Source of the DNA: Candidatus Zambryskiibacteriota bacterium
GTDB lineage: Bacteria; Patescibacteriota; Minisyncoccia; Phycocordibacterales; WO2-35-19
Reading direction: 5' to 3'
DNA: 60,200 nt
NCBI GenBank assembly: GCA_003233455.1
Contig: QILQ01000011.1
Coordinates: 1-60,200 of the forward strand
Part shown: positions 1-60,200 of the stretch, one piece after another
How the letters are laid out: each line of letters starts with the position of its first letter
Numbering within the stretch: the first letter of the stretch is position 1
The notes under the pieces: generated by a model
What the model saw: the letters and a program-made list of their open reading frames with translations, nothing else
Told to the model about the DNA's origin: nothing
The model's database searches: none
Made by a program: the position numbers and the translations under genes

Positions 1-1
1 A

Positions 2-100
2 AAAGCACTCAACCTACCAGAAATCCAGAAGTGGTTTAAAGATAAAAAAATTAAAAAAATAATCTTTGTGCCGAATAAAATTATAAATTTTGTTGTTTGA
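2..100 (+). CDS. 3' end of an upstream CDS entering the window (product unknown)
   Basis: Open frame from the window edge (..KALNLPEIQKWFKDKKIKKIIFVPNKIINFVV) ending at TGA 98-100; no recognisable motif. Confidence 0.35.
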   Translation, partial: KALNLPEIQKWFKDKKIKKIIFVPNKIINFVV

Positions 101-206
101 TTTTGTTGAAAATTATTTTAAAAAAATTGACAAAAAAATGGCTTGTGATATTGTAAATAACATTAAATATGATATAATATTGTGGTATAATTAAAATTAT
201 AAATTT

Positions 207-1262
207 ATGAAAAAAGAGATACTTAAAAATAAAACTTTCGCTTTATCATTTAATCCAAAACAAGTGGTTAAAAGACTTTTAAGTTCTCTGCCAGAAAGAG
301 CTCAAGATGTTATCGTAAGCAGATTTGGTTTCAATAAAGAAGGAAAAGAAATGACTCTAGAAGCCATAGGCAAAAAATATGGTATCACCCGAGAGAGAGT
401 TAGACAGATAGAAAATTACGCTGTCAGTCATATTAGAAAAGCTGATACTTATGAAAAAGAGGGACCTGTTTTTGATGAATTAAAAAATACTATCAATAAA
501 ATGGGTGGTGTAATTTCTGAAGATGATTTGTTAAATTATTTAGGAAAGGATACTTTAACTAAAAAATATATTCATTTTCTTTTGGTTGTCGGAGATGATT
601 TTGATAAAGTGAAAGAAAATATAGAGTTTAAACATCATTGGCATATAAATAGCAAATTGTCTGAAAAAATACATGAAGCCATTCAAAAACTTTATTCAAA
701 ATTGGGAGATGATGAAATTGTTCCCGAGTCGGAAATTATTTCGTCTTTTTTGGAACATTTAAAAGAAGTTTCTGACGAATATAAGCAAGACGAAATATTG
801 ACTCGCTGGCTTTCTATCTCTAAAAATATTTCTAAAAATCCTTTAGGCGAATGGGGTAAGTCAAAATCTTCAAATATAAAAACCAAAGGAATTCGCGATT
901 ATGCTTATCTTATCCTTCGCCGACATGGTTCGCCAATTCACTTCCGCGAAGTAGCCAAACTTATAAGTGAAGTCTTCAACAAAAAAGCTCACACAGCCAC
1001 TACTCATAATGAGCTTATTAAAGATTCTCGTTTTGTTTTGGTGGGTCGCGGACTTTACGCTCTTAAAGAATGGGGTTACTCAACCGGTGTTGTTAGAGAT
1101 GTTATTTTAGAAATTCTCAAAAAAGAAGGTCCTTTAACAAAAGATAAAATTATGGAGAAAGTGCTTAAAGAGCGATATGTTAAAACAAACACTGTTATGG
1201 TTAATCTCCAAAATCCAAAATATTTCAAAAAAAATAAACAGGGTATGTACGCAGTAGTATAA
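207..1262 (+). CDS. sigma-70 region-4-like HTH protein with C-terminal HARE-HTH-like domain
   Basis: N-terminal LEAIGKKYGITRERVRQIENYAV resembles sigma-70 region 4; C-terminal IRDYAYLILRRHGSPIHFREVAKLI...GRGLYALKEWGY resembles HARE-HTH; TGTGGTATAAT box at 181-191. Confidence 0.6.
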   Translation: MKKEILKNKTFALSFNPKQVVKRLLSSLPERAQDVIVSRFGFNKEGKEMTLEAIGKKYGITRERVRQIENYAVSHIRKADTYEKEGPVFDELKNTINKMGGVISEDDLLNYLGKDTLTKKYIHFLLVVGDDFDKVKENIEFKHHWHINSKLSEKIHEAIQKLYSKLGDDEIVPESEIISSFLEHLKEVSDEYKQDEILTRWLSISKNISKNPLGEWGKSKSSNIKTKGIRDYAYLILRRHGSPIHFREVAKLISEVFNKKAHTATTHNELIKDSRFVLVGRGLYALKEWGYSTGVVRDVILEILKKEGPLTKDKIMEKVLKERYVKTNTVMVNLQNPKYFKKNKQGMYAVV

Positions 1263-1284
1263 ATTCTGTGATATAATTTTCAAT

Positions 1285-2526
1285 ATGTATTTTGGTTTTA
1301 TACCACCTGAAGTTTGGAAAGGTTTTATACTGGCATTTAAATATGTTTATACTTGGTCGCCCGTTTGGTTGCCGGTTGTTTTTATAATATCTGGTTTTAG
1401 AGCTTGGATAAATTATCGTCGGCAAAAATTCTGGCAAAAAGAAGGCTCAGTTTTACTGGAAATAAAGTTACCAAAAGAAATTACCAAATCGCCACTGGCG
1501 ATGGAAACGGTTTTGGGAGCTTTTCATCAAGGGGGAGGTGAAAGCACTTGGATAGATAGAATATGGAAAGGTAAAACTAGAGCTAGATTTTCTTTAGAAA
1601 TTGCTTCGTTCGGTGGAAATGTCAAATTTTTTATATGGACCCAATTAAAACATAAAGACAATATCAAAGCACAAATATATTCTCAATACCCAGAAGTGGA
1701 AATATATGAAGTGGAAGATTACACTAAGCTATTTTATTACAATCCAAATAAAAATAATCTTTGGGCTTCTGAATTTGCTTTAACTAAACCGGATCCATAT
1801 CCAATCAAAACTTATATTGATTACGGACTTGATAAAAATCCCAAAGAAGAACTTAAAATTGACCCAATAACTCCGATGATTGAATTTTTGGGATCTATCA
1901 CGGAAGGACACACTGTCTGGTTCCAAATAATTATTAGAGCTCACAAAAAAAGACGATTATTTGATATATTTGGAACAAAAGAAGATTCTTGGGAAGATGA
2001 CGCCGAGAGAGAGAGAAAGAAAATTATGGAAAAATTAAAAGTAGCTAAAGAGGAAGGAAGTTTTCCTAGAATACCCAGCAAAGGCGAAGCGGAAAAAATA
2101 GCCGCCTTGGAACGCAGTATTTCCAAATTTCCATTTGACTGCGGTATCAGAGCAATTTATATAGCGGATAAAGACAAATTCAATCCATCAAATATCGGAG
2201 GAATATTGGGTTCTGTTAAACAATATAGTTCTCTTAATCTAAATGGTTTTAAGCCGGCTGGTTGGATGAATGATTTTGATTACCCTTGGGATGAATGGTT
2301 TAATAGAAAAAATAAAATAAGACCTAGAGTTTTGGAAGAATTTAAACTTCGCCGATATTTTTATTCACCATGGAAATGTAAAAAATTTCATGGTAGTAAA
2401 TCATTTGTTTTAAATGTTGAAGAACTCGCTACTATTTATCATTTCCCGGGTTCAGTCGCCAGCACTCCGACATTTGAAAGAATCCCTTCAATCAAAGCTA
2501 AAGCTCCTTCAAATCTTCCTGTCTAA
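1285..2526 (+). CDS. hypothetical membrane protein (N-terminal TM segments)
   Basis: 413-codon ORF with hydrophobic N-terminus (WSPVWLPVVFIISGF); no motif I can name. Confidence 0.55.
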   Translation: MYFGFIPPEVWKGFILAFKYVYTWSPVWLPVVFIISGFRAWINYRRQKFWQKEGSVLLEIKLPKEITKSPLAMETVLGAFHQGGGESTWIDRIWKGKTRARFSLEIASFGGNVKFFIWTQLKHKDNIKAQIYSQYPEVEIYEVEDYTKLFYYNPNKNNLWASEFALTKPDPYPIKTYIDYGLDKNPKEELKIDPITPMIEFLGSITEGHTVWFQIIIRAHKKRRLFDIFGTKEDSWEDDAERERKKIMEKLKVAKEEGSFPRIPSKGEAEKIAALERSISKFPFDCGIRAIYIADKDKFNPSNIGGILGSVKQYSSLNLNGFKPAGWMNDFDYPWDEWFNRKNKIRPRVLEEFKLRRYFYSPWKCKKFHGSKSFVLNVEELATIYHFPGSVASTPTFERIPSIKAKAPSNLPV

Positions 2527-2542
2527 TTTCCGTTATCTTTCA

Positions 2543-3532
2543 ATGAATAAATTTCTTAAAATAAAAAATTTCGTAGAAAAAAGAGTTAAAATTATAAGCA
2601 TTATAACGGTTATTATTTTTATTTGTATTGGTTTTTATGTTATAAGTTGGCGATCGCCAAAATCATTCCCAGACCAAATATTAATTAGTATTGAGAAAGG
2701 AGAAAATCTTTCTCAAATAGCAAATTCTTTTAAAGAAAAAAATGTAATTCGTTCCTCTTTTTGGCTTAAAACATTTATTATACTTTGGGGAGGCGAAAGA
2801 AATGTGGTAGCCGGCGATTATTATTTCCCTACAGCCATCAGTGTTTTCAAGGTAGCTAAAATAATCCATAATGGAGAATTTGGTTTGATAGCGAGAAAAA
2901 TAACTATTCCCGAAGGTGCCTCTTCTATTGAAATAGCAAAAATTTTGAAAAAGAAATTACCAAATTTTAATGATAAAGATTTTGTTAGTAAAGTTTTAGA
3001 TAATAATTACGAAGGTTATCTGTTTCCTGATACCTATTTTTTGACACTAAATGTTAAAACCAATGAAATAATACTTATGATGCGAGAAAATTTCACCAGA
3101 CAAATACAAAAATATCAAAAAGATATTTTAAAATCCGGCAAATCATTGAATGAAATTGTTATTATGGCTTCAATTATAGAAGGCGAAGCTAACGGCTCTT
3201 TAAAATCAAAAAGAATAGTTTCCGGTATTTTATGGAGAAGATTGAGTATTGGAATGCCTCTTCAGGTTGACGCACCTTTCAAATATTACAACGGCAAGAA
3301 TTCATATACCTTAACTAAAAAAGATTTGGAAGAAGATCAACAATATAATACTTATAAAAATAAAGGTCTGCCTCCAACCGCCATCACCAATCCTGGAATA
3401 GATTCCCTGAGAGCAGCCATCGCTCCAACTCGGACAAAATATTTATATTTTTTATCTGACAAAAAGGGTAATATGTATTATTCAGAAACTTTTAAAGGTC
3501 ACAAAAAAAACAGGGGATTGTATTTGAATTAA
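2543..3532 (+). CDS. mltG: endolytic murein transglycosylase MltG (YceG-like)
   Basis: N-terminal TM, then YceG-like motifs (ASIIEGEA, GLPPTAITNPG). ATG at 2543 chosen over the track start 2414, which overlaps the upstream gene. Confidence 0.85.
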   Translation: MNKFLKIKNFVEKRVKIISIITVIIFICIGFYVISWRSPKSFPDQILISIEKGENLSQIANSFKEKNVIRSSFWLKTFIILWGGERNVVAGDYYFPTAISVFKVAKIIHNGEFGLIARKITIPEGASSIEIAKILKKKLPNFNDKDFVSKVLDNNYEGYLFPDTYFLTLNVKTNEIILMMRENFTRQIQKYQKDILKSGKSLNEIVIMASIIEGEANGSLKSKRIVSGILWRRLSIGMPLQVDAPFKYYNGKNSYTLTKKDLEEDQQYNTYKNKGLPPTAITNPGIDSLRAAIAPTRTKYLYFLSDKKGNMYYSETFKGHKKNRGLYLN

Positions 3533-3578
3533 ATTTTGGTTGAGAATTAAACTTTTTCATATATTATGATAGAGCTTT

Positions 3579-4724
3579 ATGAAAAAAAAGGATAAAAAAA
3601 TAAAACCCAAAGAAAGTCAAAAAGTTTTTGTGGGATTATCTGGAGGAGTGGATAGTGCGGTATCAGCGGCTCTGCTTCAAAAAGAAGGATATGAAGTTAT
3701 CGGAGTTTTTATAAAAGCTTGGACTCCGGCAGGCTATCCTTGCACTTGGAAAGAAGACCGAAGAAGCGCTATGAGAGTAGCCGCTATTTTAAATATTCCT
3801 TTTATTACTTTGGATTTAGAAAAAGAATATAAAAAAGAAGTGGTGGATTATATGATTACCGAGTATAAAAAAGGCAGGACCCCAAATCCAGATGTAATGT
3901 GCAATAAAGAAATAAAGTTTGGATATTTTTTGAAATTCGCTTTAAAAAATGGAGCTGATTTTGTAGCCACAGGACATTATGTAAGAAGCCCAACATCGGA
4001 TATTGGGCTTGCCCAATATCCGATGTTGGGCTACCAACTTCTGGAAGGTTCTGATAAAAACAAAGACCAATCATATTTTCTTTGGACTTTAACTCAAAAA
4101 CAACTCAAACATATTTTATTTCCAATAGGAAATTTACAAAAAATTGAAGTGAGAAAATTAGCGAAAAAATTTAATTTACCCCAAGCGACCAAAAAAGACA
4201 GTCAAGGACTTTGTTTTTTAGGTAAAGTAGATATGAAAGAATTTTTAGCTAGATATATCACATCAAAAAAAGGAAAGGTTTTGAATGAAAAAGAGGAAGT
4301 AATCGGTTATCATAACGGAGCTTTATTTTTTACTATTGGTGAACGACATAGATTTACCATTACTAAAAAAACTACAAAAGAAACTCCTTTATATGTAGTA
4401 GCAAAAGATATTAAAAAAAATACTATTACTGTCGCTCCAAAAATTATTATACCACACTCAAAAAGCCAAGGGGAACCCTTGACATTAAAAGATACAAACT
4501 GGATTTTAGGTGAAATTTCAGATATAAGTAAAAATTTATTTTGCCGTATCAGATATCGCCAAAAAAAAGTTAAATGCAAAATAAATATTTCAAATAATAA
4601 AAATAAAGAAGAAGCGAAAATAATTTTTGATAAACCTCAAGCTGGAGTTTCAACCGGACAATCTTTAGTTTTGTATTATAAAGATATCTGTCTTGGTGGG
4701 GGAATTATTGATAACGTTAATTAA
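3579..4724 (+). CDS. mnmA: tRNA 2-thiouridine(34) synthase MnmA
   Basis: PP-loop VGLSGGVDSAV, ATGHYVR, NKDQSYFL; carries two in-frame palindromic inserts. Confidence 0.92.
   Translation: MKKKDKKIKPKESQKVFVGLSGGVDSAVSAALLQKEGYEVIGVFIKAWTPAGYPCTWKEDRRSAMRVAAILNIPFITLDLEKEYKKEVVDYMITEYKKGRTPNPDVMCNKEIKFGYFLKFALKNGADFVATGHYVRSPTSDIGLAQYPMLGYQLLEGSDKNKDQSYFLWTLTQKQLKHILFPIGNLQKIEVRKLAKKFNLPQATKKDSQGLCFLGKVDMKEFLARYITSKKGKVLNEKEEVIGYHNGALFFTIGERHRFTITKKTTKETPLYVVAKDIKKNTITVAPKIIIPHSKSQGEPLTLKDTNWILGEISDISKNLFCRIRYRQKKVKCKINISNNKNKEEAKIIFDKPQAGVSTGQSLVLYYKDICLGGGIIDNVN
3987..4032. repeat. 46-bp palindrome (two inverted AGCCCAACATCGGATATTGGGCT units) in frame inside mnmA
   Basis: agcccaacatcggatattgggct/tgcccaatatccgatgttgggct; 22-bp arms pair perfectly and only the 2 central nt do not; encodes SPTSDIGLAQYPMLGY in a loop that varies between MnmA homologues. 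Confidence 0.9.
4446..4483. repeat. half copy of the about 60-bp palindromic element, embedded in the mnmA coding sequence
   Basis: attataccaca-ctcaaaaagc-caagggGAAcccttg matches the left arm plus core of the intergenic elements at 7559, 22535 and 31193; encodes IIPHSKSQGEPLTL. Confidence 0.7.
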
Positions 4725-4761
4725 TTTGTTAATAAATCCCTAACCTGTTAAAATTAACTTA

Positions 4762-5601
4762 ATGTCAAAACCTATTTATATAATCAAAGCAACGGGAGAA
4801 AAAGAAGAGTTCAATCCGCAAAAGCTGCGAAACTCTTTAATGCGAGCCCGAGCCAGTTCGGAAGTGGCTGATAGAATAATAACTCAAATAAAAACAGAAC
4901 TTAAAGAAGGCAATAGCACCAAAGAAATTTATCACCACGCTTTCAAACTTCTAAAAGAAAAAGAAAAACCGGCCGCCGTCAGATATTCATTACGCCGAGC
5001 GGTAATGGATCTCGGACCGACCGGTTTTCCATTTGAACAACTTATAGCCGGAATTTTTCGAGCTAAAGGATTTGAAACCGCTACTGATTTTATTGCCAAA
5101 GGAGAATGTGTCAAGCACGAAATAGATATAATCGCTTGGAATAAAGATAAACTTATAATGGTGGAAGCTAAATTTCATAATGAACTCGGTCTCAAATCTG
5201 ACCTTAAAGTGGCTCTTTATATTAGAGCTAGATGGGAAGATATCGCTAATCAAGAATTTGAAAATTTTGGTCCGACCAAAAGAAAAATGGATGAAGGTTG
5301 GCTTGTTACCAATACTAAATTTTCCGAGTCAGCCGTTAAATACGCCAAATGCAGAAATATGAAATTGGTCGGTTGGAATTATCCGGAAAAAGGTAACTTG
5401 CAGGATTTAATAGAAGAGACTAATTTGCACCCCATTACTTGTTTGAATAGCACTAATCAAAGTGAAGAAAAACTTTTGATGGAAGCAGGGGTTGTCCTCT
5501 GTAAACAAGCCGAAGAAAACCCAGATATATTAAAACAAGTCGGTCTCTCTGATGAAAAAATCTCTAAAATGATGGAAGAAATTAACTTAATGCAAAAATA
5601 A
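4762..5601 (+). CDS. ATP-cone domain protein fused to a restriction-endonuclease-like (Mrr_cat, PD-(D/E)xK) domain
   Basis: N-terminal IYIIKATGEKEEFNPQKLRNSL...STKEIYHHAFKLL fits ATP-cone; FEQLIAGIFRAKGFE...EIDIIAWNKDKLIMVEAKF fits the D...ExK nuclease core. Confidence 0.7.
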   Translation: MSKPIYIIKATGEKEEFNPQKLRNSLMRARASSEVADRIITQIKTELKEGNSTKEIYHHAFKLLKEKEKPAAVRYSLRRAVMDLGPTGFPFEQLIAGIFRAKGFETATDFIAKGECVKHEIDIIAWNKDKLIMVEAKFHNELGLKSDLKVALYIRARWEDIANQEFENFGPTKRKMDEGWLVTNTKFSESAVKYAKCRNMKLVGWNYPEKGNLQDLIEETNLHPITCLNSTNQSEEKLLMEAGVVLCKQAEENPDILKQVGLSDEKISKMMEEINLMQK

Positions 5602-5607
5602 AACGGC

Positions 5608-6243
5608 TTGATAATGAAAATATTTGAAGAAAACAGAAAAGAATTGATGAAAAAAATCAAAGATGAAATATTATCCTTAAAAAAATCACCGCTCTATAAA
5701 TTTCGTATTGAAAACAAAAATTTTCCGGTAATAGGAGAGGGAAGTCATTTTGCTAAAATAATGTTTATTGGTGAAGCCCCTGGTAAAAATGAAGCGACTA
5801 CCGGCAGACCTTTTTGCGGAGCATCAGGAAGGATTTTGGATGAATTATTAAATCACATAGGAATAGATCGTGAAAAAGTATATGTCACCAATATAGTCAA
5901 AGACCGTCCGCCCTTAAATAGAGACCCGTCACCGGAAGAAATAAAAATTTACGGACCATTTTTGGATAGACAGATTGAAATAATTCAACCAAAAGTTATT
6001 GCAAGTTTAGGACGGTATTCAATGGAATATGTAATGAAAAAGTTTGGGCTTGAATTTGAATTGGAACCAATAAGTAAAATTCATGGTAAAATTTTTGCTG
6101 TGTCCAGCGAAGCCTTAGCGAAGTTGGGATATAAAAATCGTGAAGTTAAAATAATTCCTTTTTATCATCCCGCCGTAGCTGTCTACAATTCTCACACAAA
6201 AGATATGCTCAAAAAAGATTTTGAGCTTTTGAAAAATATTTAA
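5608..6243 (+). CDS. uracil-DNA glycosylase, family 4
   Basis: GEGSHFAKIMFIGEAPGKNEATTGRPFCGASGRILDELL and a C-terminal HPA motif. Confidence 0.85.
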   Translation: MIMKIFEENRKELMKKIKDEILSLKKSPLYKFRIENKNFPVIGEGSHFAKIMFIGEAPGKNEATTGRPFCGASGRILDELLNHIGIDREKVYVTNIVKDRPPLNRDPSPEEIKIYGPFLDRQIEIIQPKVIASLGRYSMEYVMKKFGLEFELEPISKIHGKIFAVSSEALAKLGYKNREVKIIPFYHPAVAVYNSHTKDMLKKDFELLKNI

Positions 6244-7514
6244 ATTTTCAAAATTTTCTGGAATTTTTTAGAATCTTTATATTTACCAACAATAGCCATA
6301 TTCATATTTAGATTTTTATTTTGGATTATTTCTTTGGACACTTTAGCAATATCAGAAGTTGTAATTTTTTCGATTTCTTTTTCTATTTCTTTAGGGGTTT
6401 TTATTTTATCACTTAAAATTTCTTGCATACCATAAAATTCAGTTAGAGAATCTGAAGATTCAAGTCCTAAATATATGTTGCCAATAAGATAATCTTTAGC
6501 TTTTTTTAATTCTTTATTATCAATTTTTTCATCTCTTATTTTTTTAAGCTCACCGAGAATTCCATTTATACCTTGACCAACTCTTTTTGAATCTACTCCA
6601 GCTGTAATCATTAAAACCCCGTGGTCAGTAAATTGATCAACATAAGATTTTACATAGTAACAAATACCAAGTTCATCTCTCATTTTTTGAAATAATCTAG
6701 AACTCATTCCTCCTCCCAATATAGCAGAAAGAACTTTCAAAGCTGGTATATTTTTGTTATGAGAATCAAAGGCTCTTACTCCAATTATAAGATGTGTTTG
6801 GTCAGTGTTTTTATATTTTACTTTTGTAGCAGGTTTTTTTTGTTTTTCTATGACTTTTAATTTTTTCTTTTTCTCTCCTATAGGTACTTCATCAAAATAT
6901 TTTTGAACTTTTTTAAAGATGTCTTTGGAATCAACATTTCCTGCAACTAAAATAATTGTAGCATCAGATTTATAAAGTTCTTTTCTGTAATTTATAAAAT
7001 CATCTCTGTTAAATGCTTTGATGTTTTCTTTAGATCCAATAATAGGCCAACCAGCAGGTTGATCTCCATAAAGAAGTTCACTCCAAACATCATGAACATT
7101 TCTCATAGGTAAATCTTCATACATACTTATTTCTTCTAAAATAACTCCTTTTTCTATTTCCAAATCGGCCGCAGGAAAAGTAGGGTTAAGATACATATCA
7201 GCAATAATCTCAATCATTTTCTCATTATGTTTATAATGAGCCTTAGCCCAATAACCAGTAAATTCTTGAGAAGTAAAAGCATTATATTGAGCACCCAAAG
7301 CATCGAGTTCTTTTGCAATATCCATAGCCGTTGGTCTTTTTTTTGTGCCTTTAAAACACATATGTTCAAGAAAATGGGAGAGTCCATTTATTTTTTTCGT
7401 CTCATATTTTGATCCAGCTTCAATTAAACTCATTACCGTTACAGAAGATACATCCTTCATAGGAACAACAACAACTCTCAAACCATTTTTTAATATTTTC
7501 TTTTTATAATTCAT
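6240..7514 (-). CDS. M16 family (pitrilysin-like) zinc peptidase
   Basis: HxxEH motif HFLEHMCFKGT. Start moved to the ATG at 7514 (MNYKKKILKNGLRVV) because the longer track ORF runs into the palindromic element. Confidence 0.85.
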   Translation of the reverse strand: MNYKKKILKNGLRVVVVPMKDVSSVTVMSLIEAGSKYETKKINGLSHFLEHMCFKGTKKRPTAMDIAKELDALGAQYNAFTSQEFTGYWAKAHYKHNEKMIEIIADMYLNPTFPAADLEIEKGVILEEISMYEDLPMRNVHDVWSELLYGDQPAGWPIIGSKENIKAFNRDDFINYRKELYKSDATIILVAGNVDSKDIFKKVQKYFDEVPIGEKKKKLKVIEKQKKPATKVKYKNTDQTHLIIGVRAFDSHNKNIPALKVLSAILGGGMSSRLFQKMRDELGICYYVKSYVDQFTDHGVLMITAGVDSKRVGQGINGILGELKKIRDEKIDNKELKKAKDYLIGNIYLGLESSDSLTEFYGMQEILSDKIKTPKEIEKEIEKITTSDIAKVSKEIIQNKNLNMNMAIVGKYKDSKKFQKILKI

Positions 7515-7558
7515 AGTAGTAAGTATAGAATAACCAATTTTTATAAAAAAAGCAAATA

Positions 7559-7621
7559 AATTATACCACATTTATTCCTAGGAAGAGGGGAACCCTCTTG
7601 TTTTTGAGGTGTGTTATAATT
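7559..7621. repeat. about 60-bp palindromic element copy A1 (divergent -10-like arms around a GC hairpin)
   Basis: aattataccaca...ggaagagggGAAccctctt-gttttt...tgtgttataatt; arms are inverted repeats with 1 mismatch; lies between divergent genes. Confidence 0.8.
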
Positions 7622-7667
7622 TTTTTAATTTGGAAATAAAATTTTTTTATTGTAAAATAGTAATGAG

Positions 7668-8015
7668 ATGAAAAATAAAACTGTATTTATAGGACACCCC
7701 ATAGCTGGCGATATTCAAAGAAACATTAAAAAAGTTCTCCAAATTTGTGAAGGGGTTCATACTCATAATATAATTCCAGTAGCCCCATATCTTGTTTCTC
7801 TTCAATATCTTAATGACGAAGTGGTTGAAGATAGACAACTTGGTATGGAAGCAAACAATGAATGTTTGCGTCGTAAATATATAGACGAACTCTGGCTTTA
7901 TGGAGATCGTATTTCTTCTGGTATGTAAAGAGAGATTCTACTCGCTCAAGAGTTTGGTATTCCTGTGGTAGCCAAAACAGAAGGAACTCAAAGAGATCTA
8001 AATAATATTAAATAA
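7668..8015 (+). pseudogene. DUF4406/nucleoside 2-deoxyribosyltransferase-like gene interrupted by an in-frame TAA (7926-7928)
   Basis: The frame continues after the TAA for 28 more codons. The junction reads ISSGM*REILLAQEFGIPVV, which keeps the family S-x-G-x-x-x-E...G-I-P-V spacing across the stop. Confidence 0.55.
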
Positions 8016-8016
8016 A

Positions 8017-9786
8017 ATGATAGCAAACGAACTTAGGAAAAAATATTTGGAATTTTTTGAAAGCAAAGGGCATAAAATAATCCCAAGTGCATCATTAATA
8101 CCGGAAAATGATCCAACAGTGCTTTTTACGACAGCTGGTATGCATCCACTTGTTCCTTATTTAGTGGGTGAAAAACATCCAGCTGGAAATAGATTAGTTG
8201 ATGTTCAAAAATGCATCAGAACCGGAGATATAGAAGAAGTGGGAGATGGCAGTCACCATACTTTTTTTGAGATGCTCGGAAATTGGTCTTTAGGTGATTA
8301 CTTCAAAAAAGAAGCTATTGAGTGGAGTTTTGAATTTTTAACCTCAAAAGAATGGCTTGGTTTAAATAAAGATAGATTGGCTGTCTCCGTCTTTGAAGGA
8401 GATGATGATGCTCCTTTTGATGAAGAAGCATTTGAAATATGGAAAAGTTTGGGAATTCCAGAGAAAAGAATTGCTAAATTACCTAAAAAAAGTAACTGGT
8501 GGGGACCAGCAGGAAAAACAGGACCATGTGGACCAGATACAGAAATGTTTTATTGGACCGGAAACTCAGACAAGATTCCAGAGAGTTTTAATGATGACAA
8601 CAACTTATGGCTTGAAATTTGGAATGATGTTTTTATGCAATACAATAAAATAACTGATGGAAAATATGAAGAGCTTTTGCAAAAAAATGTTGACACAGGC
8701 ATGGGACTAGAGCGAACGCTAGCGGTAATGAATGATTTGAACGACAATTACAAAACAGATATTTTTTGGCCAATTATAGAAAAAATAGAAAATCTCTCTG
8801 ATAAAAAATATGATGATAATCTAAAAGAAATGAGAATAATTGCTGACCACTTAAAAGCAACTACTTTTATTTTGGGAGATGAAAAAGGTATTACTCCTTC
8901 CAACACCGGACAAGGTTATGTTTTAAGGAGACTCATCCGTCGAGCAGTTAGATATGGAAATAAACTTGGATTAAAAAACTTCACTAAAGAAGTAGCCGAA
9001 GTAGTAATAGAAATATATAAAGATGTTTATCCTGAACTTTCAAAAAATAAAGATTCTATTTTTAATAATTTAAAAAAAGAAGAGGAAAAGTTTGAAAAGA
9101 CTTTAGAAAATGGTTTAAGAGAATTTGAAAAAGGAACTGATCCATTTACCCTTTTTACTTCATACGGTTTTCCATTTGAACTAACCAAAGAATTGTCAAA
9201 AGAAAAAGGGATAGAAATTGATGAAAATAAATTCAATGAACAATTAAGAAAACACCAAGAACTTTCTCGTACTTCTGGAGCTGGTATGTTTAAAGGAGGA
9301 CTTTCTGATTCAGGTGAAGAAACTAAAAAACTCCACACAGCTACTCATCTTTTGAGACAAGCGTTAGAAAACATTTTGGGAGAAAAGATAACCCAAAAAG
9401 GAAGCAACATAAATGCAGAACGATTGCGTTTTGATTTTACTTTTGGACGAAAAATGACTGACAAAGAAAAAACAAAAGTAGAAAATTTAGTTAATGAAAA
9501 AATTTCTGAAAAGCTACCTGTCAACAAAGTAATAATGAAAAAAGTTGATGCAGAAAAAAGTGGTGCTGTTCATACTTTTGGAGATAAGTATGGCGATAAG
9601 GTTAGTATTTATTATATAGGAGACTCTCTTGAATCTGCTTGGTCAAAAGAATTTTGTGGCGGACCTCATGTTTCCAATACAAGTGAACTTGCTTCAAAAA
9701 ATGCAACCCAAACAGGAAAATTTAAAATAATAAAGGAGGAAGCAATCTCAGCAGGAGTCCGTCGCATCAAAGCAACATTAACTTAA
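8017..9786 (+). CDS. alaS: alanine--tRNA ligase (short form lacking the C-Ala/DHHA1 tail)
   Basis: FTTAGMHPLVPY, WGPAGKTGPCGPDTEMF, editing-site HTATHLL and CGGPHV; ends shortly after the editing domain. Confidence 0.92.
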   Translation: MIANELRKKYLEFFESKGHKIIPSASLIPENDPTVLFTTAGMHPLVPYLVGEKHPAGNRLVDVQKCIRTGDIEEVGDGSHHTFFEMLGNWSLGDYFKKEAIEWSFEFLTSKEWLGLNKDRLAVSVFEGDDDAPFDEEAFEIWKSLGIPEKRIAKLPKKSNWWGPAGKTGPCGPDTEMFYWTGNSDKIPESFNDDNNLWLEIWNDVFMQYNKITDGKYEELLQKNVDTGMGLERTLAVMNDLNDNYKTDIFWPIIEKIENLSDKKYDDNLKEMRIIADHLKATTFILGDEKGITPSNTGQGYVLRRLIRRAVRYGNKLGLKNFTKEVAEVVIEIYKDVYPELSKNKDSIFNNLKKEEEKFEKTLENGLREFEKGTDPFTLFTSYGFPFELTKELSKEKGIEIDENKFNEQLRKHQELSRTSGAGMFKGGLSDSGEETKKLHTATHLLRQALENILGEKITQKGSNINAERLRFDFTFGRKMTDKEKTKVENLVNEKISEKLPVNKVIMKKVDAEKSGAVHTFGDKYGDKVSIYYIGDSLESAWSKEFCGGPHVSNTSELASKNATQTGKFKIIKEEAISAGVRRIKATLT

Positions 9787-9788
9787 TT

Positions 9789-9811
9789 AGCCCAAAGTCC
9801 GACTTTGGGTT
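9789..9811. terminator. AGCCCAAAGTCCGACTTTGGGTT hairpin (family member) just after the alaS stop
   Basis: 10-bp-stem hairpin 3 nt after the stop, followed by tttaataaaaaaa; same sequence family as 21500 and 52341. Confidence 0.65.
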
Positions 9812-9824
9812 TTAATAAAAAAAT

Positions 9825-10529
9825 ATGCAAAGAAAAAATAATTTCACTGAAGGAGAATTTTATCATCTTTATAACAGAGGAAACAGTAAACAAAATATTT
9901 TTCTTGATAATCAAGACAAAAGAAGATTTATAAAAATGCTGTATCTTTCCAATTCAAAAAAACGTATGAATTTTCGGGAAGATATTGTAAAGAAAAAAAT
10001 AGATGTTTGGGAATTTGATAGAGGAAAATCTATTGTCTCAATTGGTGCCTGGGTACTCATGCCAAACCATTTTCATATTTTTATAACTCCAACATCTAGC
10101 CCTACATCGGATGTTGGGTTAAATAGAGTTAGTTTTTTTATGAAGAAACTTTGCATATCTTATTCAAAGTATTTTAACAAAAAATATAAACGTACAGGCA
10201 GTTTATTTGAGACCAATTTTAAAAGTTCTTTTATTGATTCAGATCGATATTTAAAATACCTTTTTTCTTATATTCATTTAAACCCTGTTAAACTTATTGA
10301 TTCAAAATGGAAAGAAAACGGCATAAAAGATATAAAGAAAACAAATAATTTTCTGGAAAATTATGAATGGAGTAGTTATAAAGATTATTGTGGTGAAAAA
10401 AGAATACAAGAAAAAATTCTTTCAAAAAAAGATTTCCCAAAATATTTTGATTATCCAAAAGTATTTAAAGATGAAATATTTGATTGGTTATTATTTAGCC
10501 CTACATCGGATGTTGGGTATAAAATTTAA
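9825..10529 (+). CDS. IS200/RayT-like HUH-Y1 tyrosine transposase
   Basis: FYHLYNRGN, HUH motif MPNHFHIFI, catalytic-Tyr motif YIHLNPVK; paralogous to 44022..44702. Confidence 0.75.
   Translation: MQRKNNFTEGEFYHLYNRGNSKQNIFLDNQDKRRFIKMLYLSNSKKRMNFREDIVKKKIDVWEFDRGKSIVSIGAWVLMPNHFHIFITPTSSPTSDVGLNRVSFFMKKLCISYSKYFNKKYKRTGSLFETNFKSSFIDSDRYLKYLFSYIHLNPVKLIDSKWKENGIKDIKKTNNFLENYEWSSYKDYCGEKRIQEKILSKKDFPKYFDYPKVFKDEIFDWLLFSPTSDVGYKI
10098..10120. repeat. AGCCCTACATCGGATGTTGGGTT hairpin inside the transposase gene (after the HUH motif)
   Basis: Encodes SPTSDVGL, the same peptide as the mnmA insert. Confidence 0.8.
10497..10519. repeat. AGCCCTACATCGGATGTTGGGTA hairpin at the 3' end of the transposase gene
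   Basis: Direct repeat of 10098-10120 (22 of 23 nt identical; only the last nt differs); encodes the C-terminal SPTSDVGYKI. Confidence 0.8.
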
Positions 10530-10585
10530 TTATTTTTCCACAAGTTTGTTGCATACAAAGTAAAATAAAGGTTTATAATAAAGAT

Positions 10586-11956
10586 ATGCTTAAAATACAA
10601 TTTAGCGATGTTACTCCTCCAGAAAAAAGAACTATTAGAAATATCCCCATTCCTACTGGTGGCAAAAGGAAAACACCGGTTATTAAAAAACCAGAGGAAA
10701 ATTCTGTTTCTGAAATGGAATCAACCGAAAATACGAAAAGCAATAATCCTTACGAATATTACTATCCCAAAAAGAAAAAAATACCGGAACAACATAATAG
10801 TTTAAATAAAACAAGGAAAAAGCAGTGGATATTTGGAATTATCGCTTTATTTTTAATTGGTGTTTTTATGGTAAGTATGATGACTGTATTTGCTTCGGCC
10901 ACTATAAATATTACACCCAAAAGTCAGCAAGTTAATGTGGACATAAAAATAGTTGGAACCAAAAATAAAATAGAAGTAAATGCAGTTAGATATGAAGTTA
11001 TAAAACTTTCAAAAGTAAAAACAGTTTCGGTACCGGCTACAGGAGAAGAAGTTGTAGAATTAAAAGCTTCAGGAAAAATTGTGGTCTATAATAATTTTTC
11101 TTCCAGATCACAAAGGCTTATCATTCGCACCAGATTTGAAAGTCCGAAAGGTTTGATATACAGAATACCAGAGTCAATTGTTGTTCCGGGTAAAACAATT
11201 AAAAATGGAAAGGAAACACCCGGCAGTATAGAAGTGAAAGTCTTTGCCGATGAAGCTGGAGAAAAATATAACATTAAAAAAACCGATTTTACCATCCCCG
11301 GCTTTAAAAATAATGCCAGTCGTTACAAAAATTTTTACGCCAGATCCTCCACTGAAATGATAGGTGGCTTTATGGGCAAAAGAAAGAAATTGATTGAAAG
11401 TGCTAAAAAAGAAGCTTTGCAAAATATTCAATCAGAAGCAGAATTAGCACTTAAAAAAGATTTAAAATCAAAAGTGCCAGAAGAATTGACTTTACTATTC
11501 GGTTCCTTTAAATATGAATCCAAAGAATTACCTCCAAAAGAAAGCGGTTCGTCCGTTATAATAAGTAAAGAAGTTACTGCTTATGTCACTATGTTAAATA
11601 AACAAGATTTATCTAAAGAAATAACAAATAAATATATTTCTAAATCCACAGATTGGTCCAATATCAAACCTATAGTTGAAGATTTTTCTTCTTTAAAAAT
11701 AGTGGATATGTCTAAAGATCCATCAGATGCCAACAAAATAGATTTGCAAATAAAAGGCAAAGTTAAAGTTTGGGCGAATATTGATATAAATACTATAAAT
11801 CAAAAATTATTGGGTGCTCCCAAAAATAGGGTAGCAAAACTTATGAATGAATTTGCCGGAATTTCAAGTATAACCGCAATTATAAGACCTGTTTGGAAAC
11901 AATCTTTTCCTAAAGACCCTTTAAAAATACATGTTCAAACAATCACTAATAAATAG
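10586..11956 (+). CDS. hypothetical membrane-anchored protein
   Basis: 456-codon ORF with a single TM (WIFGIIALFLIGVFMVSMMTVFA); TATAAT lies 6 nt upstream of the ATG. Confidence 0.6.
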   Translation: MLKIQFSDVTPPEKRTIRNIPIPTGGKRKTPVIKKPEENSVSEMESTENTKSNNPYEYYYPKKKKIPEQHNSLNKTRKKQWIFGIIALFLIGVFMVSMMTVFASATINITPKSQQVNVDIKIVGTKNKIEVNAVRYEVIKLSKVKTVSVPATGEEVVELKASGKIVVYNNFSSRSQRLIIRTRFESPKGLIYRIPESIVVPGKTIKNGKETPGSIEVKVFADEAGEKYNIKKTDFTIPGFKNNASRYKNFYARSSTEMIGGFMGKRKKLIESAKKEALQNIQSEAELALKKDLKSKVPEELTLLFGSFKYESKELPPKESGSSVIISKEVTAYVTMLNKQDLSKEITNKYISKSTDWSNIKPIVEDFSSLKIVDMSKDPSDANKIDLQIKGKVKVWANIDINTINQKLLGAPKNRVAKLMNEFAGISSITAIIRPVWKQSFPKDPLKIHVQTITNK

Positions 11957-12011
11957 ACTTGCATTGATATGGCTTATATGTTAACCTTTTTTGGTCATTG
12001 TTTCATTTCAA

Positions 12012-12260
12012 ATGATAGATAAAGAGAGGTCAGAAACAAGTGTTGGTATAATAACGGAAGCGCTTCCAAATGCGTTTTTTCGTGTCAAGTTAAAAGAAAA
12101 AGAAATGCTTGCGTATTTATCAGGCAAGATGAGAATCCATAGAATCAAAGTGATGATTGGAGACTCGGTGGAAGTAGTTATTGATCCATATGGAGGAAAA
12201 GGTAGGATTGTGCGTAGACTTGATAATAGAAGGGCTAATTATACGAATATTAAAAAATGA
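12012..12260 (+). CDS. infA: translation initiation factor IF-1
   Basis: S1-like [16 protein letters not shown]...[16 protein letters not shown]; ATG at 12012 preferred to the TTG at 11991. Confidence 0.9.
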
Positions 12261-12373
12261 AAGTAAAAACTTCAGTAAAAAAAATGTGTCCAAAATGTCA
12301 ACTAGTTCGTAGAGGAGGTATTTTGTTTGTTGTATGTAAAAACAATCCAAAACATAAACAAAGACAAGGGTAA
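12257..12373 (+). CDS. rpmJ: 50S ribosomal protein L36
   Basis: Not in the ORF track (38 aa): [38 protein letters not shown]; ATGA overlap with the infA stop. Confidence 0.9.
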
Positions 12374-12414
12374 TGAATAAAAAAGTTTAAAAGTATAAAG
12401 TTTATAAAGTAAAA

Positions 12415-12795
12415 ATGAGAATTTTAGGAATTACAATACCGGAAGATAAAAGACTTGAAATAAGTTTAACAACCCTTTTTGGAATCGGGCGTTCTCGTGC
12501 TAAAAAAATTTTAGATGAAACAAAAATAGATTGGGGAGTCAAAGTAAAAGATTTGGATACCAAGAAAGAAAATGAAATAAAAAAAATAATAGGAAATTTA
12601 AAAGTTGAAGGTGATTTAAGAAGAGAAATTTCCGGAAACATAAAAAGACTTAAAGAAATAAAATGTTACAGAGGAATAAGGCATTCGCGATCTTTACCAA
12701 CCAGAGGTCAAAGAACTAAAACCAACTCACGCACCCGTAGAGGCAATGTTAGAAAAACTATGGGCACCGGCAGAAGAGCGGTTGATAAAAAATAA
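12415..12795 (+). CDS. rpsM: 30S ribosomal protein S13
   Basis: MRILGITIPEDKRLEISLTTLFGIGRSRAKKIL; operon context. Confidence 0.95.
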   Translation: MRILGITIPEDKRLEISLTTLFGIGRSRAKKILDETKIDWGVKVKDLDTKKENEIKKIIGNLKVEGDLRREISGNIKRLKEIKCYRGIRHSRSLPTRGQRTKTNSRTRRGNVRKTMGTGRRAVDKK

Positions 12796-12802
12796 AAAAT
12801 AT

Positions 12803-13279
12803 ATGGGAAAAAAGAGAATTGTAAAAACAGATTCAACACAAGAATTAGAAAGCAAAGTAAAAGATGTTGAAAAAGAAGAATTAAAAAAAGCTGAAGTAAA
12901 AACAAACACAGTTAAAGTTTCTGGTAAAAAAAGAGTTAGTTCTGGATTACTTTATGTTAGATCAACATATAACAATACTGTATTGGTATTGACAGACAAA
13001 AAAGGTAATGTTTTAGCTACCTCCTCTAGCGGAAAATTAGGATTTAAAGGAGCTAAAAAAGGCACTCCATTCGCCGCCGCCAAAGTGGGCGAAACTTTAG
13101 CCATAAAAGCTCAAACTCTGGGTATAAAAGAAATTGGAGCTATTGTAAAAGGAGTTGGATCAGGCAGAGAATCCGGAATAAGAGGTTTTATATCAAAAGG
13201 CATAAATTTAACTTCCATAAAAGACGCTACACCAGTGCCTCATAACGGTCCCAAACCAAAGAAACCCAGAAGAGTTTAA
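12803..13279 (+). CDS. rpsK: 30S ribosomal protein S11
   Basis: LYVRSTYNNTVLVLTDKKGNVLATSSSG...TPVPHNGPKPKKPRRV; ATG at 12803 avoids overlap with rpsM. Confidence 0.95.
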   Translation: MGKKRIVKTDSTQELESKVKDVEKEELKKAEVKTNTVKVSGKKRVSSGLLYVRSTYNNTVLVLTDKKGNVLATSSSGKLGFKGAKKGTPFAAAKVGETLAIKAQTLGIKEIGAIVKGVGSGRESGIRGFISKGINLTSIKDATPVPHNGPKPKKPRRV

Positions 13280-13312
13280 TATCTATAATAAATAATCATT
13301 AAAATATAAATT

Positions 13313-13927
13313 ATGAAGATTGGACCAAAATACAAAATAGCTCGCAGGTTACAAGCCCCTATTTTTGAGAAAACCCAAACTCAAAAATATAGCTTGAGAG
13401 AAGAGTATAAAAGTAGAAACAAAAAAAAATTTTTCCGCAAACCGAAAACTGATTTCGCTATTCAATTAAATGAAAAACAAAAAGCGAGAATGTTTTATTG
13501 CGTAACGGAAAAACAATTTGCAAAATATGCAAAGCAAGCATTAATCAAAAAAACAAACTCACCAGCGGTAAATCTTTTAAAATCTCTTGAACATCGTCTT
13601 GATAATGTGGTATGGAGAGCTGGTATTTTACCAACTCATTTATCTGCCAGACAAGCTGTTTCTCATGGTCATTTTTTGGTAAATGGTAAAAAAGTTTATG
13701 TCCCGTCTTTTTCCGTAAAATCAGGTGATAGAATAAATATTCGTCAAGGGAGCAAACAAAACAAATTATTTAACGAGATGGAAAATAAAATAATAGAAAC
13801 AACATTGCCGGATTGGCTATCTTGGGATAGCAATAAAAAAGAACTTTCCGTAAAAGAAAAGACTTTTAAAGAAACACCTGACTTATTATTTAACCTTGAT
13901 CAAGTAATTGAGTATTATCAAAGATAA
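13313..13927 (+). CDS. rpsD: 30S ribosomal protein S4
   Basis: LEHRLDNVVWRAGILPTHLSARQAVSHGHFLVNGKKV (S4 domain). Confidence 0.95.
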   Translation: MKIGPKYKIARRLQAPIFEKTQTQKYSLREEYKSRNKKKFFRKPKTDFAIQLNEKQKARMFYCVTEKQFAKYAKQALIKKTNSPAVNLLKSLEHRLDNVVWRAGILPTHLSARQAVSHGHFLVNGKKVYVPSFSVKSGDRINIRQGSKQNKLFNEMENKIIETTLPDWLSWDSNKKELSVKEKTFKETPDLLFNLDQVIEYYQR

Positions 13928-13938
13928 TTTTTAACATT

Positions 13939-14931
13939 ATGACAACAGAAAATTTTAATAAAACCATTTTATTACCTTCAAAACCAAAAATAATTTCGGA
14001 GGATAATAATAAAGCTGTTTATGAGATTGACGGATTTTACCCTGGATATGGATTTACCATAGGCAATAGTCTTCGCCGTATTATTTTATCTTCTTTGCCT
14101 GGAGCGGCTATTACTTCGGTAAAAATAGATGGTATTGAGCATGAATTTTCTTCAATCAAAGGAGTGAAAGAAGATGTGGTCACTATAATGCTCAATATTA
14201 AAAGACTTAGAATTAAAATGGTTACCGATGAATCTCAAATATTAACCATAAAAGCGAAAGGAGTAAAAACTATCACCGCTAAAGATATTGAAGTTCCTGG
14301 ACAAGTGGAAATTATAAACCCAGAACTCGTTATAGCTACCCTTACAGATAAAAATTCAGAATTAAATATAGAAATGACTGCGGAGAAAGGGCTTGGTTTT
14401 GTCAGTCGCGATATGCTCCAAAAAGATAAAGTTGATATTGGCACTATAATTATAGATGCTAATTTTACTCCCATCAGAAGAGTCAGTTATGAAGTTGAAA
14501 ATATGAGAGTTGGTAATCGCACCGATTTTAACCGTTTAAGAATATCTATAAACACAGACGGTAGTATCACCCCCAAAGAATCTCTTGAAAAATCAATAAA
14601 TATTATGATAGAGCAATTAAAAGCTATTGTTGGATTTAAAGAAAAGGAAGAGTTGTTGGACAAAGATGCCGACATTGCTGATTCCGAAATTACCAGTGAA
14701 GACAACCATAGTGACGCTCAAAAAATGGATCCGGAATTTCTAAAAACTCGCATTGAAAATCTAAATTTGTCGGCAAGAACTTTAAATGCTCTCTCAAGTG
14801 CCAATATAAGAACAATCGGCGGTTTAGCTAGAAAAAAAGAAAGGGATATTTTAGAGGTAGAAGGACTTGGAGCAAAAGGAGTGGCTGAAATTAAAAGAGT
14901 TTTAGGAGAACATAATATTACTTTAAAATAA
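13939..14931 (+). CDS. rpoA: DNA-directed RNA polymerase subunit alpha
   Basis: [30 protein letters not shown] plus C-terminal [11 protein letters not shown]; long acidic linker. Confidence 0.95.
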   Translation: [330 protein letters not shown]

Positions 14932-15282
14932 ATGAGACATCATAATATTAACAGAAAATTCGGAAGAGTTCGCAAAGTAAGAAAAGCTTTGATAAATTCT
15001 CTTGCTCGTTCTTTAGTATTATATGAAAAAATAGAAACAACGGAGGCGAAAGCGAAGGAACTTAGACCTTTTATTGAAAAAATAATAACAAAAGGTAAAC
15101 TGCAAACTGTCGCCGCCAGACGAATGATAAACGCCAAAATAGGACCGAAAGCCTCCAAAATAGTGGTTGATAAATTTGCCAAAGAATACGCAGACCGTAA
15201 GGGAGGATTTACTAGAATCATCAAATCCAAAATAAGACTCTCAGATGGAAGTAAAATGGCTATTATAGAATTTGTAAAATAA
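14932..15282 (+). CDS. rplQ: 50S ribosomal protein L17
   Basis: MRHHNINRKFGRVRKVRKALINSLARSLVLYEKIETT. Confidence 0.95.
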   Translation: MRHHNINRKFGRVRKVRKALINSLARSLVLYEKIETTEAKAKELRPFIEKIITKGKLQTVAARRMINAKIGPKASKIVVDKFAKEYADRKGGFTRIIKSKIRLSDGSKMAIIEFVK

Positions 15283-15295
15283 GAATTATAAATTT

Positions 15296-15646
15296 ATGGA
15301 ACACATATATACAATAGACGCACAGAGTAAAAAATTAGGCAGATTAGCCAGCGAAATCGCTGTTATTCTAATGGGTAAAAATCGCCCTGATTTTACCCGA
15401 AACGCTATTCCAGATATAAAAGTGAAAATAACAAATGCCGGAAAAATTTCTGTTACCAATAAAAAAATGGATAATGAAGTTTATAAAAATTATTCAGGTT
15501 ATCCAGGTGGTTTAAAAGAAAGACCAATGAAAAAAGTTGTCGCAGACAAAGGTATGAGAGAAGTTTTAAGAATTGCCGTAAAAGGTATGTTGCCAAAAAA
15601 TAAATTGAGAGTTAGGATGATGAAAAATTTAACAATCAGCGAATAA
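15296..15646 (+). CDS. rplM: 50S ribosomal protein L13
   Basis: KLGRLASEIAVILMGKNRPDFT...VKGMLPKN. Confidence 0.92.
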   Translation: MEHIYTIDAQSKKLGRLASEIAVILMGKNRPDFTRNAIPDIKVKITNAGKISVTNKKMDNEVYKNYSGYPGGLKERPMKKVVADKGMREVLRIAVKGMLPKNKLRVRMMKNLTISE

Positions 15647-15702
15647 CTTCACCACCACCTCTTCTAAATGCAAGAGAAGGGAGAAGAAAAAAACATATAA
15701 AT

Positions 15703-16125
15703 ATGCCAATAACAAAAACAAAAGAAAAAGTAAGCAAGGACCGATATGTTGAAGCAGTCGGCAGAAGAAAAACCTCCGTAGCCAGAGTGCGCCTTATTCC
15801 AGCTTCAAAAAATATTTTCAAAATAAATAACCGCGACTTGGCTTCGTATTTTCCGACTGAAGAACTACGCAAAATAGTGGAAGAAGCTGTAAATAAAGCA
15901 AAAATCGGCACTTTTGATATCTCCATACATTTAAAAGGGGGTGGTATTCATTCCCAAGCGGAAGCAGTGCGACATGGTATTTCCAGAGTATTGATAAAAA
16001 TTGACGAAGCTTTAAAATTAAAACTTAAAACTGCCGGATTTTTAAAACGCGACCCTCGTGCCAAAGAGCGTCGCAAATTCGGTCTCAAAAAAGCAAGGAA
16101 ATCGGCTCAATGGTCTAAGAGGTAG
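15703..16125 (+). CDS. rpsI: 30S ribosomal protein S9
   Basis: GRRKTSVARVRL...GGGIHSQAEAVRHGISRVL...DPRAKERRKFGLKKARK. Confidence 0.95.
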   Translation: MPITKTKEKVSKDRYVEAVGRRKTSVARVRLIPASKNIFKINNRDLASYFPTEELRKIVEEAVNKAKIGTFDISIHLKGGGIHSQAEAVRHGISRVLIKIDEALKLKLKTAGFLKRDPRAKERRKFGLKKARKSAQWSKR

Positions 16126-16127
16126 AA

Positions 16128-16146
16128 AATTCTGATTATCAGAATT
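16128..16146 (+). terminator. AT-rich palindrome after rpsI (possible terminator)
   Basis: aattctgat-t-atcagaatt begins 3 nt after the rpsI stop; weak stem and no clean T-run. Confidence 0.35.
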
Positions 16147-16157
16147 AAAATAAAAAT

Positions 16158-16715
16158 ATGCGAAACAAGAAAAAAGAAAATTTTGACGATATAATTTTTG
16201 ATAATGAAGATGGGGAAAATAATCCAACCAACACTATCAAAAAACTTCGGCAAAAAATAAAAGATTTAGAAGAGAAAGAAAGAGAGTATCTTGCCGGTTG
16301 GCAAAAAGAAAGAGCTGATAGCGTAAACTTGCGTAAAAAACTGGAAGAAGAAAAAAAAGAATATGCCAAATTTGCCAAAGAAGATATTTCAACCGAACTC
16401 ATATCCGTTCTTGATTCATTTGATTCAGCTTTTAAAAATAAAGAAGCTTGGGAAAAAGTGGATAAAAATTGGAGACAAGGAATAGAATATATTCACGCTC
16501 AACTTATAAATGTGCTTTCAAATCACGGTGTATCTATTATTTCTCCTTTAGGTGAGCAATTTAATCCAAAAAGAGATGAAGCAGTGGAAAGTGTGGCAGT
16601 AACAGATGAAAAAGAAGATGGAAAAATAGTTGAAATAGTAAGTGTTGGTTATAAATTGCAAGATAAAATTATTCGCGCTCCTAAAGTTAAAGTGGGGGAA
16701 TATAAGAGTCAATAG
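16158..16715 (+). CDS. grpE: nucleotide exchange factor GrpE
   Basis: Coiled-coil N-terminus then GrpE core (VLDSFD...GEQFNPKRDEAV...IVEIVSVGYKLQDKIIRAPKVKV); next to dnaK. Confidence 0.9.
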   Translation: MRNKKKENFDDIIFDNEDGENNPTNTIKKLRQKIKDLEEKEREYLAGWQKERADSVNLRKKLEEEKKEYAKFAKEDISTELISVLDSFDSAFKNKEAWEKVDKNWRQGIEYIHAQLINVLSNHGVSIISPLGEQFNPKRDEAVESVAVTDEKEDGKIVEIVSVGYKLQDKIIRAPKVKVGEYKSQ

Positions 16716-16759
16716 TAAGTGGTTTGTAGATAATAGCAAGGAAATGCTATAATAATTCA

Positions 16760-17137
16760 ATGACCAAAATTGAGATTGAAAAAATAATAAAAAGAATTCA
16801 GAACGACTCCGATAAAAGAATGGAAAAACTTATGAAGCGTCATACCGGAGCCTTGCTTGAGGAATTTCAAAGCAGAGTTTCTGTTATAGCGGAACAATAT
16901 AGTGATATACAAAAAACTCTTAATTCTCATACTATAACACTTGATTCTCATACTAAAATGTTAAATTCTCACACCAGGACACTTGATTCTCATACTGACC
17001 AGATTGCCGGTATACTTGTAAATCTAAATGAAATTAAACTGGATATAAAAGATATAAAATCCGGTTTAGATAAAAAAGTTAATGAAGAACATTTTGTCAA
17101 TCTGGACACGCGAGTTCAGGTATTGGAAAAACAATAA
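16760..17137 (+). CDS. hypothetical coiled-coil protein with four 7-aa (21-bp) LxSHTxx repeats
   Basis: LNSHTIT LDSHTKM LNSHTRT LDSHTDQ; TGcTATAAT lies 6 nt before the ATG; inserted between grpE and dnaK. Confidence 0.5.
   Translation: MTKIEIEKIIKRIQNDSDKRMEKLMKRHTGALLEEFQSRVSVIAEQYSDIQKTLNSHTITLDSHTKMLNSHTRTLDSHTDQIAGILVNLNEIKLDIKDIKSGLDKKVNEEHFVNLDTRVQVLEKQ
16922..17005 (+). repeat. 4 x 21-bp tandem repeat inside CDS 16760..17137
   Basis: aattctcatactataacactt / gattctcatactaaaatgtta / aattctcacaccaggacactt / gattctcatactgaccagatt. Confidence 0.85.
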
Positions 17138-17253
17138 AAAAAAGAAACTGCTAAACTATGATGTGTCAAGTGTATGAAGAATAAAGTAGTGGTATAATTG
17201 GATTCGCTAATATTTAAATTTAGTAAAAAATTATAAATTAACCAAAAAATCAT

Positions 17254-19161
17254 ATGTCAAAAATCATTGGAATTGATTTGGGAACTACCAATTCTGCCGT
17301 AGCTGTGATGGAAGCCGGCAGTCCAAAAATAATTGAAAATAATGAAGGAGCACGAACCACTCCTTCCATAGTGGCGATTTCAAAAACAGGTGAAAGATTA
17401 GTGGGACTTTTAGCCAGAAGACAAGCAGTAACTAATCCTAAAAATACTATCTTCGGCATTAAAAGATTTATTGGTCATAATTTTAACGAAGAAGCTATTC
17501 AAAAAGATAAAGAGACGGTGCCTTTTGAAATTTCCGCTTCAAGTACTGGTGGGGTGCAAGTAAAAATGAATGACAAAAATTACAGACCGGAAGAAATTTC
17601 CGCTATGATTTTATCCAAATTAAAAACTGACGCCGAAGCGAAATTGGGAGAAAAAGTAACTGAAGCCATTATCACTGTGCCGGCCTATTTTAACGACGCT
17701 CAGAGAAAAGCCACTAAAGATGCCGGTCAAATAGCCGGACTAGAGGTTAAAAGGATTATCAATGAACCAACCGCCGCCGCTCTCGCTTACGGTTTTAATA
17801 AAAAGAAAAATGAACAAATCGCCGTCTTTGATTTTGGTGGTGGCACTTTTGACATATCAGTTTTAGAAATAGGGGATGATGTGGTTGAAGTTAAAGCGAC
17901 CGATGGAGATTCCCACTTGGGAGGCAAAGATATTGACCAAAAGATTATTCATTGGTTGGCAAATGAATTTAAAAAAGAATCCGGTATAGATATCACCAAA
18001 GACCCATTAGCTCTACAAAGATTAGATGAAGCGGCTGAAAAAGCTAAAATTGAGCTTTCAACAACTACCGAAACAGAAGTTAATATTCCTTTTATCACTT
18101 CCGATTCTTCCGGTCCTCGCCATCTGCTCATCAAAATGACCAGAGCTAAATTGGAAGAATTAACTGATGAATTTATTCAAAGAGCGATGAAAATTACCAA
18201 ACGAGCTATTGAATCTTCACCTTTTAAAGTGAATGAAATAGATGAAGTAATACTGGTGGGAGGACAAACCAGAATGCCAAAAATAATAGAAGAAGTGAAA
18301 AAATTCTTTGGTAAAGAACCAAACAAAAGCATCAATCCGGACGAAGTGGTAGCTTTGGGTGCCGCTATTCAAGGTGGTATCATCGGTGGCGATGTTAAAG
18401 ATATTTTGCTTTTGGATGTTATTCCTCTCTCTCTCGGTATTGAAACTATGGGTAATGTCGCCACTAAATTAATTGATAGAAATACCACTATTCCGGCTTC
18501 CAAATCACAAGTATTTTCTACCGCCGCCGATAACCAAACCAGTGTGGAAATACACGTAGTTCAAGGAGAAAGACCATTAGTCGCGGATAACCGAAGTCTT
18601 GGACGATTTATTTTAGACGGTATTCCTCCAGCTTCGCGCGGAGTACCGCAAATAGAAGTTACTTTTGATATTGACGCTAATGGAATTTTGAGCGTTAAAG
18701 CTAAAGATAAATCAAGCGGTAAAGAGCAGTCTATAAAAATAGAAGGTTCATCCGGTCTCTCCAAAGAAGAAATTGAGAAAATGCAAAAAGACGCCGAAGC
18801 TCACGCCACCGAAGACAGTAAGAAAAAAGAAACAGCTGAAGCTAAAAATTTGGCGGAACAATTAATCTACACCGCCGAAAAAGCTCTCAAAGATGCCGAG
18901 GGTAAAATAACTGATGAAATTAAAAAAGAGGTAGAAAGTAAAGTAGAAGAATTAAAAAAAGTTAAAGATGGAGAAGATGCTAACTCCATAAAAACCGCTA
19001 CCGAAAATCTTTCCAAAGAAATTCAAAAGATAGGGGAGTATATGCAGAAAAATCCCGCCTCATCAACAGACAAACCTAATTCAGAAACAAAGACAGAAGA
19101 AAAGAAAGAAGAACCTAAAAAAGAAGAAAGAGGGGAACAAAAACCGGAGGAAAATAAATAA
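17254..19161 (+). CDS. dnaK: molecular chaperone DnaK (Hsp70)
   Basis: [29 protein letters not shown]. Confidence 0.97.
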
Positions 19162-19169
19162 AAAAACCT

Positions 19170-20270
19170 ATGGCAAAAAATTATTACGATATATTGGGAG
19201 TGGATAAAAAAGCTTCAAAAGACGAGATTAAAAAAGCTTTCAGAAAGTTGGCTCGGCAATTGCATCCTGATAAAAAAGGAGGAAATGTTGAAAAATTTAA
19301 AGAAGTAAATGAGGCTTATACTATTCTTTCCGATGACCAAAAAAGATCTCAATACGATATGTATGGACAAACTTTTTCGGGAGCCAATCCCGGAGCATCC
19401 GGTTTTGGAGGTTTTCAAGGAAATTGGGAAGATATAGCCAGACAAACCGGTTTTGATTTTTCCGGTTTTGCAAATGGTGGACAAGAAGGTTTTGATTTTG
19501 GAGATATTTTTGGAGATATTTTTGGCGGAGGAAGAAGATCTAAAACAAAAAGAGGTAGGGATATATCAATAGATATAGAACTCTCTTTTGAAGAAGCAGC
19601 GTTCGGAGTGGAAAGAAATATTCTTTTAAATAAAGTGTCAGTTTGTAATGCTTGTGGCGGTAGCGGAGCCAAAAAAGGAACTGAAATGATAATTTGTCAA
19701 ACTTGCAACGGTAAAGGAAAAATAAGAGAACTTAAAAAGTCTATTTTTGGTTCCATTGAAATGACTCGCGTTTGCGAAGCTTGTGCCGGTTCGGGTAAAA
19801 TTCCAAAAGAAAAATGCAATTTTTGCGATGGTTTGGGTATTACTAAAAAAGCCGAAGAAATAAAAATAAAAATTCCGGTTGGTATAGATGATGGCGAAAT
19901 GATTCGTCTTGCTGGAGGTGGTGAAGCGGTTAAAGGAGGCACTTCAGGCGATCTATATATAAAAATTCATGTAAAAAAACATAAAATATTCCATAAAGAA
20001 GGCAATGACTTGATAATGAATCTGGATGTAAAGCTTTCTGATGCTTTACTTGGTGCTAAAATAGACATTCAAACTTTAGACGAAATTTCCACTCTTAAAA
20101 TTCCAGAAGGTATAAATACCGGCGATATTCTGCAAATAAAAGGTAAAGGAGTGATGGATAGAGTTAGAGGTCGCGGTGATATTTTAATTCATATTAGAGT
20201 TATCTTACCTAAAAAACTTTCCAAATCAGCTCGTCAAGCTATTGAAAAATTGAGAGAAGAAGGAATGTAA
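19170..20270 (+). CDS. dnaJ: molecular chaperone DnaJ
   Basis: J domain with HPD (LHPDKK), G/F region, four CxxCxGxG zinc-finger repeats. Confidence 0.95.
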   Translation: MAKNYYDILGVDKKASKDEIKKAFRKLARQLHPDKKGGNVEKFKEVNEAYTILSDDQKRSQYDMYGQTFSGANPGASGFGGFQGNWEDIARQTGFDFSGFANGGQEGFDFGDIFGDIFGGGRRSKTKRGRDISIDIELSFEEAAFGVERNILLNKVSVCNACGGSGAKKGTEMIICQTCNGKGKIRELKKSIFGSIEMTRVCEACAGSGKIPKEKCNFCDGLGITKKAEEIKIKIPVGIDDGEMIRLAGGGEAVKGGTSGDLYIKIHVKKHKIFHKEGNDLIMNLDVKLSDALLGAKIDIQTLDEISTLKIPEGINTGDILQIKGKGVMDRVRGRGDILIHIRVILPKKLSKSARQAIEKLREEGM

Positions 20271-20311
20271 AAATAAAATTATAATTTAATAGTTAACATA
20301 AATAATAAATC

Positions 20312-20593
20312 ATGATTGATCCAAAAAAAATAAATATGAACGAATTGCCTAAGAAATTTTGTGATGGCGCTATTGGAGCTTTTGGTAAAGAAATTTTTTC
20401 TTTTTCAATAACTTCAGGAAATAGTTTGGATTCTTTTGCTGCTACTCCCCAAATAATGAAAAGTATTAGCATTTGGATGAATAATCAAATAAAAAATTAT
20501 GAAAAACAATTTGGAGTAATTGATATGACTCCACCTAAAATACAAAGTCCAATTCAAATTGCTGATTTAAAAAAAGATGATAGCGATAAATAA
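20312..20593 (+). CDS. DUF3467-like small protein
   Basis: Weak recall-level similarity (..NYEKQFGVI near the C-terminus); 93 aa. Confidence 0.45.
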   Translation: MIDPKKINMNELPKKFCDGAIGAFGKEIFSFSITSGNSLDSFAATPQIMKSISIWMNNQIKNYEKQFGVIDMTPPKIQSPIQIADLKKDDSDK

Positions 20594-20853
20594 TGAAAAT
20601 ATTTGTAAAAGCTAAAGCTGGGGCAAAAAAAGAGAAAGTAATTCCACCAATTGCAAAACTATGGAAAGATGAAAATAATAAATCCGTTGAAAAGGAGTGG
20701 TTTACTGTTTGGGTTAAAGAACCTCCGATGCAAGGAAGAGCAAATGTAGCTATCTCTAAAGTTTTAGCAAAACATTTCAAAATTTTTCCCTCACAAGTAA
20801 ATTTAATATCTGGATATTCCTCCAAACAAAAAGTATTTGAAATTGATAAATAA
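20593..20853 (+). CDS. DUF167 (YggU-like) protein
   Basis: VWVKEPPMQGRANVAISKVLAKHFKI...VNLISGYSSKQKVFEI matches the DUF167 pattern. Confidence 0.7.
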   Translation: MKIFVKAKAGAKKEKVIPPIAKLWKDENNKSVEKEWFTVWVKEPPMQGRANVAISKVLAKHFKIFPSQVNLISGYSSKQKVFEIDK

Positions 20854-20878
20854 ATATAAAGAGATACAATATCTTTAT

Positions 20879-22522
20879 ATGACTCAAAAAGAAGCTTTGG
20901 ATATTTTAAAAACTGGCAGAAATGTTTTTTTAACCGGTGCGGCCGGCAGTGGCAAGACTTATGTTTTAAGAGAATATATAGACTATTTAAAAAACCTTGA
21001 CGCCAACATAGGCATCACAGCTTCTACTGGTATCGCCGCTACTCATATGGGTGGTATTACCATTCATTCTTGGAGTGGTATCGGCATTAGAGATAATTTA
21101 GATAGAAGCGATCTTAAAGAAATCGCGGATAAAAAATATGTCAGAAATAAAGTGGCGAAAGCTTCAGTGCTTATTATAGATGAGATATCAATGCTTCATC
21201 ATTTTAGACTTGACCTTATTGATAAAGTGATCAAGGAAATAAAAAACTCATCGGAAGCATTTGGAGGAATGCAAGTTGTTTTTTGCGGTGATTTTTTTCA
21301 ACTGCCACCAGTCAGCAGACCTTCGGACCCGGAAGCTTTTTTTGTTTATCATTCGGATACTTGGAAAAATTTAAATTTAAAAGTTTGTTATTTATCCGAA
21401 CAACACCGACAAAATGATACCGAATATTTAAAGATTTTAAATGCCATCAGAAGCTCTTCCATTTCGGAAGAAATTATAAAAATCTTAAAAAAAAGTTCTA
21501 GCCCAAAGTCCAACTTTGGGCTGGAGTCAACTAAACTCTATTCTCATAATAAAAATGTTAATGCTGAAAATGAAATGGAATTAAAAAATATATCCGGCAA
21601 AATGTTTGAATATAAAATGCAAGAAAGAGGCGGAAAAAATTTAATAAACTCCTTAAAAAAAAGTTGCTTAGCTCCGGAAATTTTAAAATTAAAAGAAGGG
21701 GCTAAAGTAATGTTTATTAAAAATAATTTTGATAAAGGTTATGTTAATGGCACTTTAGGCGTGGTGATTAAGTGCAATTTAGGAGAAATAAAAGTAAAGA
21801 TTCTTGCTGGTAAAATTATAGAAGCAGAAAAAGAAAGTTGGCGAATTGAAGAAGATGGCAGAAGCAAGGCGGAGATAACCCAATATCCACTTCGGCTCGC
21901 TTGGGCCATCACAATTCATAAAAGTCAAGGTATGTCGTTAGACGCCGCTGAAATTGATTTATCCGGTTCTTTTGAAAGGGGAATGGGTTACGTGGCTCTT
22001 TCCAGAGTGCGTTCGCTTCAAGGACTTTTTCTAAAAGGTTTAAATGAAATGGCTCTTAAAGTAAACGAAGAAGTTTTAGAATTTGACAATCAATTTAAAA
22101 AACTCTCTAAAACTAATTCTTTTCATATTAAAACTATGGGTGAAGAAAAATTGGAGAGAATGCAAAAAGAGTTTGCAGATAAAATTAAAGGCAAAAAACC
22201 AAAAGAAAAAAAACTGGATACAATCTCGGAAACTAAAAAAATGCTGGATGAAGGAATGAATATAAAAAATATTGCTAAAGAGAGAGGATTAAAAATCGGC
22301 ACTATTTTAGACCATATAGAAAAAATAAAAGAAAAAAATCCGAAATACAATATTTACAATCTCCAAAACGGCATACCTAAAACTAAATTTAAAGAAATCT
22401 ATAAAACTTTTCATAAAGTGGGAATAAGCGAAGGCGGTTTTTATAAACTGGCTCCAATCAAAGATTTGCTTGGTTCTAAATATTCCTATGAAGACCTCCG
22501 TTTGGTCCGTTTGTTTTTGTAA
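20879..22522 (+). CDS. PIF1/RecD-like ATP-dependent DNA helicase with C-terminal HTH-like extension
   Basis: Walker A LTGAAGSGKTY, Walker B LIIDEISM, FCGDFFQLPPV, AITIHKSQG; ATG at 20879 chosen (track start 20837 overlaps the upstream gene). Confidence 0.8.
   Translation: MTQKEALDILKTGRNVFLTGAAGSGKTYVLREYIDYLKNLDANIGITASTGIAATHMGGITIHSWSGIGIRDNLDRSDLKEIADKKYVRNKVAKASVLIIDEISMLHHFRLDLIDKVIKEIKNSSEAFGGMQVVFCGDFFQLPPVSRPSDPEAFFVYHSDTWKNLNLKVCYLSEQHRQNDTEYLKILNAIRSSSISEEIIKILKKSSSPKSNFGLESTKLYSHNKNVNAENEMELKNISGKMFEYKMQERGGKNLINSLKKSCLAPEILKLKEGAKVMFIKNNFDKGYVNGTLGVVIKCNLGEIKVKILAGKIIEAEKESWRIEEDGRSKAEITQYPLRLAWAITIHKSQGMSLDAAEIDLSGSFERGMGYVALSRVRSLQGLFLKGLNEMALKVNEEVLEFDNQFKKLSKTNSFHIKTMGEEKLERMQKEFADKIKGKKPKEKKLDTISETKKMLDEGMNIKNIAKERGLKIGTILDHIEKIKEKNPKYNIYNLQNGIPKTKFKEIYKTFHKVGISEGGFYKLAPIKDLLGSKYSYEDLRLVRLFL
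21500..21522. repeat. AGCCCAAAGTCCAACTTTGGGCT hairpin inserted in frame in the helicase gene
   Basis: 23-nt hairpin-forming palindrome (10-bp arms, 3-nt centre) encoding SPKSNFGL; same family as 9789 and 52341. Confidence 0.85.
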
Positions 22523-22534
22523 AATATAAAAAAT

Positions 22535-22595
22535 ATTATACCACACCCTAAAATGAAGAGGGTTCCCCTCTTTCTTTTTTAAAATATGGTATAAT
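22535..22595. repeat. about 60-bp palindromic element copy A2 (terminator-like core plus -10-like arms)
   Basis: attataccaca-ccctaaaat-gaagagggTTCccctctt-tctttttt...tatggtataat; downstream of the helicase and upstream of the cupin gene. Confidence 0.8.
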
Positions 22596-22629
22596 AATTG
22601 TGAATTATTATTAATTAATAAAATAAAAA

Positions 22630-23031
22630 ATGAAAAAATATTATTTTGGAAATATTGAAAAAGAAACAGAAGAAAATGATAATTTTCGCAAAGTGATTTT
22701 CACTGGCGAAAAAAGTCAATTAGTTTTAATGTCTTTGCCTGTTGGTTGCGATATTGGAATGGAAACTCACCAAAATGTGGACCAATTTTTTAGAATTGAA
22801 TCTGGAAAAGGTAAAGTGATTATTGACGGAGAGGAGTTGGAATTTTCTGATAACTTCGCATTCGTTGTGCCGGCAAAAGCGGAGCATAATGTTATAAATA
22901 CCGGAGATGAAGAAGTAAAATTATATACTATTTATTCTCCAGCCAATCATATTGAGGGCCGAATACATAAAACTAAAGAAGAGGCTGAGGCGGATACAGA
23001 AGATGAAGATTTTGGGCATTCAATCCAATAA
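22630..23031 (+). CDS. cupin domain protein
   Basis: GMETHQNVDQFFRIESGKG...VPAKAEHNVINTG, a two-motif cupin signature. Confidence 0.8.
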   Translation: MKKYYFGNIEKETEENDNFRKVIFTGEKSQLVLMSLPVGCDIGMETHQNVDQFFRIESGKGKVIIDGEELEFSDNFAFVVPAKAEHNVINTGDEEVKLYTIYSPANHIEGRIHKTKEEAEADTEDEDFGHSIQ

Positions 23032-23075
23032 ACTGATTATTTGAAATAAAAGAAAATAATTGGTATTATCGGGAT

Positions 23076-24032
23076 ATGCAAAAAACTATACTTTCAGGGG
23101 TAAAGCCAACAGGTAGGCCACATCTAGGCAACTATTTTGGAGCTATGAAGCAATTTGTAGAACTTCAAAATAAAAATAAAGATGGGATAAATTATTTCTT
23201 TATTGCCGACTATCATGCTTTAAACTTGATTCAAAATGCAAAAGAAATAAGAGAATTATCTTTAGGTGTTGTGATTGATTTTTTGGCTATAGGACTTGAT
23301 CCAAAAAAATCTGTTATCTTCAAACAATCTGATATACAAGAGCATACTGAGCTAGCTTGGATATTTGACACTATTACTACTGTGCCGTATCTTAAGCGAG
23401 CTCATGCTTATAAAGATGCGCTCACTAAAGGTAAAGAAGAAGAGGTAAGTGCCGGGACTTTTACCTACCCAATGCTGATGGCGGCTGATATTCTACTTTA
23501 TGACACTGATATCGTGCCCGTTGGTCAAGACCAAAAACAGCATATTGAATTCGCTAGAGATACCGCCGAAAAATTTAATAGAATTTTTGGAGAAACTTTT
23601 AAAATCCCCGATGCTTATATTGTTAAAAATGCGGAAACCGTTCTTGGAACAGACGGCAAAAAAATGAGTAAAAGTTATAACAATACTATTCCGCTCTTTG
23701 CTACAGATGAAGAAATAGAAAAAACAGTAATGAGTATTGTTACTGATTCATCAGGAGAAAGACCAGAAAATGTTTTTGCCATTCATTCACTTTTTAAATC
23801 AAAAGAAGAATTGGAAAAAGTTTACAAAGAAAACAAGGGTAAATATAAAGTGTTAAAAGAAGCTTTGATTAAAGATCTTAAAGATTTTATAAAACCTATG
23901 CGGAAAAAGAGAGAAAAGATTGCTTCTGACAAAGAAGCAGTTTACAAAATTCTTGAAGAAGGTAAAAAAAAGGCCCGCGCTACCGCACGAGCCAAAATGC
24001 AAAGAGTTAAAAAAGTTATAGGGGTTGATTAG
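23076..24032 (+). CDS. trpS: tryptophan--tRNA ligase
   Basis: GVKPTGRPHLGNY (HIGH) and KMSKS; TGgTATTAT lies 6 nt before the ATG. Confidence 0.95.
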   Translation: MQKTILSGVKPTGRPHLGNYFGAMKQFVELQNKNKDGINYFFIADYHALNLIQNAKEIRELSLGVVIDFLAIGLDPKKSVIFKQSDIQEHTELAWIFDTITTVPYLKRAHAYKDALTKGKEEEVSAGTFTYPMLMAADILLYDTDIVPVGQDQKQHIEFARDTAEKFNRIFGETFKIPDAYIVKNAETVLGTDGKKMSKSYNNTIPLFATDEEIEKTVMSIVTDSSGERPENVFAIHSLFKSKEELEKVYKENKGKYKVLKEALIKDLKDFIKPMRKKREKIASDKEAVYKILEEGKKKARATARAKMQRVKKVIGVD

Positions 24033-24037
24033 AAAAA

Positions 24038-24060
24038 GTGTCAAGGGGAACCCTTGACAC
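24038..24060 (+). terminator. GTGTCAAGGG-GAA-CCCTTGACAC hairpin after trpS (repeat family member)
   Basis: Perfect 10-bp stem 6 nt after the stop; the same hairpin with a flipped loop occurs inside cysS at 50023-50045. Confidence 0.65.
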
Positions 24061-24103
24061 TTAGCTGATGCAAAAAATATGGTTTTCTGCTATATTTTAA
24101 AAT

Positions 24104-25489
24104 ATGAAAAGAATATACATAAAAGATTTAGAAGATCACATCGGGAAAGAAGTTATTATTAAGGGGTGGGTTAATGTTAGGCGAGATCAAGGCAAAATGG
24201 TATTTATGGATATGCGGGATTTTTCAGGTATTGTTCAATGTGTGGTTTTACCTAAAAGCCCAGCTATTGAAATAGTAAAAGAAGTTCGTACCGAATGGGT
24301 TTTGGCTATAACAGGAATAGTAAATGAAAGACCAGCAAAAAACATTAAAGCAGATATTTTAAATGGCAATATAGAAATAGAAATCAAAAATATTGAAATT
24401 TTAAATAAAGCGGAAACACCACCTTTTGAAATAACGGAAGACACTAAAGAGGTTGACGAAAATGTTCGTCTTAAATACCGCTACTTGGATTTGCGTACAA
24501 AAAGAATGCAAGAAAATATGCGTGCTCGCGATAAGATAATTTCTTTTTTCCGCAATTATATGCACAAAAATGATTTTGTGGAAATAGAAACTCCTATAAT
24601 GATGAAAGGCACCCCTGAAGGTTCTCGAGAATATATAGTGCCTTCACGCCTTCATAAAGGCAAGTTTTATGTCTTACCTCAATCACCTCAACAGTTCAAA
24701 CAACTGTTAATGGTAGCTGGTTTTGAAAAATATTTTCAAATTGCCAGATGTATGAGAGATGAGGACCAAAGAGGGGATAGACAACCGGAATTTACTCAAC
24801 TTGATTATGAAATGTCTTTCGTAGAGCAAAAAGATGTTTTAGAATATACTGAAAAAATGTTCATTGAGCTGGTCAAAATTCTTTATCCGAATAAAAAAAT
24901 AACTCAAATCCCATTTCCAATTCTGACTTATAAAGAATCAATAAAAAAATATGGTTCCGATAAGCCGGATTTAAGAAAAAACAAAAATAATCCAGATGAG
25001 CTGGCTTTTGCTTGGATAGTTGATTTTCCTATGTTTGAAAAAACCGAAGAAGGAGAAATCCAAGCGGCGCATCATCCATTTTGTTCTATAAAACCGGAAG
25101 ATAAGGAAAATTTTATGAAAGGAGAGGATATTTTCTCATTGAGAGCAAACGCTTATGATCTGGTTTTAAATGGTTATGAACTTTCCTCCGGGTCAATCAG
25201 AATTCACGATAGAGAAGAACAAAAACAAGTTTTTAAACTCTTGGGAATTTCAGAAGAGGACCAACAGAAAAAATTTGGTCATATATTGGAGGCTTTCACT
25301 TATGGCGCACCTCCTCATGGGGGTTTTGCACCCGGAATTGACCGCGTAGTAATGCTTCTTCAAAACGAACCCAATATTCGCGAGGTAATCGCTTTTCCAA
25401 AAACAGGAGAAGGCAGAGATCTGATGATGAATGCCCCGAGCGAAATTTCCAAAAAACAACTCAAAGAACTCGGTTTGAAAATAGAATAA
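24104..25489 (+). CDS. aspS: aspartate--tRNA ligase (bacterial type without the GAD insertion domain)
   Basis: QSPQQFKQLLMVAGFEKYFQIARCMRDED, HHPF, GGFAPGIDR; YGSDKPDLR is followed after only about 12 aa by WIVDFPMFE. Confidence 0.93.
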   Translation: MKRIYIKDLEDHIGKEVIIKGWVNVRRDQGKMVFMDMRDFSGIVQCVVLPKSPAIEIVKEVRTEWVLAITGIVNERPAKNIKADILNGNIEIEIKNIEILNKAETPPFEITEDTKEVDENVRLKYRYLDLRTKRMQENMRARDKIISFFRNYMHKNDFVEIETPIMMKGTPEGSREYIVPSRLHKGKFYVLPQSPQQFKQLLMVAGFEKYFQIARCMRDEDQRGDRQPEFTQLDYEMSFVEQKDVLEYTEKMFIELVKILYPNKKITQIPFPILTYKESIKKYGSDKPDLRKNKNNPDELAFAWIVDFPMFEKTEEGEIQAAHHPFCSIKPEDKENFMKGEDIFSLRANAYDLVLNGYELSSGSIRIHDREEQKQVFKLLGISEEDQQKKFGHILEAFTYGAPPHGGFAPGIDRVVMLLQNEPNIREVIAFPKTGEGRDLMMNAPSEISKKQLKELGLKIE

Positions 25490-25523
25490 AAAAAGAAAAG
25501 ATGAAATCTGTTAGAATAAATAT

Positions 25524-26255
25524 ATGAAAGCGGAATTTAAAGTTAGAGTGGGAAATTTTGAAGGACCTTTGGATTTACTCTTAACTTTTATTGAAAAAAG
25601 AAAACTTCATATAAGTGATGTTTCACTTTCTCAAGTAGCTGATAAATTCATAGAATATACAAAATCTTTCAATGACTTTTCAATTAGCGACTCAGCTGAT
25701 TTTATTTTAATCGCTTCCACTTTACTTCTTATAAAATCAAAGTCGCTTTTACCAAATTTACCTTTAACCGAAGAAGAGCAGGGAAGTATTGAAGATTTGG
25801 AAAACAGATTATCTTCTTATAAAAAATACAAAGAACTTTCTCTAAATTTGGAGAAAATGTTTGGCAATTTTCTTTATTTTGCCAGAGAAAAAAAGAAAAT
25901 AAATACAGTTTTTTCGCCAACGCCTGAAATTACTAAAATATCTATTCAAAATGCCTTGCGAGAAGTAATCAAAAATATGCCTCAAAAAATAACAAGCTTG
26001 CCAAAAGTGGCAGTAAAAAAAATAATAAGTCTGGAAGAAACCATAGAAAAATTAAAAAAGAGAATTCAAATTAGTCTGAAAACAAATTTTAAAGATTTTG
26101 CAGGTGTGGGAAAAGCGGAAAAAGTCAATATTATAGTAAGTTTTTTGGCTATGTTAGAATTGGTAAAAGAAGGATTGGTTAGAGTAAATCAAAATAAACA
26201 TTTTGAAGATATAGAAATTGAAGGAGAAAATACAGGAGTACCGACCTATTATTAA
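25524..26255 (+). CDS. scpA: segregation and condensation protein A
   Basis: FEGPLDLLLTFIEKRKLHISDVSLSQVADKFIEY. Confidence 0.85.
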   Translation: MKAEFKVRVGNFEGPLDLLLTFIEKRKLHISDVSLSQVADKFIEYTKSFNDFSISDSADFILIASTLLLIKSKSLLPNLPLTEEEQGSIEDLENRLSSYKKYKELSLNLEKMFGNFLYFAREKKKINTVFSPTPEITKISIQNALREVIKNMPQKITSLPKVAVKKIISLEETIEKLKKRIQISLKTNFKDFAGVGKAEKVNIIVSFLAMLELVKEGLVRVNQNKHFEDIEIEGENTGVPTYY

Positions 26256-26264
26256 ATTTTATAT

Positions 26265-26810
26265 ATGAATTTAGAACAAAAAATAGAAGCTTTGCTTTTT
26301 TATAAAAATGAACCAATGGAGATAAAAACTTTATCTAAATTGTTGAATGAAAAAGAAAAAGAAGTTAGAGAAGCTTTACAAAATTTAGCAAATTCATTGG
26401 AAAATAGAGGAATTTGTCTTATTATGACAGAAAAAGAAGTGAGTTTAGCTACTGCATCAGATACAAAAGACCTAATAGAACAAGTTGCTAAAGATGAAAT
26501 GAGCAAAGAAATAGGCAAGGCTGGACTCGAAACATTGGCTATAATACTCTATAATGGACCTGTATCCAGAAGGGAGATTGATTATATAAGAGGAGTTAAT
26601 TCTGCCTTTATATTAAGAAATCTTTGTATGCGAGGATTAGCAGAAAGAGAGCCAGATTCAAAAGATCAAAGAGTCTTTAAATATAAAGGTAGTCTGTTTC
26701 TTTTGGCTCATTTAGGTATAAAAAATATTGAAGAATTGCCGGAATTTGAGATTTTTAAAAAGAAAATGAATGGATCAAAAGAAGGTTTGGAAGAAGAGGA
26801 AAATAATTAA
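26265..26810 (+). CDS. scpB: segregation and condensation protein B
   Basis: IEALLFYKNEPM...GLETLAIILYNGPVSRREIDYIRGVNS. Confidence 0.85.
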   Translation: MNLEQKIEALLFYKNEPMEIKTLSKLLNEKEKEVREALQNLANSLENRGICLIMTEKEVSLATASDTKDLIEQVAKDEMSKEIGKAGLETLAIILYNGPVSRREIDYIRGVNSAFILRNLCMRGLAEREPDSKDQRVFKYKGSLFLLAHLGIKNIEELPEFEIFKKKMNGSKEGLEEEENN

Positions 26811-26813
26811 AAA

Positions 26814-27815
26814 ATGAAAAATAAAATAAATAATTTTAAAAATCTTTGGAGAATAGAGAAAAGAACAAAATATTTTGTTTATATTCTTACTGGGTTTTGT
26901 CTTACCTCTATCGCTCTTTTTGCTCTTCTTGTTGTTGGTAAAAATTCACTGATTAAAAAAGAAAACATTACCGCCCAAAAAATAGACCAATTTGAAAATA
27001 TAAAACTTAAAGCTAAAGGAGTGGTAGTTTTTGATGTGATAAATAATAGGGATTTATTTTCTAAAAATCCGGATTTGCCTTTACCTTTGGCTTCTCTGAC
27101 TAAAGTGTTAACAGCTGTTGTCGCCAGTGAAAAATTAAATGATAATCAAAAAATAAAAATTACCAGAGAAGATCTAAAACCGGAAGGGGATTCCGGTTTA
27201 ATTGTCGGGGATACTTGGCGAGCACGCAATTTAAGAGACTTTACTCTGCTTACTTCTTCCAATGATGGTGCTTTTGCTTTAGCCACAGTCGCGGAAGCCA
27301 AAAGTAGTCCAATTTCAGAAAAGCCGATAACTGATGGAAAAGATCTTAGAATTCAATTTGTAAAAGCAATGAATAATACCGCTTCAAAAATAGGTCTTTC
27401 AAACAGCAAATTTTTTAATGAACACGGATTAGATAGAGAAATTGATAAAAATGGACAAATTATAGTTGTAGGCGGAGCTTATGGATCGGCTCGTGATATG
27501 GCTTCACTTTTTGAATATACTCTTAAAAATCATCCAGAGATTTTGGAAGCCACTCGTTATAAAAATCTTCAATTTGCCAGTGCCAATAAAATATATCACG
27601 CAAATAATACAAATATTTTTGTAAATAAAATACCAAATTTAATAGCTTCAAAAACCGGTTTTACCGATTTGGCGGGTGGTAATTTGGTAGTCGCTTTTGA
27701 CGCCGGTCTTAATCGTCCCATTATTATTTCTGTTCTCGGTTCTACCGAAGAAGGTCGTTTTACAGATGTGCTTCAATTAGTAGAAACAACCATTAAACAA
27801 CTCCCTAATTTATAA
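26814..27815 (+). CDS. D-alanyl-D-alanine carboxypeptidase (S11 family PBP)
   Basis: SxxK (ASLTKV), SxN (SSND), KTG (SKTGFT); N-terminal TM. Confidence 0.8.
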   Translation: MKNKINNFKNLWRIEKRTKYFVYILTGFCLTSIALFALLVVGKNSLIKKENITAQKIDQFENIKLKAKGVVVFDVINNRDLFSKNPDLPLPLASLTKVLTAVVASEKLNDNQKIKITREDLKPEGDSGLIVGDTWRARNLRDFTLLTSSNDGAFALATVAEAKSSPISEKPITDGKDLRIQFVKAMNNTASKIGLSNSKFFNEHGLDREIDKNGQIIVVGGAYGSARDMASLFEYTLKNHPEILEATRYKNLQFASANKIYHANNTNIFVNKIPNLIASKTGFTDLAGGNLVVAFDAGLNRPIIISVLGSTEEGRFTDVLQLVETTIKQLPNL

Positions 27816-27817
27816 AT

Positions 27818-28909
27818 ATGATAATAGATATTGTAAAAGTATTTTTGCCGGCGGTGGGAGCGTTTATTTTAGGAATTTTATTTACTCCTCTCTTAACCAA
27901 CTTTTTATATTCTCACAAAATGTGGAAAAAGAGGGGAGGCAAAACAGCTCTTGACGGCACTGAGGCAAAAATTTTCAATCAGCTTCATAAAGAAAAAGAA
28001 GTCAATACTCCAAGAATGGGGGGTATTATTATTTGGTTTAGCGTTGCTACTATTATTATCGGTATTTGGCTTGTGTCGCAATTTTTTCCAAGTGAAATAA
28101 TGGTTAAACTTGATTTTCTTTCCAGAAATCAAACTTGGTTGCCGTTAGCAACTCTAATTATCGGTGCCTTAGCCGGATTGATTGATGATTATTTGGAAAT
28201 AAGAGATCCAAAAACAGACAAAGGAAAAACTGGAGGACTTCCTTTAAAAAAGCGTTTAATAATCGTATCTGTTATCGCTTTGGCTGTGGCTTTTTGGTTT
28301 TATATAAAATTGGATGTAACTGGAATTGGTTTGCCATTTACAAATACATTCGGAAGGGGAGAATTATATTTAGGTCCTATTTTTATAGTGTTATTTCTGC
28401 TAACCGCTTTATTTATTTATGCCGGCGGAGTGATAGACGGACTTGATGGTTTGGCCGGAGGAGTTTTTAGCACTATGTTCGCCGCCTACGGGGGTATCGC
28501 TTTTTACCAACAACAAATTGACTTGGCTGCTTTTTGTGCTACTGTAGCCGGTGGTATCTTGGCATTTTTATGGTTTAATATTCCGCCCGCCAGATTTTAT
28601 ATGTCGGAAACAGGTACCATGGGATTAACTCTCACCTTAACTGTGGTCGCCTTTATGACTGATACTTTGGGAGGAGGTTACGGACTTTTAGTACTGCCTG
28701 TCATCGCATTACCGCTCGTTATAACCGTTCTTTCTAATATTATTCAAATATTTTCAAAAAAATTCAGAGGCAAAAAAGTTTTTCTAGTCGCACCTTTACA
28801 TCATCATTTTGAAGCTATTGGTTGGCCAGCCTATAAAGTGACTATGCGTTATTGGATTTTTTCTCTTGTTGCCGCCATCCTTGGCATTACTTTAGCACTG
28901 ATTGGGTAA
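27818..28909 (+). CDS. mraY: phospho-N-acetylmuramoyl-pentapeptide transferase
   Basis: TPRMGGI, IDDY, DGLDGLAGG, APLHHHFE. Confidence 0.92.
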   Translation: MIIDIVKVFLPAVGAFILGILFTPLLTNFLYSHKMWKKRGGKTALDGTEAKIFNQLHKEKEVNTPRMGGIIIWFSVATIIIGIWLVSQFFPSEIMVKLDFLSRNQTWLPLATLIIGALAGLIDDYLEIRDPKTDKGKTGGLPLKKRLIIVSVIALAVAFWFYIKLDVTGIGLPFTNTFGRGELYLGPIFIVLFLLTALFIYAGGVIDGLDGLAGGVFSTMFAAYGGIAFYQQQIDLAAFCATVAGGILAFLWFNIPPARFYMSETGTMGLTLTLTVVAFMTDTLGGGYGLLVLPVIALPLVITVLSNIIQIFSKKFRGKKVFLVAPLHHHFEAIGWPAYKVTMRYWIFSLVAAILGITLALIG

Positions 28910-28927
28910 AAGTGATAAAATAACTTT

Positions 28928-30043
28928 ATGGTTGCTAGAATTGGTAAAATAAACAGACCATTTTTATTTTTAACTATTTTACTGATAGTGGGCGGTTTTT
29001 TTATTTTCAGTTCAGCTTCACTTGGAGTATTGGCTAGAAACGAAATTAAGTTTTCAAGTGTTGCTTTTAATCAGCTTTTTTACGGATTGTTTTTGGGCTC
29101 TATCGCTTGTCTTATTTTTGCTCATATTGATTATCGTATCTGGAAAAAATATTCTTTTGTTTTTTTTATAGGTTCTATATTGCTCACTCTTTTGGTTTTT
29201 GCACCGGGAATCGGTTTAGGGCATGGTGGAGCTAGGCGTTGGATTGATTTGGGTTTTATTTCATTTCAACCGGCAGAATTATTAAAAATCACTTTTATAA
29301 TATATTTCGCCGCTTGGCTTTCCGGAATAAAGAATAAAGTGGCTACTTTTTCTTGGGGTCTTTTGCCTTTTCTAGCGTTTACCGGAATATTAGGAGTAAT
29401 ACTTTTGGCTCAGCCAGATACTGACACTTTTGTTATTATTATTTTTGCGGCTTTAGCGATGTATATAGTGGCTGGAGCCAAGTGGCGACATATTTTAATG
29501 ATAATATTTGTCGGTATGATTATTTTAACTGTTTTGGCTTTAACCAGACCTTATGTAAAACAAAGAATTGATGTGATGCTTCACCCAAACATCAATAATC
29601 AAACTAGTGGTTATCAACTTAACCAATCTCTTATCGCAGTGGGGTCAGGACAAATTTGGGGTAGGGGGTTTGGACAAAGTATCCAAAAATTTCATTATCT
29701 GCCGGAACCGATGGGAGATTCTGTTTTTGCGGTAGCGGCAGAAGAATTTGGTTTTGTCGGAACTTTTACTATTATTACTCTTTTTGTTATGTTTAGTCTG
29801 GAAGGTTTAAAAATTGCGTCAAAAGCGTCGGATAAATTCGGTAGACTAATGTCTTTAGGAATTGTTATACTTATAATATCTCAAACTGTTATAAATATAG
29901 GAGGTATGATAGGAATTTTGCCTTTGACTGGAGTTCCTTTACCTTTTATCAGTCATGGTGGTACTGCTCTATTTATTGTTTTAGTTGAAGTGGGTATAGT
30001 GATGAATATATCAAAAACTGCCAAAAAAAGAAGTCCAAGTTAA
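28928..30043 (+). CDS. ftsW: SEDS family lipid II polymerase/flippase FtsW-RodA type
   Basis: About ten predicted TM segments, QPAELLKI, PFISHGGTA; located between mraY and murG. Confidence 0.85.
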   Translation: MVARIGKINRPFLFLTILLIVGGFFIFSSASLGVLARNEIKFSSVAFNQLFYGLFLGSIACLIFAHIDYRIWKKYSFVFFIGSILLTLLVFAPGIGLGHGGARRWIDLGFISFQPAELLKITFIIYFAAWLSGIKNKVATFSWGLLPFLAFTGILGVILLAQPDTDTFVIIIFAALAMYIVAGAKWRHILMIIFVGMIILTVLALTRPYVKQRIDVMLHPNINNQTSGYQLNQSLIAVGSGQIWGRGFGQSIQKFHYLPEPMGDSVFAVAAEEFGFVGTFTIITLFVMFSLEGLKIASKASDKFGRLMSLGIVILIISQTVINIGGMIGILPLTGVPLPFISHGGTALFIVLVEVGIVMNISKTAKKRSPS

Positions 30044-30059
30044 TTTTAATTCTTAAATT

Positions 30060-31193
30060 ATGAAAATAATATTTACAGGAGGCGGTTCGGGCGGACATTT
30101 TTATCCGATTTTAGCTATTACCGAATCAATTCAAAAAATCGCTAAAGAAAAAAAACTTATCAGTCCGGAAATGTATTTCTTTGCTCCAACTCCATATAAT
30201 CAAGGTTTACTTTATGACCACAATATTCAATATAAAAAAACAACTGCTGGCAAGATACGCAGATATTTTTCATTATTGAATTTTACTGATTTTTTTAAAA
30301 CAATTTGGGGAGTTTTGAGTGCTCTTTTAGATGTTTTTGATATTTATCCTGATGTAGTTTTTAGCAAAGGAGGATTTGGTGGTTTTCCTACAGTTATGGC
30401 GGCACATCTTTTGCGTATTCCTGTTTTTATTCACGAATCAGATTCCGCGCCAGGAAGAGCCAATAAATGGGCTGGAAAATTTGCCACTCGTATTGCTATT
30501 TCTTATAAAGAAACTGCTAAATATTTTCCTCCAGAAAAAGTGGCTTATACCGGACAACCGATTTTGGAAGAACGATTAACACCTATTACCAACGCCGCCG
30601 CTGAATTTTTTGATTTTGATGAAAGTTTGCCTACTATATTTATAATGGGTGGCTCTCAAGGAGCTGAAATAATAAATAATGCCATTTTGGATGTATTAGT
30701 TAATTTAGTTAAAGATTTTCAAATTATTCACCAAACAGGGCAAGCAAATATTGAAGTAATAAAAGAGTCTGCCGCCGCTATACTTTTAGAGAATCCAAAT
30801 AAAAAAAGATATAAACCCATGGGATACTTAAATAGCCTTGAAATGCGGATGGCAGCCGGAGCTTGTGATTTAGTAATCAGCCGAGGAGGTTCAACTATAT
30901 TTGAAATAGCTTCTTGGCAAAAACCCTCTATTATTATTCCCATTACCAAATCAAACGAAAATCATCAAATTAAAAATGCTTTTATTTATGCCAAATCTGG
31001 AGCCTGCAGTGTTTTGCAAGAAGAAAATTTAAAATCCCATATACTTCTGGCGGAAATAATGAAAATAATAAAAAATAAAGAAATAAGCGATAAAATGAAG
31101 GAGGGAGCTAAAAGTTTTTTCAAACCCAATGCCGCCGACACTATCGCTCGCGAACTTCTTTCTATTATTCTCTCACACGAAAAATTAAATTAA
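30060..31193 (+). CDS. murG: UDP-N-acetylglucosamine--lipid I GlcNAc transferase MurG
   Basis: FTGGGSGGHFYPILAI, GGSQGA, SRGGSTIFE. Confidence 0.9.
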   Translation: MKIIFTGGGSGGHFYPILAITESIQKIAKEKKLISPEMYFFAPTPYNQGLLYDHNIQYKKTTAGKIRRYFSLLNFTDFFKTIWGVLSALLDVFDIYPDVVFSKGGFGGFPTVMAAHLLRIPVFIHESDSAPGRANKWAGKFATRIAISYKETAKYFPPEKVAYTGQPILEERLTPITNAAAEFFDFDESLPTIFIMGGSQGAEIINNAILDVLVNLVKDFQIIHQTGQANIEVIKESAAAILLENPNKKRYKPMGYLNSLEMRMAAGACDLVISRGGSTIFEIASWQKPSIIIPITKSNENHQIKNAFIYAKSGACSVLQEENLKSHILLAEIMKIIKNKEISDKMKEGAKSFFKPNAADTIARELLSIILSHEKLN

Positions 31194-31251
31194 CTACACC
31201 ACACTTCAAAAGTATGAGGGTTCCCCTCTTCTTTTTAGGATGTGGTGTAAT
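31193..31251. repeat. about 60-bp palindromic element copy A3
   Basis: actacaccaca-cttcaaaagt-atgagggTTCccctc-ttcttttt-agga-tgtggtgtaat; starts at the murG stop codon. Confidence 0.8.
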
Positions 31252-31290
31252 TAAATTTTTAATATTCTAATATCTGATATAATTGAAATT

Positions 31291-32646
31291 ATGAATAATA
31301 AAAAAATAATAGTTCGTTTTGCACCTTCGCCGACAGGACCTTTTCATTTAGGAAGTGCCAGAACCGCTTTATACAATTATCTTTTTGCTAAAAAAGAAAA
31401 TGGCGTTATACTTTTGCGTATTGAAGATACCGATAAAGAGAGATCAGAAAAAAAATTTGAAGATGAAATATACGATAGTTTGAAATGGCTTGGTATTGAT
31501 TATAGTAAAAAAATATTAAAATCATCTGAAAGAACAAAAATTTATAAAGAAAAGTTGCAAGAACTTATTAAAAATAATTTCGCTTATATTTCCAAAGAAA
31601 GTGAAGGGCAAAATAAAGAAGTTGTCCGATTTAAAAACCCCGGAGGAAAAATTAAATTTACCGATTTAATAAGAGGGAATATAGAAGAAGATATTTCTAA
31701 TCTAAAAGATTTTATTATCGCTAAAAATTTAGAAGAACCTCTTTATCATTTAGCGGTAGTGGTTGATGATATTGAAAGTGGCGTTACTCATATTATAAGA
31801 GGGGAAGATCATATTTCAAATACCGCTCGTCAAATTTTAATTGCCAGAGCTTTAGGAAAAAAAGAGGATTTTCAGTATGCTCATTTACCTTTAATTCTTG
31901 CTAAAGATAAAAGTAAATTATCCAAAAGAAAACACGGAAAAATTGTCTCTCTTAAAAAATATAAAGACCTTGGATATTCTCCGGAAGCTATTTTGAATTT
32001 TTTGGCTTTTATAGGTTGGAATCCCGGAGGAGAAAAAGAGATTTTTAGTACGAAAGAACTTATTAAAACTTTTGATATTAAAAAAGTTCAAAAAAAAGGA
32101 GGCATTTTCAATATAGAAAAACTTAATTGGTTGAATCGCGAATATATACTCCGACAACCAAAAATTGAACAGCTAGAAAATTTCAGATATCAATTAACAC
32201 TTGCTAACGCGAAATTTAAAAATCATCAAAAATTAAATAATCAAAAATTTGTAGAAAACTTTTTAGAAATAATATTAAACAAAATACATAGATGGGCAGA
32301 AGTGGAAGAATTGGTAGAAGCAAGAGAATTTGACTATTTATTTGAAAAACCAATTTTAGATGTAAACAAAATCTTGTGGAAAAAGCAGGATAAAAATAAC
32401 GCTAGAGAAAAATTAAAAAAAGTATTGGAAATAATCACCTCACCTAATCTAGAGTCTCAAGATAATCTAAAATGGGATGAGGTTATGAAATACGCTGAAA
32501 AAGAAGGGAAAGGAGAAGTTCTTTGGCCTCTGCGATATGCTTTATCAGGTAGAGAAAAATCGCCAGATCCCTTCACTTTAATAAAAATTTTAGGAGCGGG
32601 GGAGAGCAAAAAAAGAATTGAAAAAGCCATTAAATTACTCACATAA
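31291..32646 (+). CDS. gltX: glutamate--tRNA ligase
   Basis: RFAPSPTGPFHLGSART (HIGH), KLSKR; TGaTATAAT lies 7 nt before the ATG. Confidence 0.95.
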   Translation: MNNKKIIVRFAPSPTGPFHLGSARTALYNYLFAKKENGVILLRIEDTDKERSEKKFEDEIYDSLKWLGIDYSKKILKSSERTKIYKEKLQELIKNNFAYISKESEGQNKEVVRFKNPGGKIKFTDLIRGNIEEDISNLKDFIIAKNLEEPLYHLAVVVDDIESGVTHIIRGEDHISNTARQILIARALGKKEDFQYAHLPLILAKDKSKLSKRKHGKIVSLKKYKDLGYSPEAILNFLAFIGWNPGGEKEIFSTKELIKTFDIKKVQKKGGIFNIEKLNWLNREYILRQPKIEQLENFRYQLTLANAKFKNHQKLNNQKFVENFLEIILNKIHRWAEVEELVEAREFDYLFEKPILDVNKILWKKQDKNNAREKLKKVLEIITSPNLESQDNLKWDEVMKYAEKEGKGEVLWPLRYALSGREKSPDPFTLIKILGAGESKKRIEKAIKLLT

Positions 32647-32647
32647 A

Positions 32648-33961
32648 ATGTCATTTAAAAAACTAACAGTAATCATATTAGCGATGTTTTTAGCGTTTAA
32701 TATAGCAAATGTTTCTTCCGCTCAATCTATAAATGAATTAAAACAAAATATCAATAATCATAGCAATAAAATAAAACAACTTGATAAAGAAATTAAAATC
32801 TATAAAAAAGAAATTGAAGTGGTGGGGAGTCAAGCGAAAACTTTACAAAATGCGGTTAGAGTTCTCGATATAAATCAAAAAAAAATTAGTACTGAAATAA
32901 AAAAAACAGGGGTTAATATTAAAAAGACTAATTTGACAATAAATAATTTAAGTGGTGAGATAGGAGATATTGAAAAAAAAATTGCTTCTAATACGGAAGC
33001 TATCATCAAAGCTTTAAATGATATGCGTCAAAAAGATGAAGAATCTTTAATAGAAAATTTCCTTACCAATAAAAGTCTCGCTGATATTTTAGATGAATAT
33101 GAATCAATAAATCAATTTCAACAAAAAGTAAGAGACCATTCTAAAGAACTGGCACTTTATAGAGACAAATTATCTGGCAAAAAAACAATTACTAAAAAAG
33201 AAAAAAAGAAACTGGTATCATTAAAATCAGAGCTTGGAGATCAAAATAAAATATTAGCTATAAATAAAAGAAAGAAAAATAATTTACTGACAACCACTAA
33301 AAATAAAGAGTCAAATTATAAAAAATTACTCAATGAAAAAAAGAAAGCAAAAGAGAAGTTTGAACAAGAATTATTGGCTTATGAATCTCAACTTCGCGTT
33401 GCTATAGATCCCAAGAGTATTCCCAAAGCCGGTTCTGGCATTTTTGCGCCACCGTTTGATAAAATATCATATAAATCTTGTTATAATGGAGGAACCGGTA
33501 ATTGTATAACACAATTTTTTGGCAATACGAAATTTGCACAGTCAGGAGCGTATAATGGCAAAGGACATAATGGTGTGGATTTTAGAGCCTCTATTGGAAC
33601 AAAAGTTAAAGCGGTTATGGCCGGCACTATTGTTGAAACAGGAAATACAGATCTTTATAAGGGATGTTATTCTTATGGAAAATGGGTACTTATAAAACAT
33701 AACAATGGACTTTCCACTTTATACGCGCATTTAAATCTTATAAAAGTTAGAGCCGGTCAAAAAACGCAAACTGGAGAAATAATCGGTTATAGCGGTCAAA
33801 CCGGTTATGCCACTGGACCGCATCTTCATCTAACCACCTATGCCACAAAAGGTGTAAAAGTTATGCGATTAGGTGCTGTAAAAAAAATAACAAATTGCAA
33901 GAACGCCAGAATTCCAGTAGCTTCTTTTAATTCATACTTAAACCCGTTGGATTATTTATAA
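32648..33961 (+). CDS. M23 family metallopeptidase with N-terminal coiled coil (EnvC-like)
   Basis: Signal peptide MSFKKLTVIILAMFLAFNIANVSSAQS, long coiled coil, HNGVDF...GPHLHL M23 motifs. Confidence 0.85.
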   Translation: MSFKKLTVIILAMFLAFNIANVSSAQSINELKQNINNHSNKIKQLDKEIKIYKKEIEVVGSQAKTLQNAVRVLDINQKKISTEIKKTGVNIKKTNLTINNLSGEIGDIEKKIASNTEAIIKALNDMRQKDEESLIENFLTNKSLADILDEYESINQFQQKVRDHSKELALYRDKLSGKKTITKKEKKKLVSLKSELGDQNKILAINKRKKNNLLTTTKNKESNYKKLLNEKKKAKEKFEQELLAYESQLRVAIDPKSIPKAGSGIFAPPFDKISYKSCYNGGTGNCITQFFGNTKFAQSGAYNGKGHNGVDFRASIGTKVKAVMAGTIVETGNTDLYKGCYSYGKWVLIKHNNGLSTLYAHLNLIKVRAGQKTQTGEIIGYSGQTGYATGPHLHLTTYATKGVKVMRLGAVKKITNCKNARIPVASFNSYLNPLDYL

Positions 33962-34004
33962 AAATAATTATTAACTAATTTTAATTTAATTTATTTATAA
34001 AATA

Positions 34005-34259
34005 ATGAAAAATAAAAAATCCGGATTTATATCAATAATTTTGATTGTAGTGGTCGCTTTAGTGATACTTAAGTATGTCTATAACATAGATGTAATCGGT
34101 TTTTTAACTCAGGGCAAATTTAAAGAATTTTTAGACCAATTTTATAATTTAGGAAATAAAGGTTGGGAAAAATATAATGATATCGTTATTAAAATTTGGA
34201 GTTATGTTATTGAATTCATAAAAAATATAGCCACTAAAATAATAGCGAAAACAAAATGA
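34005..34259 (+). CDS. small single-pass membrane protein (hypothetical)
   Basis: 84-aa ORF with TM FISIILIVVVALVIL. Confidence 0.45.
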   Translation: MKNKKSGFISIILIVVVALVILKYVYNIDVIGFLTQGKFKEFLDQFYNLGNKGWEKYNDIVIKIWSYVIEFIKNIATKIIAKTK

Positions 34260-34340
34260 TAATTATCAGTCGGGAAGAATTTAAAAAATTATTTTTAAAT
34301 AACTACCTAAAAGATATATTGTGCGACGTTAATATGAAGT

Positions 34341-34817
34341 CTACTTCGTCGCCAAACTTTTATATTTAGAATAAGCGGTAGTATTTCCCCAACACGAGAT
34401 AGAAGATTTCCAAGGCTTGACTCCATATTTCTCAAAAAGAACTCTGGCGTATGAAGTATTTCCTTTTAAAGTAAAAATATTATAGCCGAATCTAACCGAA
34501 CTTTTATTATGATAATATTCGTTGATTTGCATTACTCCCCTATCTGATTTATTTTGCTCGCCACGAATAGCCTTACCATTAGCGTCATACTGACGAAAAC
34601 GAGATTCGCACCTGGCAATTTCAATCATAATTGGTATGTCAGAAAAATAATTTCTAACATATTCTTCCACTGTTATACTTTTCTTAATTTTACTGATATC
34701 TTTTTTTGGTTGAGATTCCAGAGGTAATACTTGAATAATCGCCTCGGGAACATCGGGAGGTAAAAATGATGCCTTACCAAAACCTGTAATACTTGACGCA
34801 ATCATCATAAACCCCAA
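34341..34817 (-). CDS. lysozyme-like / lytic transglycosylase domain protein
   Basis: IEIARCESRFRQYD...SDRGVMQINEYYH resembles the catalytic-Glu SLT/lysozyme-like motif. Start uncertain (TTG at 34817 or ATG at 34808); the hydrophobic stretch continues upstream. Confidence 0.65.
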   Translation of the reverse strand: MGFMMIASSITGFGKASFLPPDVPEAIIQVLPLESQPKKDISKIKKSITVEEYVRNYFSDIPIMIEIARCESRFRQYDANGKAIRGEQNKSDRGVMQINEYYHNKSSVRFGYNIFTLKGNTSYARVLFEKYGVKPWKSSISCWGNTTAYSKYKSLATK

Positions 34818-35086
34818 AGCGGTAGTTTGAAAAATAAGCCAATTGTTTAATTTTAATTCTTATTTTAATTCTATCTATTCTCCATCTCTTAATTAAAACA
34901 AGTCAAGATATCAGTCAGATAAACTTCAAGCGCGAACCTTAAATTTATTTTTGCAAATAATTTAATAAGTATGCTTGAGCTGAAAAATATCTCTTTAACA
35001 ACAAAATCCAGCATTTACTGGACTCACATATAGTATAGCATTTTTTAATATTGCTGTCAATAAATTTATATATTGGTATATTTATC

Positions 35087-35725
35087 TTAAAACTCCCTAT
35101 ACTTCGGATCCACAATAAAGTTGGCGTAAACGGTTTTGGAAGAGTTTATAAAGATAGGACATTGTCCTTTACCGGAACAAGCTCCGCTCCAACCGACAAA
35201 AACTCTGCCGACAGCGGGAGTGGCGGTTAAAGTAACCCATATATTAGCCTCATAATTATTGGCACAAGTGGGACCGCAAGCTATACCGCTAGGGCTGCTG
35301 GTTATTATCCCCTGCCCCGATTTAATAACATTTAGATTGAAAGATGGAGAAGCCACATTTACAGTAATATGTTTAGTGACTGGACCAGGATTGCAAGCAA
35401 TAGTGTATATTTTGGTACTTGTTAAACTGCCGGTGTTTAGAGAACCGCTACCATTGGGATAACCTCCGATAGTGGCTGGCGGAGTAATGGAACAAGAAGT
35501 GGCTCCCGAATATGACCAACTTAAATTGGTTCCATTGTTAGGATTTGGTAAGTTTGTGTTATTGGCGCTTATAGATACGGTAGCACTAGGTGGAGCTTGA
35601 CAGGATAAATCAGTGCTCCCAACATAATCTTTCCAAGCATTGGTATTAGGATCTTTAACAGTAAACCACCAAGTATAATGCTGACCGGGAGAGTAGTGCT
35701 GATTTGTGCCGTAATACCTCCCGAA
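35087..35725 (-). pseudogene. C-terminal continuation of the same surface protein in another frame (Ig-like segment plus divergent InlB B-repeat-like domain)
   Basis: My translation of the shifted frame is YYGTNQHYSPGQHYTWWFTVKDPNTNAWKDYVGSTDLSCQAPPSATVSISANN...GQGIITSSPSGIACGPTCANNYEANIWVTLTATPAVGRVFVGWSGACSGKGQCPIFINSSKTVYANF. It is open from the TAG at 35726-35728 down to 35087. Confidence 0.65.
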
Positions 35726-37320
35726 CTACAAGAATTTAAAGGCCAACAATAACTATTAGCTCCCGGATTCATCCTCACATAATACGGATTATATCCGCTG
35801 GCTGTCCAGCTGACATTAGCTTGAGTATATGGAGCTGGGCAGGAGCCTGTTAAATTAGTTGGAGTAACAACTCCTCCGGTTACCGTTACATTACTCCAAC
35901 TGCCACAATTGTTGTTTTCGTTTGATTCAGTAATAACTCCTGTATTGGTAGGTGAAGTTTTATCAGCACAAGCCCTAACAGAATATGTTCCAGTGGAGGT
36001 AAAGGTATAAGTGGGAGAAGTAGCGGTATTATTCGCTCCGGCAGCTAATATTGACATTGGAGTGGCAGTCAGATTAGTTATAGAACCTCCTCCTCCGCTA
36101 GCGGTAGCCACTTGAAAGAAATTTGAGAAACTGCTTCCGGTGGAACCCATTCCTTGATTTGCAATAATTGAGCTAAATGTTTGAGCGACATTCACCACAG
36201 CGATATTTGGTGAAGAATTGGCTGCGGTTAGATCTGGGGAAGGTGAATTAACAGAGCTAATAATTAACGATGACGAATCAAAACCGCTTAACACTCCGCT
36301 TGTTCCAGTCACTTTTATTATATTTGAAGTTGGAGGCGAAGAAGCGGTATTCGTTACGGCAAGAATAAGTGTTGAATAACTATTCGCCGGAACAAAAGTA
36401 GTAGAAGGTAAACTACAGTTCGCACTTGAAGGACAACCTGAAATTGCAAGCGAAACATTGCCGGAAAATCCTCCTACAGAATTAACCATCACCCCATAAG
36501 TAGCCGCATCGCCTTGATATATAGTTTGCATTATCGGTAACATTGAGATGTTAAAATTTGAAGTGGTACAATCTGCATTGGTAGTACATCCCGGAGTACA
36601 AGACCCCCCTAGATGAAAACCTCTTTCTACTGGCGGTACTTGTTGGATGCAGGAGTTTCCTGAACAAACATTATTATAAGTTGGACCTATTTGATAACAC
36701 CTGCCACCTATGATAGGTGGCGACCCATATCTCTGACATTTACCTGTACACAAATCATAGGTTTGAAAATTACAATATTGGTCTCCCAATGGACGACCTA
36801 TTTGTGCTGGGGGGCAATTCCCTCCTGTAATACACAGTGTATCACCGTTAGAATAAGTATAACATTTACCCGGAGTGGTACCGTTCAAACAAGTTGTTAA
36901 ATTTGGCTTGCCGGTACAGAATTTGTTGACAGTAACTGTTACATTAGCTAAATTACCCGTTTCCACCCAAGAATTATCCACATTGCGAATTGTGTAAGTA
37001 TATGTTGAAGGTGCTGACCCAGTAGTTAAATTCCAGTCAGTCGCACTGTCGTTTGGGCTTTGGTTGCTCCAAAATACTCCATTTTTATAAAGCTTGACTA
37101 TATTATTTGAATTAGATGTCCAACTTATAGAGGGACTACAAGGTTCAATACAAGATTGTGGGTTAGCATTGATACTGGCTTGAGGTGTTTGAGCTAAAGC
37201 TATTTTTGTTTCAAAAGTTCCATATAATAAAATAGTTCCTAAAATTAAAACAAAAAATCCAAGAAACAATAAAATTTTTCCTATTTTCATTTTCCAAAAC
37301 ATTTTTTTTAAGGTAAGCAT
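35569..37320 (-). CDS. large secreted Cys-rich surface protein, N-terminal 583 codons (CARDB-like domain); frame is lost near 35715-35725
   Basis: Signal/TM MKIGKILLFLGFFVLILGTILLYG, Cys-rich block, CARDB-like DLTAANSSPNIAVVNVAQTF...NQGMGST...ESNENNNC. The last about 50 codons (ITAQISTTLPVSIILGG...) look like out-of-frame read-through. Confidence 0.7.
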   Translation of the reverse strand: MLTLKKMFWKMKIGKILLFLGFFVLILGTILLYGTFETKIALAQTPQASINANPQSCIEPCSPSISWTSNSNNIVKLYKNGVFWSNQSPNDSATDWNLTTGSAPSTYTYTIRNVDNSWVETGNLANVTVTVNKFCTGKPNLTTCLNGTTPGKCYTYSNGDTLCITGGNCPPAQIGRPLGDQYCNFQTYDLCTGKCQRYGSPPIIGGRCYQIGPTYNNVCSGNSCIQQVPPVERGFHLGGSCTPGCTTNADCTTSNFNISMLPIMQTIYQGDAATYGVMVNSVGGFSGNVSLAISGCPSSANCSLPSTTFVPANSYSTLILAVTNTASSPPTSNIIKVTGTSGVLSGFDSSSLIISSVNSPSPDLTAANSSPNIAVVNVAQTFSSIIANQGMGSTGSSFSNFFQVATASGGGGSITNLTATPMSILAAGANNTATSPTYTFTSTGTYSVRACADKTSPTNTGVITESNENNNCGSWSNVTVTGGVVTPTNLTGSCPAPYTQANVSWTASGYNPYYVRMNPGANSYCWPLNSCSSGGITAQISTTLPVSIILGGLLLKILIPMLGKIMLGALIYPVKLHLVLPYL

Positions 37321-37480
37321 ACTTAAATTTTATCTTTAACGACCTTTAACTTACATTTTTAAGTTTCTATTTTATTATACAATATATAATTCGTTATAAC
37401 ATATATAAAAATGTTAATAACTTTATAAATCAAAAATAATAGTAAAACCACCATATGTGTGTATACATTACCACTGACAG

Positions 37481-37509
37481 TTGACAAAAAAATGAATTTA
37501 TAATATAGT
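37481..37509 (+). promoter_or_regulatory. near-consensus sigma-70 promoter TTGACA-17-TATAGT, bracketed by the inverted repeat actgaca/tgtcagt
   Basis: TTGACA at 37481-37486 and TATAGT at 37504-37509, spacer 17 nt; lies just upstream of the GC-rich ORF. Confidence 0.5.
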
Positions 37510-37542
37510 GTCAGTTAGATGGGTCCAAGGAGGGCTCTATAT

Positions 37543-38442
37543 ATGTTCTCTCGAAAAATCACCTATTTGGCGATGTTGGTCATTCTGCTGTCATGGCCGA
37601 TCATGGCAGTATCCCGTGGTGGCGAACACCCTGTCATCAACAGTGGCGCTTGCACAGCCACGACCCAAAACCTCCCTCGCGGAGGGGAGGGGTGGATTAT
37701 CCGGTTTACCCAAACCGGTAACACCGTGCTTCGCGCACGCGATCTCGGGTTTCCGCCGTTCCACCTGAACGACGGCGGATACGCACCGGTCCTTAACTCG
37801 GCTCATCACCGGCCGGTGTTTACCTGCACACCAAACGAACTTTACGTTCTGATTTACCAGACGGAAAGGATGTTTGGCGGAAATGAAAGTTGGAGGGAAA
37901 TCAGAACCCAACTTTACCGAAAAGGTATTTGGGATGGGTCATCCCAAGCGGAGTTGGTGTATCAGACACCGCTCTCAACCGAGCGGATTGGCGACGAAAA
38001 CTTCGCCATCCCACTGACAAACTCTGATGTCCGGATCGGTCGCGCTTACGCGCTTACCGGTCTTGTCGCTCAGAAAAATCGTGCTGTCCTCTTTGGGCAG
38101 TTCGAGATTCTGGATGACCAACAGGCGCGTACCTCATACGCCGCCCTCGACCTTTCTGTCAACGGTCCCGCGACTCTCACTTTTGAGTCCGGACCCGCTG
38201 ACATTGCGCAGTCCGAATCGGTCTGCGTAACCCTGAACGAGCTGTTTTTTGTCCGACGGATTGGTAGATTATACACAACCTATCAGGTTGACAGCAAAGG
38301 GTTTATCACTCCAAAGCTGTTCAACTGGTCGCCTGTCCGCGTGGAATGCGGACCCGGCAACGCGACCATAATCCTCTCCTCTAGAACATCCGGTGGGAAG
38401 AGACGGCGCATCGGCATACCGTCAACAGGGCGCGGGAGGTGA
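37543..38442 (+). CDS. secreted hypothetical protein encoded by a strongly GC-rich (foreign-looking) segment
   Basis: Open frame of about 300 codons in GC-rich DNA, AGGAGG at 37528-37533 is 9 nt before the ATG at 37543, signal-peptide-like MFSRKITYLAMLVILLSWPIMAVSRG; no family recognised. Confidence 0.6.
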   Translation: MFSRKITYLAMLVILLSWPIMAVSRGGEHPVINSGACTATTQNLPRGGEGWIIRFTQTGNTVLRARDLGFPPFHLNDGGYAPVLNSAHHRPVFTCTPNELYVLIYQTERMFGGNESWREIRTQLYRKGIWDGSSQAELVYQTPLSTERIGDENFAIPLTNSDVRIGRAYALTGLVAQKNRAVLFGQFEILDDQQARTSYAALDLSVNGPATLTFESGPADIAQSESVCVTLNELFFVRRIGRLYTTYQVDSKGFITPKLFNWSPVRVECGPGNATIILSSRTSGGKRRRIGIPSTGRGR

Positions 38443-38563
38443 GCCATGATCTCCCCGCCCAAAAAAAGAGGCGAGGCCAAACTCGCCCAAGAGAACTCAC
38501 TTTTGCGGTCGTTTTGTATCCCAACAATCGGCCGTTTCTTTTTTATAAAAAAATGATAGAGAT

Positions 38564-38600
38564 AGAGGGTTCCCCTCTTACTTTTGAGGTGTGTTGTAAT
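38564..38600. repeat. palindromic element copy A4 (core plus right arm only)
   Basis: agagggTTCccctct-tactttt-gagg-tgtgttgtaat; sits at the 3' boundary of the GC-rich segment. Confidence 0.7.
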
Positions 38601-38769
38601 AATTATTTTTAATTTTTTAACTCAAAACTTTCCTAAAGGGAGACCTTGGATAATTTAAATTAATCCCCTTTCTATCAATTTTTTGATGTTGATAACGTCT
38701 ATTTTAAATCCAATACTTAAAAATATCTTAGCAAAAAATTAAATCTAAATTGTGTTATAATGTATAATT

Positions 38770-39354
38770 ATGAACAAAATTCCTAAAATATTAATACAAT
38801 ATGGAAAACTTATAGACCCTTTATATATATTTTATTGCCAAAACAACCCGAGTTTAAAAAAAAGAGGTTGGAACGATTGGATTCCTCCAAAACCAAAAGA
38901 GTTAAAAAGACGCATTTTAGCATACAAAAAAGAATGGAAGAAATATGAGAAAAAAGTACTTACTGAAATTTCTGGATCATTAGAACTTTCTTTTAACAGA
39001 GAGGTTATAGATGTATTTATTGTAAGTGGTATTTCAAGAGCAACAAGTCACCCACTCATTATTAAAAGTGGTTTTAAACCAAAAGAGTTTGTGATTACCC
39101 TTGTTCACGAACTTATCCATCAAATTTTTGATGGAAAAGATCTTAAATTTAGCAAAGTTCTCTTAATTAAAGATAAAGACAAAACAGTAAGTAATCATAT
39201 TCTGGTTTATGCTTTACTTCGTAAAATATTTAAAAATAAACCCGAAATGCTTAAAATAATATCTGATATAAAATATAATAAAGATTATAAAAAAGCTTAT
39301 GAAATTTCCAAACCTTACGAAGATATATTGAAATTTTTTAGAAAAAATAAATGA
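38770..39354 (+). CDS. hypothetical protein with HExxH motif (putative zinc metallopeptidase-like)
   Basis: LVHELIHQIF; no signal peptide; TGtTATAAT lies 8 nt before the ATG. Confidence 0.55.
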   Translation: MNKIPKILIQYGKLIDPLYIFYCQNNPSLKKRGWNDWIPPKPKELKRRILAYKKEWKKYEKKVLTEISGSLELSFNREVIDVFIVSGISRATSHPLIIKSGFKPKEFVITLVHELIHQIFDGKDLKFSKVLLIKDKDKTVSNHILVYALLRKIFKNKPEMLKIISDIKYNKDYKKAYEISKPYEDILKFFRKNK

Positions 39355-39391
39355 GCCTCTTCAAACCGAAAAGAGACTCATTCACTTGCAC

Positions 39392-39529
39392 CTAGTAGTC
39401 TTGGTCAGGACTGTCAGCATCGCTGTCAGAACCGTGATCACTACCTAAGACTGAATCGTCATCATCGCACCGATAAGCGGAACAAATCGCATCATCGGCT
39501 GGATCTCCGAAACTATAAGGCATCGGCAT
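39392..39529 (-). CDS. small highly acidic protein (45 aa), not in the ORF track
   Basis: AGGAG lies 8 nt before the ATG. My translation is MPMPYSFGDPADDAICSAYRCDDDDSVLGSDHGSDSDADSPDQDY. The local G+C is well above that of the neighbours. Confidence 0.4.
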   Translation of the reverse strand: MPMPYSFGDPADDAICSAYRCDDDDSVLGSDHGSDSDADSPDQDY

Positions 39530-39550
39530 AGTATATTTCTCCTTCCCTCA

Positions 39551-39575
39551 AGGAGGACCTAGCTAACGTCCTCCT
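39551..39575 (-). promoter_or_regulatory. perfect 8-bp hairpin AGGAGGAC-N9-GTCCTCCT in the leader of the small acidic ORF
   Basis: aggaggac ctagctaac gtcctcct, 22 nt upstream of the start codon; function unknown. Confidence 0.35.
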
Positions 39576-39616
39576 ATCCAAAGTACAGATTGTACAAACC
39601 CTGTCTATTCAAAAGT

Positions 39617-39654
39617 AAGAGGGTTCCCCTTCTACTTTTGGAGTGTGGTGTAAT
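39617..39654. repeat. palindromic element copy A5 (imperfect core plus right arm)
   Basis: aagagggTTCcccttct-acttttgga-g-tgtggtgtaat. Confidence 0.65.
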
Positions 39655-39711
39655 AATTTTATTATCTCATCTGTATAAGTTTTCTTCCTTTGGCAGTTTT
39701 CATCTGATATA

Positions 39712-39738
39712 CAAAAAAAATACCCAGAAATTGGATAT
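39712..39738 (-). terminator. intrinsic terminator of the ABC-exporter operon
   Basis: Minus-strand RNA AUAUCC-AAUUUCU-GGGUAU followed by U8, about 20 nt after the stop of 39759..40256. Confidence 0.55.
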
Positions 39739-39758
39739 TTTTCTTCAAAACATTTTTT

Positions 39759-40256
39759 CTACTTATTAATCATTACAGTCAAATCCACTGAAACTTTATG
39801 ACTGACGCTATTTTCGGAAATAGTAATTAAAAACCGTTGACTGTTATCAGCTTTTGTCGCCACCAAAGAACGCAAGTTTTTGTTTTCCAGTGATGAAAGA
39901 ATTTTCCAGCCGTTATTTTTTAAATATTTTTTGTAGATAGTATAATTTTCATCAACGCTTTTTTTAGAAATAAACTTTCTGGTGTATTGGGTTACTCCTG
40001 GTTTATCAATTGAAGTGATTGTATCATTTTCAGTAATTAGAGTATTTTTTTCTAAAAGGCTATTTACTGGAATGGCTGACGGTAATTTGTTTATGTTAAG
40101 CTTATTTACCGTAATATTTTGAGGTGCAGTTATTGGTGTAAATAATCCCCTATTCACTTCTGATCGCCCAAAAATAGAATAGACTATAAAAACACCTGAT
40201 AAAATAATTAAAATAATCAATCCAACAACAAACTTTTTATTTTCAATTTTTTTCAT
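39759..40256 (-). CDS. hypothetical membrane-anchored protein (last gene of the exporter operon)
   Basis: N-terminal TM FVVGLIILIILSGVFIVYSIF; 165 aa. Confidence 0.6.
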   Translation of the reverse strand: MKKIENKKFVVGLIILIILSGVFIVYSIFGRSEVNRGLFTPITAPQNITVNKLNINKLPSAIPVNSLLEKNTLITENDTITSIDKPGVTQYTRKFISKKSVDENYTIYKKYLKNNGWKILSSLENKNLRSLVATKADNSQRFLITISENSVSHKVSVDLTVMINK

Positions 40257-40350
40257 AATATTTATTATACCCCCCTACTATTACTATTGTTTTATTTTGT
40301 GTGGATAATAAATTTATATTAAATATTTTATAGTAAATCTTTTTTTCAAT

Positions 40351-41841
40351 TTAAAACTCCACCTTATCTCCCGCTTTTAAACCGCTTAAAATTTCCACCA
40401 TACTATTACTACCGACAAGACCCAAAACAACGGGAATTTTTTGAGTTCTATCAGCTTCTATTATTTTATTTACAAAAGTTTGATTATTTTCTTTCAAAAT
40501 AGCGTAAAGTGGCAAACTTAAGACATTTTCTTTTTTAGCAGTTTGGATTTTTAGGTTGGAGGTTAAACCATTTCTGATTTTATTTTCAGGATTTGTTAAA
40601 CTAATTCTAATTTTGTAATTGACCACGCCGTCAACTATCACATTACCCGGTTCTATATAAGATACTTTTCCCAAAAAAGTCTCTGTCGGAAAAGCATCAA
40701 AAGTAATAGAAACCGGATTATTTATAGCTATCTTGCCAATATGAATTTCTGAAATATCAGCTTCAATATAAATTTTGTTTTGACTGATAATAGAAACTAA
40801 AGTATTTCCCGGTAAAACAGTAGCGCCAACTTTGGCATCTTGCAAAGTAATTACGCCGTCAAACGGAGCCTTAATTACCGACTGAGCCAAAGAAGCTTTA
40901 AGAGAAGAAACAGAAGCTTCCGCTTGTTTTACCTTCGCTTCTTGGATTAAAATATTTTCAAATTGACCATTTTTCCCCAGAACAGGCGCGGCGTTTAATT
41001 TATCTTTAGCAGTCACTATGGTTGAAATAGCTCCAGAAACTTCGCTTCTGGCTGATAAAATAGTGGCTTTATAGTTGTTAACGGTAGTATCATAAGCATA
41101 TTCAACTGAAGTAAAATTATTTACCGTTTCGGCCACTTTATTTAAAAAAGCGGAAATGGTATTCAAATCATTTATAGCTTTATTGGCTTCTGAAACTAGA
41201 TTGGTTGAATTGGAGTTTAAGTCTGATATTTTTTTTTGCCAACTAACTAAAATAGTTTCAACTTTTTTTCTAGAGTTGTTTATGCTTATTTTTATATCGC
41301 TCGGCACATTAAAATAATGAATAAAATTGCCGGAAGTTATGGAAATTCCAAACTGAGGATTTTCTATATTGTTTCCAAAAAATTGGTCAGCTTTATTTCT
41401 AACGGCGTCATCAGCATCGGTAAATCCAGATTTGATAGCAGCTGTTAAATTTTTAGAAGCGTCATTATGGGAAATGGGAGCGGTGCTTTTCATCTCTCTT
41501 AATTTTATATTTTCTTCCAAAAGTAAAGCTCTGGCTTTTTCCAAATCAGCGGAAATTTTTTCCGTTTCAAGAGAAACAATAGTTTGTCCCCGCTTTACCT
41601 TATCGCCCAACAAAAAGTAAACGCTTGCAATTCTGCTTGATTTATCAAAACCAAGGTCAACGCTTTGGTTTGGTTTTATTTTGCCGGTAGCAACTACTTC
41701 TTGAATAATATCCGCTCGCGAGACAATTACTTCTTGTTTGCCATCACCTCTATTTAAAACAACCGCGATAACTATCGCGACAACCGCTCCAATACCAATA
41801 TATATCAGCATTTTTTTAGATAAAAAAGAAAATATTTTCAT
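40351..41841 (-). CDS. HlyD/MacA-type periplasmic adaptor (membrane fusion protein)
   Basis: N-terminal TM, biotinyl-lipoyl-like hairpin flanking a very long coiled coil, C-terminal beta-barrel segment; TGtTATAAT lies 7 nt before the ATG. Confidence 0.8.
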   Translation of the reverse strand: MKIFSFLSKKMLIYIGIGAVVAIVIAVVLNRGDGKQEVIVSRADIIQEVVATGKIKPNQSVDLGFDKSSRIASVYFLLGDKVKRGQTIVSLETEKISADLEKARALLLEENIKLREMKSTAPISHNDASKNLTAAIKSGFTDADDAVRNKADQFFGNNIENPQFGISITSGNFIHYFNVPSDIKISINNSRKKVETILVSWQKKISDLNSNSTNLVSEANKAINDLNTISAFLNKVAETVNNFTSVEYAYDTTVNNYKATILSARSEVSGAISTIVTAKDKLNAAPVLGKNGQFENILIQEAKVKQAEASVSSLKASLAQSVIKAPFDGVITLQDAKVGATVLPGNTLVSIISQNKIYIEADISEIHIGKIAINNPVSITFDAFPTETFLGKVSYIEPGNVIVDGVVNYKIRISLTNPENKIRNGLTSNLKIQTAKKENVLSLPLYAILKENNQTFVNKIIEADRTQKIPVVLGLVGSNSMVEILSGLKAGDKVEF

Positions 41842-41866
41842 TGTCGCTATTATAACAAGTTTTTAT

Positions 41867-42562
41867 TTAAATAACATTTTCTGGTTTGCCGTCAGCCACA
41901 ATAACGCCGTCACCAAGCTTTATCGCTCTTCTGGTTAATCTGGCATATTCCGATTCGTGAGTAACCATCACGATAGTTTGACCGCCAGAGTTGAGTTCCG
42001 AAAAAGTTTGCATTACTTGATTAGCGGTTTCCGAATCAAGATTAGCAGTTGGTTCATCGGCAAAAATTATTTTAGGGTCATGAGCGATAGCTCTGGCGAT
42101 AGAAATTCTTTGTTGTTCCCCGCCGGAAAGTTGGTTTGGCAAACTTTCCAACCTATCAGTCAAACCAGCTCTATGCAAAGCTTTTTCCGCTTTTTGATAA
42201 GCTTCCTTCTTCCCAAAACCTTGCATCAAAAGAGGTATTGCCGCATTTTCAATAGCGGTAAGTTCCGGCACCAAAGCATAATCTTGAAAAACATAGCCAA
42301 GCTCTTTCAGTCTAAATTTGGTTCGTTCTTCATTACCAAGAGCTGAGACTTTTATTCCATTTATTATTATTTCTCCGGAATTCGGATGGTCCAAAAGACC
42401 TAATTGATAAAGCAAAGTGGACTTGCCGGAACCGGATCGTCCGGTAACAGAAAAAAATTGACCTTCCTCAATTTCAAATGACATATTATTTAAGACCACC
42501 AGCTCTTTATCTCCGGTTTTAAATGATTTTGTTAAATTTTTCACTTCTATTATTTTTGACAT
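41867..42562 (-). CDS. ABC transporter ATP-binding protein (MacB/LolD type)
   Basis: Walker A GRSGSGKST, signature LSGGEQQR, Walker B IIFADEPT. Confidence 0.92.
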   Translation of the reverse strand: MSKIIEVKNLTKSFKTGDKELVVLNNMSFEIEEGQFFSVTGRSGSGKSTLLYQLGLLDHPNSGEIIINGIKVSALGNEERTKFRLKELGYVFQDYALVPELTAIENAAIPLLMQGFGKKEAYQKAEKALHRAGLTDRLESLPNQLSGGEQQRISIARAIAHDPKIIFADEPTANLDSETANQVMQTFSELNSGGQTIVMVTHESEYARLTRRAIKLGDGVIVADGKPENVI

Positions 42563-42640
42563 CTTGTTTTTTTAAAAATCTTTTTATTTTTTCTTTTTTC
42601 TTTTTCCTACATTTAAGAGAGTTACGCGCGAGAAGTGAGG

Positions 42641-43918
42641 TTACCTACCAAGTATTGAATCCAAAGTATTTTTTTTGACCACAATGCGAGCCGGTATAAA
42701 TCCGGCGATAATAGTGGCTAAAGCGAGCAAAAAGACTCGGAAAAAGGTGGCTCCCGCTTTAGCCACTAAAATACCATCACTAAACGGAAATTTAATCGGA
42801 TGAGTATTGATAAACGGCACCAAAAATCCATAAAGAATAAGCAGTCCCACTCCGATACCAAAAATAGCGTAAAAAAGAGACTGAAAAACATAAGAAATTT
42901 CAATGGCTTGAGCACTGATGCCGATACCTTTCATAATACCAATAAACTTTTTGCGAGTGATAGCATTGACAAAAATAACGATAAAAATAGTGATAGCAGC
43001 CACCACCAACCCGATAGAACCGATTATGTCTCCCAAAATGGCGAAAGTTTTTTTAACATCTATTATAAATTTCGGCAAAGCTTCATTCGCTGTTTGCACC
43101 CGCGCCCTATCGCCTATTCCGGAATTCAAGAGAGCATCTTTGACAACTATCGGATTTGCTCCGGCTTTTAGTTTTATCGCCACTTCATTAACATTATAAT
43201 CAGTCCGACCAATCATATTGCGAAGAACACTATCCAATACATAAGCTCGAAAATCCACTTCATCCGCTTTGCTTCGGATAACTCCTTTAACAGTAAGCTC
43301 TTTAGTATTGCCATCAACTTTTATCCTCACTTTATCTCCAAGTTTTACATTTCTAAGAGAAGTAAAACTGGCGGAATCCATCGGCATATATTTTTTTAAA
43401 AGACTGGAGCCAAGCAATATATAATTTGTGTCCCCAAGGGAAAGAAATTTTCCTTCTATTATTTTTGAAGATAAATCAGTGGTATTATTTTCAGCAACAG
43501 GATTAATTCCGGCAATTATCGCTCCAACACTATTAGGAGCGTCAGTCAAACGAATTCTGCTTTTATAATCAGCTTCAATATTACCTCTTTCTAAATATCG
43601 CGGAGAAAATGATTCTACCCAAGGTAGAGTTTTTATTGTCTCTAACATAGAAGGGCTATTTTCAATATAACTTTTTTGGCGTAATTCAGAAACAAAAACT
43701 TCTCCGGTGGAATACTTCTGATAAATTTCAGTTGAGCCTTCAATAATACCTATTAAAACTCCCCGCACCACTACCAAATTTAAAAAAGTTAAAGTCATTA
43801 TAAAAATAATGAGAGCGGTAGTGGCTTTGTTTGATCGCCTCATCTGTCTGATTGCCAAGAAAAAACCCAATTTAAACGAGATTAAAAATTCATCAATTTT
43901 TCTCTTTTGCTTTTGCAT
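42641..43918 (-). CDS. ABC transporter permease, FtsX/MacB-like
   Basis: N-terminal TM, large extracytoplasmic domain, C-terminal FtsX-like 3-TM bundle. Confidence 0.85.
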   Translation of the reverse strand: MQKQKRKIDEFLISFKLGFFLAIRQMRRSNKATTALIIFIMTLTFLNLVVVRGVLIGIIEGSTEIYQKYSTGEVFVSELRQKSYIENSPSMLETIKTLPWVESFSPRYLERGNIEADYKSRIRLTDAPNSVGAIIAGINPVAENNTTDLSSKIIEGKFLSLGDTNYILLGSSLLKKYMPMDSASFTSLRNVKLGDKVRIKVDGNTKELTVKGVIRSKADEVDFRAYVLDSVLRNMIGRTDYNVNEVAIKLKAGANPIVVKDALLNSGIGDRARVQTANEALPKFIIDVKKTFAILGDIIGSIGLVVAAITIFIVIFVNAITRKKFIGIMKGIGISAQAIEISYVFQSLFYAIFGIGVGLLILYGFLVPFINTHPIKFPFSDGILVAKAGATFFRVFLLALATIIAGFIPARIVVKKNTLDSILGR

Positions 43919-43967
43919 CTTACTTATTTCTTATAATAATAACATAATTTCTCCCACCTCTCATTTA

Positions 43968-44008
43968 AGGAAGAGGGTTCCCCTCTTCCTTTTGACTTGT
44001 GGTATAAT
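43968..44008. repeat. palindromic element copy A6 (upstream flank of the second Y1 transposase)
   Basis: aggaagagggTTCccctcttcct-tttgact-tgtggtataat. Confidence 0.8.
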
Positions 44009-44021
44009 AATTATTAACAAA

Positions 44022-44702
44022 ATGAAAAACAGAGATTATAAAAAATTTGAAAAAGGTGGTATTTATCATGTTTATAACAGAGGTGTTGGCAAAATGAAAA
44101 TATTTGAAGACAAAAAAGATTTTAGAGTATTTTTATATAGATTAAAAGAAAATTTATTCCCAGAAAAAAATAAAATTAAAAATTCTATCCCGAAAAAGAA
44201 AATTTATAATAGAAAATTACTTCCGCCAAAATCTTTTAATCTTATTTGCTACTGTTTAATGCCAAATCATTTTCATTTACTGATGCAACAGAAAACAGAT
44301 CTGCCTATAAGCAAAATAATCTCAAAAATATGTACAGGATATTCAATGTATTTCAATAAAAAAAATAACCGTGTTGGCTCATTATTTCAAGATGCATTTA
44401 AAGCTGTAAGAATTGAAAACAATGAACAATTATTATGGACATCATTATATATTCATGAAAATCCTGTAAAATCTGGAATAATCAAAAAACTTGAAGATTA
44501 TGAATGGAGCAGTTTTTTGGATTACACCAAATCAAACCCAAATACTTTATGTAAAAAAGATATATTACTTGGTCAATTTATTTCACCTAAATCATATTTG
44601 AAATATTTCAAAAATCCGGAAGAAAATAAAAAGGCTCAAAATCAAATGATTGGTTTTCAAGATTTATTTATTGATGAAGATTTCTTAGAAAATTTCTTTT
44701 AA
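44022..44702 (+). CDS. IS200/RayT-like HUH-Y1 tyrosine transposase (second copy)
   Basis: IYHVYNRGV, MPNHFHLLM (HUH), LYIHENPVK (catalytic Tyr). ATG at 44022 chosen; the longer track ORF from 43809 overlaps the permease gene. Confidence 0.75.
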   Translation: MKNRDYKKFEKGGIYHVYNRGVGKMKIFEDKKDFRVFLYRLKENLFPEKNKIKNSIPKKKIYNRKLLPPKSFNLICYCLMPNHFHLLMQQKTDLPISKIISKICTGYSMYFNKKNNRVGSLFQDAFKAVRIENNEQLLWTSLYIHENPVKSGIIKKLEDYEWSSFLDYTKSNPNTLCKKDILLGQFISPKSYLKYFKNPEENKKAQNQMIGFQDLFIDEDFLENFF

Positions 44703-44705
44703 TAA

Positions 44706-44766
44706 ATTACAACACAATTTTTTTTAGGAAGAGGGGAACCCTCTTCCTTTTTACTTGTGGTATAAT
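44706..44766. repeat. about 60-bp palindromic element copy A7 (downstream flank of the second Y1 transposase)
   Basis: attacaacaca-atttttttt-aggaagagggGAAccctcttcct-ttttact-tgtggtataat; stem and right arm match A6 but the loop is flipped. Confidence 0.85.
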
Positions 44767-44771
44767 AATAC

Positions 44772-45308
44772 TTATTTCAAACCTTTGCAATTTGCAGCGG
44801 GGAGATAGCCGGAAGCACGAGCTTCTTTAATTGAATTAAAAGTTATCAGATTTTTGGGAGAAATTCGTTTAGCTCCGGAGCACCACGGATAATGATATTT
44901 GGCACCATTTTTTGATGCCACTACTTGTCCTGAATTTGTTTGTAATGAGTTTGTTGAATTTATAGAAGGACTTGCTCCCACCACTGCAGTTTGTTGGATA
45001 GAATGAATAGAAGGTGTATTTTGAGTTTCCTTTTTAAAGTAAGGGTGATTAAGGGATGAGTTATTCAAAATCCTCACTGGAGGTCTCCTTTCTTGCAATA
45101 CCGAAAGTCTACCCAAAGAAAAAGATATTATCGCTATAAAAATAATAATAAAAGGAATAAAATACCTGCCATTTAAAAAATTTATCAACTCCCCTTTCCA
45201 ATCATTTCTTTTTTTCGCTTGCTCCGATATTGCCGAAAGATTAAAATCTTCTTCTTTTACATATTCCTCTATTTCTTCTTTTTTCTCTTTTTTGGGAGAT
45301 TTAATCAT
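44772..45308 (-). CDS. membrane-anchored protein with C-terminal Cys-containing Ada-Zn/sunset-like domain
   Basis: TM FIPFIIIFIAIISFSLG; C-terminal ASKNGAKYHYPWCSGAKRISPKNLITFNSIKEARASGYLPAANC. Confidence 0.5.
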   Translation of the reverse strand: MIKSPKKEKKEEIEEYVKEEDFNLSAISEQAKKRNDWKGELINFLNGRYFIPFIIIFIAIISFSLGRLSVLQERRPPVRILNNSSLNHPYFKKETQNTPSIHSIQQTAVVGASPSINSTNSLQTNSGQVVASKNGAKYHYPWCSGAKRISPKNLITFNSIKEARASGYLPAANCKGLK

Positions 45309-45411
45309 TGAAAATTATAAGATTGCATTTTATCTAGCTTTGTTTTATACTTTCCTTATCTGCATTATAGCAGTTTTTATCTTGATTTTTATAACTTTTT
45401 ACTAAACTTAT

Positions 45412-45684
45412 ATGTCACATAAAAAAGCCGCCGGCACAACAAAAAACGGGAGAGATTCAAACCCAAAATATTTAGGAATTAAACTTTCAGATGGAAGTGT
45501 CTGTCTTGCGGGTTCTATTTTGGCACGTCAAAGAGGCTCAAAAATACTACCCGGAACAAATGTTGGGATGGGTAAAGACCACACTCTTTTTGCTCTTAAA
45601 AAAGGCGTAGTCAAAATGAATTCTAAAAGAAAAGTCCACTTTGACGGCACTATTGTTATCAAAAAAGTGGCTAATGTTGTTTAG
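45412..45684 (+). CDS. rpmA: 50S ribosomal protein L27
   Basis: [24 protein letters not shown]...ILARQRGSK. Confidence 0.95.
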
Positions 45685-46340
45685 TAAAACAACGGAAGAT
45701 ATTTCTTTTTAGATTTTAAATACCTTATAACTTTTTCTTTGGTTTCTTTTGGTACTATATTCCCAATTTTTGCCATTCCAGGAATCAACATAAGTATTGG
45801 TGTTGTAAATCCTTTTACATCATGATAAACCATTCCTGATACAAATCTTCTTTTTTCATTATCTTCTATTGGATCTTCTCTATTTGAATTAATTCTATCT
45901 ATTAATTTAATTCTATTCAAAACCGAAGAATGATCTGCAGATTCTATGTACTCAAGTGTTTCTGGATCTATTTCAAATCCTTTTAATAGATCACCCATAG
46001 AAAACAGATTTTTATCTTCTTGACTTCTAGATTTACATCCTTCTAGTAATTTTTTTAAATCTATCCTATCCATATTTTTCAATTTTGCCAATTCAGAAGT
46101 ATAAAGAGATTCTTCTTTTGTTTCTTCACTTACAATACGAAATTTACTTTCATCAGTCAGGTCTTCCGGAACTTTTATCCGATTCCGTATATAATTCTGT
46201 ACTAAACTTTCATCTGCACTTGGTACTCCTAGTCTACCTCCTTCTTTCATTTTATCTGATAAATTTTTATCTAATTTTTCTAAAGCCTCAATTCTAGCTT
46301 GAGTATCAAAGTGGTCTTCTGGATTTTCTTTGAATTTCAT
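45681..46340 (-). CDS. hypothetical protein
   Basis: 219-codon ORF; no recognisable motif. Confidence 0.5.
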
Positions 46341-46362
46341 AAATAAAGTAATTTAATTTATT

Positions 46363-46809
46363 TTATTCTTCTGTCTCAACTACAAGTGCAAACTCTCCTT
46401 TATTTTTGCCCACCTGAGCCAAGATAATATGTTCACCTATTTCTTTGATTGGATTTTCGGTAGAAATATATTCTGCGTCAATTTCTATTTTAGCTTGTTC
46501 TTTTAAAGCTTCCGAGATTTCGGCTGGATGAATTTGTTCAAATAAATGCCCTTTATCATTTGTTTTCTTTTTTAAAACAACTTTTACTTTCTTAAGCATT
46601 TCCAGTTGTTTTTCCGCTAATTTTTCTCTAATTTCTTTTTCAACATCAATTGTGGATTTTAAAATTTCCGCTTTTTTGATGGCATCTTGACTGGCAAATT
46701 CTGCCAGCTTTTTTGGTATTAAAAAATTATTGGCGTAACCATCAGCTACATTTTTGACTTCATATTTTTTGCCAACTCCTTTTATATTTTCTTTTAATAT
46801 AATTTTCAT
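46363..46809 (-). CDS. rplI: 50S ribosomal protein L9
   Basis: MKIILKENIKGVGKKYEVKNVADGYANNFLIPKKLA. Confidence 0.92.
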   Translation of the reverse strand: MKIILKENIKGVGKKYEVKNVADGYANNFLIPKKLAEFASQDAIKKAEILKSTIDVEKEIREKLAEKQLEMLKKVKVVLKKKTNDKGHLFEQIHPAEISEALKEQAKIEIDAEYISTENPIKEIGEHIILAQVGKNKGEFALVVETEE

Positions 46810-46811
46810 AT

Positions 46812-48026
46812 TTATTTTTTTATTAAATATTTTACCGCTCTTTCCAATACCGGATCTTTCCCGCCTTTAGTATTTTCAGCAGTTACTTTCACTTTTATGT
46901 CAGGAGTTAAACCATTATGTGAAATGGAATTGCCAAATGGAGTAAGCCAATGAGCCACCGTTACTTTGAGAGAAGTGTTGCTGGTAACAGGGACAAGTTC
47001 TTGAACCGAACCTTTGCCAAAAGTTTTACTACCGATAAGAGTGGCTTTGTTGTATTCTCTTAACGCACCAGCTAATATCTCAGAAGCGGAAGCGGAACCT
47101 CCATTCACTAAAATAACGAATTTCAACTTATTTGTGAAAATATTATAACCTTTGCTCCTATATATTTTAGGTTCTTTTTTTCCTCCAAAATCTTCAATTA
47201 CCACTGTTTTGCCGGTGGGCAAAAACCAACTGGCCATATCAAGAGCCGCTTCCAAATAGCCACCGGGATTATTGCGTAAATCCAAAACCAATTTATCGGA
47301 ACCAGATTTTATAAATTTTCGCAAAGCTCCGCGGAATAAGTTTGGAGAAGGAGCCGAGAAACTATAAAGCTCTATCACAAAAACATTGCTCGGCAAGAGT
47401 TTAGTTTTAATAGTTGGGATGTCTATATTGGCTCTAATTAAAGTTTTAACAAGCGGTTTTTTTGCTCCTTTTCTGCCAAAAGTTATAACAACGGGAGTTC
47501 CCGGTTTGCCTCTTATTTTTTTTACCGCTTCATCAACTGTCATTTTTAAAGCGGAAACTTTTCCAATCATCAATATTTTATCCCCAGCTAAAACGCCAGC
47601 CTTATCAGCAGGAGTGCTTTTAAGAGGAGCTACCACCGTAAGAAAATTATCTTTTATGGCTATTTCCATCCCAACGCCACCAAAAGAGCCGCTTATTTCT
47701 TCTTCAAAATTTTTAGCTTCAACCGGAGGAAAAAATACGGTGTAAGGGTCATTATAAGAACCGGCTAATCCTTCAATAGCACCCCAAAGTTTATCTTTAT
47801 TGCTTACCGCAAAAGTAGTGGTAGAAGCTGGAGCAAATTTATTATCAAGTATTTGCCAAGCTTTCCAAAACGGAGCCATATCCACACTCTTAGAACTGGT
47901 GGCGTTCAAAAATTGAGTGGCAACATTTTCCGAAGAAACTTTTTTACCAGCATAAAAACCCATAGTAAACAAAGCTCCGGCAATCAATATTGATATTAAG
48001 ACTTGTATGTATCTTTCATTCTTCAT
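46812..48026 (-). CDS. S41 family C-terminal processing peptidase
   Basis: PDZ segment (GVLAGDKILMIG), LVLDLRNNPGGYL, GGSASASEILAGAL, catalytic K in TFGKGSVQ. Confidence 0.9.
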   Translation of the reverse strand: MKNERYIQVLISILIAGALFTMGFYAGKKVSSENVATQFLNATSSKSVDMAPFWKAWQILDNKFAPASTTTFAVSNKDKLWGAIEGLAGSYNDPYTVFFPPVEAKNFEEEISGSFGGVGMEIAIKDNFLTVVAPLKSTPADKAGVLAGDKILMIGKVSALKMTVDEAVKKIRGKPGTPVVITFGRKGAKKPLVKTLIRANIDIPTIKTKLLPSNVFVIELYSFSAPSPNLFRGALRKFIKSGSDKLVLDLRNNPGGYLEAALDMASWFLPTGKTVVIEDFGGKKEPKIYRSKGYNIFTNKLKFVILVNGGSASASEILAGALREYNKATLIGSKTFGKGSVQELVPVTSNTSLKVTVAHWLTPFGNSISHNGLTPDIKVKVTAENTKGGKDPVLERAVKYLIKK

Positions 48027-48073
48027 TTTCTGTTATAATAATATAGCACAATTTAATTATCATTAAAAACAAA

Positions 48074-48976
48074 ATGATTACCACTCGTTCATTTATGGAT
48101 CAGACTTGGATTGATTTAAACTCTCCCACTAAAGAAGAGATTGATTCTTTGGTATTAACTCAAAATATAAATCCCATTATCGCCAAGGATTTAATAACTC
48201 CGACTCCTTCTCAATACGCTCAAGATAAAGATGAAATTATTTATGTTGTTTTACATATACCCGCTTTCAAACACTCTCACTCCGTCAGCAGTCTTCAAGA
48301 AGTGGATTTTATAATTTCCAAAGATAGTTTGATAACCACCAGATATGATTCTATTGATGCCCTTCATTATTTCGCCAAACAAATTGAAGTAAGTGAAATA
48401 TTAAATAAAGGCGAAAATTCCAATATATTTTTTGGAATGATGAAAGAAATTTACAAGTCAATGGCGGACGAGCTCGCTTACACCGAGGATTGGATGAAGC
48501 AAATAGAAGATAAAATTTTTGAGGGTCAGGAGAGAAAAATGGTTTTCGCTATTTCAAGCGTCAGTAGAAATCTTTTAAATTTTAGAAGGATAGTAGGCTC
48601 TCACGGTAATGTTTTTGAATTTCTCCGAGATACTGGTGCTAAAAAATTTGGTCAAGATTTTGGCGAACAAGCAAAAATATTGCTTGAAGAATGGCGACAA
48701 ATTATGAGAATAATAAATAATCAGATAGATTTAATCACCGAATTGAGGGAAACCAATAACTCAATGCTTTCAACCAAACAAAATGAGATAATGAAAATCT
48801 TCACCATTTTGGCTTTTGTTACTTTTCCGCTGGCTTTAATAGCTTCTATTTTTGGAATGAATACTTCTTCTATGCCAATAGTGGGTAACCATAATGATTT
48901 TTGGATAATTATGGGTATTATGTTTGTTACTAGTGTTGTTATGTTTAGTTATTTCAGATATAAAAAGTGGATATGA
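48074..48976 (+). CDS. corA: CorA family magnesium/cobalt transporter
   Basis: C-terminal two TM segments with the GMN motif (FGMNTSSMP). Confidence 0.85.
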   Translation: MITTRSFMDQTWIDLNSPTKEEIDSLVLTQNINPIIAKDLITPTPSQYAQDKDEIIYVVLHIPAFKHSHSVSSLQEVDFIISKDSLITTRYDSIDALHYFAKQIEVSEILNKGENSNIFFGMMKEIYKSMADELAYTEDWMKQIEDKIFEGQERKMVFAISSVSRNLLNFRRIVGSHGNVFEFLRDTGAKKFGQDFGEQAKILLEEWRQIMRIINNQIDLITELRETNNSMLSTKQNEIMKIFTILAFVTFPLALIASIFGMNTSSMPIVGNHNDFWIIMGIMFVTSVVMFSYFRYKKWI

Positions 48977-50415
48977 TGGATATTTATTTAAGCAATACTT
49001 TAACCGGTAAAAAAGAAAAATTCAAGCCGATAAATAAAAAAGAAGTTGGTATTTATTCTTGCGGGCCGACTGTTTATTGGAATCAACATATAGGTCATAT
49101 GTATGCTTATGTCCAGTGGGATTGTTTGGTTCGTTCTTTAAATTATCTGGGTTATAAAACAAAATGGGTTATGAACTTAACCGATGTTGGACATTTGACC
49201 GGAGACAATGAAGGCAATGCCGATACCGGCGAGGACAAAATGGAAAAAGGAGCTAAAAGAGAAGGTCTTTCTGTTTGGGAAATTGCCGATAAATATATTT
49301 TGCAATTCAAGGAAAGTTTGCGAGCTTTGAATATTAAAGAACCAGATATTTTAAGCAGAGCCACCAAACATATTGAAGAACAAATTGATTTAATAAAAAA
49401 AATTGAAAATAACGGTTTTGCCTACAAAACTAAAACGGGATTGGTTTTTGACACTGCTAAATTTCCCAAATACGCGAAGTTTGCTCACCTTAATTTAAAA
49501 GATCAAAAAGCCGGCAGTCGGGTGGAAGTGGATCTGGAGAAAAAAAAGCCTTGGGATTTTTTGCTCTGGATTACAAACCAACCGAATCATATTATGAAAT
49601 GGTCATCACCTTGGGGAGTCGGTTTTCCGGGTTGGCATATAGAATGCACCGCTATGTCCACTAAATATCTCGGTCAAACTTTTGACATTCATACTGGTGG
49701 CAAAGAACACATCGCCGTTCATCATACTAATGAAATCGCTCAAGCTTTTGGAGCTTTCAATCATCAATCGGCAAATTATTGGCTCCACAATGAATGGCTT
49801 TCGTTTAACGGTAAAAAAATAAGTAAATCTCTCGGAAATTCAATTTTAGTTTCCGATTTAAAAAATAAAGGTTTTGACCCATTATCTTTGAGATATTTAA
49901 TTATGACCAGTCATTATAAAACAGGTTTAAATTTCACTTGGGAAAGTTTAAAAGGGGCTCAAACTGCTTATTTCAAATTGAAAGAAATTTTTGTCAATCT
50001 AAAAAATGAAGTATCAAGGGAAGTGTCAAGGGTTCCCCTTGACACTTTTAACAAATACAAAAAAGAATTCGCACAAGCTTTGGCGGATGATTTGAATGTA
50101 GCTAAAGCCATCGGATTACTCTGGCAAGTTGTAAAATTAAAAGATATAAACGCCAAAACAAAATATGAATTACTTTTAGATTTTGATAAAGTTCTCGGTT
50201 TAAGACTTTCTGAAACAGATTTACCAACGATTGAATTAACCAATGAAGAAATACCGACAAAAGTTTTAGAATTAAAAAAAGAAAGAGACACAGCCAGAAA
50301 AGAAAAAAATTGGCAAAAAAGCGATGAATTAAGAGAGCAAATTAAAAAAGAAGGTTATATTTTAGAAGATAAAAATAATGAAAGCGTTCTCAAAAAAATA
50401 TCTTCATCAATATAA
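48973..50415 (+). CDS. cysS: cysteine--tRNA ligase
   Basis: CGPTVYWNQHIGHMYAY (HIGH), KISKSLGN (KMSKS); ATGA overlap with the corA stop suggests a start at 48973 (track start is GTG at 48967). Confidence 0.93.
   Translation: MMDIYLSNTLTGKKEKFKPINKKEVGIYSCGPTVYWNQHIGHMYAYVQWDCLVRSLNYLGYKTKWVMNLTDVGHLTGDNEGNADTGEDKMEKGAKREGLSVWEIADKYILQFKESLRALNIKEPDILSRATKHIEEQIDLIKKIENNGFAYKTKTGLVFDTAKFPKYAKFAHLNLKDQKAGSRVEVDLEKKKPWDFLLWITNQPNHIMKWSSPWGVGFPGWHIECTAMSTKYLGQTFDIHTGGKEHIAVHHTNEIAQAFGAFNHQSANYWLHNEWLSFNGKKISKSLGNSILVSDLKNKGFDPLSLRYLIMTSHYKTGLNFTWESLKGAQTAYFKLKEIFVNLKNEVSREVSRVPLDTFNKYKKEFAQALADDLNVAKAIGLLWQVVKLKDINAKTKYELLLDFDKVLGLRLSETDLPTIELTNEEIPTKVLELKKERDTARKEKNWQKSDELREQIKKEGYILEDKNNESVLKKISSSI
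50023..50045. repeat. GTGTCAAGGG-TTC-CCCTTGACAC hairpin inserted in frame in cysS
   Basis: Preceded by the partial duplicate gtatcaaggga (50011-50021); encodes EVSREVSRVPLDTF. Confidence 0.8.
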
Positions 50416-50434
50416 TTTTATTTTTTTATAATAT

Positions 50435-50800
50435 CACCTCACCCCATTTAATCTTTAGTATAATATTAAGCATATCGCTTCCCCTCTCCTTACTAAGGAG
50501 AGGGGCTAGGGGTGAGGTGGTAAAATAATGGGTAGAGGGGTGAGGGTGATAAATAAAATTTTATTTTATTTAGTTTTTATTCAAAAACCTCACCCCATAT
50601 AAATTTATTACAAAGTTTGAGTTTCTCACTTCCCCTCTCCTTACTAAGGAGAGGGGCTAGGGGTGAGGTGGTAAAATAATGGGTAGAGGGAGGGGGGGTG
50701 AAGTGGTAAATAAAAGAGTAGGGGTGAGGTGGTAAAAAGAAGAGTAGGGGTGAAAGTGAAATAGTAGGTAGGGGGGGTTAGGGGTGAGGTGGTAAAATGA
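50435..50800 (+). repeat. G-rich repeat region: two 151-bp tandem units with nested hairpins, plus degenerate GGGGTGAGGTGGTAAA copies
   Basis: An identical 62-nt block occurs at 50478-50539 and 50629-50690. cacctcacccc (50435-45) pairs with ggggtgaggtg (50509-19) around the hairpin cccctctcctta-c-taaggagagggg (50481-50505). The GGGGTGAGGTGG motif recurs at about 50720 and 50780, with a variant at about 50747. Confidence 0.85.
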
Positions 50801-50809
50801 ACGCTTCAT

Positions 50810-51184
50810 TTAAAATAAATCGCTAAAAAAGTTTTTGATTTTTTGCCAAGTGGAAATTTTTAAATTTAGAACAGTGGGATTTTTTTCTCCCTCCACAATA
50901 ATAGCCACTTTCTCCCCCGCTCCCGCCACATCCAATTTTTTGCGAATCTCAAATTCAATCCCTTCTTTAGTTTTCAATTTTTTTAATAATTCTTTCAAAA
51001 ATTCGTTTCTTTTTTCCAGTTCAGATACTTTTTTTTTCATCTGGACTAAAACTTTGTCAACTCTTTTCTTTTTTTTATAAACCCCATTGACAGAATTTAA
51101 AAAAAGCGCCAATATAAAGAGCAGAGCTATAAATATAATTATCCTCTTCCACCTGCTTTCTTCCCTTTTTTTTATACCTCGCAT
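50810..51184 (-). CDS. FtsB/DivIC-like septum formation initiator
   Basis: Single TM then a coiled coil (VSELEKRNEFLKELLKKLKTKEGIEFEIRKKL). Confidence 0.65.
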   Translation of the reverse strand: MRGIKKREESRWKRIIIFIALLFILALFLNSVNGVYKKKKRVDKVLVQMKKKVSELEKRNEFLKELLKKLKTKEGIEFEIRKKLDVAGAGEKVAIIVEGEKNPTVLNLKISTWQKIKNFFSDLF

Positions 51185-51299
51185 TATGTTAATATAATAT
51201 CATGCTTTGGAGTCCAAAAGCCCGAAAAATAATAAAAATACTGTGGTTCATAATAGCCATAATTTTGATATTTGGAATGGTTCTTTTGTATATGCCATT

Positions 51300-53180
51300 T
51301 TAATTCGGCTTCATTATTTTTATAAAGACATCTTGAGGAATTCTGATTTTCCCTCTTTTTTTCATTTTCTTTTTACCTTTTTTTTGTTTCTCTCGCAATT
51401 TCATTTTACGAGTAATATCGCCCCCATACATATGTTGAGTAACATCTTTGCGAAAAGCGGAAACGGTCCGCGAGGCTATAATTTTACCCGCCGCTTTGGT
51501 CTGGATTTTAAGTTCAAACATTTGACGAGGTAAAAGTTTTTTAAGTTTGTCGGCTATGGCTTCAGCTTCTTTTTTAACAATTCTTTTTGAAACCACTCTG
51601 GCTAAAGCTGGTTCTTCTTCTCCGTTGATTAAAACGCTTAATTTAGTCACATTAGCTTCCCGCATTGCCGTTTTTTCGTATGAAAGAGAAGCATAACCTT
51701 GAGAAATACTTTTGAGCTCATTAAAAAAATCTCGCATCAATTCCCGCAATGGCATAGAAGCGTTTATTTTTGTTTTGTCATCGCCAAAACTTTCAGTAAC
51801 GCTAACCTCAGCCTCATGTTCATAAAGCAAGGGTAAAAGATTGCCCGCGTATTTAGAAAGAACTATAATATTTATCTTAACCCAAGGCTCTTCCACTTTT
51901 GCCAAAAGTTCATCTTCGGGAAAAAAAGAGGACGAGTAAATTTTTTCTTGCAGATTTTTTGCTTCTTTTTTATATTTTATATTATAAGTGATGGAAGGTT
52001 GAGTAATTATCAAAGAAAGATTAAATTCCCTTTTTAATCTCTCGGCTATAATTTCAAGATGGAGCATTCCTAAAAAACCGCACCTAAAACCCTTACCTAA
52101 AACACTTGAAACCTCTTCTTCATAATGAAGAGAGGAGTCGGTTAATTTAAGTCTGGCTAAAGATTGTCTCAGTAATACTAAATCATTTTGGTCTTCGGGA
52201 AAAATAGAAGCCCAAACAACCGGCTTCGGCACACTATAACCCGACAATGCAACAGCGATTTCTTTTTCTTTGCCGATAGTATCCCCAACCGAAACGATAC
52301 CCGGAGTTTTAATACCGGTTACAATATACCCTATTTCTCCCGCCCAAAGTCCAACTTTGGGCTTTTCCTCTGGAGTAAAAATACCGACTTCCAAAGAAAT
52401 AAACTTTTGGTCGGCTATTCTAAAAATCAAATTTTCTCTGGCAGACACTTTTCCTTTCATTATCCTGACAAAAACAATAATACCTCTATGAATTGAATAT
52501 TTAAAATCAAAAACCAAAGCTTGGAAAGGTTCTTGTTGCCAAGGGTCACCCTTGAACTGCCCCTGCCCCAAAGGGTGACCCTTGGCAACATTAGGCCCGG
52601 GGATTTTTTCTACAATGGCGATTAAAAGATTTTCTACTCCAAATCCGGTTTTGCCAGAAGTCTCTATTATATCTTCTTCTTTACAACCTATGAGCGAAAT
52701 TATTTCTTCTTTTATTTCATCCACTCTAGCCAAAGGAGAATCCACTTTGCTCAAAGCCGGTATAATAACTAAATCTTGTTCTTTAGCCATAGCTAAAACC
52801 GAGAGAGTCTGAGCTTCCACACCTTGAGTAGCATCAACCAAAAGGACTACCCCCTCCACCGCCCTGAGAGCTCTGGAAACTTCATAAGAAAAATCAATAT
52901 GACCTGGAGTATCTATCAGATTCAGAACATACTGTTCTGAATCTGAAATTTTCAATTTAGAATTTTCAATTTTCAATTTTGGGGACCAAACCATTCGGAC
53001 CGGTTGCATTTTTATGGTAATACCCCGCTCTCTTTCAAGTTCCATTGAATCCAAAACTTGCTCCTTCATTTTGCGTTTTTCAATGGCACCGGTTAACTCA
53101 AGCATCCTATCGGCCAGTGTAGATTTGCCGTGGTCTATATGAGCTATAATTCCAAAATTTCTAATATTGATATTTTCCAT
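51300..53180 (-). CDS. lepA: elongation factor 4 (LepA)
   Basis: IRNFGIIAHIDHGKSTLADR, NLIDTPGH, LepA C-terminal domain; carries at least three palindromic segments. Confidence 0.95.
   Translation of the reverse strand: MENINIRNFGIIAHIDHGKSTLADRMLELTGAIEKRKMKEQVLDSMELERERGITIKMQPVRMVWSPKLKIENSKLKISDSEQYVLNLIDTPGHIDFSYEVSRALRAVEGVVLLVDATQGVEAQTLSVLAMAKEQDLVIIPALSKVDSPLARVDEIKEEIISLIGCKEEDIIETSGKTGFGVENLLIAIVEKIPGPNVAKGHPLGQGQFKGDPWQQEPFQALVFDFKYSIHRGIIVFVRIMKGKVSARENLIFRIADQKFISLEVGIFTPEEKPKVGLWAGEIGYIVTGIKTPGIVSVGDTIGKEKEIAVALSGYSVPKPVVWASIFPEDQNDLVLLRQSLARLKLTDSSLHYEEEVSSVLGKGFRCGFLGMLHLEIIAERLKREFNLSLIITQPSITYNIKYKKEAKNLQEKIYSSSFFPEDELLAKVEEPWVKINIIVLSKYAGNLLPLLYEHEAEVSVTESFGDDKTKINASMPLRELMRDFFNELKSISQGYASLSYEKTAMREANVTKLSVLINGEEEPALARVVSKRIVKKEAEAIADKLKKLLPRQMFELKIQTKAAGKIIASRTVSAFRKDVTQHMYGGDITRKMKLREKQKKGKKKMKKRGKIRIPQDVFIKIMKPN
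52341..52363. repeat. (C)GCCCAAAGTCCAACTTTGGGCT hairpin in frame in lepA
   Basis: Same family as 21500 and 9789; read on the minus strand as KPKVGLWA. Confidence 0.85.
52535..52587. repeat. 53-bp palindrome in lepA: 18-bp perfect inverted arms ttgccaagggtcaccctt / aagggtgacccttggcaa, 17-nt spacer
   Basis: Each arm itself contains an AAGGG-TCA/TGA-CCCTT mini-hairpin; encodes the extra loop NVAKGHPLGQGQFKGDPWQQ. Confidence 0.85.
52919..52943. repeat. 25-bp palindrome gattcagaac-atact-gttctgaatc in lepA, next to an aattttc tandem tract
   Basis: 10-bp perfect arms. One arm encodes conserved VLNL (upstream of DTPGH) and the other encodes non-conserved DSEQ. The adjacent KLKIENSKLKI looks like extra sequence. 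Confidence 0.6.
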
Positions 53181-53188
53181 TTTATTTT

Positions 53189-54832
53189 CTAAGGGGAGGC
53201 CTTAGGATTTTTAAATTTGTTTATAATTTCTTTGAATTCCCTGTTGCCAGTAAAATGCAAGACCGCCACTCCCGCTCCAATACCTATCATACCAGAAACA
53301 AAAGCGTGACCGAAGACGCTTAAAAGCGAATTAAGCTCAAAAAATCCGGCAAAAAGCCGAAGCGAATAAAAAGTTGAAAATCCGATAACAAGAGAAGTGA
53401 GAATGACACTAAAAACACTGCCGACAAAATCTTCTCTGGCGATAGCTTTGGTTTTTTTATCCAAGAAAAACCAAAGTCCGGTGGCAGTAAATACTGAACC
53501 GAAAGAAAAAGAGAGTGGTAAAATAATTATTTTTGAACCGGCTAATCCTCCTATCTCAAGAAAATTCTCCAACCATGACATTGTCCCAGCCAACAAATTA
53601 AAATAAAAAAGAAAAGCTAGAGCGGAAGTAATCAAAGCGCCACCAAACCCTAAAAGAAGTGGTATTTTTGTTTTGCCCAAAGCGTAATGCGCTCTGGTTA
53701 AAAAAAGTTGGGAACTTTGAAAAATAAAAGACAGAGCGAACAAAGACATCACCGCCGCGGTTAATTTAGTGTCGGTCCAATCAAAAGCACCAGAACCCAA
53801 AACCACTCTCACAATATGAGTTCTTAAAATAATAAAAAGGGCTGAAAGTGGCAAGGTCCAAAATATTATATATCGCAAAGATTCGCCTATGTAAAGACCG
53901 CATTCCTTAATATTATTTTTAACATAATGTTCAGAAAGAGTTGGAAAAGCCGCTAAAGAGTAACTGACTCCAACAACCGAAAGCGGCACCGATTGAAGAT
54001 TAAAAGCCAGATTAAAAACAGCGACTGATCCAACGCCAAAAAAGGCGGCAACCGCGGTGAAAATAATATTGATTATTTGAGTAAACGACAAAGCTAAAGC
54101 TCTAGGAATGGCAATAAAAGCGGTTTCTTTGACTTCTTTAAAATTTATTTTAAAAGTTAGTTTGGGAATATTACCAGAAAAAATCACAAAACCGGCTGGT
54201 ATTAAAAGATGCATTGAAGCTCCGACAATTACTCCAAAAACTACCGCTATCACCCCAAAATGACTGGCTCCCAAAGCGGTGCCGGCGATGATGCCGAGAT
54301 TATAAAAGAGAGGACTCAGGGAGTAAAGCAAAAATCTTTTTTCATATTGAACAATACTGCCAAAAAAGTTTGAAAGACCGAGCAAAATTGGCGAAAGCAG
54401 TAAAATTCTTGATAATCTTATAACTTGATTTAAAATTTCGGTATCAAACCCTCTAAACAAAAAATGGGCAATTTGTGGCATAAAGAAAAAGACAACAACG
54501 CAACTGGCAATAATTAAAATTGAAAAACTGGTGAAAATTGAATCTATATAAGATTTTACCCCTTTACCGCCAGATAGAGCTTTTTTGGAAAACATTGGAA
54601 CCAAAACAGAAATTGAAACCAAAGAACCGAGAGTAACAAAAATAAAATCCGGAATTCTAAAAGCGGTATAATAAATATCCAGAGCCGTCCCAGCACCAAA
54701 ATAATGTGCCAAAAGACGGTCTCTCAAAAAAGCCAATATCTGAGAAAGGATGGAAAATCCGGCCAGCCAAAAAGCGGCTTCGTGCAAGCCGCCAATTTTA
54801 GCAGTAATAGCTTTTAAAGTTTTATGAACCAT
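53189..54832 (-). CDS. murJ: lipid II flippase MurJ
   Basis: MOP/MVF-type 14-TM profile with the N-terminal pattern LSQILAFLRDRLLAHYFGAG..DIYYTAFRIPDF. Confidence 0.9.
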   Translation of the reverse strand: MVHKTLKAITAKIGGLHEAAFWLAGFSILSQILAFLRDRLLAHYFGAGTALDIYYTAFRIPDFIFVTLGSLVSISVLVPMFSKKALSGGKGVKSYIDSIFTSFSILIIASCVVVFFFMPQIAHFLFRGFDTEILNQVIRLSRILLLSPILLGLSNFFGSIVQYEKRFLLYSLSPLFYNLGIIAGTALGASHFGVIAVVFGVIVGASMHLLIPAGFVIFSGNIPKLTFKINFKEVKETAFIAIPRALALSFTQIINIIFTAVAAFFGVGSVAVFNLAFNLQSVPLSVVGVSYSLAAFPTLSEHYVKNNIKECGLYIGESLRYIIFWTLPLSALFIILRTHIVRVVLGSGAFDWTDTKLTAAVMSLFALSFIFQSSQLFLTRAHYALGKTKIPLLLGFGGALITSALAFLFYFNLLAGTMSWLENFLEIGGLAGSKIIILPLSFSFGSVFTATGLWFFLDKKTKAIAREDFVGSVFSVILTSLVIGFSTFYSLRLFAGFFELNSLLSVFGHAFVSGMIGIGAGVAVLHFTGNREFKEIINKFKNPKASP

Positions 54833-54890
54833 TGCTTACCAGAATAACACATTCAAAAATCCCTCTCAATAATTTTATATAGTTATGAAA

Positions 54891-57248
54891 TTACTCTGCC
54901 ACTGGAGGTTCGGTTCTTAATTGGGGAGCTTTGACTGAAGATTTAGCGTTTGAAAATATAGCTTTACCGGCTTTCATATTGGACAAGATAAAACTTATTT
55001 CTTTATTTTTAGGATTAGCGACATTCAATTCCTTAAATTGCTTGATAGCTTCTTTTTTCTTGCCGATTTTATAATCAGAGATTCCAAGGAAATATTTAGC
55101 GTTGGCATAATTTGGAACCAAAACAATGGCTCTGCCGAAAGCATCTGCCGCGCCAGCAAAATTTTTCTGATTATATTTAAGCAAACCGAGCTGGAAATAA
55201 AGTCCAGAATTATTCGGGTCAATCAAAGTGGCCGCTTCCACCGATTTCACCGCAGCGGGAATATTTTTGGAAGCAACTTCAAGTCTGGCTAAAGTAAAAT
55301 AAGCATCGGTATAATTGCTTTTTAATTTCAAAGCTTTCGCTATATTCACTTTGGCTCCTTTAATATCTCCGGCTAAAGTATCTAATCTGGCTAAAGCGAG
55401 TGGCACTGAAGGATTATTAGGCGAGCGGAGAGCCGCTTCGGCATAAGCGTCGCGAGCATTTTTCAAGGAACCTTTTATACCATTTGAAGCCAGGATTTCA
55501 TAAACTCTACCCAAAGCAAACCAGTTTTGAAAATTATTATTATCTTCCTTAATAGCTTTTTTAGCTGAAGCGATAGAGTTAGCCATCAGACCTTGAGCTT
55601 CTTTTTTTACAGAGTCGGTAATTTGATTTTTATTGGTAATATTTCCCAAGACTTTTCCTAAATCAATCAAAGAAACTTGAGTTAAACCACGCCAATAAAC
55701 ATCACTTGACGCGATATTGATTGATTTAGCGGCCGCTTTTCTAACCAATTGAATATTGCCTGTTTTTTGATATTCCAACACTCCTTTTTTAAAAGTAACA
55801 GTAGCCACCGCCCTTTCCAAAACGAAATAACCACCAGCCACCGACATAATAAGCAAGACCACAATAGAAAGAACTGAAATAAAATTAGTTTTTGGATTGG
55901 AAAATATATTGATTCTCCAAAGACCTATTATTCCCTGAGGAACCAAAGTGGCAGTGAAAAGTCCGGTGAATATAAAAGTCAGAGCTAAAACAGTAATACT
56001 GGGATTGTAGAGAAAGAGTATAATCCACAAATAAAGAGAAACCAGAAAAGATGAGGTAGCCAAATATCTGGAACGATTGGAATTCGCTTGAGCAAATATA
56101 GCTTTCACTCCGCTAAGAGTATACATACCAATAAAAATCAATAACGCCAACAATCCCAGCAAACCGGTGGTAATAGCGATGGTAGGTATAAAACCGGATC
56201 CTCCATAAAAATTGCTATTCCAAAATTGAGTTTGATTTATTTCTAACGGCTTGTGAGCTGACCAAAATTGAGCGAAACGATTTGGACCAATTCCTAAAGC
56301 AAAATTCTTTTGCCAAGAATCCATCGTTAAATTCATAGTGGTTCCAAAATTAGGTCTGACTTCGGTAGTTTGAACTCTCATTGTTTTTGAAAGAAAACCG
56401 CCAATACCTGTTCCTCCCAAAAGGAGAATTACTGAAACCACTAAAATAACAAGAGAAGAAAGAGAGATTTTACGATCTCCTTGAGGGTTCCCCTCTTCCC
56501 GACCGACAGACCAAGACAAAATATAAACAAAGAAAACGAGAGAAATAATACCGAGAATAACAACCACTGGCATAAAATTCGCCGCTCCTATAAACAAAAC
56601 CGATAAAGCCATTAACAGATACAAAACGATTTTCATCCTCTTGGATACTTCGGTCATATTAAGAGCACAAAGAGCCATTATGGTGGCGGCGCCAAAAATT
56701 ATAGCGGTATTAATCACTCCGCCGGAGAGAAATAATGGTAATTTTGAAGCAAAGGAAGTTGGTAATAAAGAAGCGCCAAAAATTCCCAATAAAGTATAGA
56801 CAGCCAATGCCAGAGATGAATAAATAAAAGCGGAGATAACTTTACTCACCACTTTAATACTTTTAACCGCCACCATCGTCATAAACAAAGAAAAAACCAA
56901 TATCAATATAGAACCGGAAGTTCCAATATCAAATATTGAACCTACAATGGAAGTTTTAATCGCGCCGGAAAAAACAGAAGATAATAAAGCCACTAAAGCG
57001 AATATTCCTATCGGTATCAGATATTTAGCTTTGGGTATTTCAACTATTCCAGTTGAAAGAACCGAGGATAAAAAAATGGCGAATATTGCCACCAAACCGG
57101 TAGCCAAAAGTGTTATTTTAGCCACATATAAACTGACTCCCAACACCGGTATAAAAAATACCGGCAAAAGAAAAACAAATACCGATAAAATCAGACCCAA
57201 CTTTTTAACCAATACATTTTTTGAACTATTTTGTATATTTTGTTCCAT
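54891..57248 (-). CDS. O-antigen ligase-like polytopic membrane protein with C-terminal TPR repeats
   Basis: More than ten TM segments followed by several TPR-like repeats (NNFQNWFALGRVYE..., YTDAYFTLARLE..., SGLYFQLGLLKY...). Confidence 0.7.
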   Translation of the reverse strand: MEQNIQNSSKNVLVKKLGLILSVFVFLLPVFFIPVLGVSLYVAKITLLATGLVAIFAIFLSSVLSTGIVEIPKAKYLIPIGIFALVALLSSVFSGAIKTSIVGSIFDIGTSGSILILVFSLFMTMVAVKSIKVVSKVISAFIYSSLALAVYTLLGIFGASLLPTSFASKLPLFLSGGVINTAIIFGAATIMALCALNMTEVSKRMKIVLYLLMALSVLFIGAANFMPVVVILGIISLVFFVYILSWSVGREEGNPQGDRKISLSSLVILVVSVILLLGGTGIGGFLSKTMRVQTTEVRPNFGTTMNLTMDSWQKNFALGIGPNRFAQFWSAHKPLEINQTQFWNSNFYGGSGFIPTIAITTGLLGLLALLIFIGMYTLSGVKAIFAQANSNRSRYLATSSFLVSLYLWIILFLYNPSITVLALTFIFTGLFTATLVPQGIIGLWRINIFSNPKTNFISVLSIVVLLIMSVAGGYFVLERAVATVTFKKGVLEYQKTGNIQLVRKAAAKSINIASSDVYWRGLTQVSLIDLGKVLGNITNKNQITDSVKKEAQGLMANSIASAKKAIKEDNNNFQNWFALGRVYEILASNGIKGSLKNARDAYAEAALRSPNNPSVPLALARLDTLAGDIKGAKVNIAKALKLKSNYTDAYFTLARLEVASKNIPAAVKSVEAATLIDPNNSGLYFQLGLLKYNQKNFAGAADAFGRAIVLVPNYANAKYFLGISDYKIGKKKEAIKQFKELNVANPKNKEISFILSNMKAGKAIFSNAKSSVKAPQLRTEPPVAE
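56482..56499. repeat. GAGGG-TTC-CCCTC core hairpin in frame inside the membrane-protein gene
   Basis: tgagggttcccctcttcc; minus-strand reading gives GREEGNPQGD in a loop between TM segments. Confidence 0.7.
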
Positions 57249-57518
57249 TTTATTTGCTCCCTTCGTCCCCTCTCATTTTAAAAGGAGAAAAAAATTCATT
57301 CCCACTTTCCTTGTCCGCCCAACAATGTCAGAGCATTGACGGCAAACTTGCGAAGGAAAATTGGATGCCTTTTTCTCCTCAAAATAAGGAGGATTAAAGA
57401 AGCGATTACTTATAAACTATATAATACATAACATTTTTAATAATTAATTTTCTCGTCTATCCGAGATTTGGACTTCCTCTTTCCTTATTAAATAAAGAGG
57501 TTAGGGGGTAAAATTATA

Positions 57519-58004
57519 TCACTTATAATTCTTAATCGCCTGCACCACTCGGCTATCACTTCTCAATTTCTCATAAAAAAGCACTTGCGAAGCGTTGATA
57601 TAAAGCTCGTCTGTCGGACCGTGCAACTCACTACCAAGTTTTATCAATGAAAACTTCTTTGATTGATTAGGTTCCGTTCCGGTCAATCCTTTATTTTTGG
57701 AAAGTTGCAAATAATACACATCAATCAGTTTAAATTCAGAATCGCTTTTGTTTATCAATCTGCCAAAATAAACTTGCCCGTTGGTGAGAAAAACTGCGTT
57801 ATAAGTTTTGCTCTCAGTTTTAAACATTCCCCCCAAAAAATCTTTACCCAAAAAAACCGCCAAAACCACTATCGCCAAAATCGCTATTATGCCAAATAGC
57901 TTTAAAATTCTCCTGATTAAAAACGAAGAATTTTTTTTCTTTTTAACGCCGACTTCTTTTTTATCATCTTTTTGCAGTGGTTGATTAAATCTTATTTCAT
58001 CCAT
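57519..58004 (-). CDS. hypothetical membrane-anchored protein
   Basis: 161 aa; TM LFGIIAILAIVVLAVFL. Confidence 0.55.
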   Translation of the reverse strand: MDEIRFNQPLQKDDKKEVGVKKKKNSSFLIRRILKLFGIIAILAIVVLAVFLGKDFLGGMFKTESKTYNAVFLTNGQVYFGRLINKSDSEFKLIDVYYLQLSKNKGLTGTEPNQSKKFSLIKLGSELHGPTDELYINASQVLFYEKLRSDSRVVQAIKNYK

Positions 58005-58080
58005 ATTTTTATTATTATCTCCTACCTTTTTTACATCACATTACGATTACATTTTACCACAATTAACAATTTTTGATATG

Positions 58081-58110
58081 TTGATAACTTTACTATTTTA
58101 ATTTCTAAAA
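58081..58110. repeat. 30-bp direct repeat, copy 1 (flanks the fic cassette)
   Basis: ttgataactttactattttaatttctaaaa; 29/30 identical to 59273-59302. Confidence 0.85.
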
Positions 58111-58156
58111 AATCTTTTTTCTTTTTTCTTTTTTTTCAAGACCTCTCTTTGAAAAA

Positions 58157-59209
58157 TTATTTCACCGTGTAATTTTTTGCCGCAAATTCATATTGTTCCA
58201 CAAAAATCTTTTTGAACGGCAAAATAGAATTTATTTCATAAAATATCAAAATAGCTTCTCTAAAATCTTTCTCTTCCACACTACGAAATGACAACGGAGC
58301 CAACCCGTGCGATAAAAGCAGAGCGTTGGCCATAAGTCTCGCCGTTCGCTTATTACCGTCTTCAAATGGTTGTATATAGCTTATGCCGAGCAAGGTAACC
58401 AAAGCTTTAGCATATGGCGTTGTCATTTTTGACACCGCTTTACCTAACGCCTCCACCGCCTCTTTAATCTGGTATATGTTGTCAAGAGGCCGATAAATTG
58501 ATCCGGTAACGCCTACCGGGTTTCGCCTTAATCCAAAATTAACATTCAAATCTTTTACTAATAATGCGTGCACCTTCTCAAGATTAGACCTAGTCAATGA
58601 AGCAAATATGTTTTTGTGTTCGTGAATAAAATGAAAAGCGTCTTTATGGTTTAATATCATCAACGCTTCTTTTTTGCTATGTTTGGGAGCTTCTTTATTT
58701 TCCAAAATCAATTTTTCAGTATCAAGCAGACTATATGTATTGCCTTCTATTTTTGAAGATTTCCACGACAACTCAATAATCAATCTTTCCAGTTCTTTCT
58801 TTTGCAAAACTTCCGGCAAATTTTTAGTTCGCTTGTTATATTCCGCCGTAGCATCATTTAAAATTTTCAACTCATTTGAGGAAAAAATATTTGCCGGTAG
58901 TGCCGGTAAAAGATTGAAATTATAATTACGCAATCCGTAACGCTTATCAGAGTCAGTGGCAAAATATTTTCTGGGATTAATATCGGCGAATAACCTACCG
59001 AGAACGCTTACGGTATAAGAAGTAGCTCTGCCAGAACCGTTCACTTTGAGAAAACCGCTCGCGACCAATTCGGATAAAGACCTTTTCACCGTTACTAATG
59101 ACATTTTTCCGCCGGATTTGACTATTTCTTTATGCGCAACAGATGATTGCGTTTCCCCCCGTTTAAGAATAATATCTATGATTTTCCTTTGTTTTTCGTT
59201 TAAATTCAT
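58157..59209 (-). CDS. Fic family protein with N-terminal winged-HTH; degenerate active-site motif
   Basis: Fic core QPFEDGNKRTAR (canonical HxFx(D/E)GNGRxxR, so H->Q and G->K); inhibitory-helix-like SSKIEGN; N-terminal wHTH. Confidence 0.85.
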   Translation of the reverse strand: MNLNEKQRKIIDIILKRGETQSSVAHKEIVKSGGKMSLVTVKRSLSELVASGFLKVNGSGRATSYTVSVLGRLFADINPRKYFATDSDKRYGLRNYNFNLLPALPANIFSSNELKILNDATAEYNKRTKNLPEVLQKKELERLIIELSWKSSKIEGNTYSLLDTEKLILENKEAPKHSKKEALMILNHKDAFHFIHEHKNIFASLTRSNLEKVHALLVKDLNVNFGLRRNPVGVTGSIYRPLDNIYQIKEAVEALGKAVSKMTTPYAKALVTLLGISYIQPFEDGNKRTARLMANALLLSHGLAPLSFRSVEEKDFREAILIFYEINSILPFKKIFVEQYEFAAKNYTVK

Positions 59210-59233
59210 ATTTTTCGTATCATTTTAATACTC

Positions 59234-59258
59234 TAATCGTATCATATTGATACGATTA
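59234..59258. promoter_or_regulatory. perfect palindrome taatcgtatca-tat-tgatacgatta upstream of fic (candidate operator)
   Basis: 11-bp perfect arms, 25-49 nt upstream of the fic start codon; a half-site-like tacgatta also occurs at about 58040. Confidence 0.5.
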
Positions 59259-59272
59259 TTAACATAAAATTA

Positions 59273-59302
59273 TTGATAACTTTACTATTTTAATTCCTAA
59301 AA
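59273..59302. repeat. 30-bp direct repeat, copy 2 (flanks the fic cassette)
   Basis: ttgataactttactattttaattcctaaaa. Confidence 0.85.
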
Positions 59303-59400
59303 TATTTTTTACAGTATTTTCCAATTGCGTTGGAATCCATTTTCATTTGGGTATCATGTTGTGTTGGATAAGACTATCTTTATTTTTATCCACATTTCAC

Positions 59401-59428
59401 TTGACATAATTTTTCATTTTGCTATACT
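59401..59428 (+). promoter_or_regulatory. near-consensus promoter TTGACA-16-TATACT
   Basis: TTGACA at 59401-06 and TATACT at 59423-28; points toward the 3' end of the minus-strand NYN gene. Confidence 0.4.
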
Positions 59429-59441
59429 GGTATCAATCACG

Positions 59442-59467
59442 CCCCCCCGATCGTAAGGTCGGGGGGG
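59442..59467. terminator. strong GC hairpin CCCCCCCGA-N8-TCGGGGGGG
   Basis: 9-bp stem with C7/G7 runs, 7 nt beyond the NYN gene stop. On the plus strand it is followed by acgattttatatat. Could terminate either strand. Confidence 0.5.
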
Positions 59468-59473
59468 ACGATT

Positions 59474-60004
59474 TTATATATCAATAAGATTCTTGATCTG
59501 AACCTTAAATAACCCTTTTTTAATAGACCAGATTTCTCTTCCTAAATGTCCTGCTGTATAAACAACAACTACTTGTTTTTTAAGTCCAATAAGTAATTTA
59601 TAAAGTGGTTCAAAATCTCCATCACCAGTAAAGAAAATAGAACTTTCAAAATTTTCTGCAACTTTTTTATGAACATCTATACAAACTTCCATATCAAAAT
59701 CACATTTTCTACGATATATTTTTTCTGCTCCTAAATTTTCAACCAAAATATATTTAACAGGTTTTGTAATAACTTTGTACCCAATCTTTTCTGCCTGATT
59801 CAAAAATTTTTCTGATTTAGGATGATTATCTTTTCCGAAATAAAGATAAATTTCTTCAATTTCTTTATAAGATTTTAAATATTTATAAAGAATTGAAATA
59901 TCAATTTCTAATTTTAAAGATTTTTTCCAACCATAAACATTCGCCCAGTCTACAAAAACTGCTGTTTTTCCTCTCAAAATTATTTTTTTAAATTCTTTTT
60001 TCAT
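59474..60004 (-). CDS. NYN (LabA-like, PIN-fold) domain protein
   Basis: TAVFVDWANVYGW...IFFTGDGDFEPL, an NYN signature. Confidence 0.75.
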   Translation of the reverse strand: MKKEFKKIILRGKTAVFVDWANVYGWKKSLKLEIDISILYKYLKSYKEIEEIYLYFGKDNHPKSEKFLNQAEKIGYKVITKPVKYILVENLGAEKIYRRKCDFDMEVCIDVHKKVAENFESSIFFTGDGDFEPLYKLLIGLKKQVVVVYTAGHLGREIWSIKKGLFKVQIKNLIDI

Positions 60005-60089
60005 CTTATTTCCTAAGGCTTCCCTTTAGGGTTTTAATTATATTATTGATTCTTCCACAACAGTATCAGTTGGAAGTATTTCCGATCCC

Positions 60090-60200
60090 CTATTGTTGTA
60101 AGAGGGGGTCATCAGGGGGAGTTATTTCAGGAGTACTTGTTGCTGTTGGTTCAGGTTCTATAATTATTTCAGAAGTTGTTGCGGAGTCAGATGTTGCGGG
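60090..60200 (-). CDS. 3' end of a CDS entering from the right edge (Pro/Thr/Glu-rich tail, product unknown)
   Basis: Minus-strand frame PATSDSATTSEIIIEPEPTATSTPEITPPDDPLLQQ* is open to the window edge. Confidence 0.3.
   Translation of the reverse strand, partial: PATSDSATTSEIIIEPEPTATSTPEITPPDDPLLQQ

What the first reader, a model, noticed from the sequence alone, without database searches (positions are those of the whole stretch)
3987..52363. AGCCCAA-N9-TTGGGCT hairpin family inserted in frame in housekeeping genes
A 23-nt hairpin with conserved ends (AGCCCAA...TTGGGCT) has two palindromic centre variants, AGTCCAACT and CATCGGATA/G. I found seven copies:
- 3987-4032: a head-to-head pair in mnmA
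- 9789: just after the alaS stop
- 10098 and 10497: inside a Y1 transposase gene
- 21500: in the helicase gene
- 52341: in lepA

Inside genes the frame is always preserved. The inserts translate to related peptides: SPTSDIGL, SPTSDVGL, SPKSNFGL, or KPKVGLWA on the other strand. This resembles the Rickettsia palindromic elements that colonise ORFs. I do not know of this being described for a CPR-like lineage.
Basis: seen in the sequence. Interest (0 to 1): 0.75.

Follow-up and report, generated by a model that had tools for sequence, protein, structure and literature searches.

The report
Transposase-linked hairpin repeats inside genes
A 23-base DNA hairpin repeated seven times in this ultra-small (CPR/Paceibacteria) bacterium is the repeat of a REP/RAYT-type transposase system; unusually, most copies sit in frame inside essential genes and inside the transposase gene itself, and they appear to spread by overwriting short stretches rather than by plain insertion.

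Summary
In detail: seven copies at the stated coordinates, against 0.14 expected by chance. Each is a 10-bp stem with a 3-nt loop.

They are not orphan hairpins. The "Y1 transposase" (9825-10529) is a RAYT-like HUH/Tyr protein held at a syntenic locus (alaS-RAYT-infA). Its homologues in at least 550 Paceibacterota species are flanked on both sides by a genome-specific hairpin, the classical REP-RAYT layout.

In one clade, which includes the window, a third copy sits in frame just after the HUH motif. It is 88% identical to its own flanking copies and 54% to those of other loci, while the encoded peptide differs completely. The conserved thing is therefore the DNA, not the peptide.

Copies in pif1, lepA and mnmA sit where orthologues have different peptides. 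The net length change is 0 to +6 codons, far less than the element. In three genomes the pif1 copy has the same hairpin variant as the copies at that genome's RAYT gene, including an A:T to G:C compensatory change. This points to patch replacement and concerted evolution, not simple insertion.

The window also holds a second RAYT gene whose six hairpins are all intergenic.

Intragenic REPs are already published, but no paper was found that reports them in CPR. Verdict: real; a new variant of a known kind.

The parts
3987..4009 (+). F1 hairpin, variant 2 (AGCCCAACATCGGATATTGGGCT), in frame in mnmA (SPTSDIGL)
   Evidence: it lies in the variable loop between HYVR and LLEGSDKNKDQSYF, which differs in every orthologue
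4010..4032 (-). Inverted partner of the 3987 copy. Together (3985-4034) they form a REPIN-like doublet that folds into one 21-bp hairpin.
   Evidence: -25.7 kcal/mol, z = -9
9789..9811 (+). F1 hairpin, variant 1 (AGCCCAAAGTCCGACTTTGGGTT). It is intergenic, 2 nt after the alaS stop and 14 nt before the RAYT-1 start, and is followed by TTTTAAT. It is the 5' flanking REP of RAYT-1.
   Evidence: relatives have an inverted-orientation copy at the same place
9825..10529 (+). RAYT-1: a RAYT-like Y1 HUH transposase homologue (NHFHI ... YIHLNPVK), single copy, at a syntenic locus between alaS and a 456-aa gene
   Evidence: Y1_Tnp 21.9 bits; NCBIfam REP_Tyr_transpos 43.8 bits, both below cut-off; synteny; family
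10098..10120 (+). F1 hairpin, variant 2, embedded in frame in RAYT-1 just after the HUH motif (SPTSDVGL). It is conserved in position across one clade and evolves in concert with the flanking copies.
10497..10519 (+). F1 hairpin, variant 2, the 3' flanking REP of RAYT-1. Here it is read through as the last 11 codons (SPTSDVGYKI*). In L010 the stop codon TAG overlaps its first two bases, so it is extragenic there.
21500..21522 (+). F1 hairpin, variant 1 (AGCCCAAAGTCCAACTTTGGGCT), in frame in the Pif1-type helicase gene (SPKSNFGL)
   Evidence: it is shared at the orthologous site by related species, with palindrome-preserving changes, and absent in others that are only 2 aa shorter
52341..52363 (-). 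F1 hairpin, variant 1, in frame in lepA (KPKVGLWA, opposite orientation and frame)
   Evidence: none of 28 orthologues, nor the T. thermophilus EF4 structure sequence, shows a length difference of more than one residue here
44022..44702 (+). RAYT-2: a second RAYT-like gene (NHFHLL ... YIHENPVKSG)
   Evidence: Y1_Tnp 38.3 bits, above cut-off; REP_Tyr_transpos 63.8 bits, below the cut-off of 80; its only PDB hit is E. coli TnpA-REP 4ER8, a weak one
43968..43990 (.). F2 hairpin (AGGAAGAGGG-TTC-CCCTCTTCCT), 5' flank of RAYT-2
44726..44748 (.). F2 hairpin with inverted loop (GAA), 3' flank of RAYT-2
7580..7602 (.). Dispersed F2 copy, intergenic
22553..22575 (.). Dispersed F2 copy, intergenic (after the pif1 stop)
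31211..31233 (.). Dispersed F2 copy, intergenic
38560..38582 (.). Dispersed F2 copy, intergenic
50021..50047 (+). F3 hairpin (AAGTGTCAAGGG-TTC-CCCTTGACACTT) in frame in cysS (EVSRVPLDTF). Its twin lies at 24036-24062, in an intergenic region.
   Evidence: net +6 codons against the L092 orthologue
24036..24062 (.). F3 hairpin, intergenic, after the stop of a class-I tRNA synthetase (W/Y type) gene
52535..52590 (-). Inverted doublet of CCAAGGGTSACCCTTGG hairpins in frame in lepA (AKGHPLGQGQFKGDPWQ). It is absent from many orthologues. In another orthologue (P0016) the related peptide occurs at two different positions.

Best explanation
The AGCCC...GGGCT hairpins (family F1) are the cognate REP/REPIN-type repeats of a vertically inherited, single-copy RAYT-like Y1 (HUH/tyrosine) transposase, RAYT-1 at 9825-10529, in a Paceibacteria (CPR) genome.

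Shown:
- The gene carries one hairpin 5' of it, one at its 3' end and one inside the ORF.
- Homologous genes in hundreds of related species are flanked by their own genome-specific hairpin.
- All copies within a genome, including a dispersed copy in pif1, share the same variant. The family therefore evolves in concert with its transposase gene.

Inferred:
- The RAYT-like enzyme binds the folded single-stranded hairpin and nicks and rejoins DNA next to it, as E. coli TnpA-REP does. This drives copying of the hairpin to new sites and over old copies.
- The genome is about 91% coding, so most landing sites are in genes.
- Only events that keep the reading frame, introduce no stop codon and fall in tolerant, variable surface segments survive. 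Variant 1 of F1 is stop-free in all six frames.
- The events look like short templated patch replacements anchored on microhomology (Pro-Lys codons, CCN AAR) rather than additions of 23-24 nt, because host length is nearly unchanged.
- The intergenic copy after alaS probably doubles as a transcription terminator.
- The copy inside RAYT-1 is a conserved cis site, possibly for autoregulation.
For: Enrichment and folding:
- Seven copies against 0.14 expected.
- Stable single-stranded DNA hairpins, and a REPIN-like doublet.

The enzyme:
- RAYT-1 and RAYT-2 hit only Y1_Tnp and NCBIfam REP-associated tyrosine transposase.
- Both have the HUH motif and a YIHxNPVK tyrosine motif.
- The only PDB hit of RAYT-2 is E. 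coli TnpA-REP, 4ER8.

Layout:
- The locus is syntenic in relatives: alaS-RAYT-456/480 aa gene-infA-rpsM.
- In 67 homologous loci, the same GC-rich hairpin lies 5' and 3' of nearly every gene, often with inverted loops.
- At least 550 GTDB species encode a relative.

Internal copy:
- It is present in 22 loci (21 after dropping L011, a duplicate of L010), which fall in one clade.
- It is 88% identical to its own flanking copies and 54% to foreign ones, while the encoded peptides differ completely.
- Stem columns are 89% paired with many pair types.

Concerted evolution:
- In three genomes the pif1 copy matches that genome's RAYT hairpins.
- CCCAAAG..CTTTGGG: window pif1 copy and the RAYT-1 5' copy. 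The window's internal and 3' RAYT copies are variant 2.
- CCCGAAG..CTTCGGG: all four copies on contig k141_464682.
- CCCAACAT..ATGTTGGG: the L010/L095 genome.

Patch replacement:
- lepA 0 codons, pif1 +2, cysS +6 for a 27-nt hairpin, and L022 mnmA 0.
- Anchors lie on pre-existing CCN AAR or GACAC.

Precedent: published REP-RAYT features and intragenic REPs.
Against: - Both proteins score below the curated NCBIfam RAYT cut-off (43.8 and 63.8 against 80 bits). RAYT-1 is just below the Pfam Y1_Tnp gathering score (21.9 against 23).
- No invariant N-terminal threonine, and no GTAG or CGTC head on the seven window copies. Four of the seven have YTAG.
- In the window the 5' and 3' flanking copies are different variants.
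- Copy number is known only for 60 kb. In most related loci, dispersed copies within +/-10 kb are rare, 0-1 per locus.
- No transposition or cleavage activity is shown. Conversion without the transposase, through recombination or template switching, would give the same pattern of concerted evolution.
- Recurrent insertion into a hot spot, rather than overwriting, cannot be excluded for pif1.
- The structure model of RAYT-1 was too poor to test the fold (pLDDT 55).
Confidence: 0.72

Rival explanations
1. Plain RPE-like insertion. Each intragenic copy is a 23-24-nt cut/copy-and-paste insertion into a surface loop. Later deletions in the loop trimmed the host sequence, and the hairpin is a neutral passenger.
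For: - mnmA, lepA sites a and b, and cysS show net length gains relative to some orthologues.
- The sites are variable regions where indels are common.
Against: - lepA site c has no length variation in 28 orthologues, yet carries a 22/23-identical copy.
- L022 mnmA likewise shows 0 change, and pif1 only +2 aa.
- An insertion plus an exactly compensating deletion, three times over, is unlikely.
- Neutral passengers would not follow their genome's RAYT variant.
Confidence: 0.2
2. Host-functional structural elements (terminators, mRNA stabilisers, or binding sites for a domesticated DNA/RNA-binding protein), kept by selection on the host and not propagated by transposase activity.
For: - The 9789 copy is a GC stem followed by a T-run right after alaS.
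- F2 copies sit in terminator/promoter-like intergenic modules.
- The palindrome is retained for a long time, with compensatory changes, inside pif1 and RAYT-1.
- RAYTs are considered domesticated.
Against: - Intragenic copies lack T-runs and lie at unrelated positions in unrelated genes.
- The same family appears at different sites in orthologues: mnmA of the window against L022, and lepA inserts. This indicates mobility.
- The simple terminator scan did not call the RAYT-flanking copies.
Confidence: 0.15
3. An autonomous IS200/IS605-type insertion sequence. The hairpins at 9789 and 10497 would be its left and right subterminal ends, and the other copies would be solo ends or MITE-like derivatives.
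For: - Y1_Tnp homology.
- Subterminal hairpins flank the gene.
Against: - The gene sits at the same syntenic chromosomal site in species that share about 70-84% protein identity.
- It is not multi-copy, and no tnpB is present.
- The proteins are 226-234 aa and carry the RAYT-type NPVK motif.
- The two Y1 genes in the window differ and each has its own hairpin.
Confidence: 0.06
4. A conserved peptide motif (S-P-x-S-D-x-G-L) selected at the protein level, or hairpins created in place by correction of a quasi-palindrome. Under this reading the nucleotide palindrome is a by-product.
For: - The same frame (SPxSDxGL) is used in mnmA, RAYT-1 and pif1.
- One singleton hairpin in the dacA-like gene did arise by substitutions alone on a conserved PEGDS motif.
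Against: - The same 23-mer occurs in an intergenic region, in the opposite orientation and in other frames: KPKVGLWA and AQYPMLG.
- Internal RAYT hairpins encode unrelated peptides in different genomes while matching the flanking DNA.
- 11 of 24 bases differ from the nearest lepA orthologue, yet 22 of 23 match a distant copy.
Confidence: 0.03

Closest known systems
REP/REPIN-RAYT systems of Proteobacteria (E. coli yafM/TnpA-REP, Pseudomonas, Stenotrophomonas; Nunvar 2010 PMC2817692; Bertels & Rainey 2011; Bertels 2017 PMC5581495)
   Same: - A single-copy, vertically inherited Y1 HUH/Tyr gene flanked by short GC-rich palindromes.
- Hairpin and gene co-evolve.
- Inverted doublets (REPIN).
- More than one RAYT-REP pair per genome.
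- NPVKxG motif in RAYT-2.
   Different: - The phylum (CPR/Paceibacterota).
- Scores below the curated RAYT model.
- No GTAG head and no conserved N-terminal Thr.
- F1 is mostly intragenic.
- A cognate hairpin is embedded in frame in the transposase ORF and conserved across a clade.
- Apparent length-neutral replacement.
Intragenic GTAG/CGTC REPs of Opitutus terrae, Rickettsia conorii (RPE-4/6), Thauera etc. (Di Nocera et al. 2013, PMC3733652)
   Same: Short REP monomers and dimers lie in frame in helicase, tRNA-synthetase and repair genes and encode 8-30 extra residues. REPs also overlap the ends of RAYT genes.
   Different: - Those are described as insertions that 'decorate' proteins.
- No internal copy in the RAYT catalytic domain is mentioned in the passages read.
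- No orthologous-site concerted evolution is mentioned in those passages.
- The repeats are unrelated in sequence and host phylum.
Rickettsia palindromic elements, RPE-1 (Ogata et al. 2000, cited in PMC3733652)
   Same: Palindromic selfish DNA tolerated in frame in functional protein genes of a reduced genome.
   Different: - From my own knowledge, RPE-1 is about 100-150 bp and adds a peptide segment.
- No associated transposase is known.
- No sequence relationship was tested here.
IS200/IS605 family (IS608 TnpA)
   Same: The Y1 HUH enzyme recognises folded subterminal DNA hairpins on single strands. The Y1_Tnp domain is shared.
   Different: - Those are multi-copy mobile ISs with a smaller TnpA, often accompanied by TnpB.
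- Here the gene is fixed at a syntenic locus and only the hairpins are dispersed.

Membership tests
RAYT (REP-associated tyrosine transposase) | HUH motif and nucleophilic tyrosine | tested here: met
   RAYT-1 has NHFHI (aa 81-85) and YIHLNPVK. Both are invariant in 30 homologues. RAYT-2 has NHFHLL and YIHENPVKSG, which align to the HMH and YIYINPVKHG of 4ER8.
RAYT (REP-associated tyrosine transposase) | ORF flanked by two REPs, typically in inverted orientation (Nunvar 2010) | tested here: met
   Window: hairpins at 9789 and 10497 around RAYT-1, and at 43968 and 44726 with inverted loops around RAYT-2. The same hairpin lies 5' and 3' of the gene in nearly all of 67 homologous loci.
RAYT (REP-associated tyrosine transposase) | NP(L/V)(R/K)xG motif next to the tyrosine | tested here: inconclusive
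   RAYT-2 has NPVKSG, a full match. RAYT-1 and its clade have NPVKLI or NPIKLI, which lack the Gly.
RAYT (REP-associated tyrosine transposase) | Conserved threonine near the N-terminus (Nunvar 2010) | tested here: not met
   No invariant Thr in the N-terminal 40 residues of alignment A2. The conserved block there is YHLYNRGNSKQ. Positional equivalence to the proteobacterial Thr was not verified structurally.
RAYT (REP-associated tyrosine transposase) | Score above the curated family threshold (NCBIfam NF047646, 80 bits) | tested here: not met
   43.8 bits for RAYT-1 and 63.8 bits for RAYT-2. It is the only family hit for either protein.
RAYT (REP-associated tyrosine transposase) | Single copy, vertically inherited, co-evolving with its REP | tested here: met
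   The alaS-RAYT-infA locus is syntenic in L010, L012 and L108-110. Hairpins are genome-specific and match within a locus, 0.88 against 0.54 identity.
REP / REPIN | 20-40 nt imperfect GC-rich palindrome; inverted doublets that form a long hairpin | tested here: met
   23-nt units, with a conserved T.T mismatch in the RAYT-associated copies. The doublet at 3985-4034 folds at -25.7 kcal/mol.
REP / REPIN | GTAG or CGTC tetranucleotide head (Di Nocera 2013) | tested here: not met
   None of the 7 window copies has GTAG or CGTC at either foot. Four of 7 have YTAG (tTAG or cTAG). One relative has GTAG formed with the stop codon.
REP / REPIN | Extragenic location | tested here: not met
   F1: 5 of 7 copies lie inside ORFs and 1 overlaps an ORF end. 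F2, by contrast, is 6 of 6 intergenic in a 91%-coding window.
REP / REPIN | High copy number per genome (tens to hundreds) | not testable with these tools
   Only 60 kb of this genome is available (7 F1 and 6 F2 copies). The genome is not in the collections scanned.
Rickettsia palindromic elements (RPE) | Sequence membership in an RPE family; long (about 100-150 bp) in-frame insert | not tested
   No RPE sequences were compared. The size (23-46 nt) and the associated transposase differ from RPE-1. Only the in-frame intragenic habit is shared.
IS200/IS605 insertion sequence | Whole element (gene plus ends) present in multiple copies and variable locations | tested here: not met
   A tblastn-type motif scan finds one RAYT-1-type gene and one distinct RAYT-2 gene in the window. 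The locus is syntenic across species.

The most novel reading that the evidence does not exclude
A whole clade of Paceibacteria RAYT-like genes keeps a copy of its own target hairpin embedded in frame in the loop after the catalytic HUH motif. REP-type hairpins in these genomes propagate and homogenise by short, length-neutral, microhomology-anchored templated replacement ('overwriting') of host codons, including in essential genes, rather than by insertion. If true, this would be a distinct mode of REP/REPIN propagation. The internal copy might also be a self-regulatory site for the transposase.
Probability: 0.35. Interest if true: 0.78.

Novelty: new variant of a known kind. Interest (0 to 1): 0.6.

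Why it matters
How REP/REPIN sequences are copied has never been shown directly, even in E. coli. These CPR genomes have almost no intergenic space, so the repeats are forced into genes. There, orthologue alignments give single-codon resolution of what each event did to the target.

The data show near-zero length change, anchoring on pre-existing CCN AAR codons, and copies at orthologous sites that share the variant of their genome's transposase-associated hairpin. This makes a conversion or overwriting model directly testable.

The work also extends REP-RAYT systems to the Candidate Phyla Radiation; no paper reporting this was found. At least 550 species carry the gene family. It identifies a RAYT clade with a conserved cis hairpin inside its own ORF. 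It also explains part of the puzzling length variation of conserved CPR proteins: LepA ranges from 589 to 646 aa among close relatives.

Tried and rejected
- **Exact variant-1 hairpin in genome contigs.** Nine single, unrelated hits (Shewanella, Roseivirga and others). The family is lineage-specific, and the window's genome is not among the GTDB representatives.
- **Degenerate F1 pattern in metagenome contigs.** Only nine contigs. Two (L101, L105) look like RAYT loci and one (L106) is the same contig as L011. No genome-wide census was possible.
- **Profile search of the RAYT alignment against PDB sequences.** No hit even at E = 10. RAYT-2 alone gives only a weak hit to 4ER8.
- **AlphaFold model of RAYT-1 from a 30-sequence alignment.** Mean pLDDT 55, with the HUH region below 50. 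No fold search was run because the matches would be meaningless.
- **Rfam and tRNA scans of the window.** Nothing found.
- **Simple terminator/promoter scan around RAYT-1.** The flanking hairpins were not called as terminators, because too few T residues fall in the tool's 8-base window.
- **Peptide-motif hypothesis and in-situ origin.** Rejected; see the rival explanations.
- **dacA-like hairpin (27177).** Examined and set aside. It is a singleton created by substitutions on a conserved PEGDS motif and is not a family member.
- **Assembly artefact.** Rejected, because the same hairpins occur at orthologous sites in independent assemblies.

Full report
**1. Observation**

The degenerate pattern AGCCCWA-N9-TWGGGYT with up to one mismatch hits seven sites in the window: 3987, 4010, 9789, 10098, 10497, 21500 and 52341. 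Dinucleotide-preserving shuffles give 0.14 hits on average. The strict pattern hits two sites against 0.00 expected.

All copies are 10-bp stems with 3-nt loops and fall into two centre variants:
- variant 1: AAAGTCCRACTTT
- variant 2: ACATCGGATRT

As single-stranded DNA they fold far better than shuffles. The abutting inverted pair in mnmA folds as one 21-bp hairpin of -25.7 kcal/mol, z = -9.

Pfam and NCBIfam confirm the genes: mnmA, alaS, a Y1-type transposase homologue, a Pif1-type helicase and lepA.

The homologues place the organism in Paceibacterota/Parcubacteria, near Candidatus Zambryskibacteria. The nearest LepA is only 77-78% identical.

**2. The hairpins belong to a transposase gene**

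The 234-aa ORF at 9825-10529 matches only two families, both just below threshold:
- Pfam Y1_Tnp, 21.9 bits against a cut-off of 23
- NCBIfam "REP-associated tyrosine transposase", 43.8 bits against a cut-off of 80

It has the HUH motif (NHFHI) and a YIHLNPVK tyrosine motif. It has 5,291 homologues at E <= 1e-10. At least 550 GTDB species representatives, all annotated as Patescibacteria or Paceibacterota lineages, encode a relative.

In a relative with 84% identical protein (L010/L011) the gene sits in the same neighbourhood: yceG-mnmA-...-alaS-RAYT-469 aa-infA-rpsM-rpsK-rpsD-rpoA. The same holds in L012 and L108-L110. It is therefore a vertically inherited gene at a fixed locus, not a hopping IS.

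I scanned 67 homologous loci. Nearly every gene has the same GC-rich hairpin just upstream and just downstream, often with the loop inverted (for example TCTTG against CAAGA). The hairpin sequence differs from genome to genome. This is the layout that defines REP-associated tyrosine transposases (Nunvar et al. 2010, PMC2817692).

In L010 the 3' hairpin begins within the stop codon (GTG TAG CCCTACATCGGATGTTGGGTT). The window's C-terminal "SPTSDVGYKI" is therefore read-through into the 3' flanking repeat.

**3. A hairpin embedded in the transposase ORF**

In 22 of the 67 loci (21 after dropping L011, a duplicate of L010), a third copy lies in frame 35-45 nt after the first base of the NHFH codons.

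- It is on average 88% identical to the flanking copies of its own locus (n = 39). It is 54% identical to the flanking copies of other loci (n = 387).
- The encoded peptides differ completely between genomes: SPTSDVGL, PKALPLA, TEARLPF, PKDGLLG, PAGNPVTG, SPRSDLGE, HKSDLW and SPRQGLGL.
- Over 19 distinct internal hairpins, the 11 stem columns are 89% paired with 31 pair types. With the partner shifted, pairing is 31-53%. The caveat is that these hairpins were found by a hairpin search.
- On a neighbour-joining tree all internal-hairpin genes form one clade. Only two members of that clade lack a detectable copy.

This points to one ancient acquisition, long retention and continued homogenisation with the flanking copies. 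What is conserved is the nucleic-acid element, not a peptide.

**4. Copies in housekeeping genes**

- **pif1.** Most of about 120 orthologues are 545-547 aa. The hairpin-free state is ...TRFNKKAE-FEPTKLY. The hairpin state SPKSDFGL is only two residues longer.
- **pif1 DNA in four species.** The window has AGCCCAAAGTCCAACTTTGGGCT and L096 has AGCCCAAAGTCCGACTTTGGGCT. L098 has AGCCCGAAGTCCGACTTCGGGCT, where an A:T to G:C compensatory pair is synonymous on both sides. L095 has AGCCCAACATTGGATGTTGGGTT, which is variant 2.
- **Match to the RAYT hairpins.** On the L098/L109 contig all three RAYT-associated copies also carry CCCGAAG..CTTCGGG. In the L010/L095 genome the RAYT copies are variant 2. 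The dispersed copy therefore carries the same variant as its genome's transposase-associated hairpin.
- **lepA.** At aa 273-280 none of 28 orthologues has a length difference. T. thermophilus EF4 differs by one residue. At codon level the window reads AAG CCC AAA GTT GGA CTT TGG GCG and L094 reads ACA CCC AAA GAA TCT TTG CAG GCG. Eleven of 24 bases differ, yet the window copy is 22/23 identical to the pif1 copy.
- **mnmA.** The loop between HYVR and LLEGSDKNKDQSYF is 17 aa in the window (the doublet) and 13 aa in L012. It is 11 aa in L022 and 39 aa in L010, which carries a different hairpin, CTCCCTCTCCTTACCAAGGAGAGGGGG. It is 9 aa in E. coli 2DER.
- **mnmA of L022.** It carries an F1-like hairpin at another site (SPKSDLGL where the window has APKIIIPH). 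Again the length is unchanged and the event is anchored on conserved Pro-Lys codons.

Net length changes of 0, 0, +2 and roughly +4-6 codons are much smaller than the 23- or 46-nt elements. Together with the microhomology at the junctions, this argues for replacement of host codons by a templated patch rather than simple insertion.

**5. Other families in the window**

A second RAYT-like gene lies at 44022-44702. It scores 38.3 bits on Y1_Tnp, above the cut-off, and 63.8 bits on REP_Tyr_transpos. It carries NPVKSG, and its only PDB hit is E. coli TnpA-REP 4ER8.

This gene is flanked by AGGAAGAGGG-TTC/GAA-CCCTCTTCCT hairpins. Four more copies lie at 7580, 22553, 31211 and 38560. All six are intergenic although the window is 91% coding. 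Treating the six sites as independent, the chance of that is about 4e-7.

Each of these copies is the centre of a palindromic module of about 70 nt: ATTATACCACA..AAA-[hairpin]-TTT..TGTGGTATAAT. That is a terminator-like stem between outward-facing extended -10 boxes.

Further families:
- AAGTGTCAAGGG-NNN-CCCTTGACACTT: intergenic at 24036, and in frame in cysS at 50021, where the net change is +6 codons against L092.
- CCCCTCTCCTTACTAAGGAGAGGGG: sits inside a 62-nt direct repeat at 50478-50539 and 50629-50690. It also occurs inside mnmA of L010, and as a fragment inside lepA of L094.
- A CCAAGGGTSACCCTTGG doublet in lepA: absent from many orthologues. In orthologue P0016 the related peptide is present at two different positions.

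LepA of close relatives ranges from 589 to 646 aa because of such inserts at four or five hot spots.

**6. Mechanism**

Shown:
- the association with the RAYT-like gene
- the flanking, internal and dispersed architecture
- concerted evolution
- near length-neutral occupation of coding sites

Inferred from what is established for Y1 HUH enzymes and TnpA-REP (PMC3479197 and PMC2817692, the latter read):
- The enzyme recognises the folded hairpin on single-stranded DNA and nicks and rejoins beside it.
- Copying to new sites and over old copies gives the homogenisation.
- Selection then keeps only in-frame, stop-free events in tolerant segments. F1 variant 1 has no stop in any of the six frames.

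It is not shown whether the overwriting is catalysed by the RAYT-like enzyme or arises by template switching or gene conversion between copies. The internal copy may be an autoregulatory or processing site. That is speculation.

**7. Comparison with known systems**

The closest system is the REP/REPIN-RAYT system.

- **Met:** HUH and Tyr motifs, flanking inverted REPs, vertical inheritance, co-evolution with the hairpin, and the REPIN doublet.
- **Not met:** the curated NCBIfam threshold, the conserved N-terminal Thr, the GTAG/CGTC head, and extragenic location for F1.
- **Inconclusive:** the NPVKxG motif, which is complete only in RAYT-2.

In-frame intragenic REPs in helicase, tRNA-synthetase and repair genes are already published for Opitutus terrae, Rickettsia conorii and others (Di Nocera et al. 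2013, PMC3733652). The phenomenon itself is therefore not new.

Three things appear new:
- **Presence in CPR.** Among 692 papers holding at least two of the five search terms, none of the 15 top-ranked combined RAYT or REPIN with a CPR term.
- **The RAYT-internal hairpin.** It is conserved across a clade. It is not mentioned in the passages I read.
- **The evidence for patch replacement and orthologous-site concerted evolution.**

**8. Verdict**

The finding is real. I classify it as a new variant of a known kind and score interest at about 0.6. The score reflects that the finding gives a tractable handle on the unresolved question of how REP sequences spread.

Noticed in passing
window 43968-44748; also 7580-7602, 22553-22575, 31211-31233, 38560-38582: There is a second RAYT-like gene (44022-44702) with its own hairpin family. 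All six copies are intergenic. Each lies at the centre of a palindromic module of about 70 nt: ATTATACCACA..AAA-[GAGGG-TTC-CCCTC hairpin]-TTT..TGTGGTATAAT. The module looks like a bidirectional terminator flanked by outward-facing extended -10 promoters.
   Followed up: partly
window 50437-50690: Between cysS and the DivIC-like gene lies a 62-nt perfect direct repeat (50478-50539 and 50629-50690). It contains the hairpin CCCCTCTCCTTACTAAGGAGAGGGG followed by CTAGGGGTGAGGTGG. Each copy is preceded about 40 nt upstream by the complementary CCTCACCCCAT, giving nested palindromes. The same hairpin is in frame in mnmA of relative L010, and a fragment of it is in lepA of L094. There is no Rfam match.
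   Followed up: partly
window 52914-52948 (lepA, minus strand, aa 78-89) and 52950-53000: A 16-bp hairpin whose right arm is the universally conserved VLNLI codons of the G domain. Its left arm (ISDSE) is the reverse complement of those codons, that is, an inverted duplication of adjacent coding sequence. The AT-rich insert SPKLKIENSKLKISDSEQ is shared with L094 at 48/51 nt, better conserved than the flanking synonymous sites. Other orthologues carry different palindromic inserts here (NPKSEIRNFEFDASDLEF...).
   Followed up: partly
window 49996-50047 (cysS): Immediately before the in-frame hairpin there is a near-perfect tandem copy of its left arm (GAAGTATCAAGG GAAGTGTCAAGG, peptide EVSR-EVSR). 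This could be a target-site mimic, a duplication made at integration, or part of the element.
   Followed up: no
window 27177-27199 (D-Ala-D-Ala carboxypeptidase-like gene 26814-27815): A singleton hairpin, AAACCGGAAGGGGATTCCGGTTT, with no length change against the L095 orthologue. It was built by a few substitutions around conserved PEGDS codons. This may be an example of a quasi-palindrome extended in place, and it is not a member of any repeat family seen.
   Followed up: yes
window about 34000-38500: Gene orientation switches from the plus strand to the minus strand near 34.3 kb. Cumulative GC skew peaks at 36-38 kb, which could mark a replication terminus or origin. The same stretch (36-40 kb) has a higher G+C content (0.37-0.41 against about 0.32).
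   Followed up: no
window 59442-59467 and 39551-39575: Two further isolated GC-rich intergenic hairpins: CCCCCCCGATCGTAAGGTCGGGGGGG and AGGAGGACCTAGCTAACGTCCTCCT. Neither was assigned to a family.
   Followed up: no
L024 8200-9657 and 10001-10684: In this relative a Pif1-type helicase gene lies directly upstream of the RAYT-like gene. In the window pif1 is 10 kb away and carries an F1 copy. A possible functional link between the helicase and the Y1 enzyme was not examined.
   Followed up: no

Follow-up and report, generated by a model that had tools for sequence, protein, structure and literature searches.

A repeated hairpin unit and a RAYT gene in the window

A pattern count of the 60.2-kb stretch of DNA analysed here (the window) gave 11 copies of a GGG(GAA/TTC)CCC core, the number put forward in the original prediction, whose coordinates are all correct, versus only 2 copies of GGG(TTC|GAA)CCC in 80 related Paceibacteria loci (1,265,464 bases, 1.27 Mb). 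The core centres lie at 4474, 7591, 22564, 24049, 31222, 38571, 39625, 43979, 44737, 50034 and 56489. The original prediction had missed the RAYT gene at 44022-44702. The features are as follows, with scores from a covariance model of the family.

44022..44702, + strand: RAYT gene, 226-aa Y1/HUH tyrosine transposase (Pfam PF01797, Y1_Tnp, E=1e-9)
43963..44019, + strand: putative REP unit, RAYT 5' flank; hairpin AAGGAAGAGGG-TTC-CCCTCTTCCTT, T-run, TGTGGTATAAT; 69.8 bits
44695..44777, unstranded: putative two-armed REP, RAYT 3' flank; 69.9 bits (-), 51 bits (+)
7549..7631, unstranded: putative two-armed dispersed REP, loop GAA; 63.8 and 41.7 bits
22524..22606, unstranded: putative two-armed dispersed REP, loop TTC; 63.4 and 48.8 bits
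31182..31262, unstranded: putative two-armed dispersed REP, loop TTC; 61.2 and 39.9 bits
38555..38611, + strand: putative one-armed dispersed REP, TTC, box 38590-38600; 61.4 bits
39609..39665, + strand: putative one-armed dispersed REP, long imperfect stem CAAAAGTAAGAGGG/CCCTTCTACTTTTG; 63.4 bits
4435..4490, - strand: full unit within the mnmA coding sequence; 55.4 bits
24034..24062, unstranded: second palindrome type, GTGTCAAGGG-GAA-CCCTTGACAC; only 14 bits
50021..50049, unstranded: second-type palindrome within cysS, encoding EVSRVPLDT
56481..56497, unstranded: core-only copy (TGAGGGTTCCCCTCTTC), 1 mismatch; 15 bits, core positions only

Eight of the 11 copies are full units of ~57 nt (55–70 bits) in which a hairpin, AAGAGGG-TTC-CCCTCTT, is followed by a T-rich spacer and the box TGTGGTATAAT; two others form a distinct perfect palindrome, GTGTCAAGGG-N3-CCCTTGACAC, and one is a bare core. 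The covariance-model scan of the window found no new copies besides these. AGAGGG-N3-CCCTCT with up to one mismatch was matched seven times in the window (0.07 expected from shuffles). The unit is directional and about 45–57 nt long, with a GC-cored hairpin of 7–10 bp and a 3-nt loop, a spacer of 9–12 nt that is usually T-rich, and the 11-nt tag. Allowing two mismatches, the box was found at 4446(-), 7560(-), 7610(+), 22535(-), 22585(+), 31193(-), 31241(+), 38590(+), 39644(+), 43998(+), 44706(-) and 44756(+). It also lies directly upstream of genes, with no hairpin, at 181, 1267, 17188, 38751 and 58051(-); TGTGGTATAAT is therefore the local extended -10 consensus, as had been proposed for the arms.

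When copies were oriented by the loop, the box was on the 3' side in 21/21 aligned copies (window plus relatives). A two-armed layout had been put forward for all seven intergenic copies; the arms are real, but the copies are heterogeneous, with a box on both sides in only four of the eight full units (second-strand scores 40–51 bits). Likewise, the claim that the loop flips while the flanks stay fixed holds literally for 7591 and 44737, with T-run and box as reference, but not elsewhere. In the alignment, core and box are conserved and the spacer is variable; 89% of stem cells are paired and 5/9 pairs are changed on both sides, a degree of pairing matched by 0/500 shuffles on four of five measures and by 2/500 on the fifth. 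The outer stem carries compensatory changes.

The RAYT gene is bracketed by inverted copies of the unit

The two top-scoring units in the window are those abutting the RAYT gene, and the commonest 16-mers of the whole window, with five occurrences, are those flanking it. The 5' copy has its box at 43998-44008, 13 nt before the RAYT ATG, and an RNA hairpin of -18.4 kcal/mol. The 3' copy has boxes at 44706-44716(-) and 44756-44766(+) and its + strand loop is GAA, inverted relative to the 5' copy, so that the gene stands between two copies with inverted loops. In such inverted pairs the tag 3' of the TTC loop faces the RAYT gene. Because the repeats flank this gene, the family is best read as a REP-RAYT system.

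The protein carries the HUH motif H83-F84-H85 and the tyrosine motif Y143-I-H-E-N-P; HUH and Y-x-H-x-N-P are invariant in an alignment of 31 RAYT homologues. Its sole NCBIfam match was NF047646, 'REP-associated tyrosine transposase' (REP_Tyr_transpos; 63.8 bits, E=1.6e-17), although this score falls below the curated equivalog cutoff of 80 bits, which counts against the REP-RAYT reading. The AF2 model (pLDDT 84, pTM 0.84) gave as its best PDB fold match 4ER8, the E. coli TnpA-REP bound to a REP hairpin (E=8e-7, TM 0.68); the ISDra2, IS608 and IS200 TnpA structures ranked below it (E 1e-4 to 1e-3). The sequence-level match to 4ER8 is weak (E=0.48), a further point against. RAYT is, on the predicted model, a protein of Y1/HUH fold in which both catalytic motifs are present.

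In four other assemblies, RAYT orthologues with 71–83% protein identity occupy the same gene order (FtsX, RAYT, hypothetical, L27, L9, S41, CorA, CysS) and are flanked on either side by the hairpin, T-run and box seen here. A unit of the 43963..44019 type lies upstream of the orthologous RAYTs in the related loci L287, L288 and L289, and the downstream copies in L287 and L289 likewise carry GAA. That at least four other assemblies have RAYT in this syntenic slot indicates vertical inheritance in a fixed place rather than hopping; the gene is read here as a domesticated tyrosine transposase. All three copies in L285 have one mutated loop, TCA, which points to within-genome homogenisation or amplification. 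The arrangement extends beyond close relatives: in a Vogelbacteria contig, a 33%-identical RAYT homologue lies between inverted AGAGGG-TTC/GAA-CCCTCT copies, and across Patescibacteria RAYT homologue loci the two flanks shared an exact inverted stretch of 12 nt or more in 35/70 cases versus 2/331 shifted controls, so that inverted flanking hairpins recur across the phylum with other hairpin sequences.

A RAYT paralogue (RAYT2, 9825-10529, 34% identical to RAYT) has a palindrome family of its own in the window, GCCC..GGGC, found in mnmA, the RAYT2 gene, a PIF1-like helicase gene and lepA. This family alone coincides with an insertion (mnmA). One repeat family per RAYT paralogue is the pattern described for REPIN-RAYT systems (PMC3337134).

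Dispersed copies and their orthologous sites

Solo copies are dispersed in this lineage only: the covariance model found 8 full units in 60 kb and one weak match in 1.27 Mb of relatives, and the element is absent from the sites orthologous to 7591, 24049 and 31222 in the relatives examined. The filled-versus-empty comparison that had been suggested thus gave empty sites at these three positions and a shared copy in mnmA, and the absence of dispersed copies from orthologous intergenic sites bears out the view that this is one repeated module and not a set of independent terminators.

The 7549..7631 copy, with boxes at 7560-7570(-) and 7610-7620(+), stands between the divergent genes for an M16 peptidase (-, real start ~7514) and DUF7768 (+, 7668); the orthologous site is empty in L290 and L291, and in the window the native M16 promoter TTGGTTATTCT is kept nearer the gene. 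The 22524..22606 copy lies between the PIF1-like helicase gene (end 22522) and a cupin gene (start 22630), a site with a different small hairpin in L121 and L122. Between a murG-like gene (end 31193) and a gltX-like gene (start 31291), the 31182..31262 copy leaves the native promoter TCTGATATAAT at 31273; the orthologous spacers of L122, L127 and L131 have a promoter only, the hairpin being absent. The gene following 38555..38611 has its native promoter at 38751, and the box of 39609..39665 (39644-39654; hairpin -16.2 kcal/mol) points into a convergent gene.

The copies in or beside genes that had been taken for shorter versions are of mixed origin: an old full unit in mnmA, the other palindrome at trpS and cysS, and the core alone at 56482. 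In the mnmA copy (box 4446-4456, hairpin 4465-4483, core CCAAGGG-GAA-CCCTTGAC) the DNA is translated as ..IIPHSKSQGEPLTL.., comparison with the E. coli protein and with close homologues shows no lengthening of MnmA, and L290 and L291 have the same DNA at the orthologous site; this copy is an old element common to relatives. The 24034..24062 palindrome lies 2 nt past the trpS stop codon without a promoter box (-19.4 kcal/mol) and is complementary to 50021..50049 at 29/29 positions; the orthologous spacers of L122 and L123 are 13–17 nt and empty. Its counterpart in cysS adjoins a 12-nt tandem duplication (EVSR EVSR) in a variable CysS linker, with protein length unchanged, and is absent from cysS of L285 and L289. 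The 56481..56497 core is inside a gene for a 785-aa TPR/membrane protein (minus strand). Given the ancient mnmA copy and the unlengthened host proteins, simple insertion fails to explain the intragenic copies, which counts against the REP-RAYT reading.

Promoter and terminator features

By hairpin and T-run scoring, most copies are terminator-like on one or both strands, in keeping with the prediction that core and T-run resemble a terminator, here often a bidirectional one. The hairpin and T-run occupy the -35 and promoter-spacer place directly upstream of the consensus extended -10, a geometry that matches promoter-coupled terminators (Fletcher et al. 2026 preprint, 10.64898/2026.08.19.745784): there too stem-loop DNA takes the -35 place, a T-tract lies in the spacer and the -10 comes next, and upstream A-tracts make some copies bidirectional. 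Those cases are unrelated single-locus sequences (Term-seq, Cappable-seq), whereas here the unit is repeated and transposase-associated with predicted activity, and transcription is predicted to start ~17–19 nt from the RNA 3' end, versus a modal 10 nt there. On this geometry each copy appears to have the build of an intrinsic terminator, often bidirectional, coupled to a promoter, which would end the upstream transcript and probably fire a new one.

Arms as native promoters of the neighbouring genes were considered and rejected: at 7591, 31222 and 38571 the genes keep promoters of their own beyond the arm, on its downstream side, which counts against the regulatory part of the REP-RAYT reading. 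The boxes at 44737 (two) and 39625 (one) point into the 3' ends of genes. Given these surviving promoters and box orientations, termination and restart in both directions stays a prediction.

Interpretation and alternatives

We conclude, with a probability of about 0.8, that the element is a REP family and the DNA partner of the RAYT at 44022-44702, in a Patescibacteria (Paceibacteria/Parcubacteria) host; 'REP-like' had named the right family. If RAYT acts like E. coli TnpA-REP and the TnpA of IS608, it would bind the hairpin in single-stranded DNA, cutting and rejoining beside it. The solo copies would then have arisen through this activity, with the two copies beside the gene as their probable masters. 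Several observations count against this reading. Identity among the dispersed copies is only 61–79% over 57 nt, and nothing in them points directly to recent movement or marks a target site. Public collections, scanned with strict patterns, yielded almost no further copies. Neither GTAG nor CGTC adjoins the stem as a tag in the window copies, which are single hairpins, not REP doublets (REPINs).

The gene and its two hairpins might instead be an autonomous IS of the IS200/IS605 type, where TnpA works on subterminal hairpins; the other copies would then be decayed insertions or solo ends. In favour are shared membership of the Y1/HUH superfamily, significant fold matches to IS200, IS608 and ISDra2 TnpA and a below-cutoff match to the NCBIfam RAYT model, and most relatives show hairpins at the gene flanks only, few being dispersed within +/-10 kb. 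This is nevertheless improbable: the gene is syntenic and vertically inherited in at least four other assemblies at 71–83% protein identity, 60 kb holds one gene copy plus a 34%-identical paralogue, tnpB is absent, the closest structure is TnpA-REP, the ratio of solo repeats to the gene in the window is 6 to 1, and the flanking loops are inverted, unlike IS608-type ends, for which recognition is confined to one strand.

Selection for protein binding is less probable still as a source of the likeness between copies, the palindrome being in that case the operator of a dimeric transcription factor at the -35 of a promoter set (a regulon). The exact 6+6 symmetry of the core, whose centre falls ~35 nt before the predicted box-driven transcript start, conservation of core and box with a varying spacer, two copies between divergent genes, which need no terminator, and the report of a terminator palindrome that also serves as a LexA site (10.64898/2026.08.19.745784) would all suit an operator. 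Yet a protein-DNA site has no need of the covariation found in the outer stem; copies lie within coding sequence and face gene 3' ends; the palindrome differs by lineage but always brackets a RAYT homologue; no regulator gene is associated; and the adjoining genes are functionally unrelated. We give least credence to ordinary intrinsic terminators and promoters abutting by chance and made alike by selection for strong hairpins in an AT-rich genome, a reading that the counts contradict. That most copies are terminator-like on one or both strands, that the box is a general promoter consensus and that promoter-terminator overlap is reported to be common in bacteria are set against 15–17-nt cores (up to one mismatch) occurring 7 times versus 0.07 expected, unrelated sequences in the window's other terminator-like hairpins, elements missing at orthologous sites and near-absent in 1.27 Mb of relatives, a full unit within mnmA, and the specific tie to a transposase gene.

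Comparison with known systems

Correia elements (CREE/NEMIS) of Neisseria are 100–155 bp long, end in 26-bp terminal inverted repeats, duplicate a TA target and contain an IHF site; they are small repeats with outward-facing promoter elements that can affect neighbouring genes, and no cognate transposase is known for them. The present unit is likewise a small repeat with promoter elements, but at about 45–83 nt, a hairpin plus tag with a RAYT, it does not bear out the description 'Correia-like'.

As a REP-RAYT system, it shares with E. coli REP/BIME and its RAYT (PMC3479197, PMC2817692) a small GC-rich extragenic hairpin, repeated in the genome and mostly right past stop codons, and with TnpA-REP a Y1/HUH transposase (HUH and Tyr motifs) bracketed by inverted copies, 4ER8 being the closest fold. 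It differs in lacking GTAG at the stem foot, in its 3-nt loop and in an 11-nt tag, the extended -10, placed 9–12 nt away; its RAYT (~226 aa) has a long C-terminal helical extension and, where the two align, shares only 18% identity with 4ER8. The host differs as well, being a Patescibacteria genome of ~33% GC. The likeness to P. fluorescens SBW25 REPIN-RAYT (PMC3116915, PMC3337134, PMC5581495) lies in a RAYT that appears single-copy and vertically inherited, in repeats particular to each paralogue (two RAYTs and two families in the window), in RAYT-flanking 16-mers that are the most abundant of the sequence, and in A/T runs around some copies that suggest co-option as terminators. SBW25 REPINs are two-REP doublets folding into one long hairpin, whereas here a single short hairpin has one or two tags, and copies are few (8 in the 60-kb window) and diverged outside core and tag. 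Palindromes within genes translated in frame (mnmA, cysS and the TPR gene) recall Rickettsia palindromic elements (RPEs) and intragenic REPs (PMC3733652). RPEs add a peptide segment (PMC3733652); family-A and family-B copies here replace an equal length of variable linker.

In the literature we found no REP-RAYT system described in Patescibacteria. The present one would place such a system in an ultra-small Patescibacteria genome, with the usual GTAG tag absent and the local extended -10 as its tag. Its unusual part is a repeat predicted to double as a portable terminator-plus-promoter.

Hairpin units in the window

The original prediction described eleven copies of a short GC-rich hairpin core, and the motif itself is well above expectation for this complete contig of ~33% GC: AGAGGG-N3-CCCTCT, with at most one mismatch, occurs 7 times (0.07 expected), and the core GGG(TTC|GAA)CCC occurs 11 times here versus 2 times in 1.27 Mb from 80 related genomes. 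When the copies were oriented by their loop and aligned with the copies of relatives, a directional unit was obtained (family A), consisting of a 7–10-bp hairpin (AAGAGGG-TTC-CCCTCTT), a 9–12-nt spacer and an 11-nt box. A covariance model built from this alignment recovered 8 full units in the window (55–70 bits) and none other of comparable quality. The count of eleven is thus made up of these eight and of three loci that are not family A:

24034-24062 and 50021-50049: second-type palindrome, GTGTCAAGGG-N3-CCCTTGACAC, the pair identical over 29 nt
56481-56497: bare core

On the opposite strand the model scored 40–51 bits at the units centred at 7591, 22564, 31222 and 44737, indicating a box on both sides at these four loci. 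In such two-armed copies the tag is doubled and the hairpin is single; each window locus has one hairpin. The box, TGTGGTATAAT, lies beside the hairpins where it had been placed, and its proposed identity with the local extended -10 consensus is borne out because it also occurs alone just 5′ of genes, at 181, 1267, 17188, 38751 and 58051.

In the covariance-model alignment the inner 4 stem pairs are invariant and the outer 5 all vary on both sides, with 89% of cells paired. The observed covariation was matched by no shuffle on four of five measures, and by 2 of 500 on the fifth. The RNA hairpins have predicted energies of -8.5 to -18.5 kcal/mol, and the strongest two of family A adjoin ORF 44022-44702. 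Rfam and tRNA scans of the whole window gave no match, and the hairpins therefore do not belong to any known RNA gene. A strict polarity rule, with the tag always 3′ of the TTC strand, holds formally in 21 of 21 copies; we do not claim it as mechanistically meaningful, because in 5 of these copies the spacer on that side is A-rich, and it is the opposite side that has the better T-run and box.

A REP-associated tyrosine transposase gene lies between two units

The original account of the elements left out the part that the repeats bracket, a gene for a REP-associated tyrosine transposase (RAYT):

44022-44702, + strand: RAYT, 226 aa, between units 43963-44019 and 44695-44777

The protein matches Y1_Tnp, the IS200-like transposase family, in Pfam (PF01797, E = 1e-9). 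Its sole NCBIfam match is NF047646, 'REP-associated tyrosine transposase' (63.8 bits, E = 1.6e-17), which misses the 80-bit equivalog cutoff; the protein is a divergent branch. The HUH motif (H83-F-H85) and the Tyr motif (Y143-I-H-E-N-P) are invariant across 31 homologues. With an AlphaFold (AF2) model of pLDDT 84, the top Foldseek match was 4ER8 (E = 8e-7), the E. coli TnpA-REP with bound REP hairpin, followed by IS200/IS605 TnpAs (1e-4 to 1e-3).

The two flanking units (master copies) both abut the ORF, and their loops are inverted: TTC in 43963-44019, GAA (+ strand) in 44695-44753. The upstream box, 13 nt before the ATG, is the gene's own predicted promoter. The downstream master is resembled by the 7591 copy (78% over 77 nt), the upstream master by the TTC copies. 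The commonest 16-mers of the 60.2-kb window (5 occurrences) are those found in both RAYT flanks; flanking sequences as the most repeated short words are the RAYT diagnostic of Bertels et al., 2017 (analysis 4; PMC5581495). Protein family, bracketing and flanking-word abundance, the central marks of a REP–RAYT pair, are all present.

RAYT orthologues and homologues in other assemblies

Orthologues 71–83% identical to RAYT were found in four other assemblies (loci L285/L286, L287, L288 and L289) within a conserved order of FtsX, RAYT, hypothetical, L27, L9, S41 peptidase, CorA and CysS, and their flanks carry the same hairpin, T-run and box. This fixed synteny supports a probable vertical descent of RAYT. 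Inverted bracketing is seen also in L287, L289 and the homologue locus L076, and the loops have the same sense in L288 and L285. At L285 the two flanking copies and another copy 5.8 kb off all have the loop mutated to TCA, which indicates spread or homogenisation within the genome.

Among 70 homologue loci, from Patescibacteria and a few archaeal-labelled contigs, 35 had an exact inverted match of at least 12 nt joining the upstream to the downstream flank, compared with 2 of 331 shifted control windows. The flanking hairpin sequence varies lineage by lineage. On a Vogelbacteria contig, a 33%-identical homologue lies between inverted AGAGGG-TTC/GAA-CCCTCT hairpins, which adjoin GTAG/GTAT and TGTGGATAA. 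Some homologues are labelled 'RayT' by the JGI automatic annotation. Contigs encoding close RAYT homologues are mostly 1–4 kb, consistent with metagenome assembly breaks at these repeats.

Solo units are specific to this lineage

By protein comparison the 60,200-base contig falls in the Patescibacteria, class Paceibacteria (Parcubacteria; Zambryskibacteria/Taylorbacteria-like), and its closest public relatives share only ~79% identity with it in TrpS and CysS. At identities of ~80% or less, empty and filled sites can be compared only at coarser than base resolution, with the target site undefinable. At that resolution, spacers orthologous to those of the 24049 and 31222 palindromes are without such a hairpin in five relatives (L122, L123, L127, L128 and L131), and the site of the 7591 copy is unoccupied in both L290 and L291. 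The covariance model gave one weak match in 1.27 Mb of relatives. Solo units are specific to this lineage, the mnmA unit excepted. That unit recurs at the same codons of mnmA in L290 and L291 with almost every base retained; it is therefore old, and a recent insertion is ruled out. RPE-like in-frame insertion is likewise ruled out for the mnmA and cysS copies, since the homologues have the same length. Intragenic REPs are already known (PMC3733652).

In wider searches, a strict pattern of hairpin, T-run and TGTG had 3 matches in metagenome contigs, one of them (L284) a true full copy, and 2 in Bacillales genomes, which are presumably chance matches. A 15-mer scan of genome contigs returned mainly chance matches in unrelated phyla and a few CPR matches with the same architecture. 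In the collections searched, the organism has only one other contig, which is 13.5 kb long and duplicates the end of the window.

Several local arrangements were noted at these sites. In L291 alaS directly neighbours the M16 peptidase gene, at a distance of 62 nt (15128-15200); in the window, 7559-8016 between the same two genes holds the 7591 REP together with a small gene for DUF7768 (7668-7928), and the two may have arrived together. The murG-gltX spacer of L123 (19120-19775) contains an extra small ORF flanked by different palindromes with the same half-sites in reverse order, CCCTCTTAA-n-TTAAGAGGG, which are another lineage-specific palindrome family. In cysS, a 12-nt tandem duplication, GAAGT(A/G)TCAAGG x2 (EVSR-EVSR; 50008-50031), directly adjoins the palindrome on its 5′ side and overlaps it; the palindrome may have arisen in place by local duplication or template switching. 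Downstream of cysS, 50423-50763 holds G-rich direct repeats, with two ~124-nt units and four 45-nt sub-repeats, TAGGGGTGAGGTGGTAAAA...

A second RAYT with its own palindromes

The window encodes a paralogue of RAYT, with a palindrome family, GCCCAAnnTCSGAnnTTGGGC, unlike family A:

9825-10529, + strand: RAYT2, 34% identical to the first RAYT (tblastn E = 5e-23)
9790-9810: GCCC..GGGC palindrome, just upstream of RAYT2
10099-10119: GCCC..GGGC palindrome, inside RAYT2
10498-10518: GCCC..GGGC palindrome, at the RAYT2 3′ end, within the gene
3988-4031: two GCCC..GGGC palindromes (3988, 4011), in mnmA
21501-21521: GCCC..GGGC palindrome, in a PIF1-like helicase gene
52342-52362, minus strand: GCCC..GGGC palindrome, in lepA

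Five of seven copies of this family are located in coding sequence, translated as ..SPTSD(V/I)G.., and two are within RAYT2; REP insertions within RAYT genes have a precedent in subclass 2.4 (PMC6006769). RAYT2 orthologues in L290 and L291 occupy the same slot after alaS, with related flanking palindromes. REPIN–RAYT systems have been described as following such a pattern, in which a genome has several RAYTs and each is paired with one repeat family (PMC3337134).

The two adjacent, mutually inverted copies in mnmA (3983-4031, aa ~136-151) coincide with an insertion of ~8 aa, LAQYPMLG, as judged against E. coli and S. pneumoniae MnmA. The spot is hypervariable in length and sequence among close homologues, which suggests a hotspot where intragenic palindromes have inserted repeatedly. 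The lepA copy is a perfect 21-nt palindrome encoding PKVGLWA, which takes the place of a segment aligned with TEALEAG in T. thermophilus EF4 and leaves the length unchanged.

Predicted terminator and promoter layout

Family A has the same architecture of hairpin, T-run and box as the promoter-coupled terminators of a 2026 preprint (10.64898/2026.08.19.745784). In T-type copies the foot of the hairpin is 14–16 nt before TATAAT, within the geometry of that class (stem-loop and T-tract directly 5′ of the -10, predicted RNA 3′ end at most 35 bp from the predicted start); relative to the box, hairpin and T-run occupy the position of the -35 element and spacer. Terminator-like calls were obtained on most copies, and most also have an upstream A-run, so that they look bidirectional. 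A native promoter is retained on the downstream side of the box at 7591, 31222 and 38571, and both boxes of the 44737 copy, like the lone box of 39625, are directed at gene 3′ ends. On this layout, combined terminator and promoter activity of the copies is plausible, at odds a little short of even.

Extended -10 boxes end 7–8 nt before the start codon at 1267-1285, 31273-31291 and 38751-38770. This short distance implies that the mRNAs of several genes are putatively leaderless or nearly so, and the same layout is seen in relatives L122 and L127.

Relation to known systems

The original likening to Correia elements does not fit the dimensions of the unit. A Correia element (CREE) is a 100–155-bp unit with ~26-bp terminal inverted repeats; the family-A unit is 57 nt with one arm to 83 nt with two, and its only long-range symmetry is the 11-nt box. 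An active IS200/IS605 insertion sequence would be expected to have multiple near-identical copies of transposase and ends, a patchy distribution and often a tnpB; the fixed syntenic position of the gene across relatives makes this reading very unlikely. Within the window, neither a second close transposase copy nor an adjacent tnpB-like ORF was found, and RAYT has a single copy plus the 34%-identical paralogue. For TGTGGATAA in the Vogelbacteria arms, a DNA uptake sequence, a DnaA-box cluster and parS were considered and dropped given the transposase association.

Judged by sequence, the system probably works like a REP–RAYT pair, from which it departs in the NCBIfam score, the tag and the doublet form. 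Where a GTAG/CGTC tag (PMC3733652) would be looked for, the window stems run into CC/TC/AC and the T-run; in distant relatives (Vogelbacteria, L076, L021 and L048) CCCTCT-GTAG or GTAT stands beside the stem. REPIN doublets are absent from the window and flank some homologues elsewhere (L208, L226 and L240).

Proposed mechanism

Protein fold and motifs, bracketing, lineage-specific solo copies and stem covariation are shown by the present analysis, and vertical inheritance is probable. By analogy with E. coli TnpA-REP and IS608, RAYT would bind the hairpin in single-stranded DNA and would cut and rejoin near it, and the solo copies would have arisen from this activity. The enzyme may use the box as its tag, in the role of the E. 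coli GTAG; TGTGG adjoins the same hairpin even in distant Vogelbacteria.

A further reading takes the tag to be the host's extended -10, with RAYT copying terminator-plus-promoter cassettes round a streamlined genome of ~1 Mb and selection on the cassettes, not parasitism, keeping the pair. In a sharper version, RAYT would find single-stranded DNA to act on where the tag itself creates an open promoter complex or an R-loop. Conserved hairpin and box beside a free spacer, and the Vogelbacteria TGTGG, are compatible with the extended -10 as tag; we consider the cassette reading as a whole improbable.

Significance

REP–RAYT systems have been characterised almost wholly in Proteobacteria, with surveys extending to Cyanobacteria and Bacteroidetes, and our literature search, RAYT surveys included, found no description of REP–RAYT or REPIN in Patescibacteria/CPR. 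The repeats offer a strain-typing marker in the clade and a defined substrate for in vitro tests of a CPR enzyme. A unit of hairpin, T-run and consensus -10 is a natural test of whether repeat dispersal rewires transcription-unit boundaries, and connects REPs with the promoter-coupled terminators proposed of late. Two REP–RAYT systems, probably inherited vertically and reaching coding sequences, occur within 60 kb of a genome that is ultra-small and streamlined, and 'domesticated replicators' are thus shown persisting under strong genome reduction.

Follow-up and report, generated by a model that had tools for sequence, protein, structure and literature searches.

A GC-rich gene for a predicted exported protein, apparently of foreign origin, at an old locus in an AT-rich Parcubacteria-type genome

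What is a block of DNA with 53.8% G+C (37519-38555) doing between flanks of 20.1% and 26.1% G+C, and why has it not come to resemble its surroundings? The block, here called the island, lies in a window of 60,200 nucleotides (the whole stretch of DNA analysed; 33.5% G+C), whose host, judged from its genes, is a Parcubacteria-type CPR bacterium: the bacterial genes of the window include DnaK, MurJ and AlaRS, and its LepA is 66% identical to those of Zambryskibacteria and other Paceibacteria MAGs. A tRNA and tmRNA scan of the window found none, and no site near the skew switch matched the general dif consensus with up to 3 mismatches. An earlier note on this DNA had suggested that the island may be a recently acquired gene for an effector or surface protein from a high-GC donor, and every feature that it listed was found where it had been placed (Table 1).

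The change in composition is as abrupt as the earlier note had claimed for the stretch just before the start codon. In 100-nt bins, G+C runs at 0.19, 0.18 and 0.22 over 37200-37499, at 0.43-0.61 over 37500-38499, and at 0.38, 0.25 and 0.15 in the next three bins. The 1-kb values of the window have a mean of 0.336 (sd 0.036); the highest (0.544) starts at 37501, and the second highest, outside the island locus, is 0.436. The edges of this composition match those of the transcript, with an AT-rich promoter followed by a GC-rich body and 3'UTR up to the terminator. Within the open reading frame (ORF) 37543-38442, G+C at codon positions 1, 2 and 3 is 0.55, 0.49 and 0.61, the third-position value (GC3) comparing with 0.12-0.37 in all remaining credible ORFs of the window. 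Codon usage, whose comparison with the rest of the DNA the earlier note had advised, is equally atypical: the codon-adaptation index of the island gene, computed with the 52 other window ORFs as the reference set, is 0.409, the lowest of 53 (next 0.587; median 0.707).

Table 1. Features of the island and its immediate surroundings (window positions).
Feature	Position	Strand	Remarks
Divergent neighbour, large secreted CARDB-domain protein	35569-37320	-	Pfam CARDB, E = 4.5e-6
Inverted repeat ACTGACA/TGTCAGT	37473-37479 / 37509-37515	.	Brackets core promoter; read directly
Sigma-70-type promoter TTGACA-17 nt-TATAGT	37481-37486, 37504-37509	+	11 of 12 consensus positions
Shine-Dalgarno AGGAGG	37528-37533	+	9 nt upstream of ATG 37543
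CDS, 299-aa predicted secreted protein P0001, stop TGA	37543-38442	+	Substitution pattern, ORF length, GC3 0.61
Signal-peptide-coding part (predicted), about residues 1-24	37543-37614	+	Less GC-rich, no excess RNA structure
Basic C-terminal tail, residues 279-299, ending IPSTGRGR	38377-38439	+	Predicted disordered
GC-rich 3'UTR: hairpin, middle hairpin, terminator stem, T-run	38443-38546	+	Conserved with L001
57-nt palindromic element copy	38554-38610	+	Hairpin AGAGGGTTCCCCTCT, T-run, then TGTGTTGTAAT; right edge of island

The ORF 37543-38442 truly encodes a protein and is under purifying selection. Against P0002, a 62%-identical orthologue carried on a contig of 108 kb, substitutions at the three codon positions number 0.29, 0.23 and 0.58 per site and dN/dS is about 0.12, which bears out the coding nature proposed earlier; at the DNA level, coding identity to the orthologue is 63%. 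The stop-free run of 307 codons is longer than in all 5000 shuffles of the segment (maximum 257), and the view that such a frame would hardly arise by chance holds. Translation is assigned to ATG 37543 rather than the in-frame ATG 37519, because the Shine-Dalgarno sequence serves the former and the alignment with the first residues of the orthologues begins there. The TGA stop is shared by 4 of the 53 window ORFs, the island gene included; reading through it as a sense codon was rejected, as TGA ends further window genes and the read-through peptide is not hydrophobic.

The gene, which to the earlier note looked fully equipped, has the complete set of signals of a self-contained transcription unit: a near-consensus promoter, a Shine-Dalgarno sequence and a terminator. 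The promoter (37481-37509) is the top-scoring promoter-like site within 37200-38800, its TTGACA occupies the same position in the orthologous loci L001 and L009, and the stretch from the -35 element to the ATG is 75% identical between the window and L001 (z = 4.4). In L001 and L009, too, a Shine-Dalgarno-like GGAGG purine run stands before the start. The inverted repeat that brackets the promoter is not kept in either of these loci and may thus be a matter of chance. Similarity between the window and L001 runs from promoter to terminator, ends at the T-run, and leaves nothing past it. The 3'UTR is 76% identical to that of L001 (z = 9 against shuffles) and folds with z = -3.6. Its first hairpin, GGCGAG-N6-CTCGCC (38470-38487; hairpin 38469-38488), scores as a minus-strand terminator because an A-run precedes it. 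The plus-strand terminator lies further on, where GCGGTCG (38505-38511) and CGGCCGT (38529-38535) form a second stem ahead of the T-run; the small middle hairpin is predicted in the window fold only. Both the GGCGAG hairpin and the palindromic element that the earlier note had placed behind the gene are present; the element has 7 copies in the window, every one at a gene end, and the stem of the copy at the island scores as terminator-like. Two further ORFs were considered and set aside: (i) a small one from ATG 38446, behind GGGAGGTGA, which is conserved as nucleotides and runs through the terminator, but is not conserved as a peptide because the alignment has gaps whose lengths cannot be divided by three, and (ii) a 45-aa acidic ORF (39392-39529), for which the related loci hold no orthologue.

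The product, P0001, has at its N-terminus two K/R residues ahead of a 13-residue hydrophobic core (Kyte-Doolittle 2.39), and this signal-peptide layout is common to all 8 family members examined, in agreement with the earlier description of the N-terminus. P0001 is predicted to be Sec-exported, with about 275 residues left after cleavage near residue 24, an approximate position placed by inspection. The basic tail (residues 279-299) has pLDDT values below 50. P0002, P0003 and P0017 likewise end in GRGR or GRGRGR; this conservation is at the protein level, because it persists even with AT-rich codons. Four cysteines are invariant across the family and no D, E, H, K or R is. The lack of any invariant charged residue or histidine makes ligand binding more likely than catalysis, and P0001 may be an extracellular binding protein.

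The earlier note had recognised no family for the product, and P0001 indeed matches no curated one. Models of Pfam, NCBIfam, PADLOC and PHROGs gave no match to the protein or its family; Pfam and NCBIfam searches returned no propeller-repeat family (WD40, Kelch, TolB and similar), the window protein and three members having entered the Pfam scan; and PDB searches by sequence, with 2-sequence and 9-sequence profiles, retrieved nothing significant. The earlier note had also proposed structure prediction. An AlphaFold2 model from 2 sequences was unusable (pLDDT 43); that from 9 sequences is all-beta (pLDDT 73.9, pTM 0.72). Its 10-residue blocks average pLDDT 74-92 across about residues 31-250, and its DSSP pattern suggests about five four-stranded units. 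In Foldseek, every top match is a beta-propeller (probability 0.95-1.0; best E = 3e-4), the best matches having TM-scores of 0.24-0.40 (below 0.5) and sequence identities of 6-14%. Thus modelled, P0001 is probably all-beta and beta-propeller-like, the fold assignment being weak.

About ten relatives of P0001 are found among some 15 billion proteins. A word-indexed search returned P0001 itself and one relative, an exhaustive HMMER search of 1.84 billion representatives gave five matches (one a spurious repeat protein), and profile searches contributed a further five family members. P0005 (2303 aa), a repeat protein of eukaryotic appearance by sequence, was discarded because repeats had inflated its match, which spans 37 residues. 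No relative appeared among the GTDB species representatives, where two peptide patterns from P0001 and P0002 were sought, nor among plasmids and phages (tblastn), IMG/VR or the JGI metagenome collection. Conservation of the protein extends, in other genomes, to identities as low as 20%. Four relatives are syntenic orthologues in other AT-rich contigs, so that the same neighbours surround the gene in five lineages with copies 30-62% identical. The divergent CARDB-domain gene, itself of native composition (GC3 = 0.28), is matched by a homologue, identically placed and oriented, in L001, L007 and L090. In L001 and L009, the orthologue adjoins a second, GC-elevated gene for a 264-aa protein that also has a signal peptide; its identification as a diverged relaxase like that of L004 was dropped, as BLASTP found no similarity. 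More distant relatives lie in L004, L005 and L006, contigs of about 55% G+C from JGI 3300047388 and 3300062568 that match the gene's own G+C (in L004, 55.5% for the contig and 56.1% for the gene). The L004 gene has an HTH gene on one side and Replic_Relax, TraG and integrase on the other, and that of L005 adjoins a large serine recombinase. Conjugation or integration genes thus stand beside the relative in 2 of the 3 such contigs examined.

A foreign, higher-GC origin of the gene is plausible, as the earlier note had suggested: the relatives outside the AT-rich lineage occur only in contigs of about 55% G+C with matching composition, and their position beside conjugation or integration genes in two of the three contigs supports such an origin. 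Recent acquisition, by contrast, is not supported, because four relatives share the locus in other AT-rich contigs; with the same neighbours in five lineages and copies only 30-62% identical, this part of the earlier claim falls. Four-fold sites are largely turned over between the window gene and its nearest orthologue, with 41% identity where chance alone would give 27%. In the window, neither mobility genes nor a tRNA gene nor direct repeats flank the island, and the nearest transposase-like gene (Y1, 44022-44702) is 5.6 kb away. The island looks foreign in origin and anciently acquired. Patescibacteria are known to have received genes from other phyla (PMC12455944).

Taken together, the island is likely to be one foreign-type transcription unit for a Sec-exported protein, anciently gained from a GC-richer bacterium and now fixed. 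On this reading, an ancestor of these CPR lineages would have acquired the gene from a GC-richer bacterium, probably by way of a mobile element, and the second secreted-protein gene of L001 and L009 possibly came along in the same transfer; the gene would afterwards have become a fixed resident. A single ancient transfer is read from about ten sequences, because closer GC-rich relatives are unsampled. The function can be sketched more tentatively. The signal peptide may be cleaved outside the membrane, and the mature chain may form a small, about five-bladed beta-propeller-like domain with two disulfides from the four invariant cysteines. The basic, RG-rich tail could keep the protein on the anionic cell surface, where P0001 and the product of the adjacent CARDB gene might together take part in contact with a surface or a partner cell.

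An ancient transfer does not account for everything. The sister orthologues L007 and L090 are AT-adapted, with GC3 of 0.25-0.26, compared to 0.53 in L001 and 0.61 in the window, and the two pairs have equal synonymous depth (four-fold-site identity 0.41 for window and L001, 0.43 for the AT-rich pair). The coding sequence of the window copy also folds far in excess of expectation. Its minimum free energy is -366.8, compared to -309.6 +/- 7.8 in synonymous-codon shuffles (z = -7.3), and z is -6.5 both when shuffling is confined to 50-codon blocks and when dinucleotides are shuffled. Summed over 120-nt windows, z reaches -9.5, with 13 of 27 windows below -2 and the first at -1.1. The 23 control genes range from -3.1 to +1.3, and twelve native genes of the window span -2.4 to +1.3; the orthologues give -4.6 (L001), -2.7 (L009), -3.2 (L090) and +0.2 (AT-rich L007). 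A single neutral acquisition followed by amelioration leaves both the GC3 split and the excess folding of the window copy unexplained.

One explanation is that G+C is kept by selection on the transcript, the silent-site G+C building dense predicted local hairpins that might serve a long half-life, slow translation favouring export and disulfide folding, or a second, RNA-level role. Some Parcubacteria would then hold silent sites GC-rich, with a hairpinned transcript and a conserved structured 3'UTR, and sister lineages would have dispensed with the trait. The folding z-score far beyond the 23 controls is in keeping with this, as are the excess folding of L001 and its lack in AT-rich L007, the coincidence of the composition switch with the transcript ends, the loss of GC-richness in the sister orthologues at a synonymous depth at which the window and L001 kept it, and a 3'UTR conserved more (76%) than the coding DNA (63%). 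The details of the structure speak otherwise. Where L001 differs, 24% of the pairs of the window fold are canonical, compared to 30-38% in slid controls, and no compensatory double changes are evident (31% canonical compared to 18-44% in controls; 4-5 sequences). A conserved mRNA structure was rejected accordingly, for want of covariation. The antisense strand reaches nearly the same folding excess (z = -5.4), and the folding signal is for this reason one of inverted repeats in the DNA, not clearly of sense-strand RNA. Moreover, the values of L009 and L090 are inside the range of the controls or at its limit, so that the strong outlier is one sequence only. Selection on the transcript, and with it the maintained trait in some Parcubacteria, is thus an unlikely explanation.

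Alternatively, the GC-rich alleles may be newer than the locus, GC-rich copies having repeatedly come in from GC-richer relatives or donors or displaced the resident copy, with the AT-rich orthologues as the old residents. Within one syntenic locus, the sister pairs do have very different GC3 values, Paceibacteria span a wide range of G+C as judged by the numbers in MAG names (FULL_51_21, FULL_33_17), and a second GC-elevated gene adjoins the copy in L001 and L009. At four-fold sites, however, the window and L001 differ as much as the two AT-rich orthologues do; any replacement would thus predate their split and leave retention still unexplained. Homologous replacement also predicts edges inside the flanking genes, whereas the edges found are at promoter and terminator; the AT-rich promoter is itself conserved with L001, and the search of about 15 billion proteins disclosed no closer GC-rich donor sequence. 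Repeated replacement is improbable on these grounds. The excess of inverted repeats may instead be mutational, template switching in quasi-palindromes perfecting repeats at unconstrained sites to no function. The near strand symmetry of the folding excess agrees with this, as do its confinement to one lineage, the non-conserved positions, and the count of perfect stems of at least 8 bp (3 found, 0.26 expected). Template switching, however, leaves unexplained both the retention of G+C and why this gene alone in the window is affected, against the twelve native genes, and appears more improbable still. Finally, the thought that the segment is a structured non-coding RNA with a fortuitous ORF, or an assembly chimera, which its GC-rich and hairpin-rich character inside an AT-rich genome could prompt, is scarcely credible: Rfam gave no match at gathering threshold in the whole window and only chance-level matches in 37300-38800 (E up to 10), covariation is lacking, the third-position substitution excess, the dN/dS ratio and the conservation of the protein down to 20% identity are those of a coding sequence, which excludes the structured RNA that the earlier note had named as its own refuting alternative, and both junctions, for which that note had sought independent support, are covered at 99.8% identity by a 12.9-kb assembly from another sample, with orthologues between the same neighbours in four other datasets.

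CPR bacteria presumably live attached to other cells, and no function is known for most of the proteins that they secrete or display on their surface. P0001 represents a tiny, unnamed group of exported proteins, predicted to be propeller-like. The conserved pairing with the CARDB gene, together with relatives on mobile elements of GC-richer bacteria, singles P0001 out as a specific candidate for a factor of cell contact that came by gene transfer. In the window copy, foreign composition goes together with an extreme folding signal at silent sites; if that signal is selected, this would be a case of a reduced genome preserving the composition of one individual gene.

The island and its product resemble several known systems in part. 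In being exported and having propellers as all its top Foldseek matches, P0001 is like the small secreted or periplasmic beta-propellers, and its predicted all-beta fold, which may have about five four-stranded sheets, recalls the TolB C-terminal domain and the five-bladed propellers of the glycoside hydrolase families GH117, GH130 and GH159. It departs from these by TM-scores of at most 0.40, identities of 6-14% and the lack of a family model match; the P0001 family has no invariant acidic residues able to form a site like that of the GH117, GH130 and GH159 hydrolases, and neither its four invariant cysteines nor its GRGR tail belongs to those propeller families. The C-terminal motif (IPSTG in P0001, LPSTG in P0002) resembles the sortase signal of LPXTG substrates in a secreted protein; P0003, however, has IPRIG, and the motif was ruled out as a sortase signal since no hydrophobic anchor follows it: GRGR alone stands between IPSTG and the TGA, and translation past the TGA yields no hydrophobic membrane segment. 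GC-rich structured non-coding RNAs of AT-rich bacteria usually come to light when intergenic regions are screened for high G+C. The island is likewise a sharp GC-rich block with strong predicted secondary structure, but its coding signature is clear, no Rfam family matches it, and its predicted base pairs neither covary nor are conserved. Under the classical amelioration model, acquired genes of atypical composition drift toward that of the host. The island gene fits the islets of this model in G+C and codon use grossly off the host, in its patchy distribution, and in relatives that are compositionally native elsewhere, on integrative or conjugative elements; the L007 and L090 orthologues have drifted fully to host composition. 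It differs in edges free of mobility genes, tRNA genes and repeats, in a locus that is old and syntenic with an undrifted window copy, and in composition edges that are the ends of the transcript. The locus thus offers a clean natural test case for amelioration, with one gene at one locus that is host-adapted in two lineages and foreign in others.

The GC-rich ORF is a real gene, foreign-looking and long resident, whose product, P0001, is predicted to be exported and propeller-like and belongs to a new and very small family. A coding role, which the earlier note judged probable from a stop-free frame unlikely to arise by chance, is borne out by: (i) a stop-free run of 307 codons that is longer than in 5000 of 5000 segment shuffles, (ii) differences from the nearest relative, P0002 (62% identity), of 0.29, 0.23 and 0.58 at codon positions 1, 2 and 3, and (iii) a dN/dS of ~0.12. 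This coding signature argues against an RNA gene, as does Rfam, which returns no match at the gathering threshold and chance-level matches alone at E up to 10. A chimeric contig is likewise rejected, as both junctions, for which the earlier note sought support, and an identical gene are recovered in L003, an independent assembly from another sample (99.8% identity to the window over its 12.9 kb), and the same neighbors flank the orthologues in four other datasets.

The abrupt shift to GC-rich sequence described earlier has sharp edges. In 100-nt bins, the G+C content is 0.18-0.22 just 5' of the island, 0.43-0.61 over 37500-38499 and 0.15-0.25 by 38600. Segment 37519-38555 has 53.8% G+C versus 20% and 26% in the flanks and 33.5% in the window, and the island ranks first of all 1-kb windows (0.544 versus a mean of 0.336, sd 0.036). 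All three codon positions are raised in G+C, with a GC3 of 0.61 versus 0.12-0.37 in every other credible window ORF. A codon index trained on the other 52 ORFs places the gene last (0.409 versus a median of 0.707), and 41 of its 299 codons are host-rare (<5 per 1000). The window also has ordinary bacterial genes, among them DnaK, AlaRS, CysRS, LepA and MurJ. LepA is closest to homologs of Zambryskibacteria and other Paceibacteria MAGs (66%), which points to a Parcubacteria-type CPR bacterium as the host.

The promoter, Shine-Dalgarno, hairpin and palindromic element are all found where they had been placed from sequence. Similarity to the L001 locus, which encodes P0002, starts at the -35 box and stops at the terminator, with 75% identity from promoter to ATG (z = 4.4), 76% identity in the 3'UTR (z = 9) and no similarity in the 100 nt outside either end of the unit. 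The 3'UTR (38443-38546) folds into three hairpins, in which the closing helix pairs an A-run with a U-run (z = -3.6). A small ORF that starts at 38446 behind GGGAGGTGA is rejected, as its frame is not conserved. The inverted repeat that brackets the promoter is not conserved in related loci and may be due to chance.

Features of the transcription unit, the group A loci and the window
Feature	Position	Strand	Details
Start codon	ATG 37543	+	chosen over in-frame ATG 37519 (rejected)
Promoter		+	TTGACA, 17 nt, TATAGT; 11/12 positions match
Shine-Dalgarno AGGAGG	9 nt 5' of ATG 37543	+	
GGCGAG...CTCGCC hairpin, then palindromic element copy	3' of gene		
Terminator	last 3'UTR stem	+	GCGGTCG...CGGCCGT, T-run
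P0001	window		62% with P0002; GC3 0.61
P0002	L001		62% with P0001; GC3 0.53
P0003	L007		60% with P0017; GC3 0.25
P0017	L090		60% with P0003; GC3 0.26
P0004	L009		30-34% versus other four; GC3 0.68
Second convergent gene	L001 2501-3295	-	264 aa, signal peptide; GC3 0.40
Second convergent gene	L009 2374-3165	-	264 aa, signal peptide; GC3 0.50
57-nt element, 7 copies	7574-7630, 22547-22603, 31205-31261, 38554-38610, 39608-39664, 43962-44018, 44720-44776		
Palindrome GTGTCAAGGGGAACCCTTGACAC	4461, 24036, 50021		related to 57-nt element
IS200-like Y1 transposase gene	44022-44702		Pfam PF01797, E = 1.7e-9
Second GC-rich patch	39385-39575		about 50% G+C
ORF in second patch	39392-39529	-	45 aa, very acidic; MPMPYSFGDPADDAICSAYRCDDDDSVLGSDHGSDSDADSPDQDY
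G-rich repeat cluster	50423-50800		between CysRS gene and next gene

An exhaustive HMMER search that covered about 15 billion proteins through 1.84 billion representatives yields four real clusters, to which profile searches add five further family proteins. Group A comprises the five AT-rich loci: the window, L001, L007, L090 and L009. Identity between the P0001/P0002 and P0003/P0017 pairs is 45-47%. At the window, L001, L007 and L090 loci, the family gene is paired head-to-head with a CARDB-type surface-protein gene, homologous in all four, and is followed downstream by a small AF_1845-like gene, likewise homologous, on the opposite strand. It follows from the shared neighbors that the common ancestor already carried the gene here. 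A convergent, GC-elevated gene for a secreted protein without a family match is common to L001 and L009 and absent from the window; this second gene suggests that the ancestral foreign islet included at least two secreted-protein genes. NCBI files the 3.5-kb contig of L007 (JBQSKD010000175.1, assembly GCA_054387635.1) under an archaeal MAG (Candidatus Heimdallarchaeaceae archaeon). All three genes on this contig are syntenic with the CPR window (45-58% identity), and the archaeal label likely reflects mis-binning.

Group B (P0006-P0010) is more distant, with 20-29% identity to group A, and resides on contigs of ~55% G+C that the genes match in composition. The L004 gene has as neighbors an HTH gene and genes for a Replic_Relax protein, a TraG-type coupling protein, a primase and an integrase, and the L005 gene adjoins a large serine recombinase. 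This native composition and mobile context support a GC-richer source and a mobile element as vehicle.

The two sister pairs of group A are equally diverged, with four-fold-site identities of 0.41 (0.27 expected) and 0.43 (0.29 expected). Four-fold G+C is 0.62 and 0.52 in one pair and 0.23 and 0.27 in the other (host native 0.32). Such a split, with full adaptation on one branch and hardly any change on the other, is not what a uniform neutral process should produce from a single acquisition. The window coding sequence also folds in excess: its global MFE is -366.8 versus -309.6 +/- 7.8 for synonymous-codon shuffles (z = -7.3), with z = -6.5 for shuffles within 50-codon blocks, -6.5 for dinucleotide shuffles and -9.5 for summed 120-nt windows. 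Control genes range from -2.2 to +1.0 by the global measure (16 genes) and -3.1 to +1.3 by the summed measure (23 genes); by the latter the orthologues score -4.6 (L001), -3.2 (L090), -2.7 (L009) and +0.2 (L007). The excess is distributed over the entire gene, which has three perfect stems of at least 8 bp (0.26 expected), and the antisense strand folds nearly as well (z = -5.4). The pairs are not kept in L001, and compensatory change is absent between the two. Two readings fit the five sequences: selection may act on silent sites to keep the transcript compact, whatever its exact shape, or a mutational process may be building inverted repeats.

The protein has no match in curated libraries (Pfam, NCBIfam, PADLOC, PHROGs and PDB sequences). 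All eight family members examined have a signal-peptide-like N-terminus. The family has four invariant cysteines (C37, C95, C228 and C269) and lacks any invariant D, E, H, K or R. AlphaFold2 with nine sequences (pLDDT 73.9, pTM 0.72) predicts an all-beta fold of about five four-stranded units with a disordered basic tail. Foldseek against PDB and viral models finds beta-propellers exclusively (TolB, the oligopeptidase B propeller, five-bladed glycoside hydrolases, Kelch and WD proteins), with weak matches (best E = 3e-4, TM-scores <= 0.40). The C-terminal GRGR is retained even with AT-rich codons and is, thus, a protein-level feature. A sortase signal is rejected, as no membrane segment follows IPSTG. 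The product would be a propeller-like binding protein that is exported, stapled by disulfides and kept at the surface by its basic tail.

The earlier note took the gene to be one for a secreted protein that may have been acquired recently, possibly from a host organism, a reading that is partly right. Secretion stands on the N-terminus and foreign origin on composition, codon index and the GC-rich relatives in mobile contexts; recency is not supported, as diverged orthologues occupy the same locus in group A. As a kind, this is an ordinary horizontally acquired secreted-protein gene, of which the retained composition and silent-site folding signal merit a further look.

Other features of the window include a 19-nt deletion at 35692 relative to the otherwise identical L003, within the CARDB surface-protein gene (35569-37320, -), which encodes 583 aa in the window versus 750 aa in L003; strain variation, gene decay or assembly error could account for it. 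Ahead of the 45-aa ORF of the second GC-rich patch stand an AAGGAGA Shine-Dalgarno and a GGAGGAC...GTCCTCC hairpin; this ORF has no orthologue in related loci and no Rfam match. The GC skew flips at about 34000-40000 (left about +0.1 to +0.16, right about -0.08 to -0.17), where gene orientation also converges (nearly all plus up to 33961, mostly minus from 39759). Both are consistent with a replication terminus, and the island would therefore lie in the terminus region; a search for the general dif consensus that allowed up to 3 mismatches came back empty. The G-rich cluster has six irregularly spaced copies of a unit of about GGGGCTAGGGGTGAGGTGGTAAAAT inside a 124-nt duplication. The 57-nt element, a hairpin AAGAGGGTTCCCCTCTT followed by a T-run and TGTGGTATAAT (which resembles an extended -10 box), is at gene ends in all seven copies. 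Two copies flank the Y1 transposase gene, an arrangement also seen for REP elements and the RAYT transposase that goes with them.
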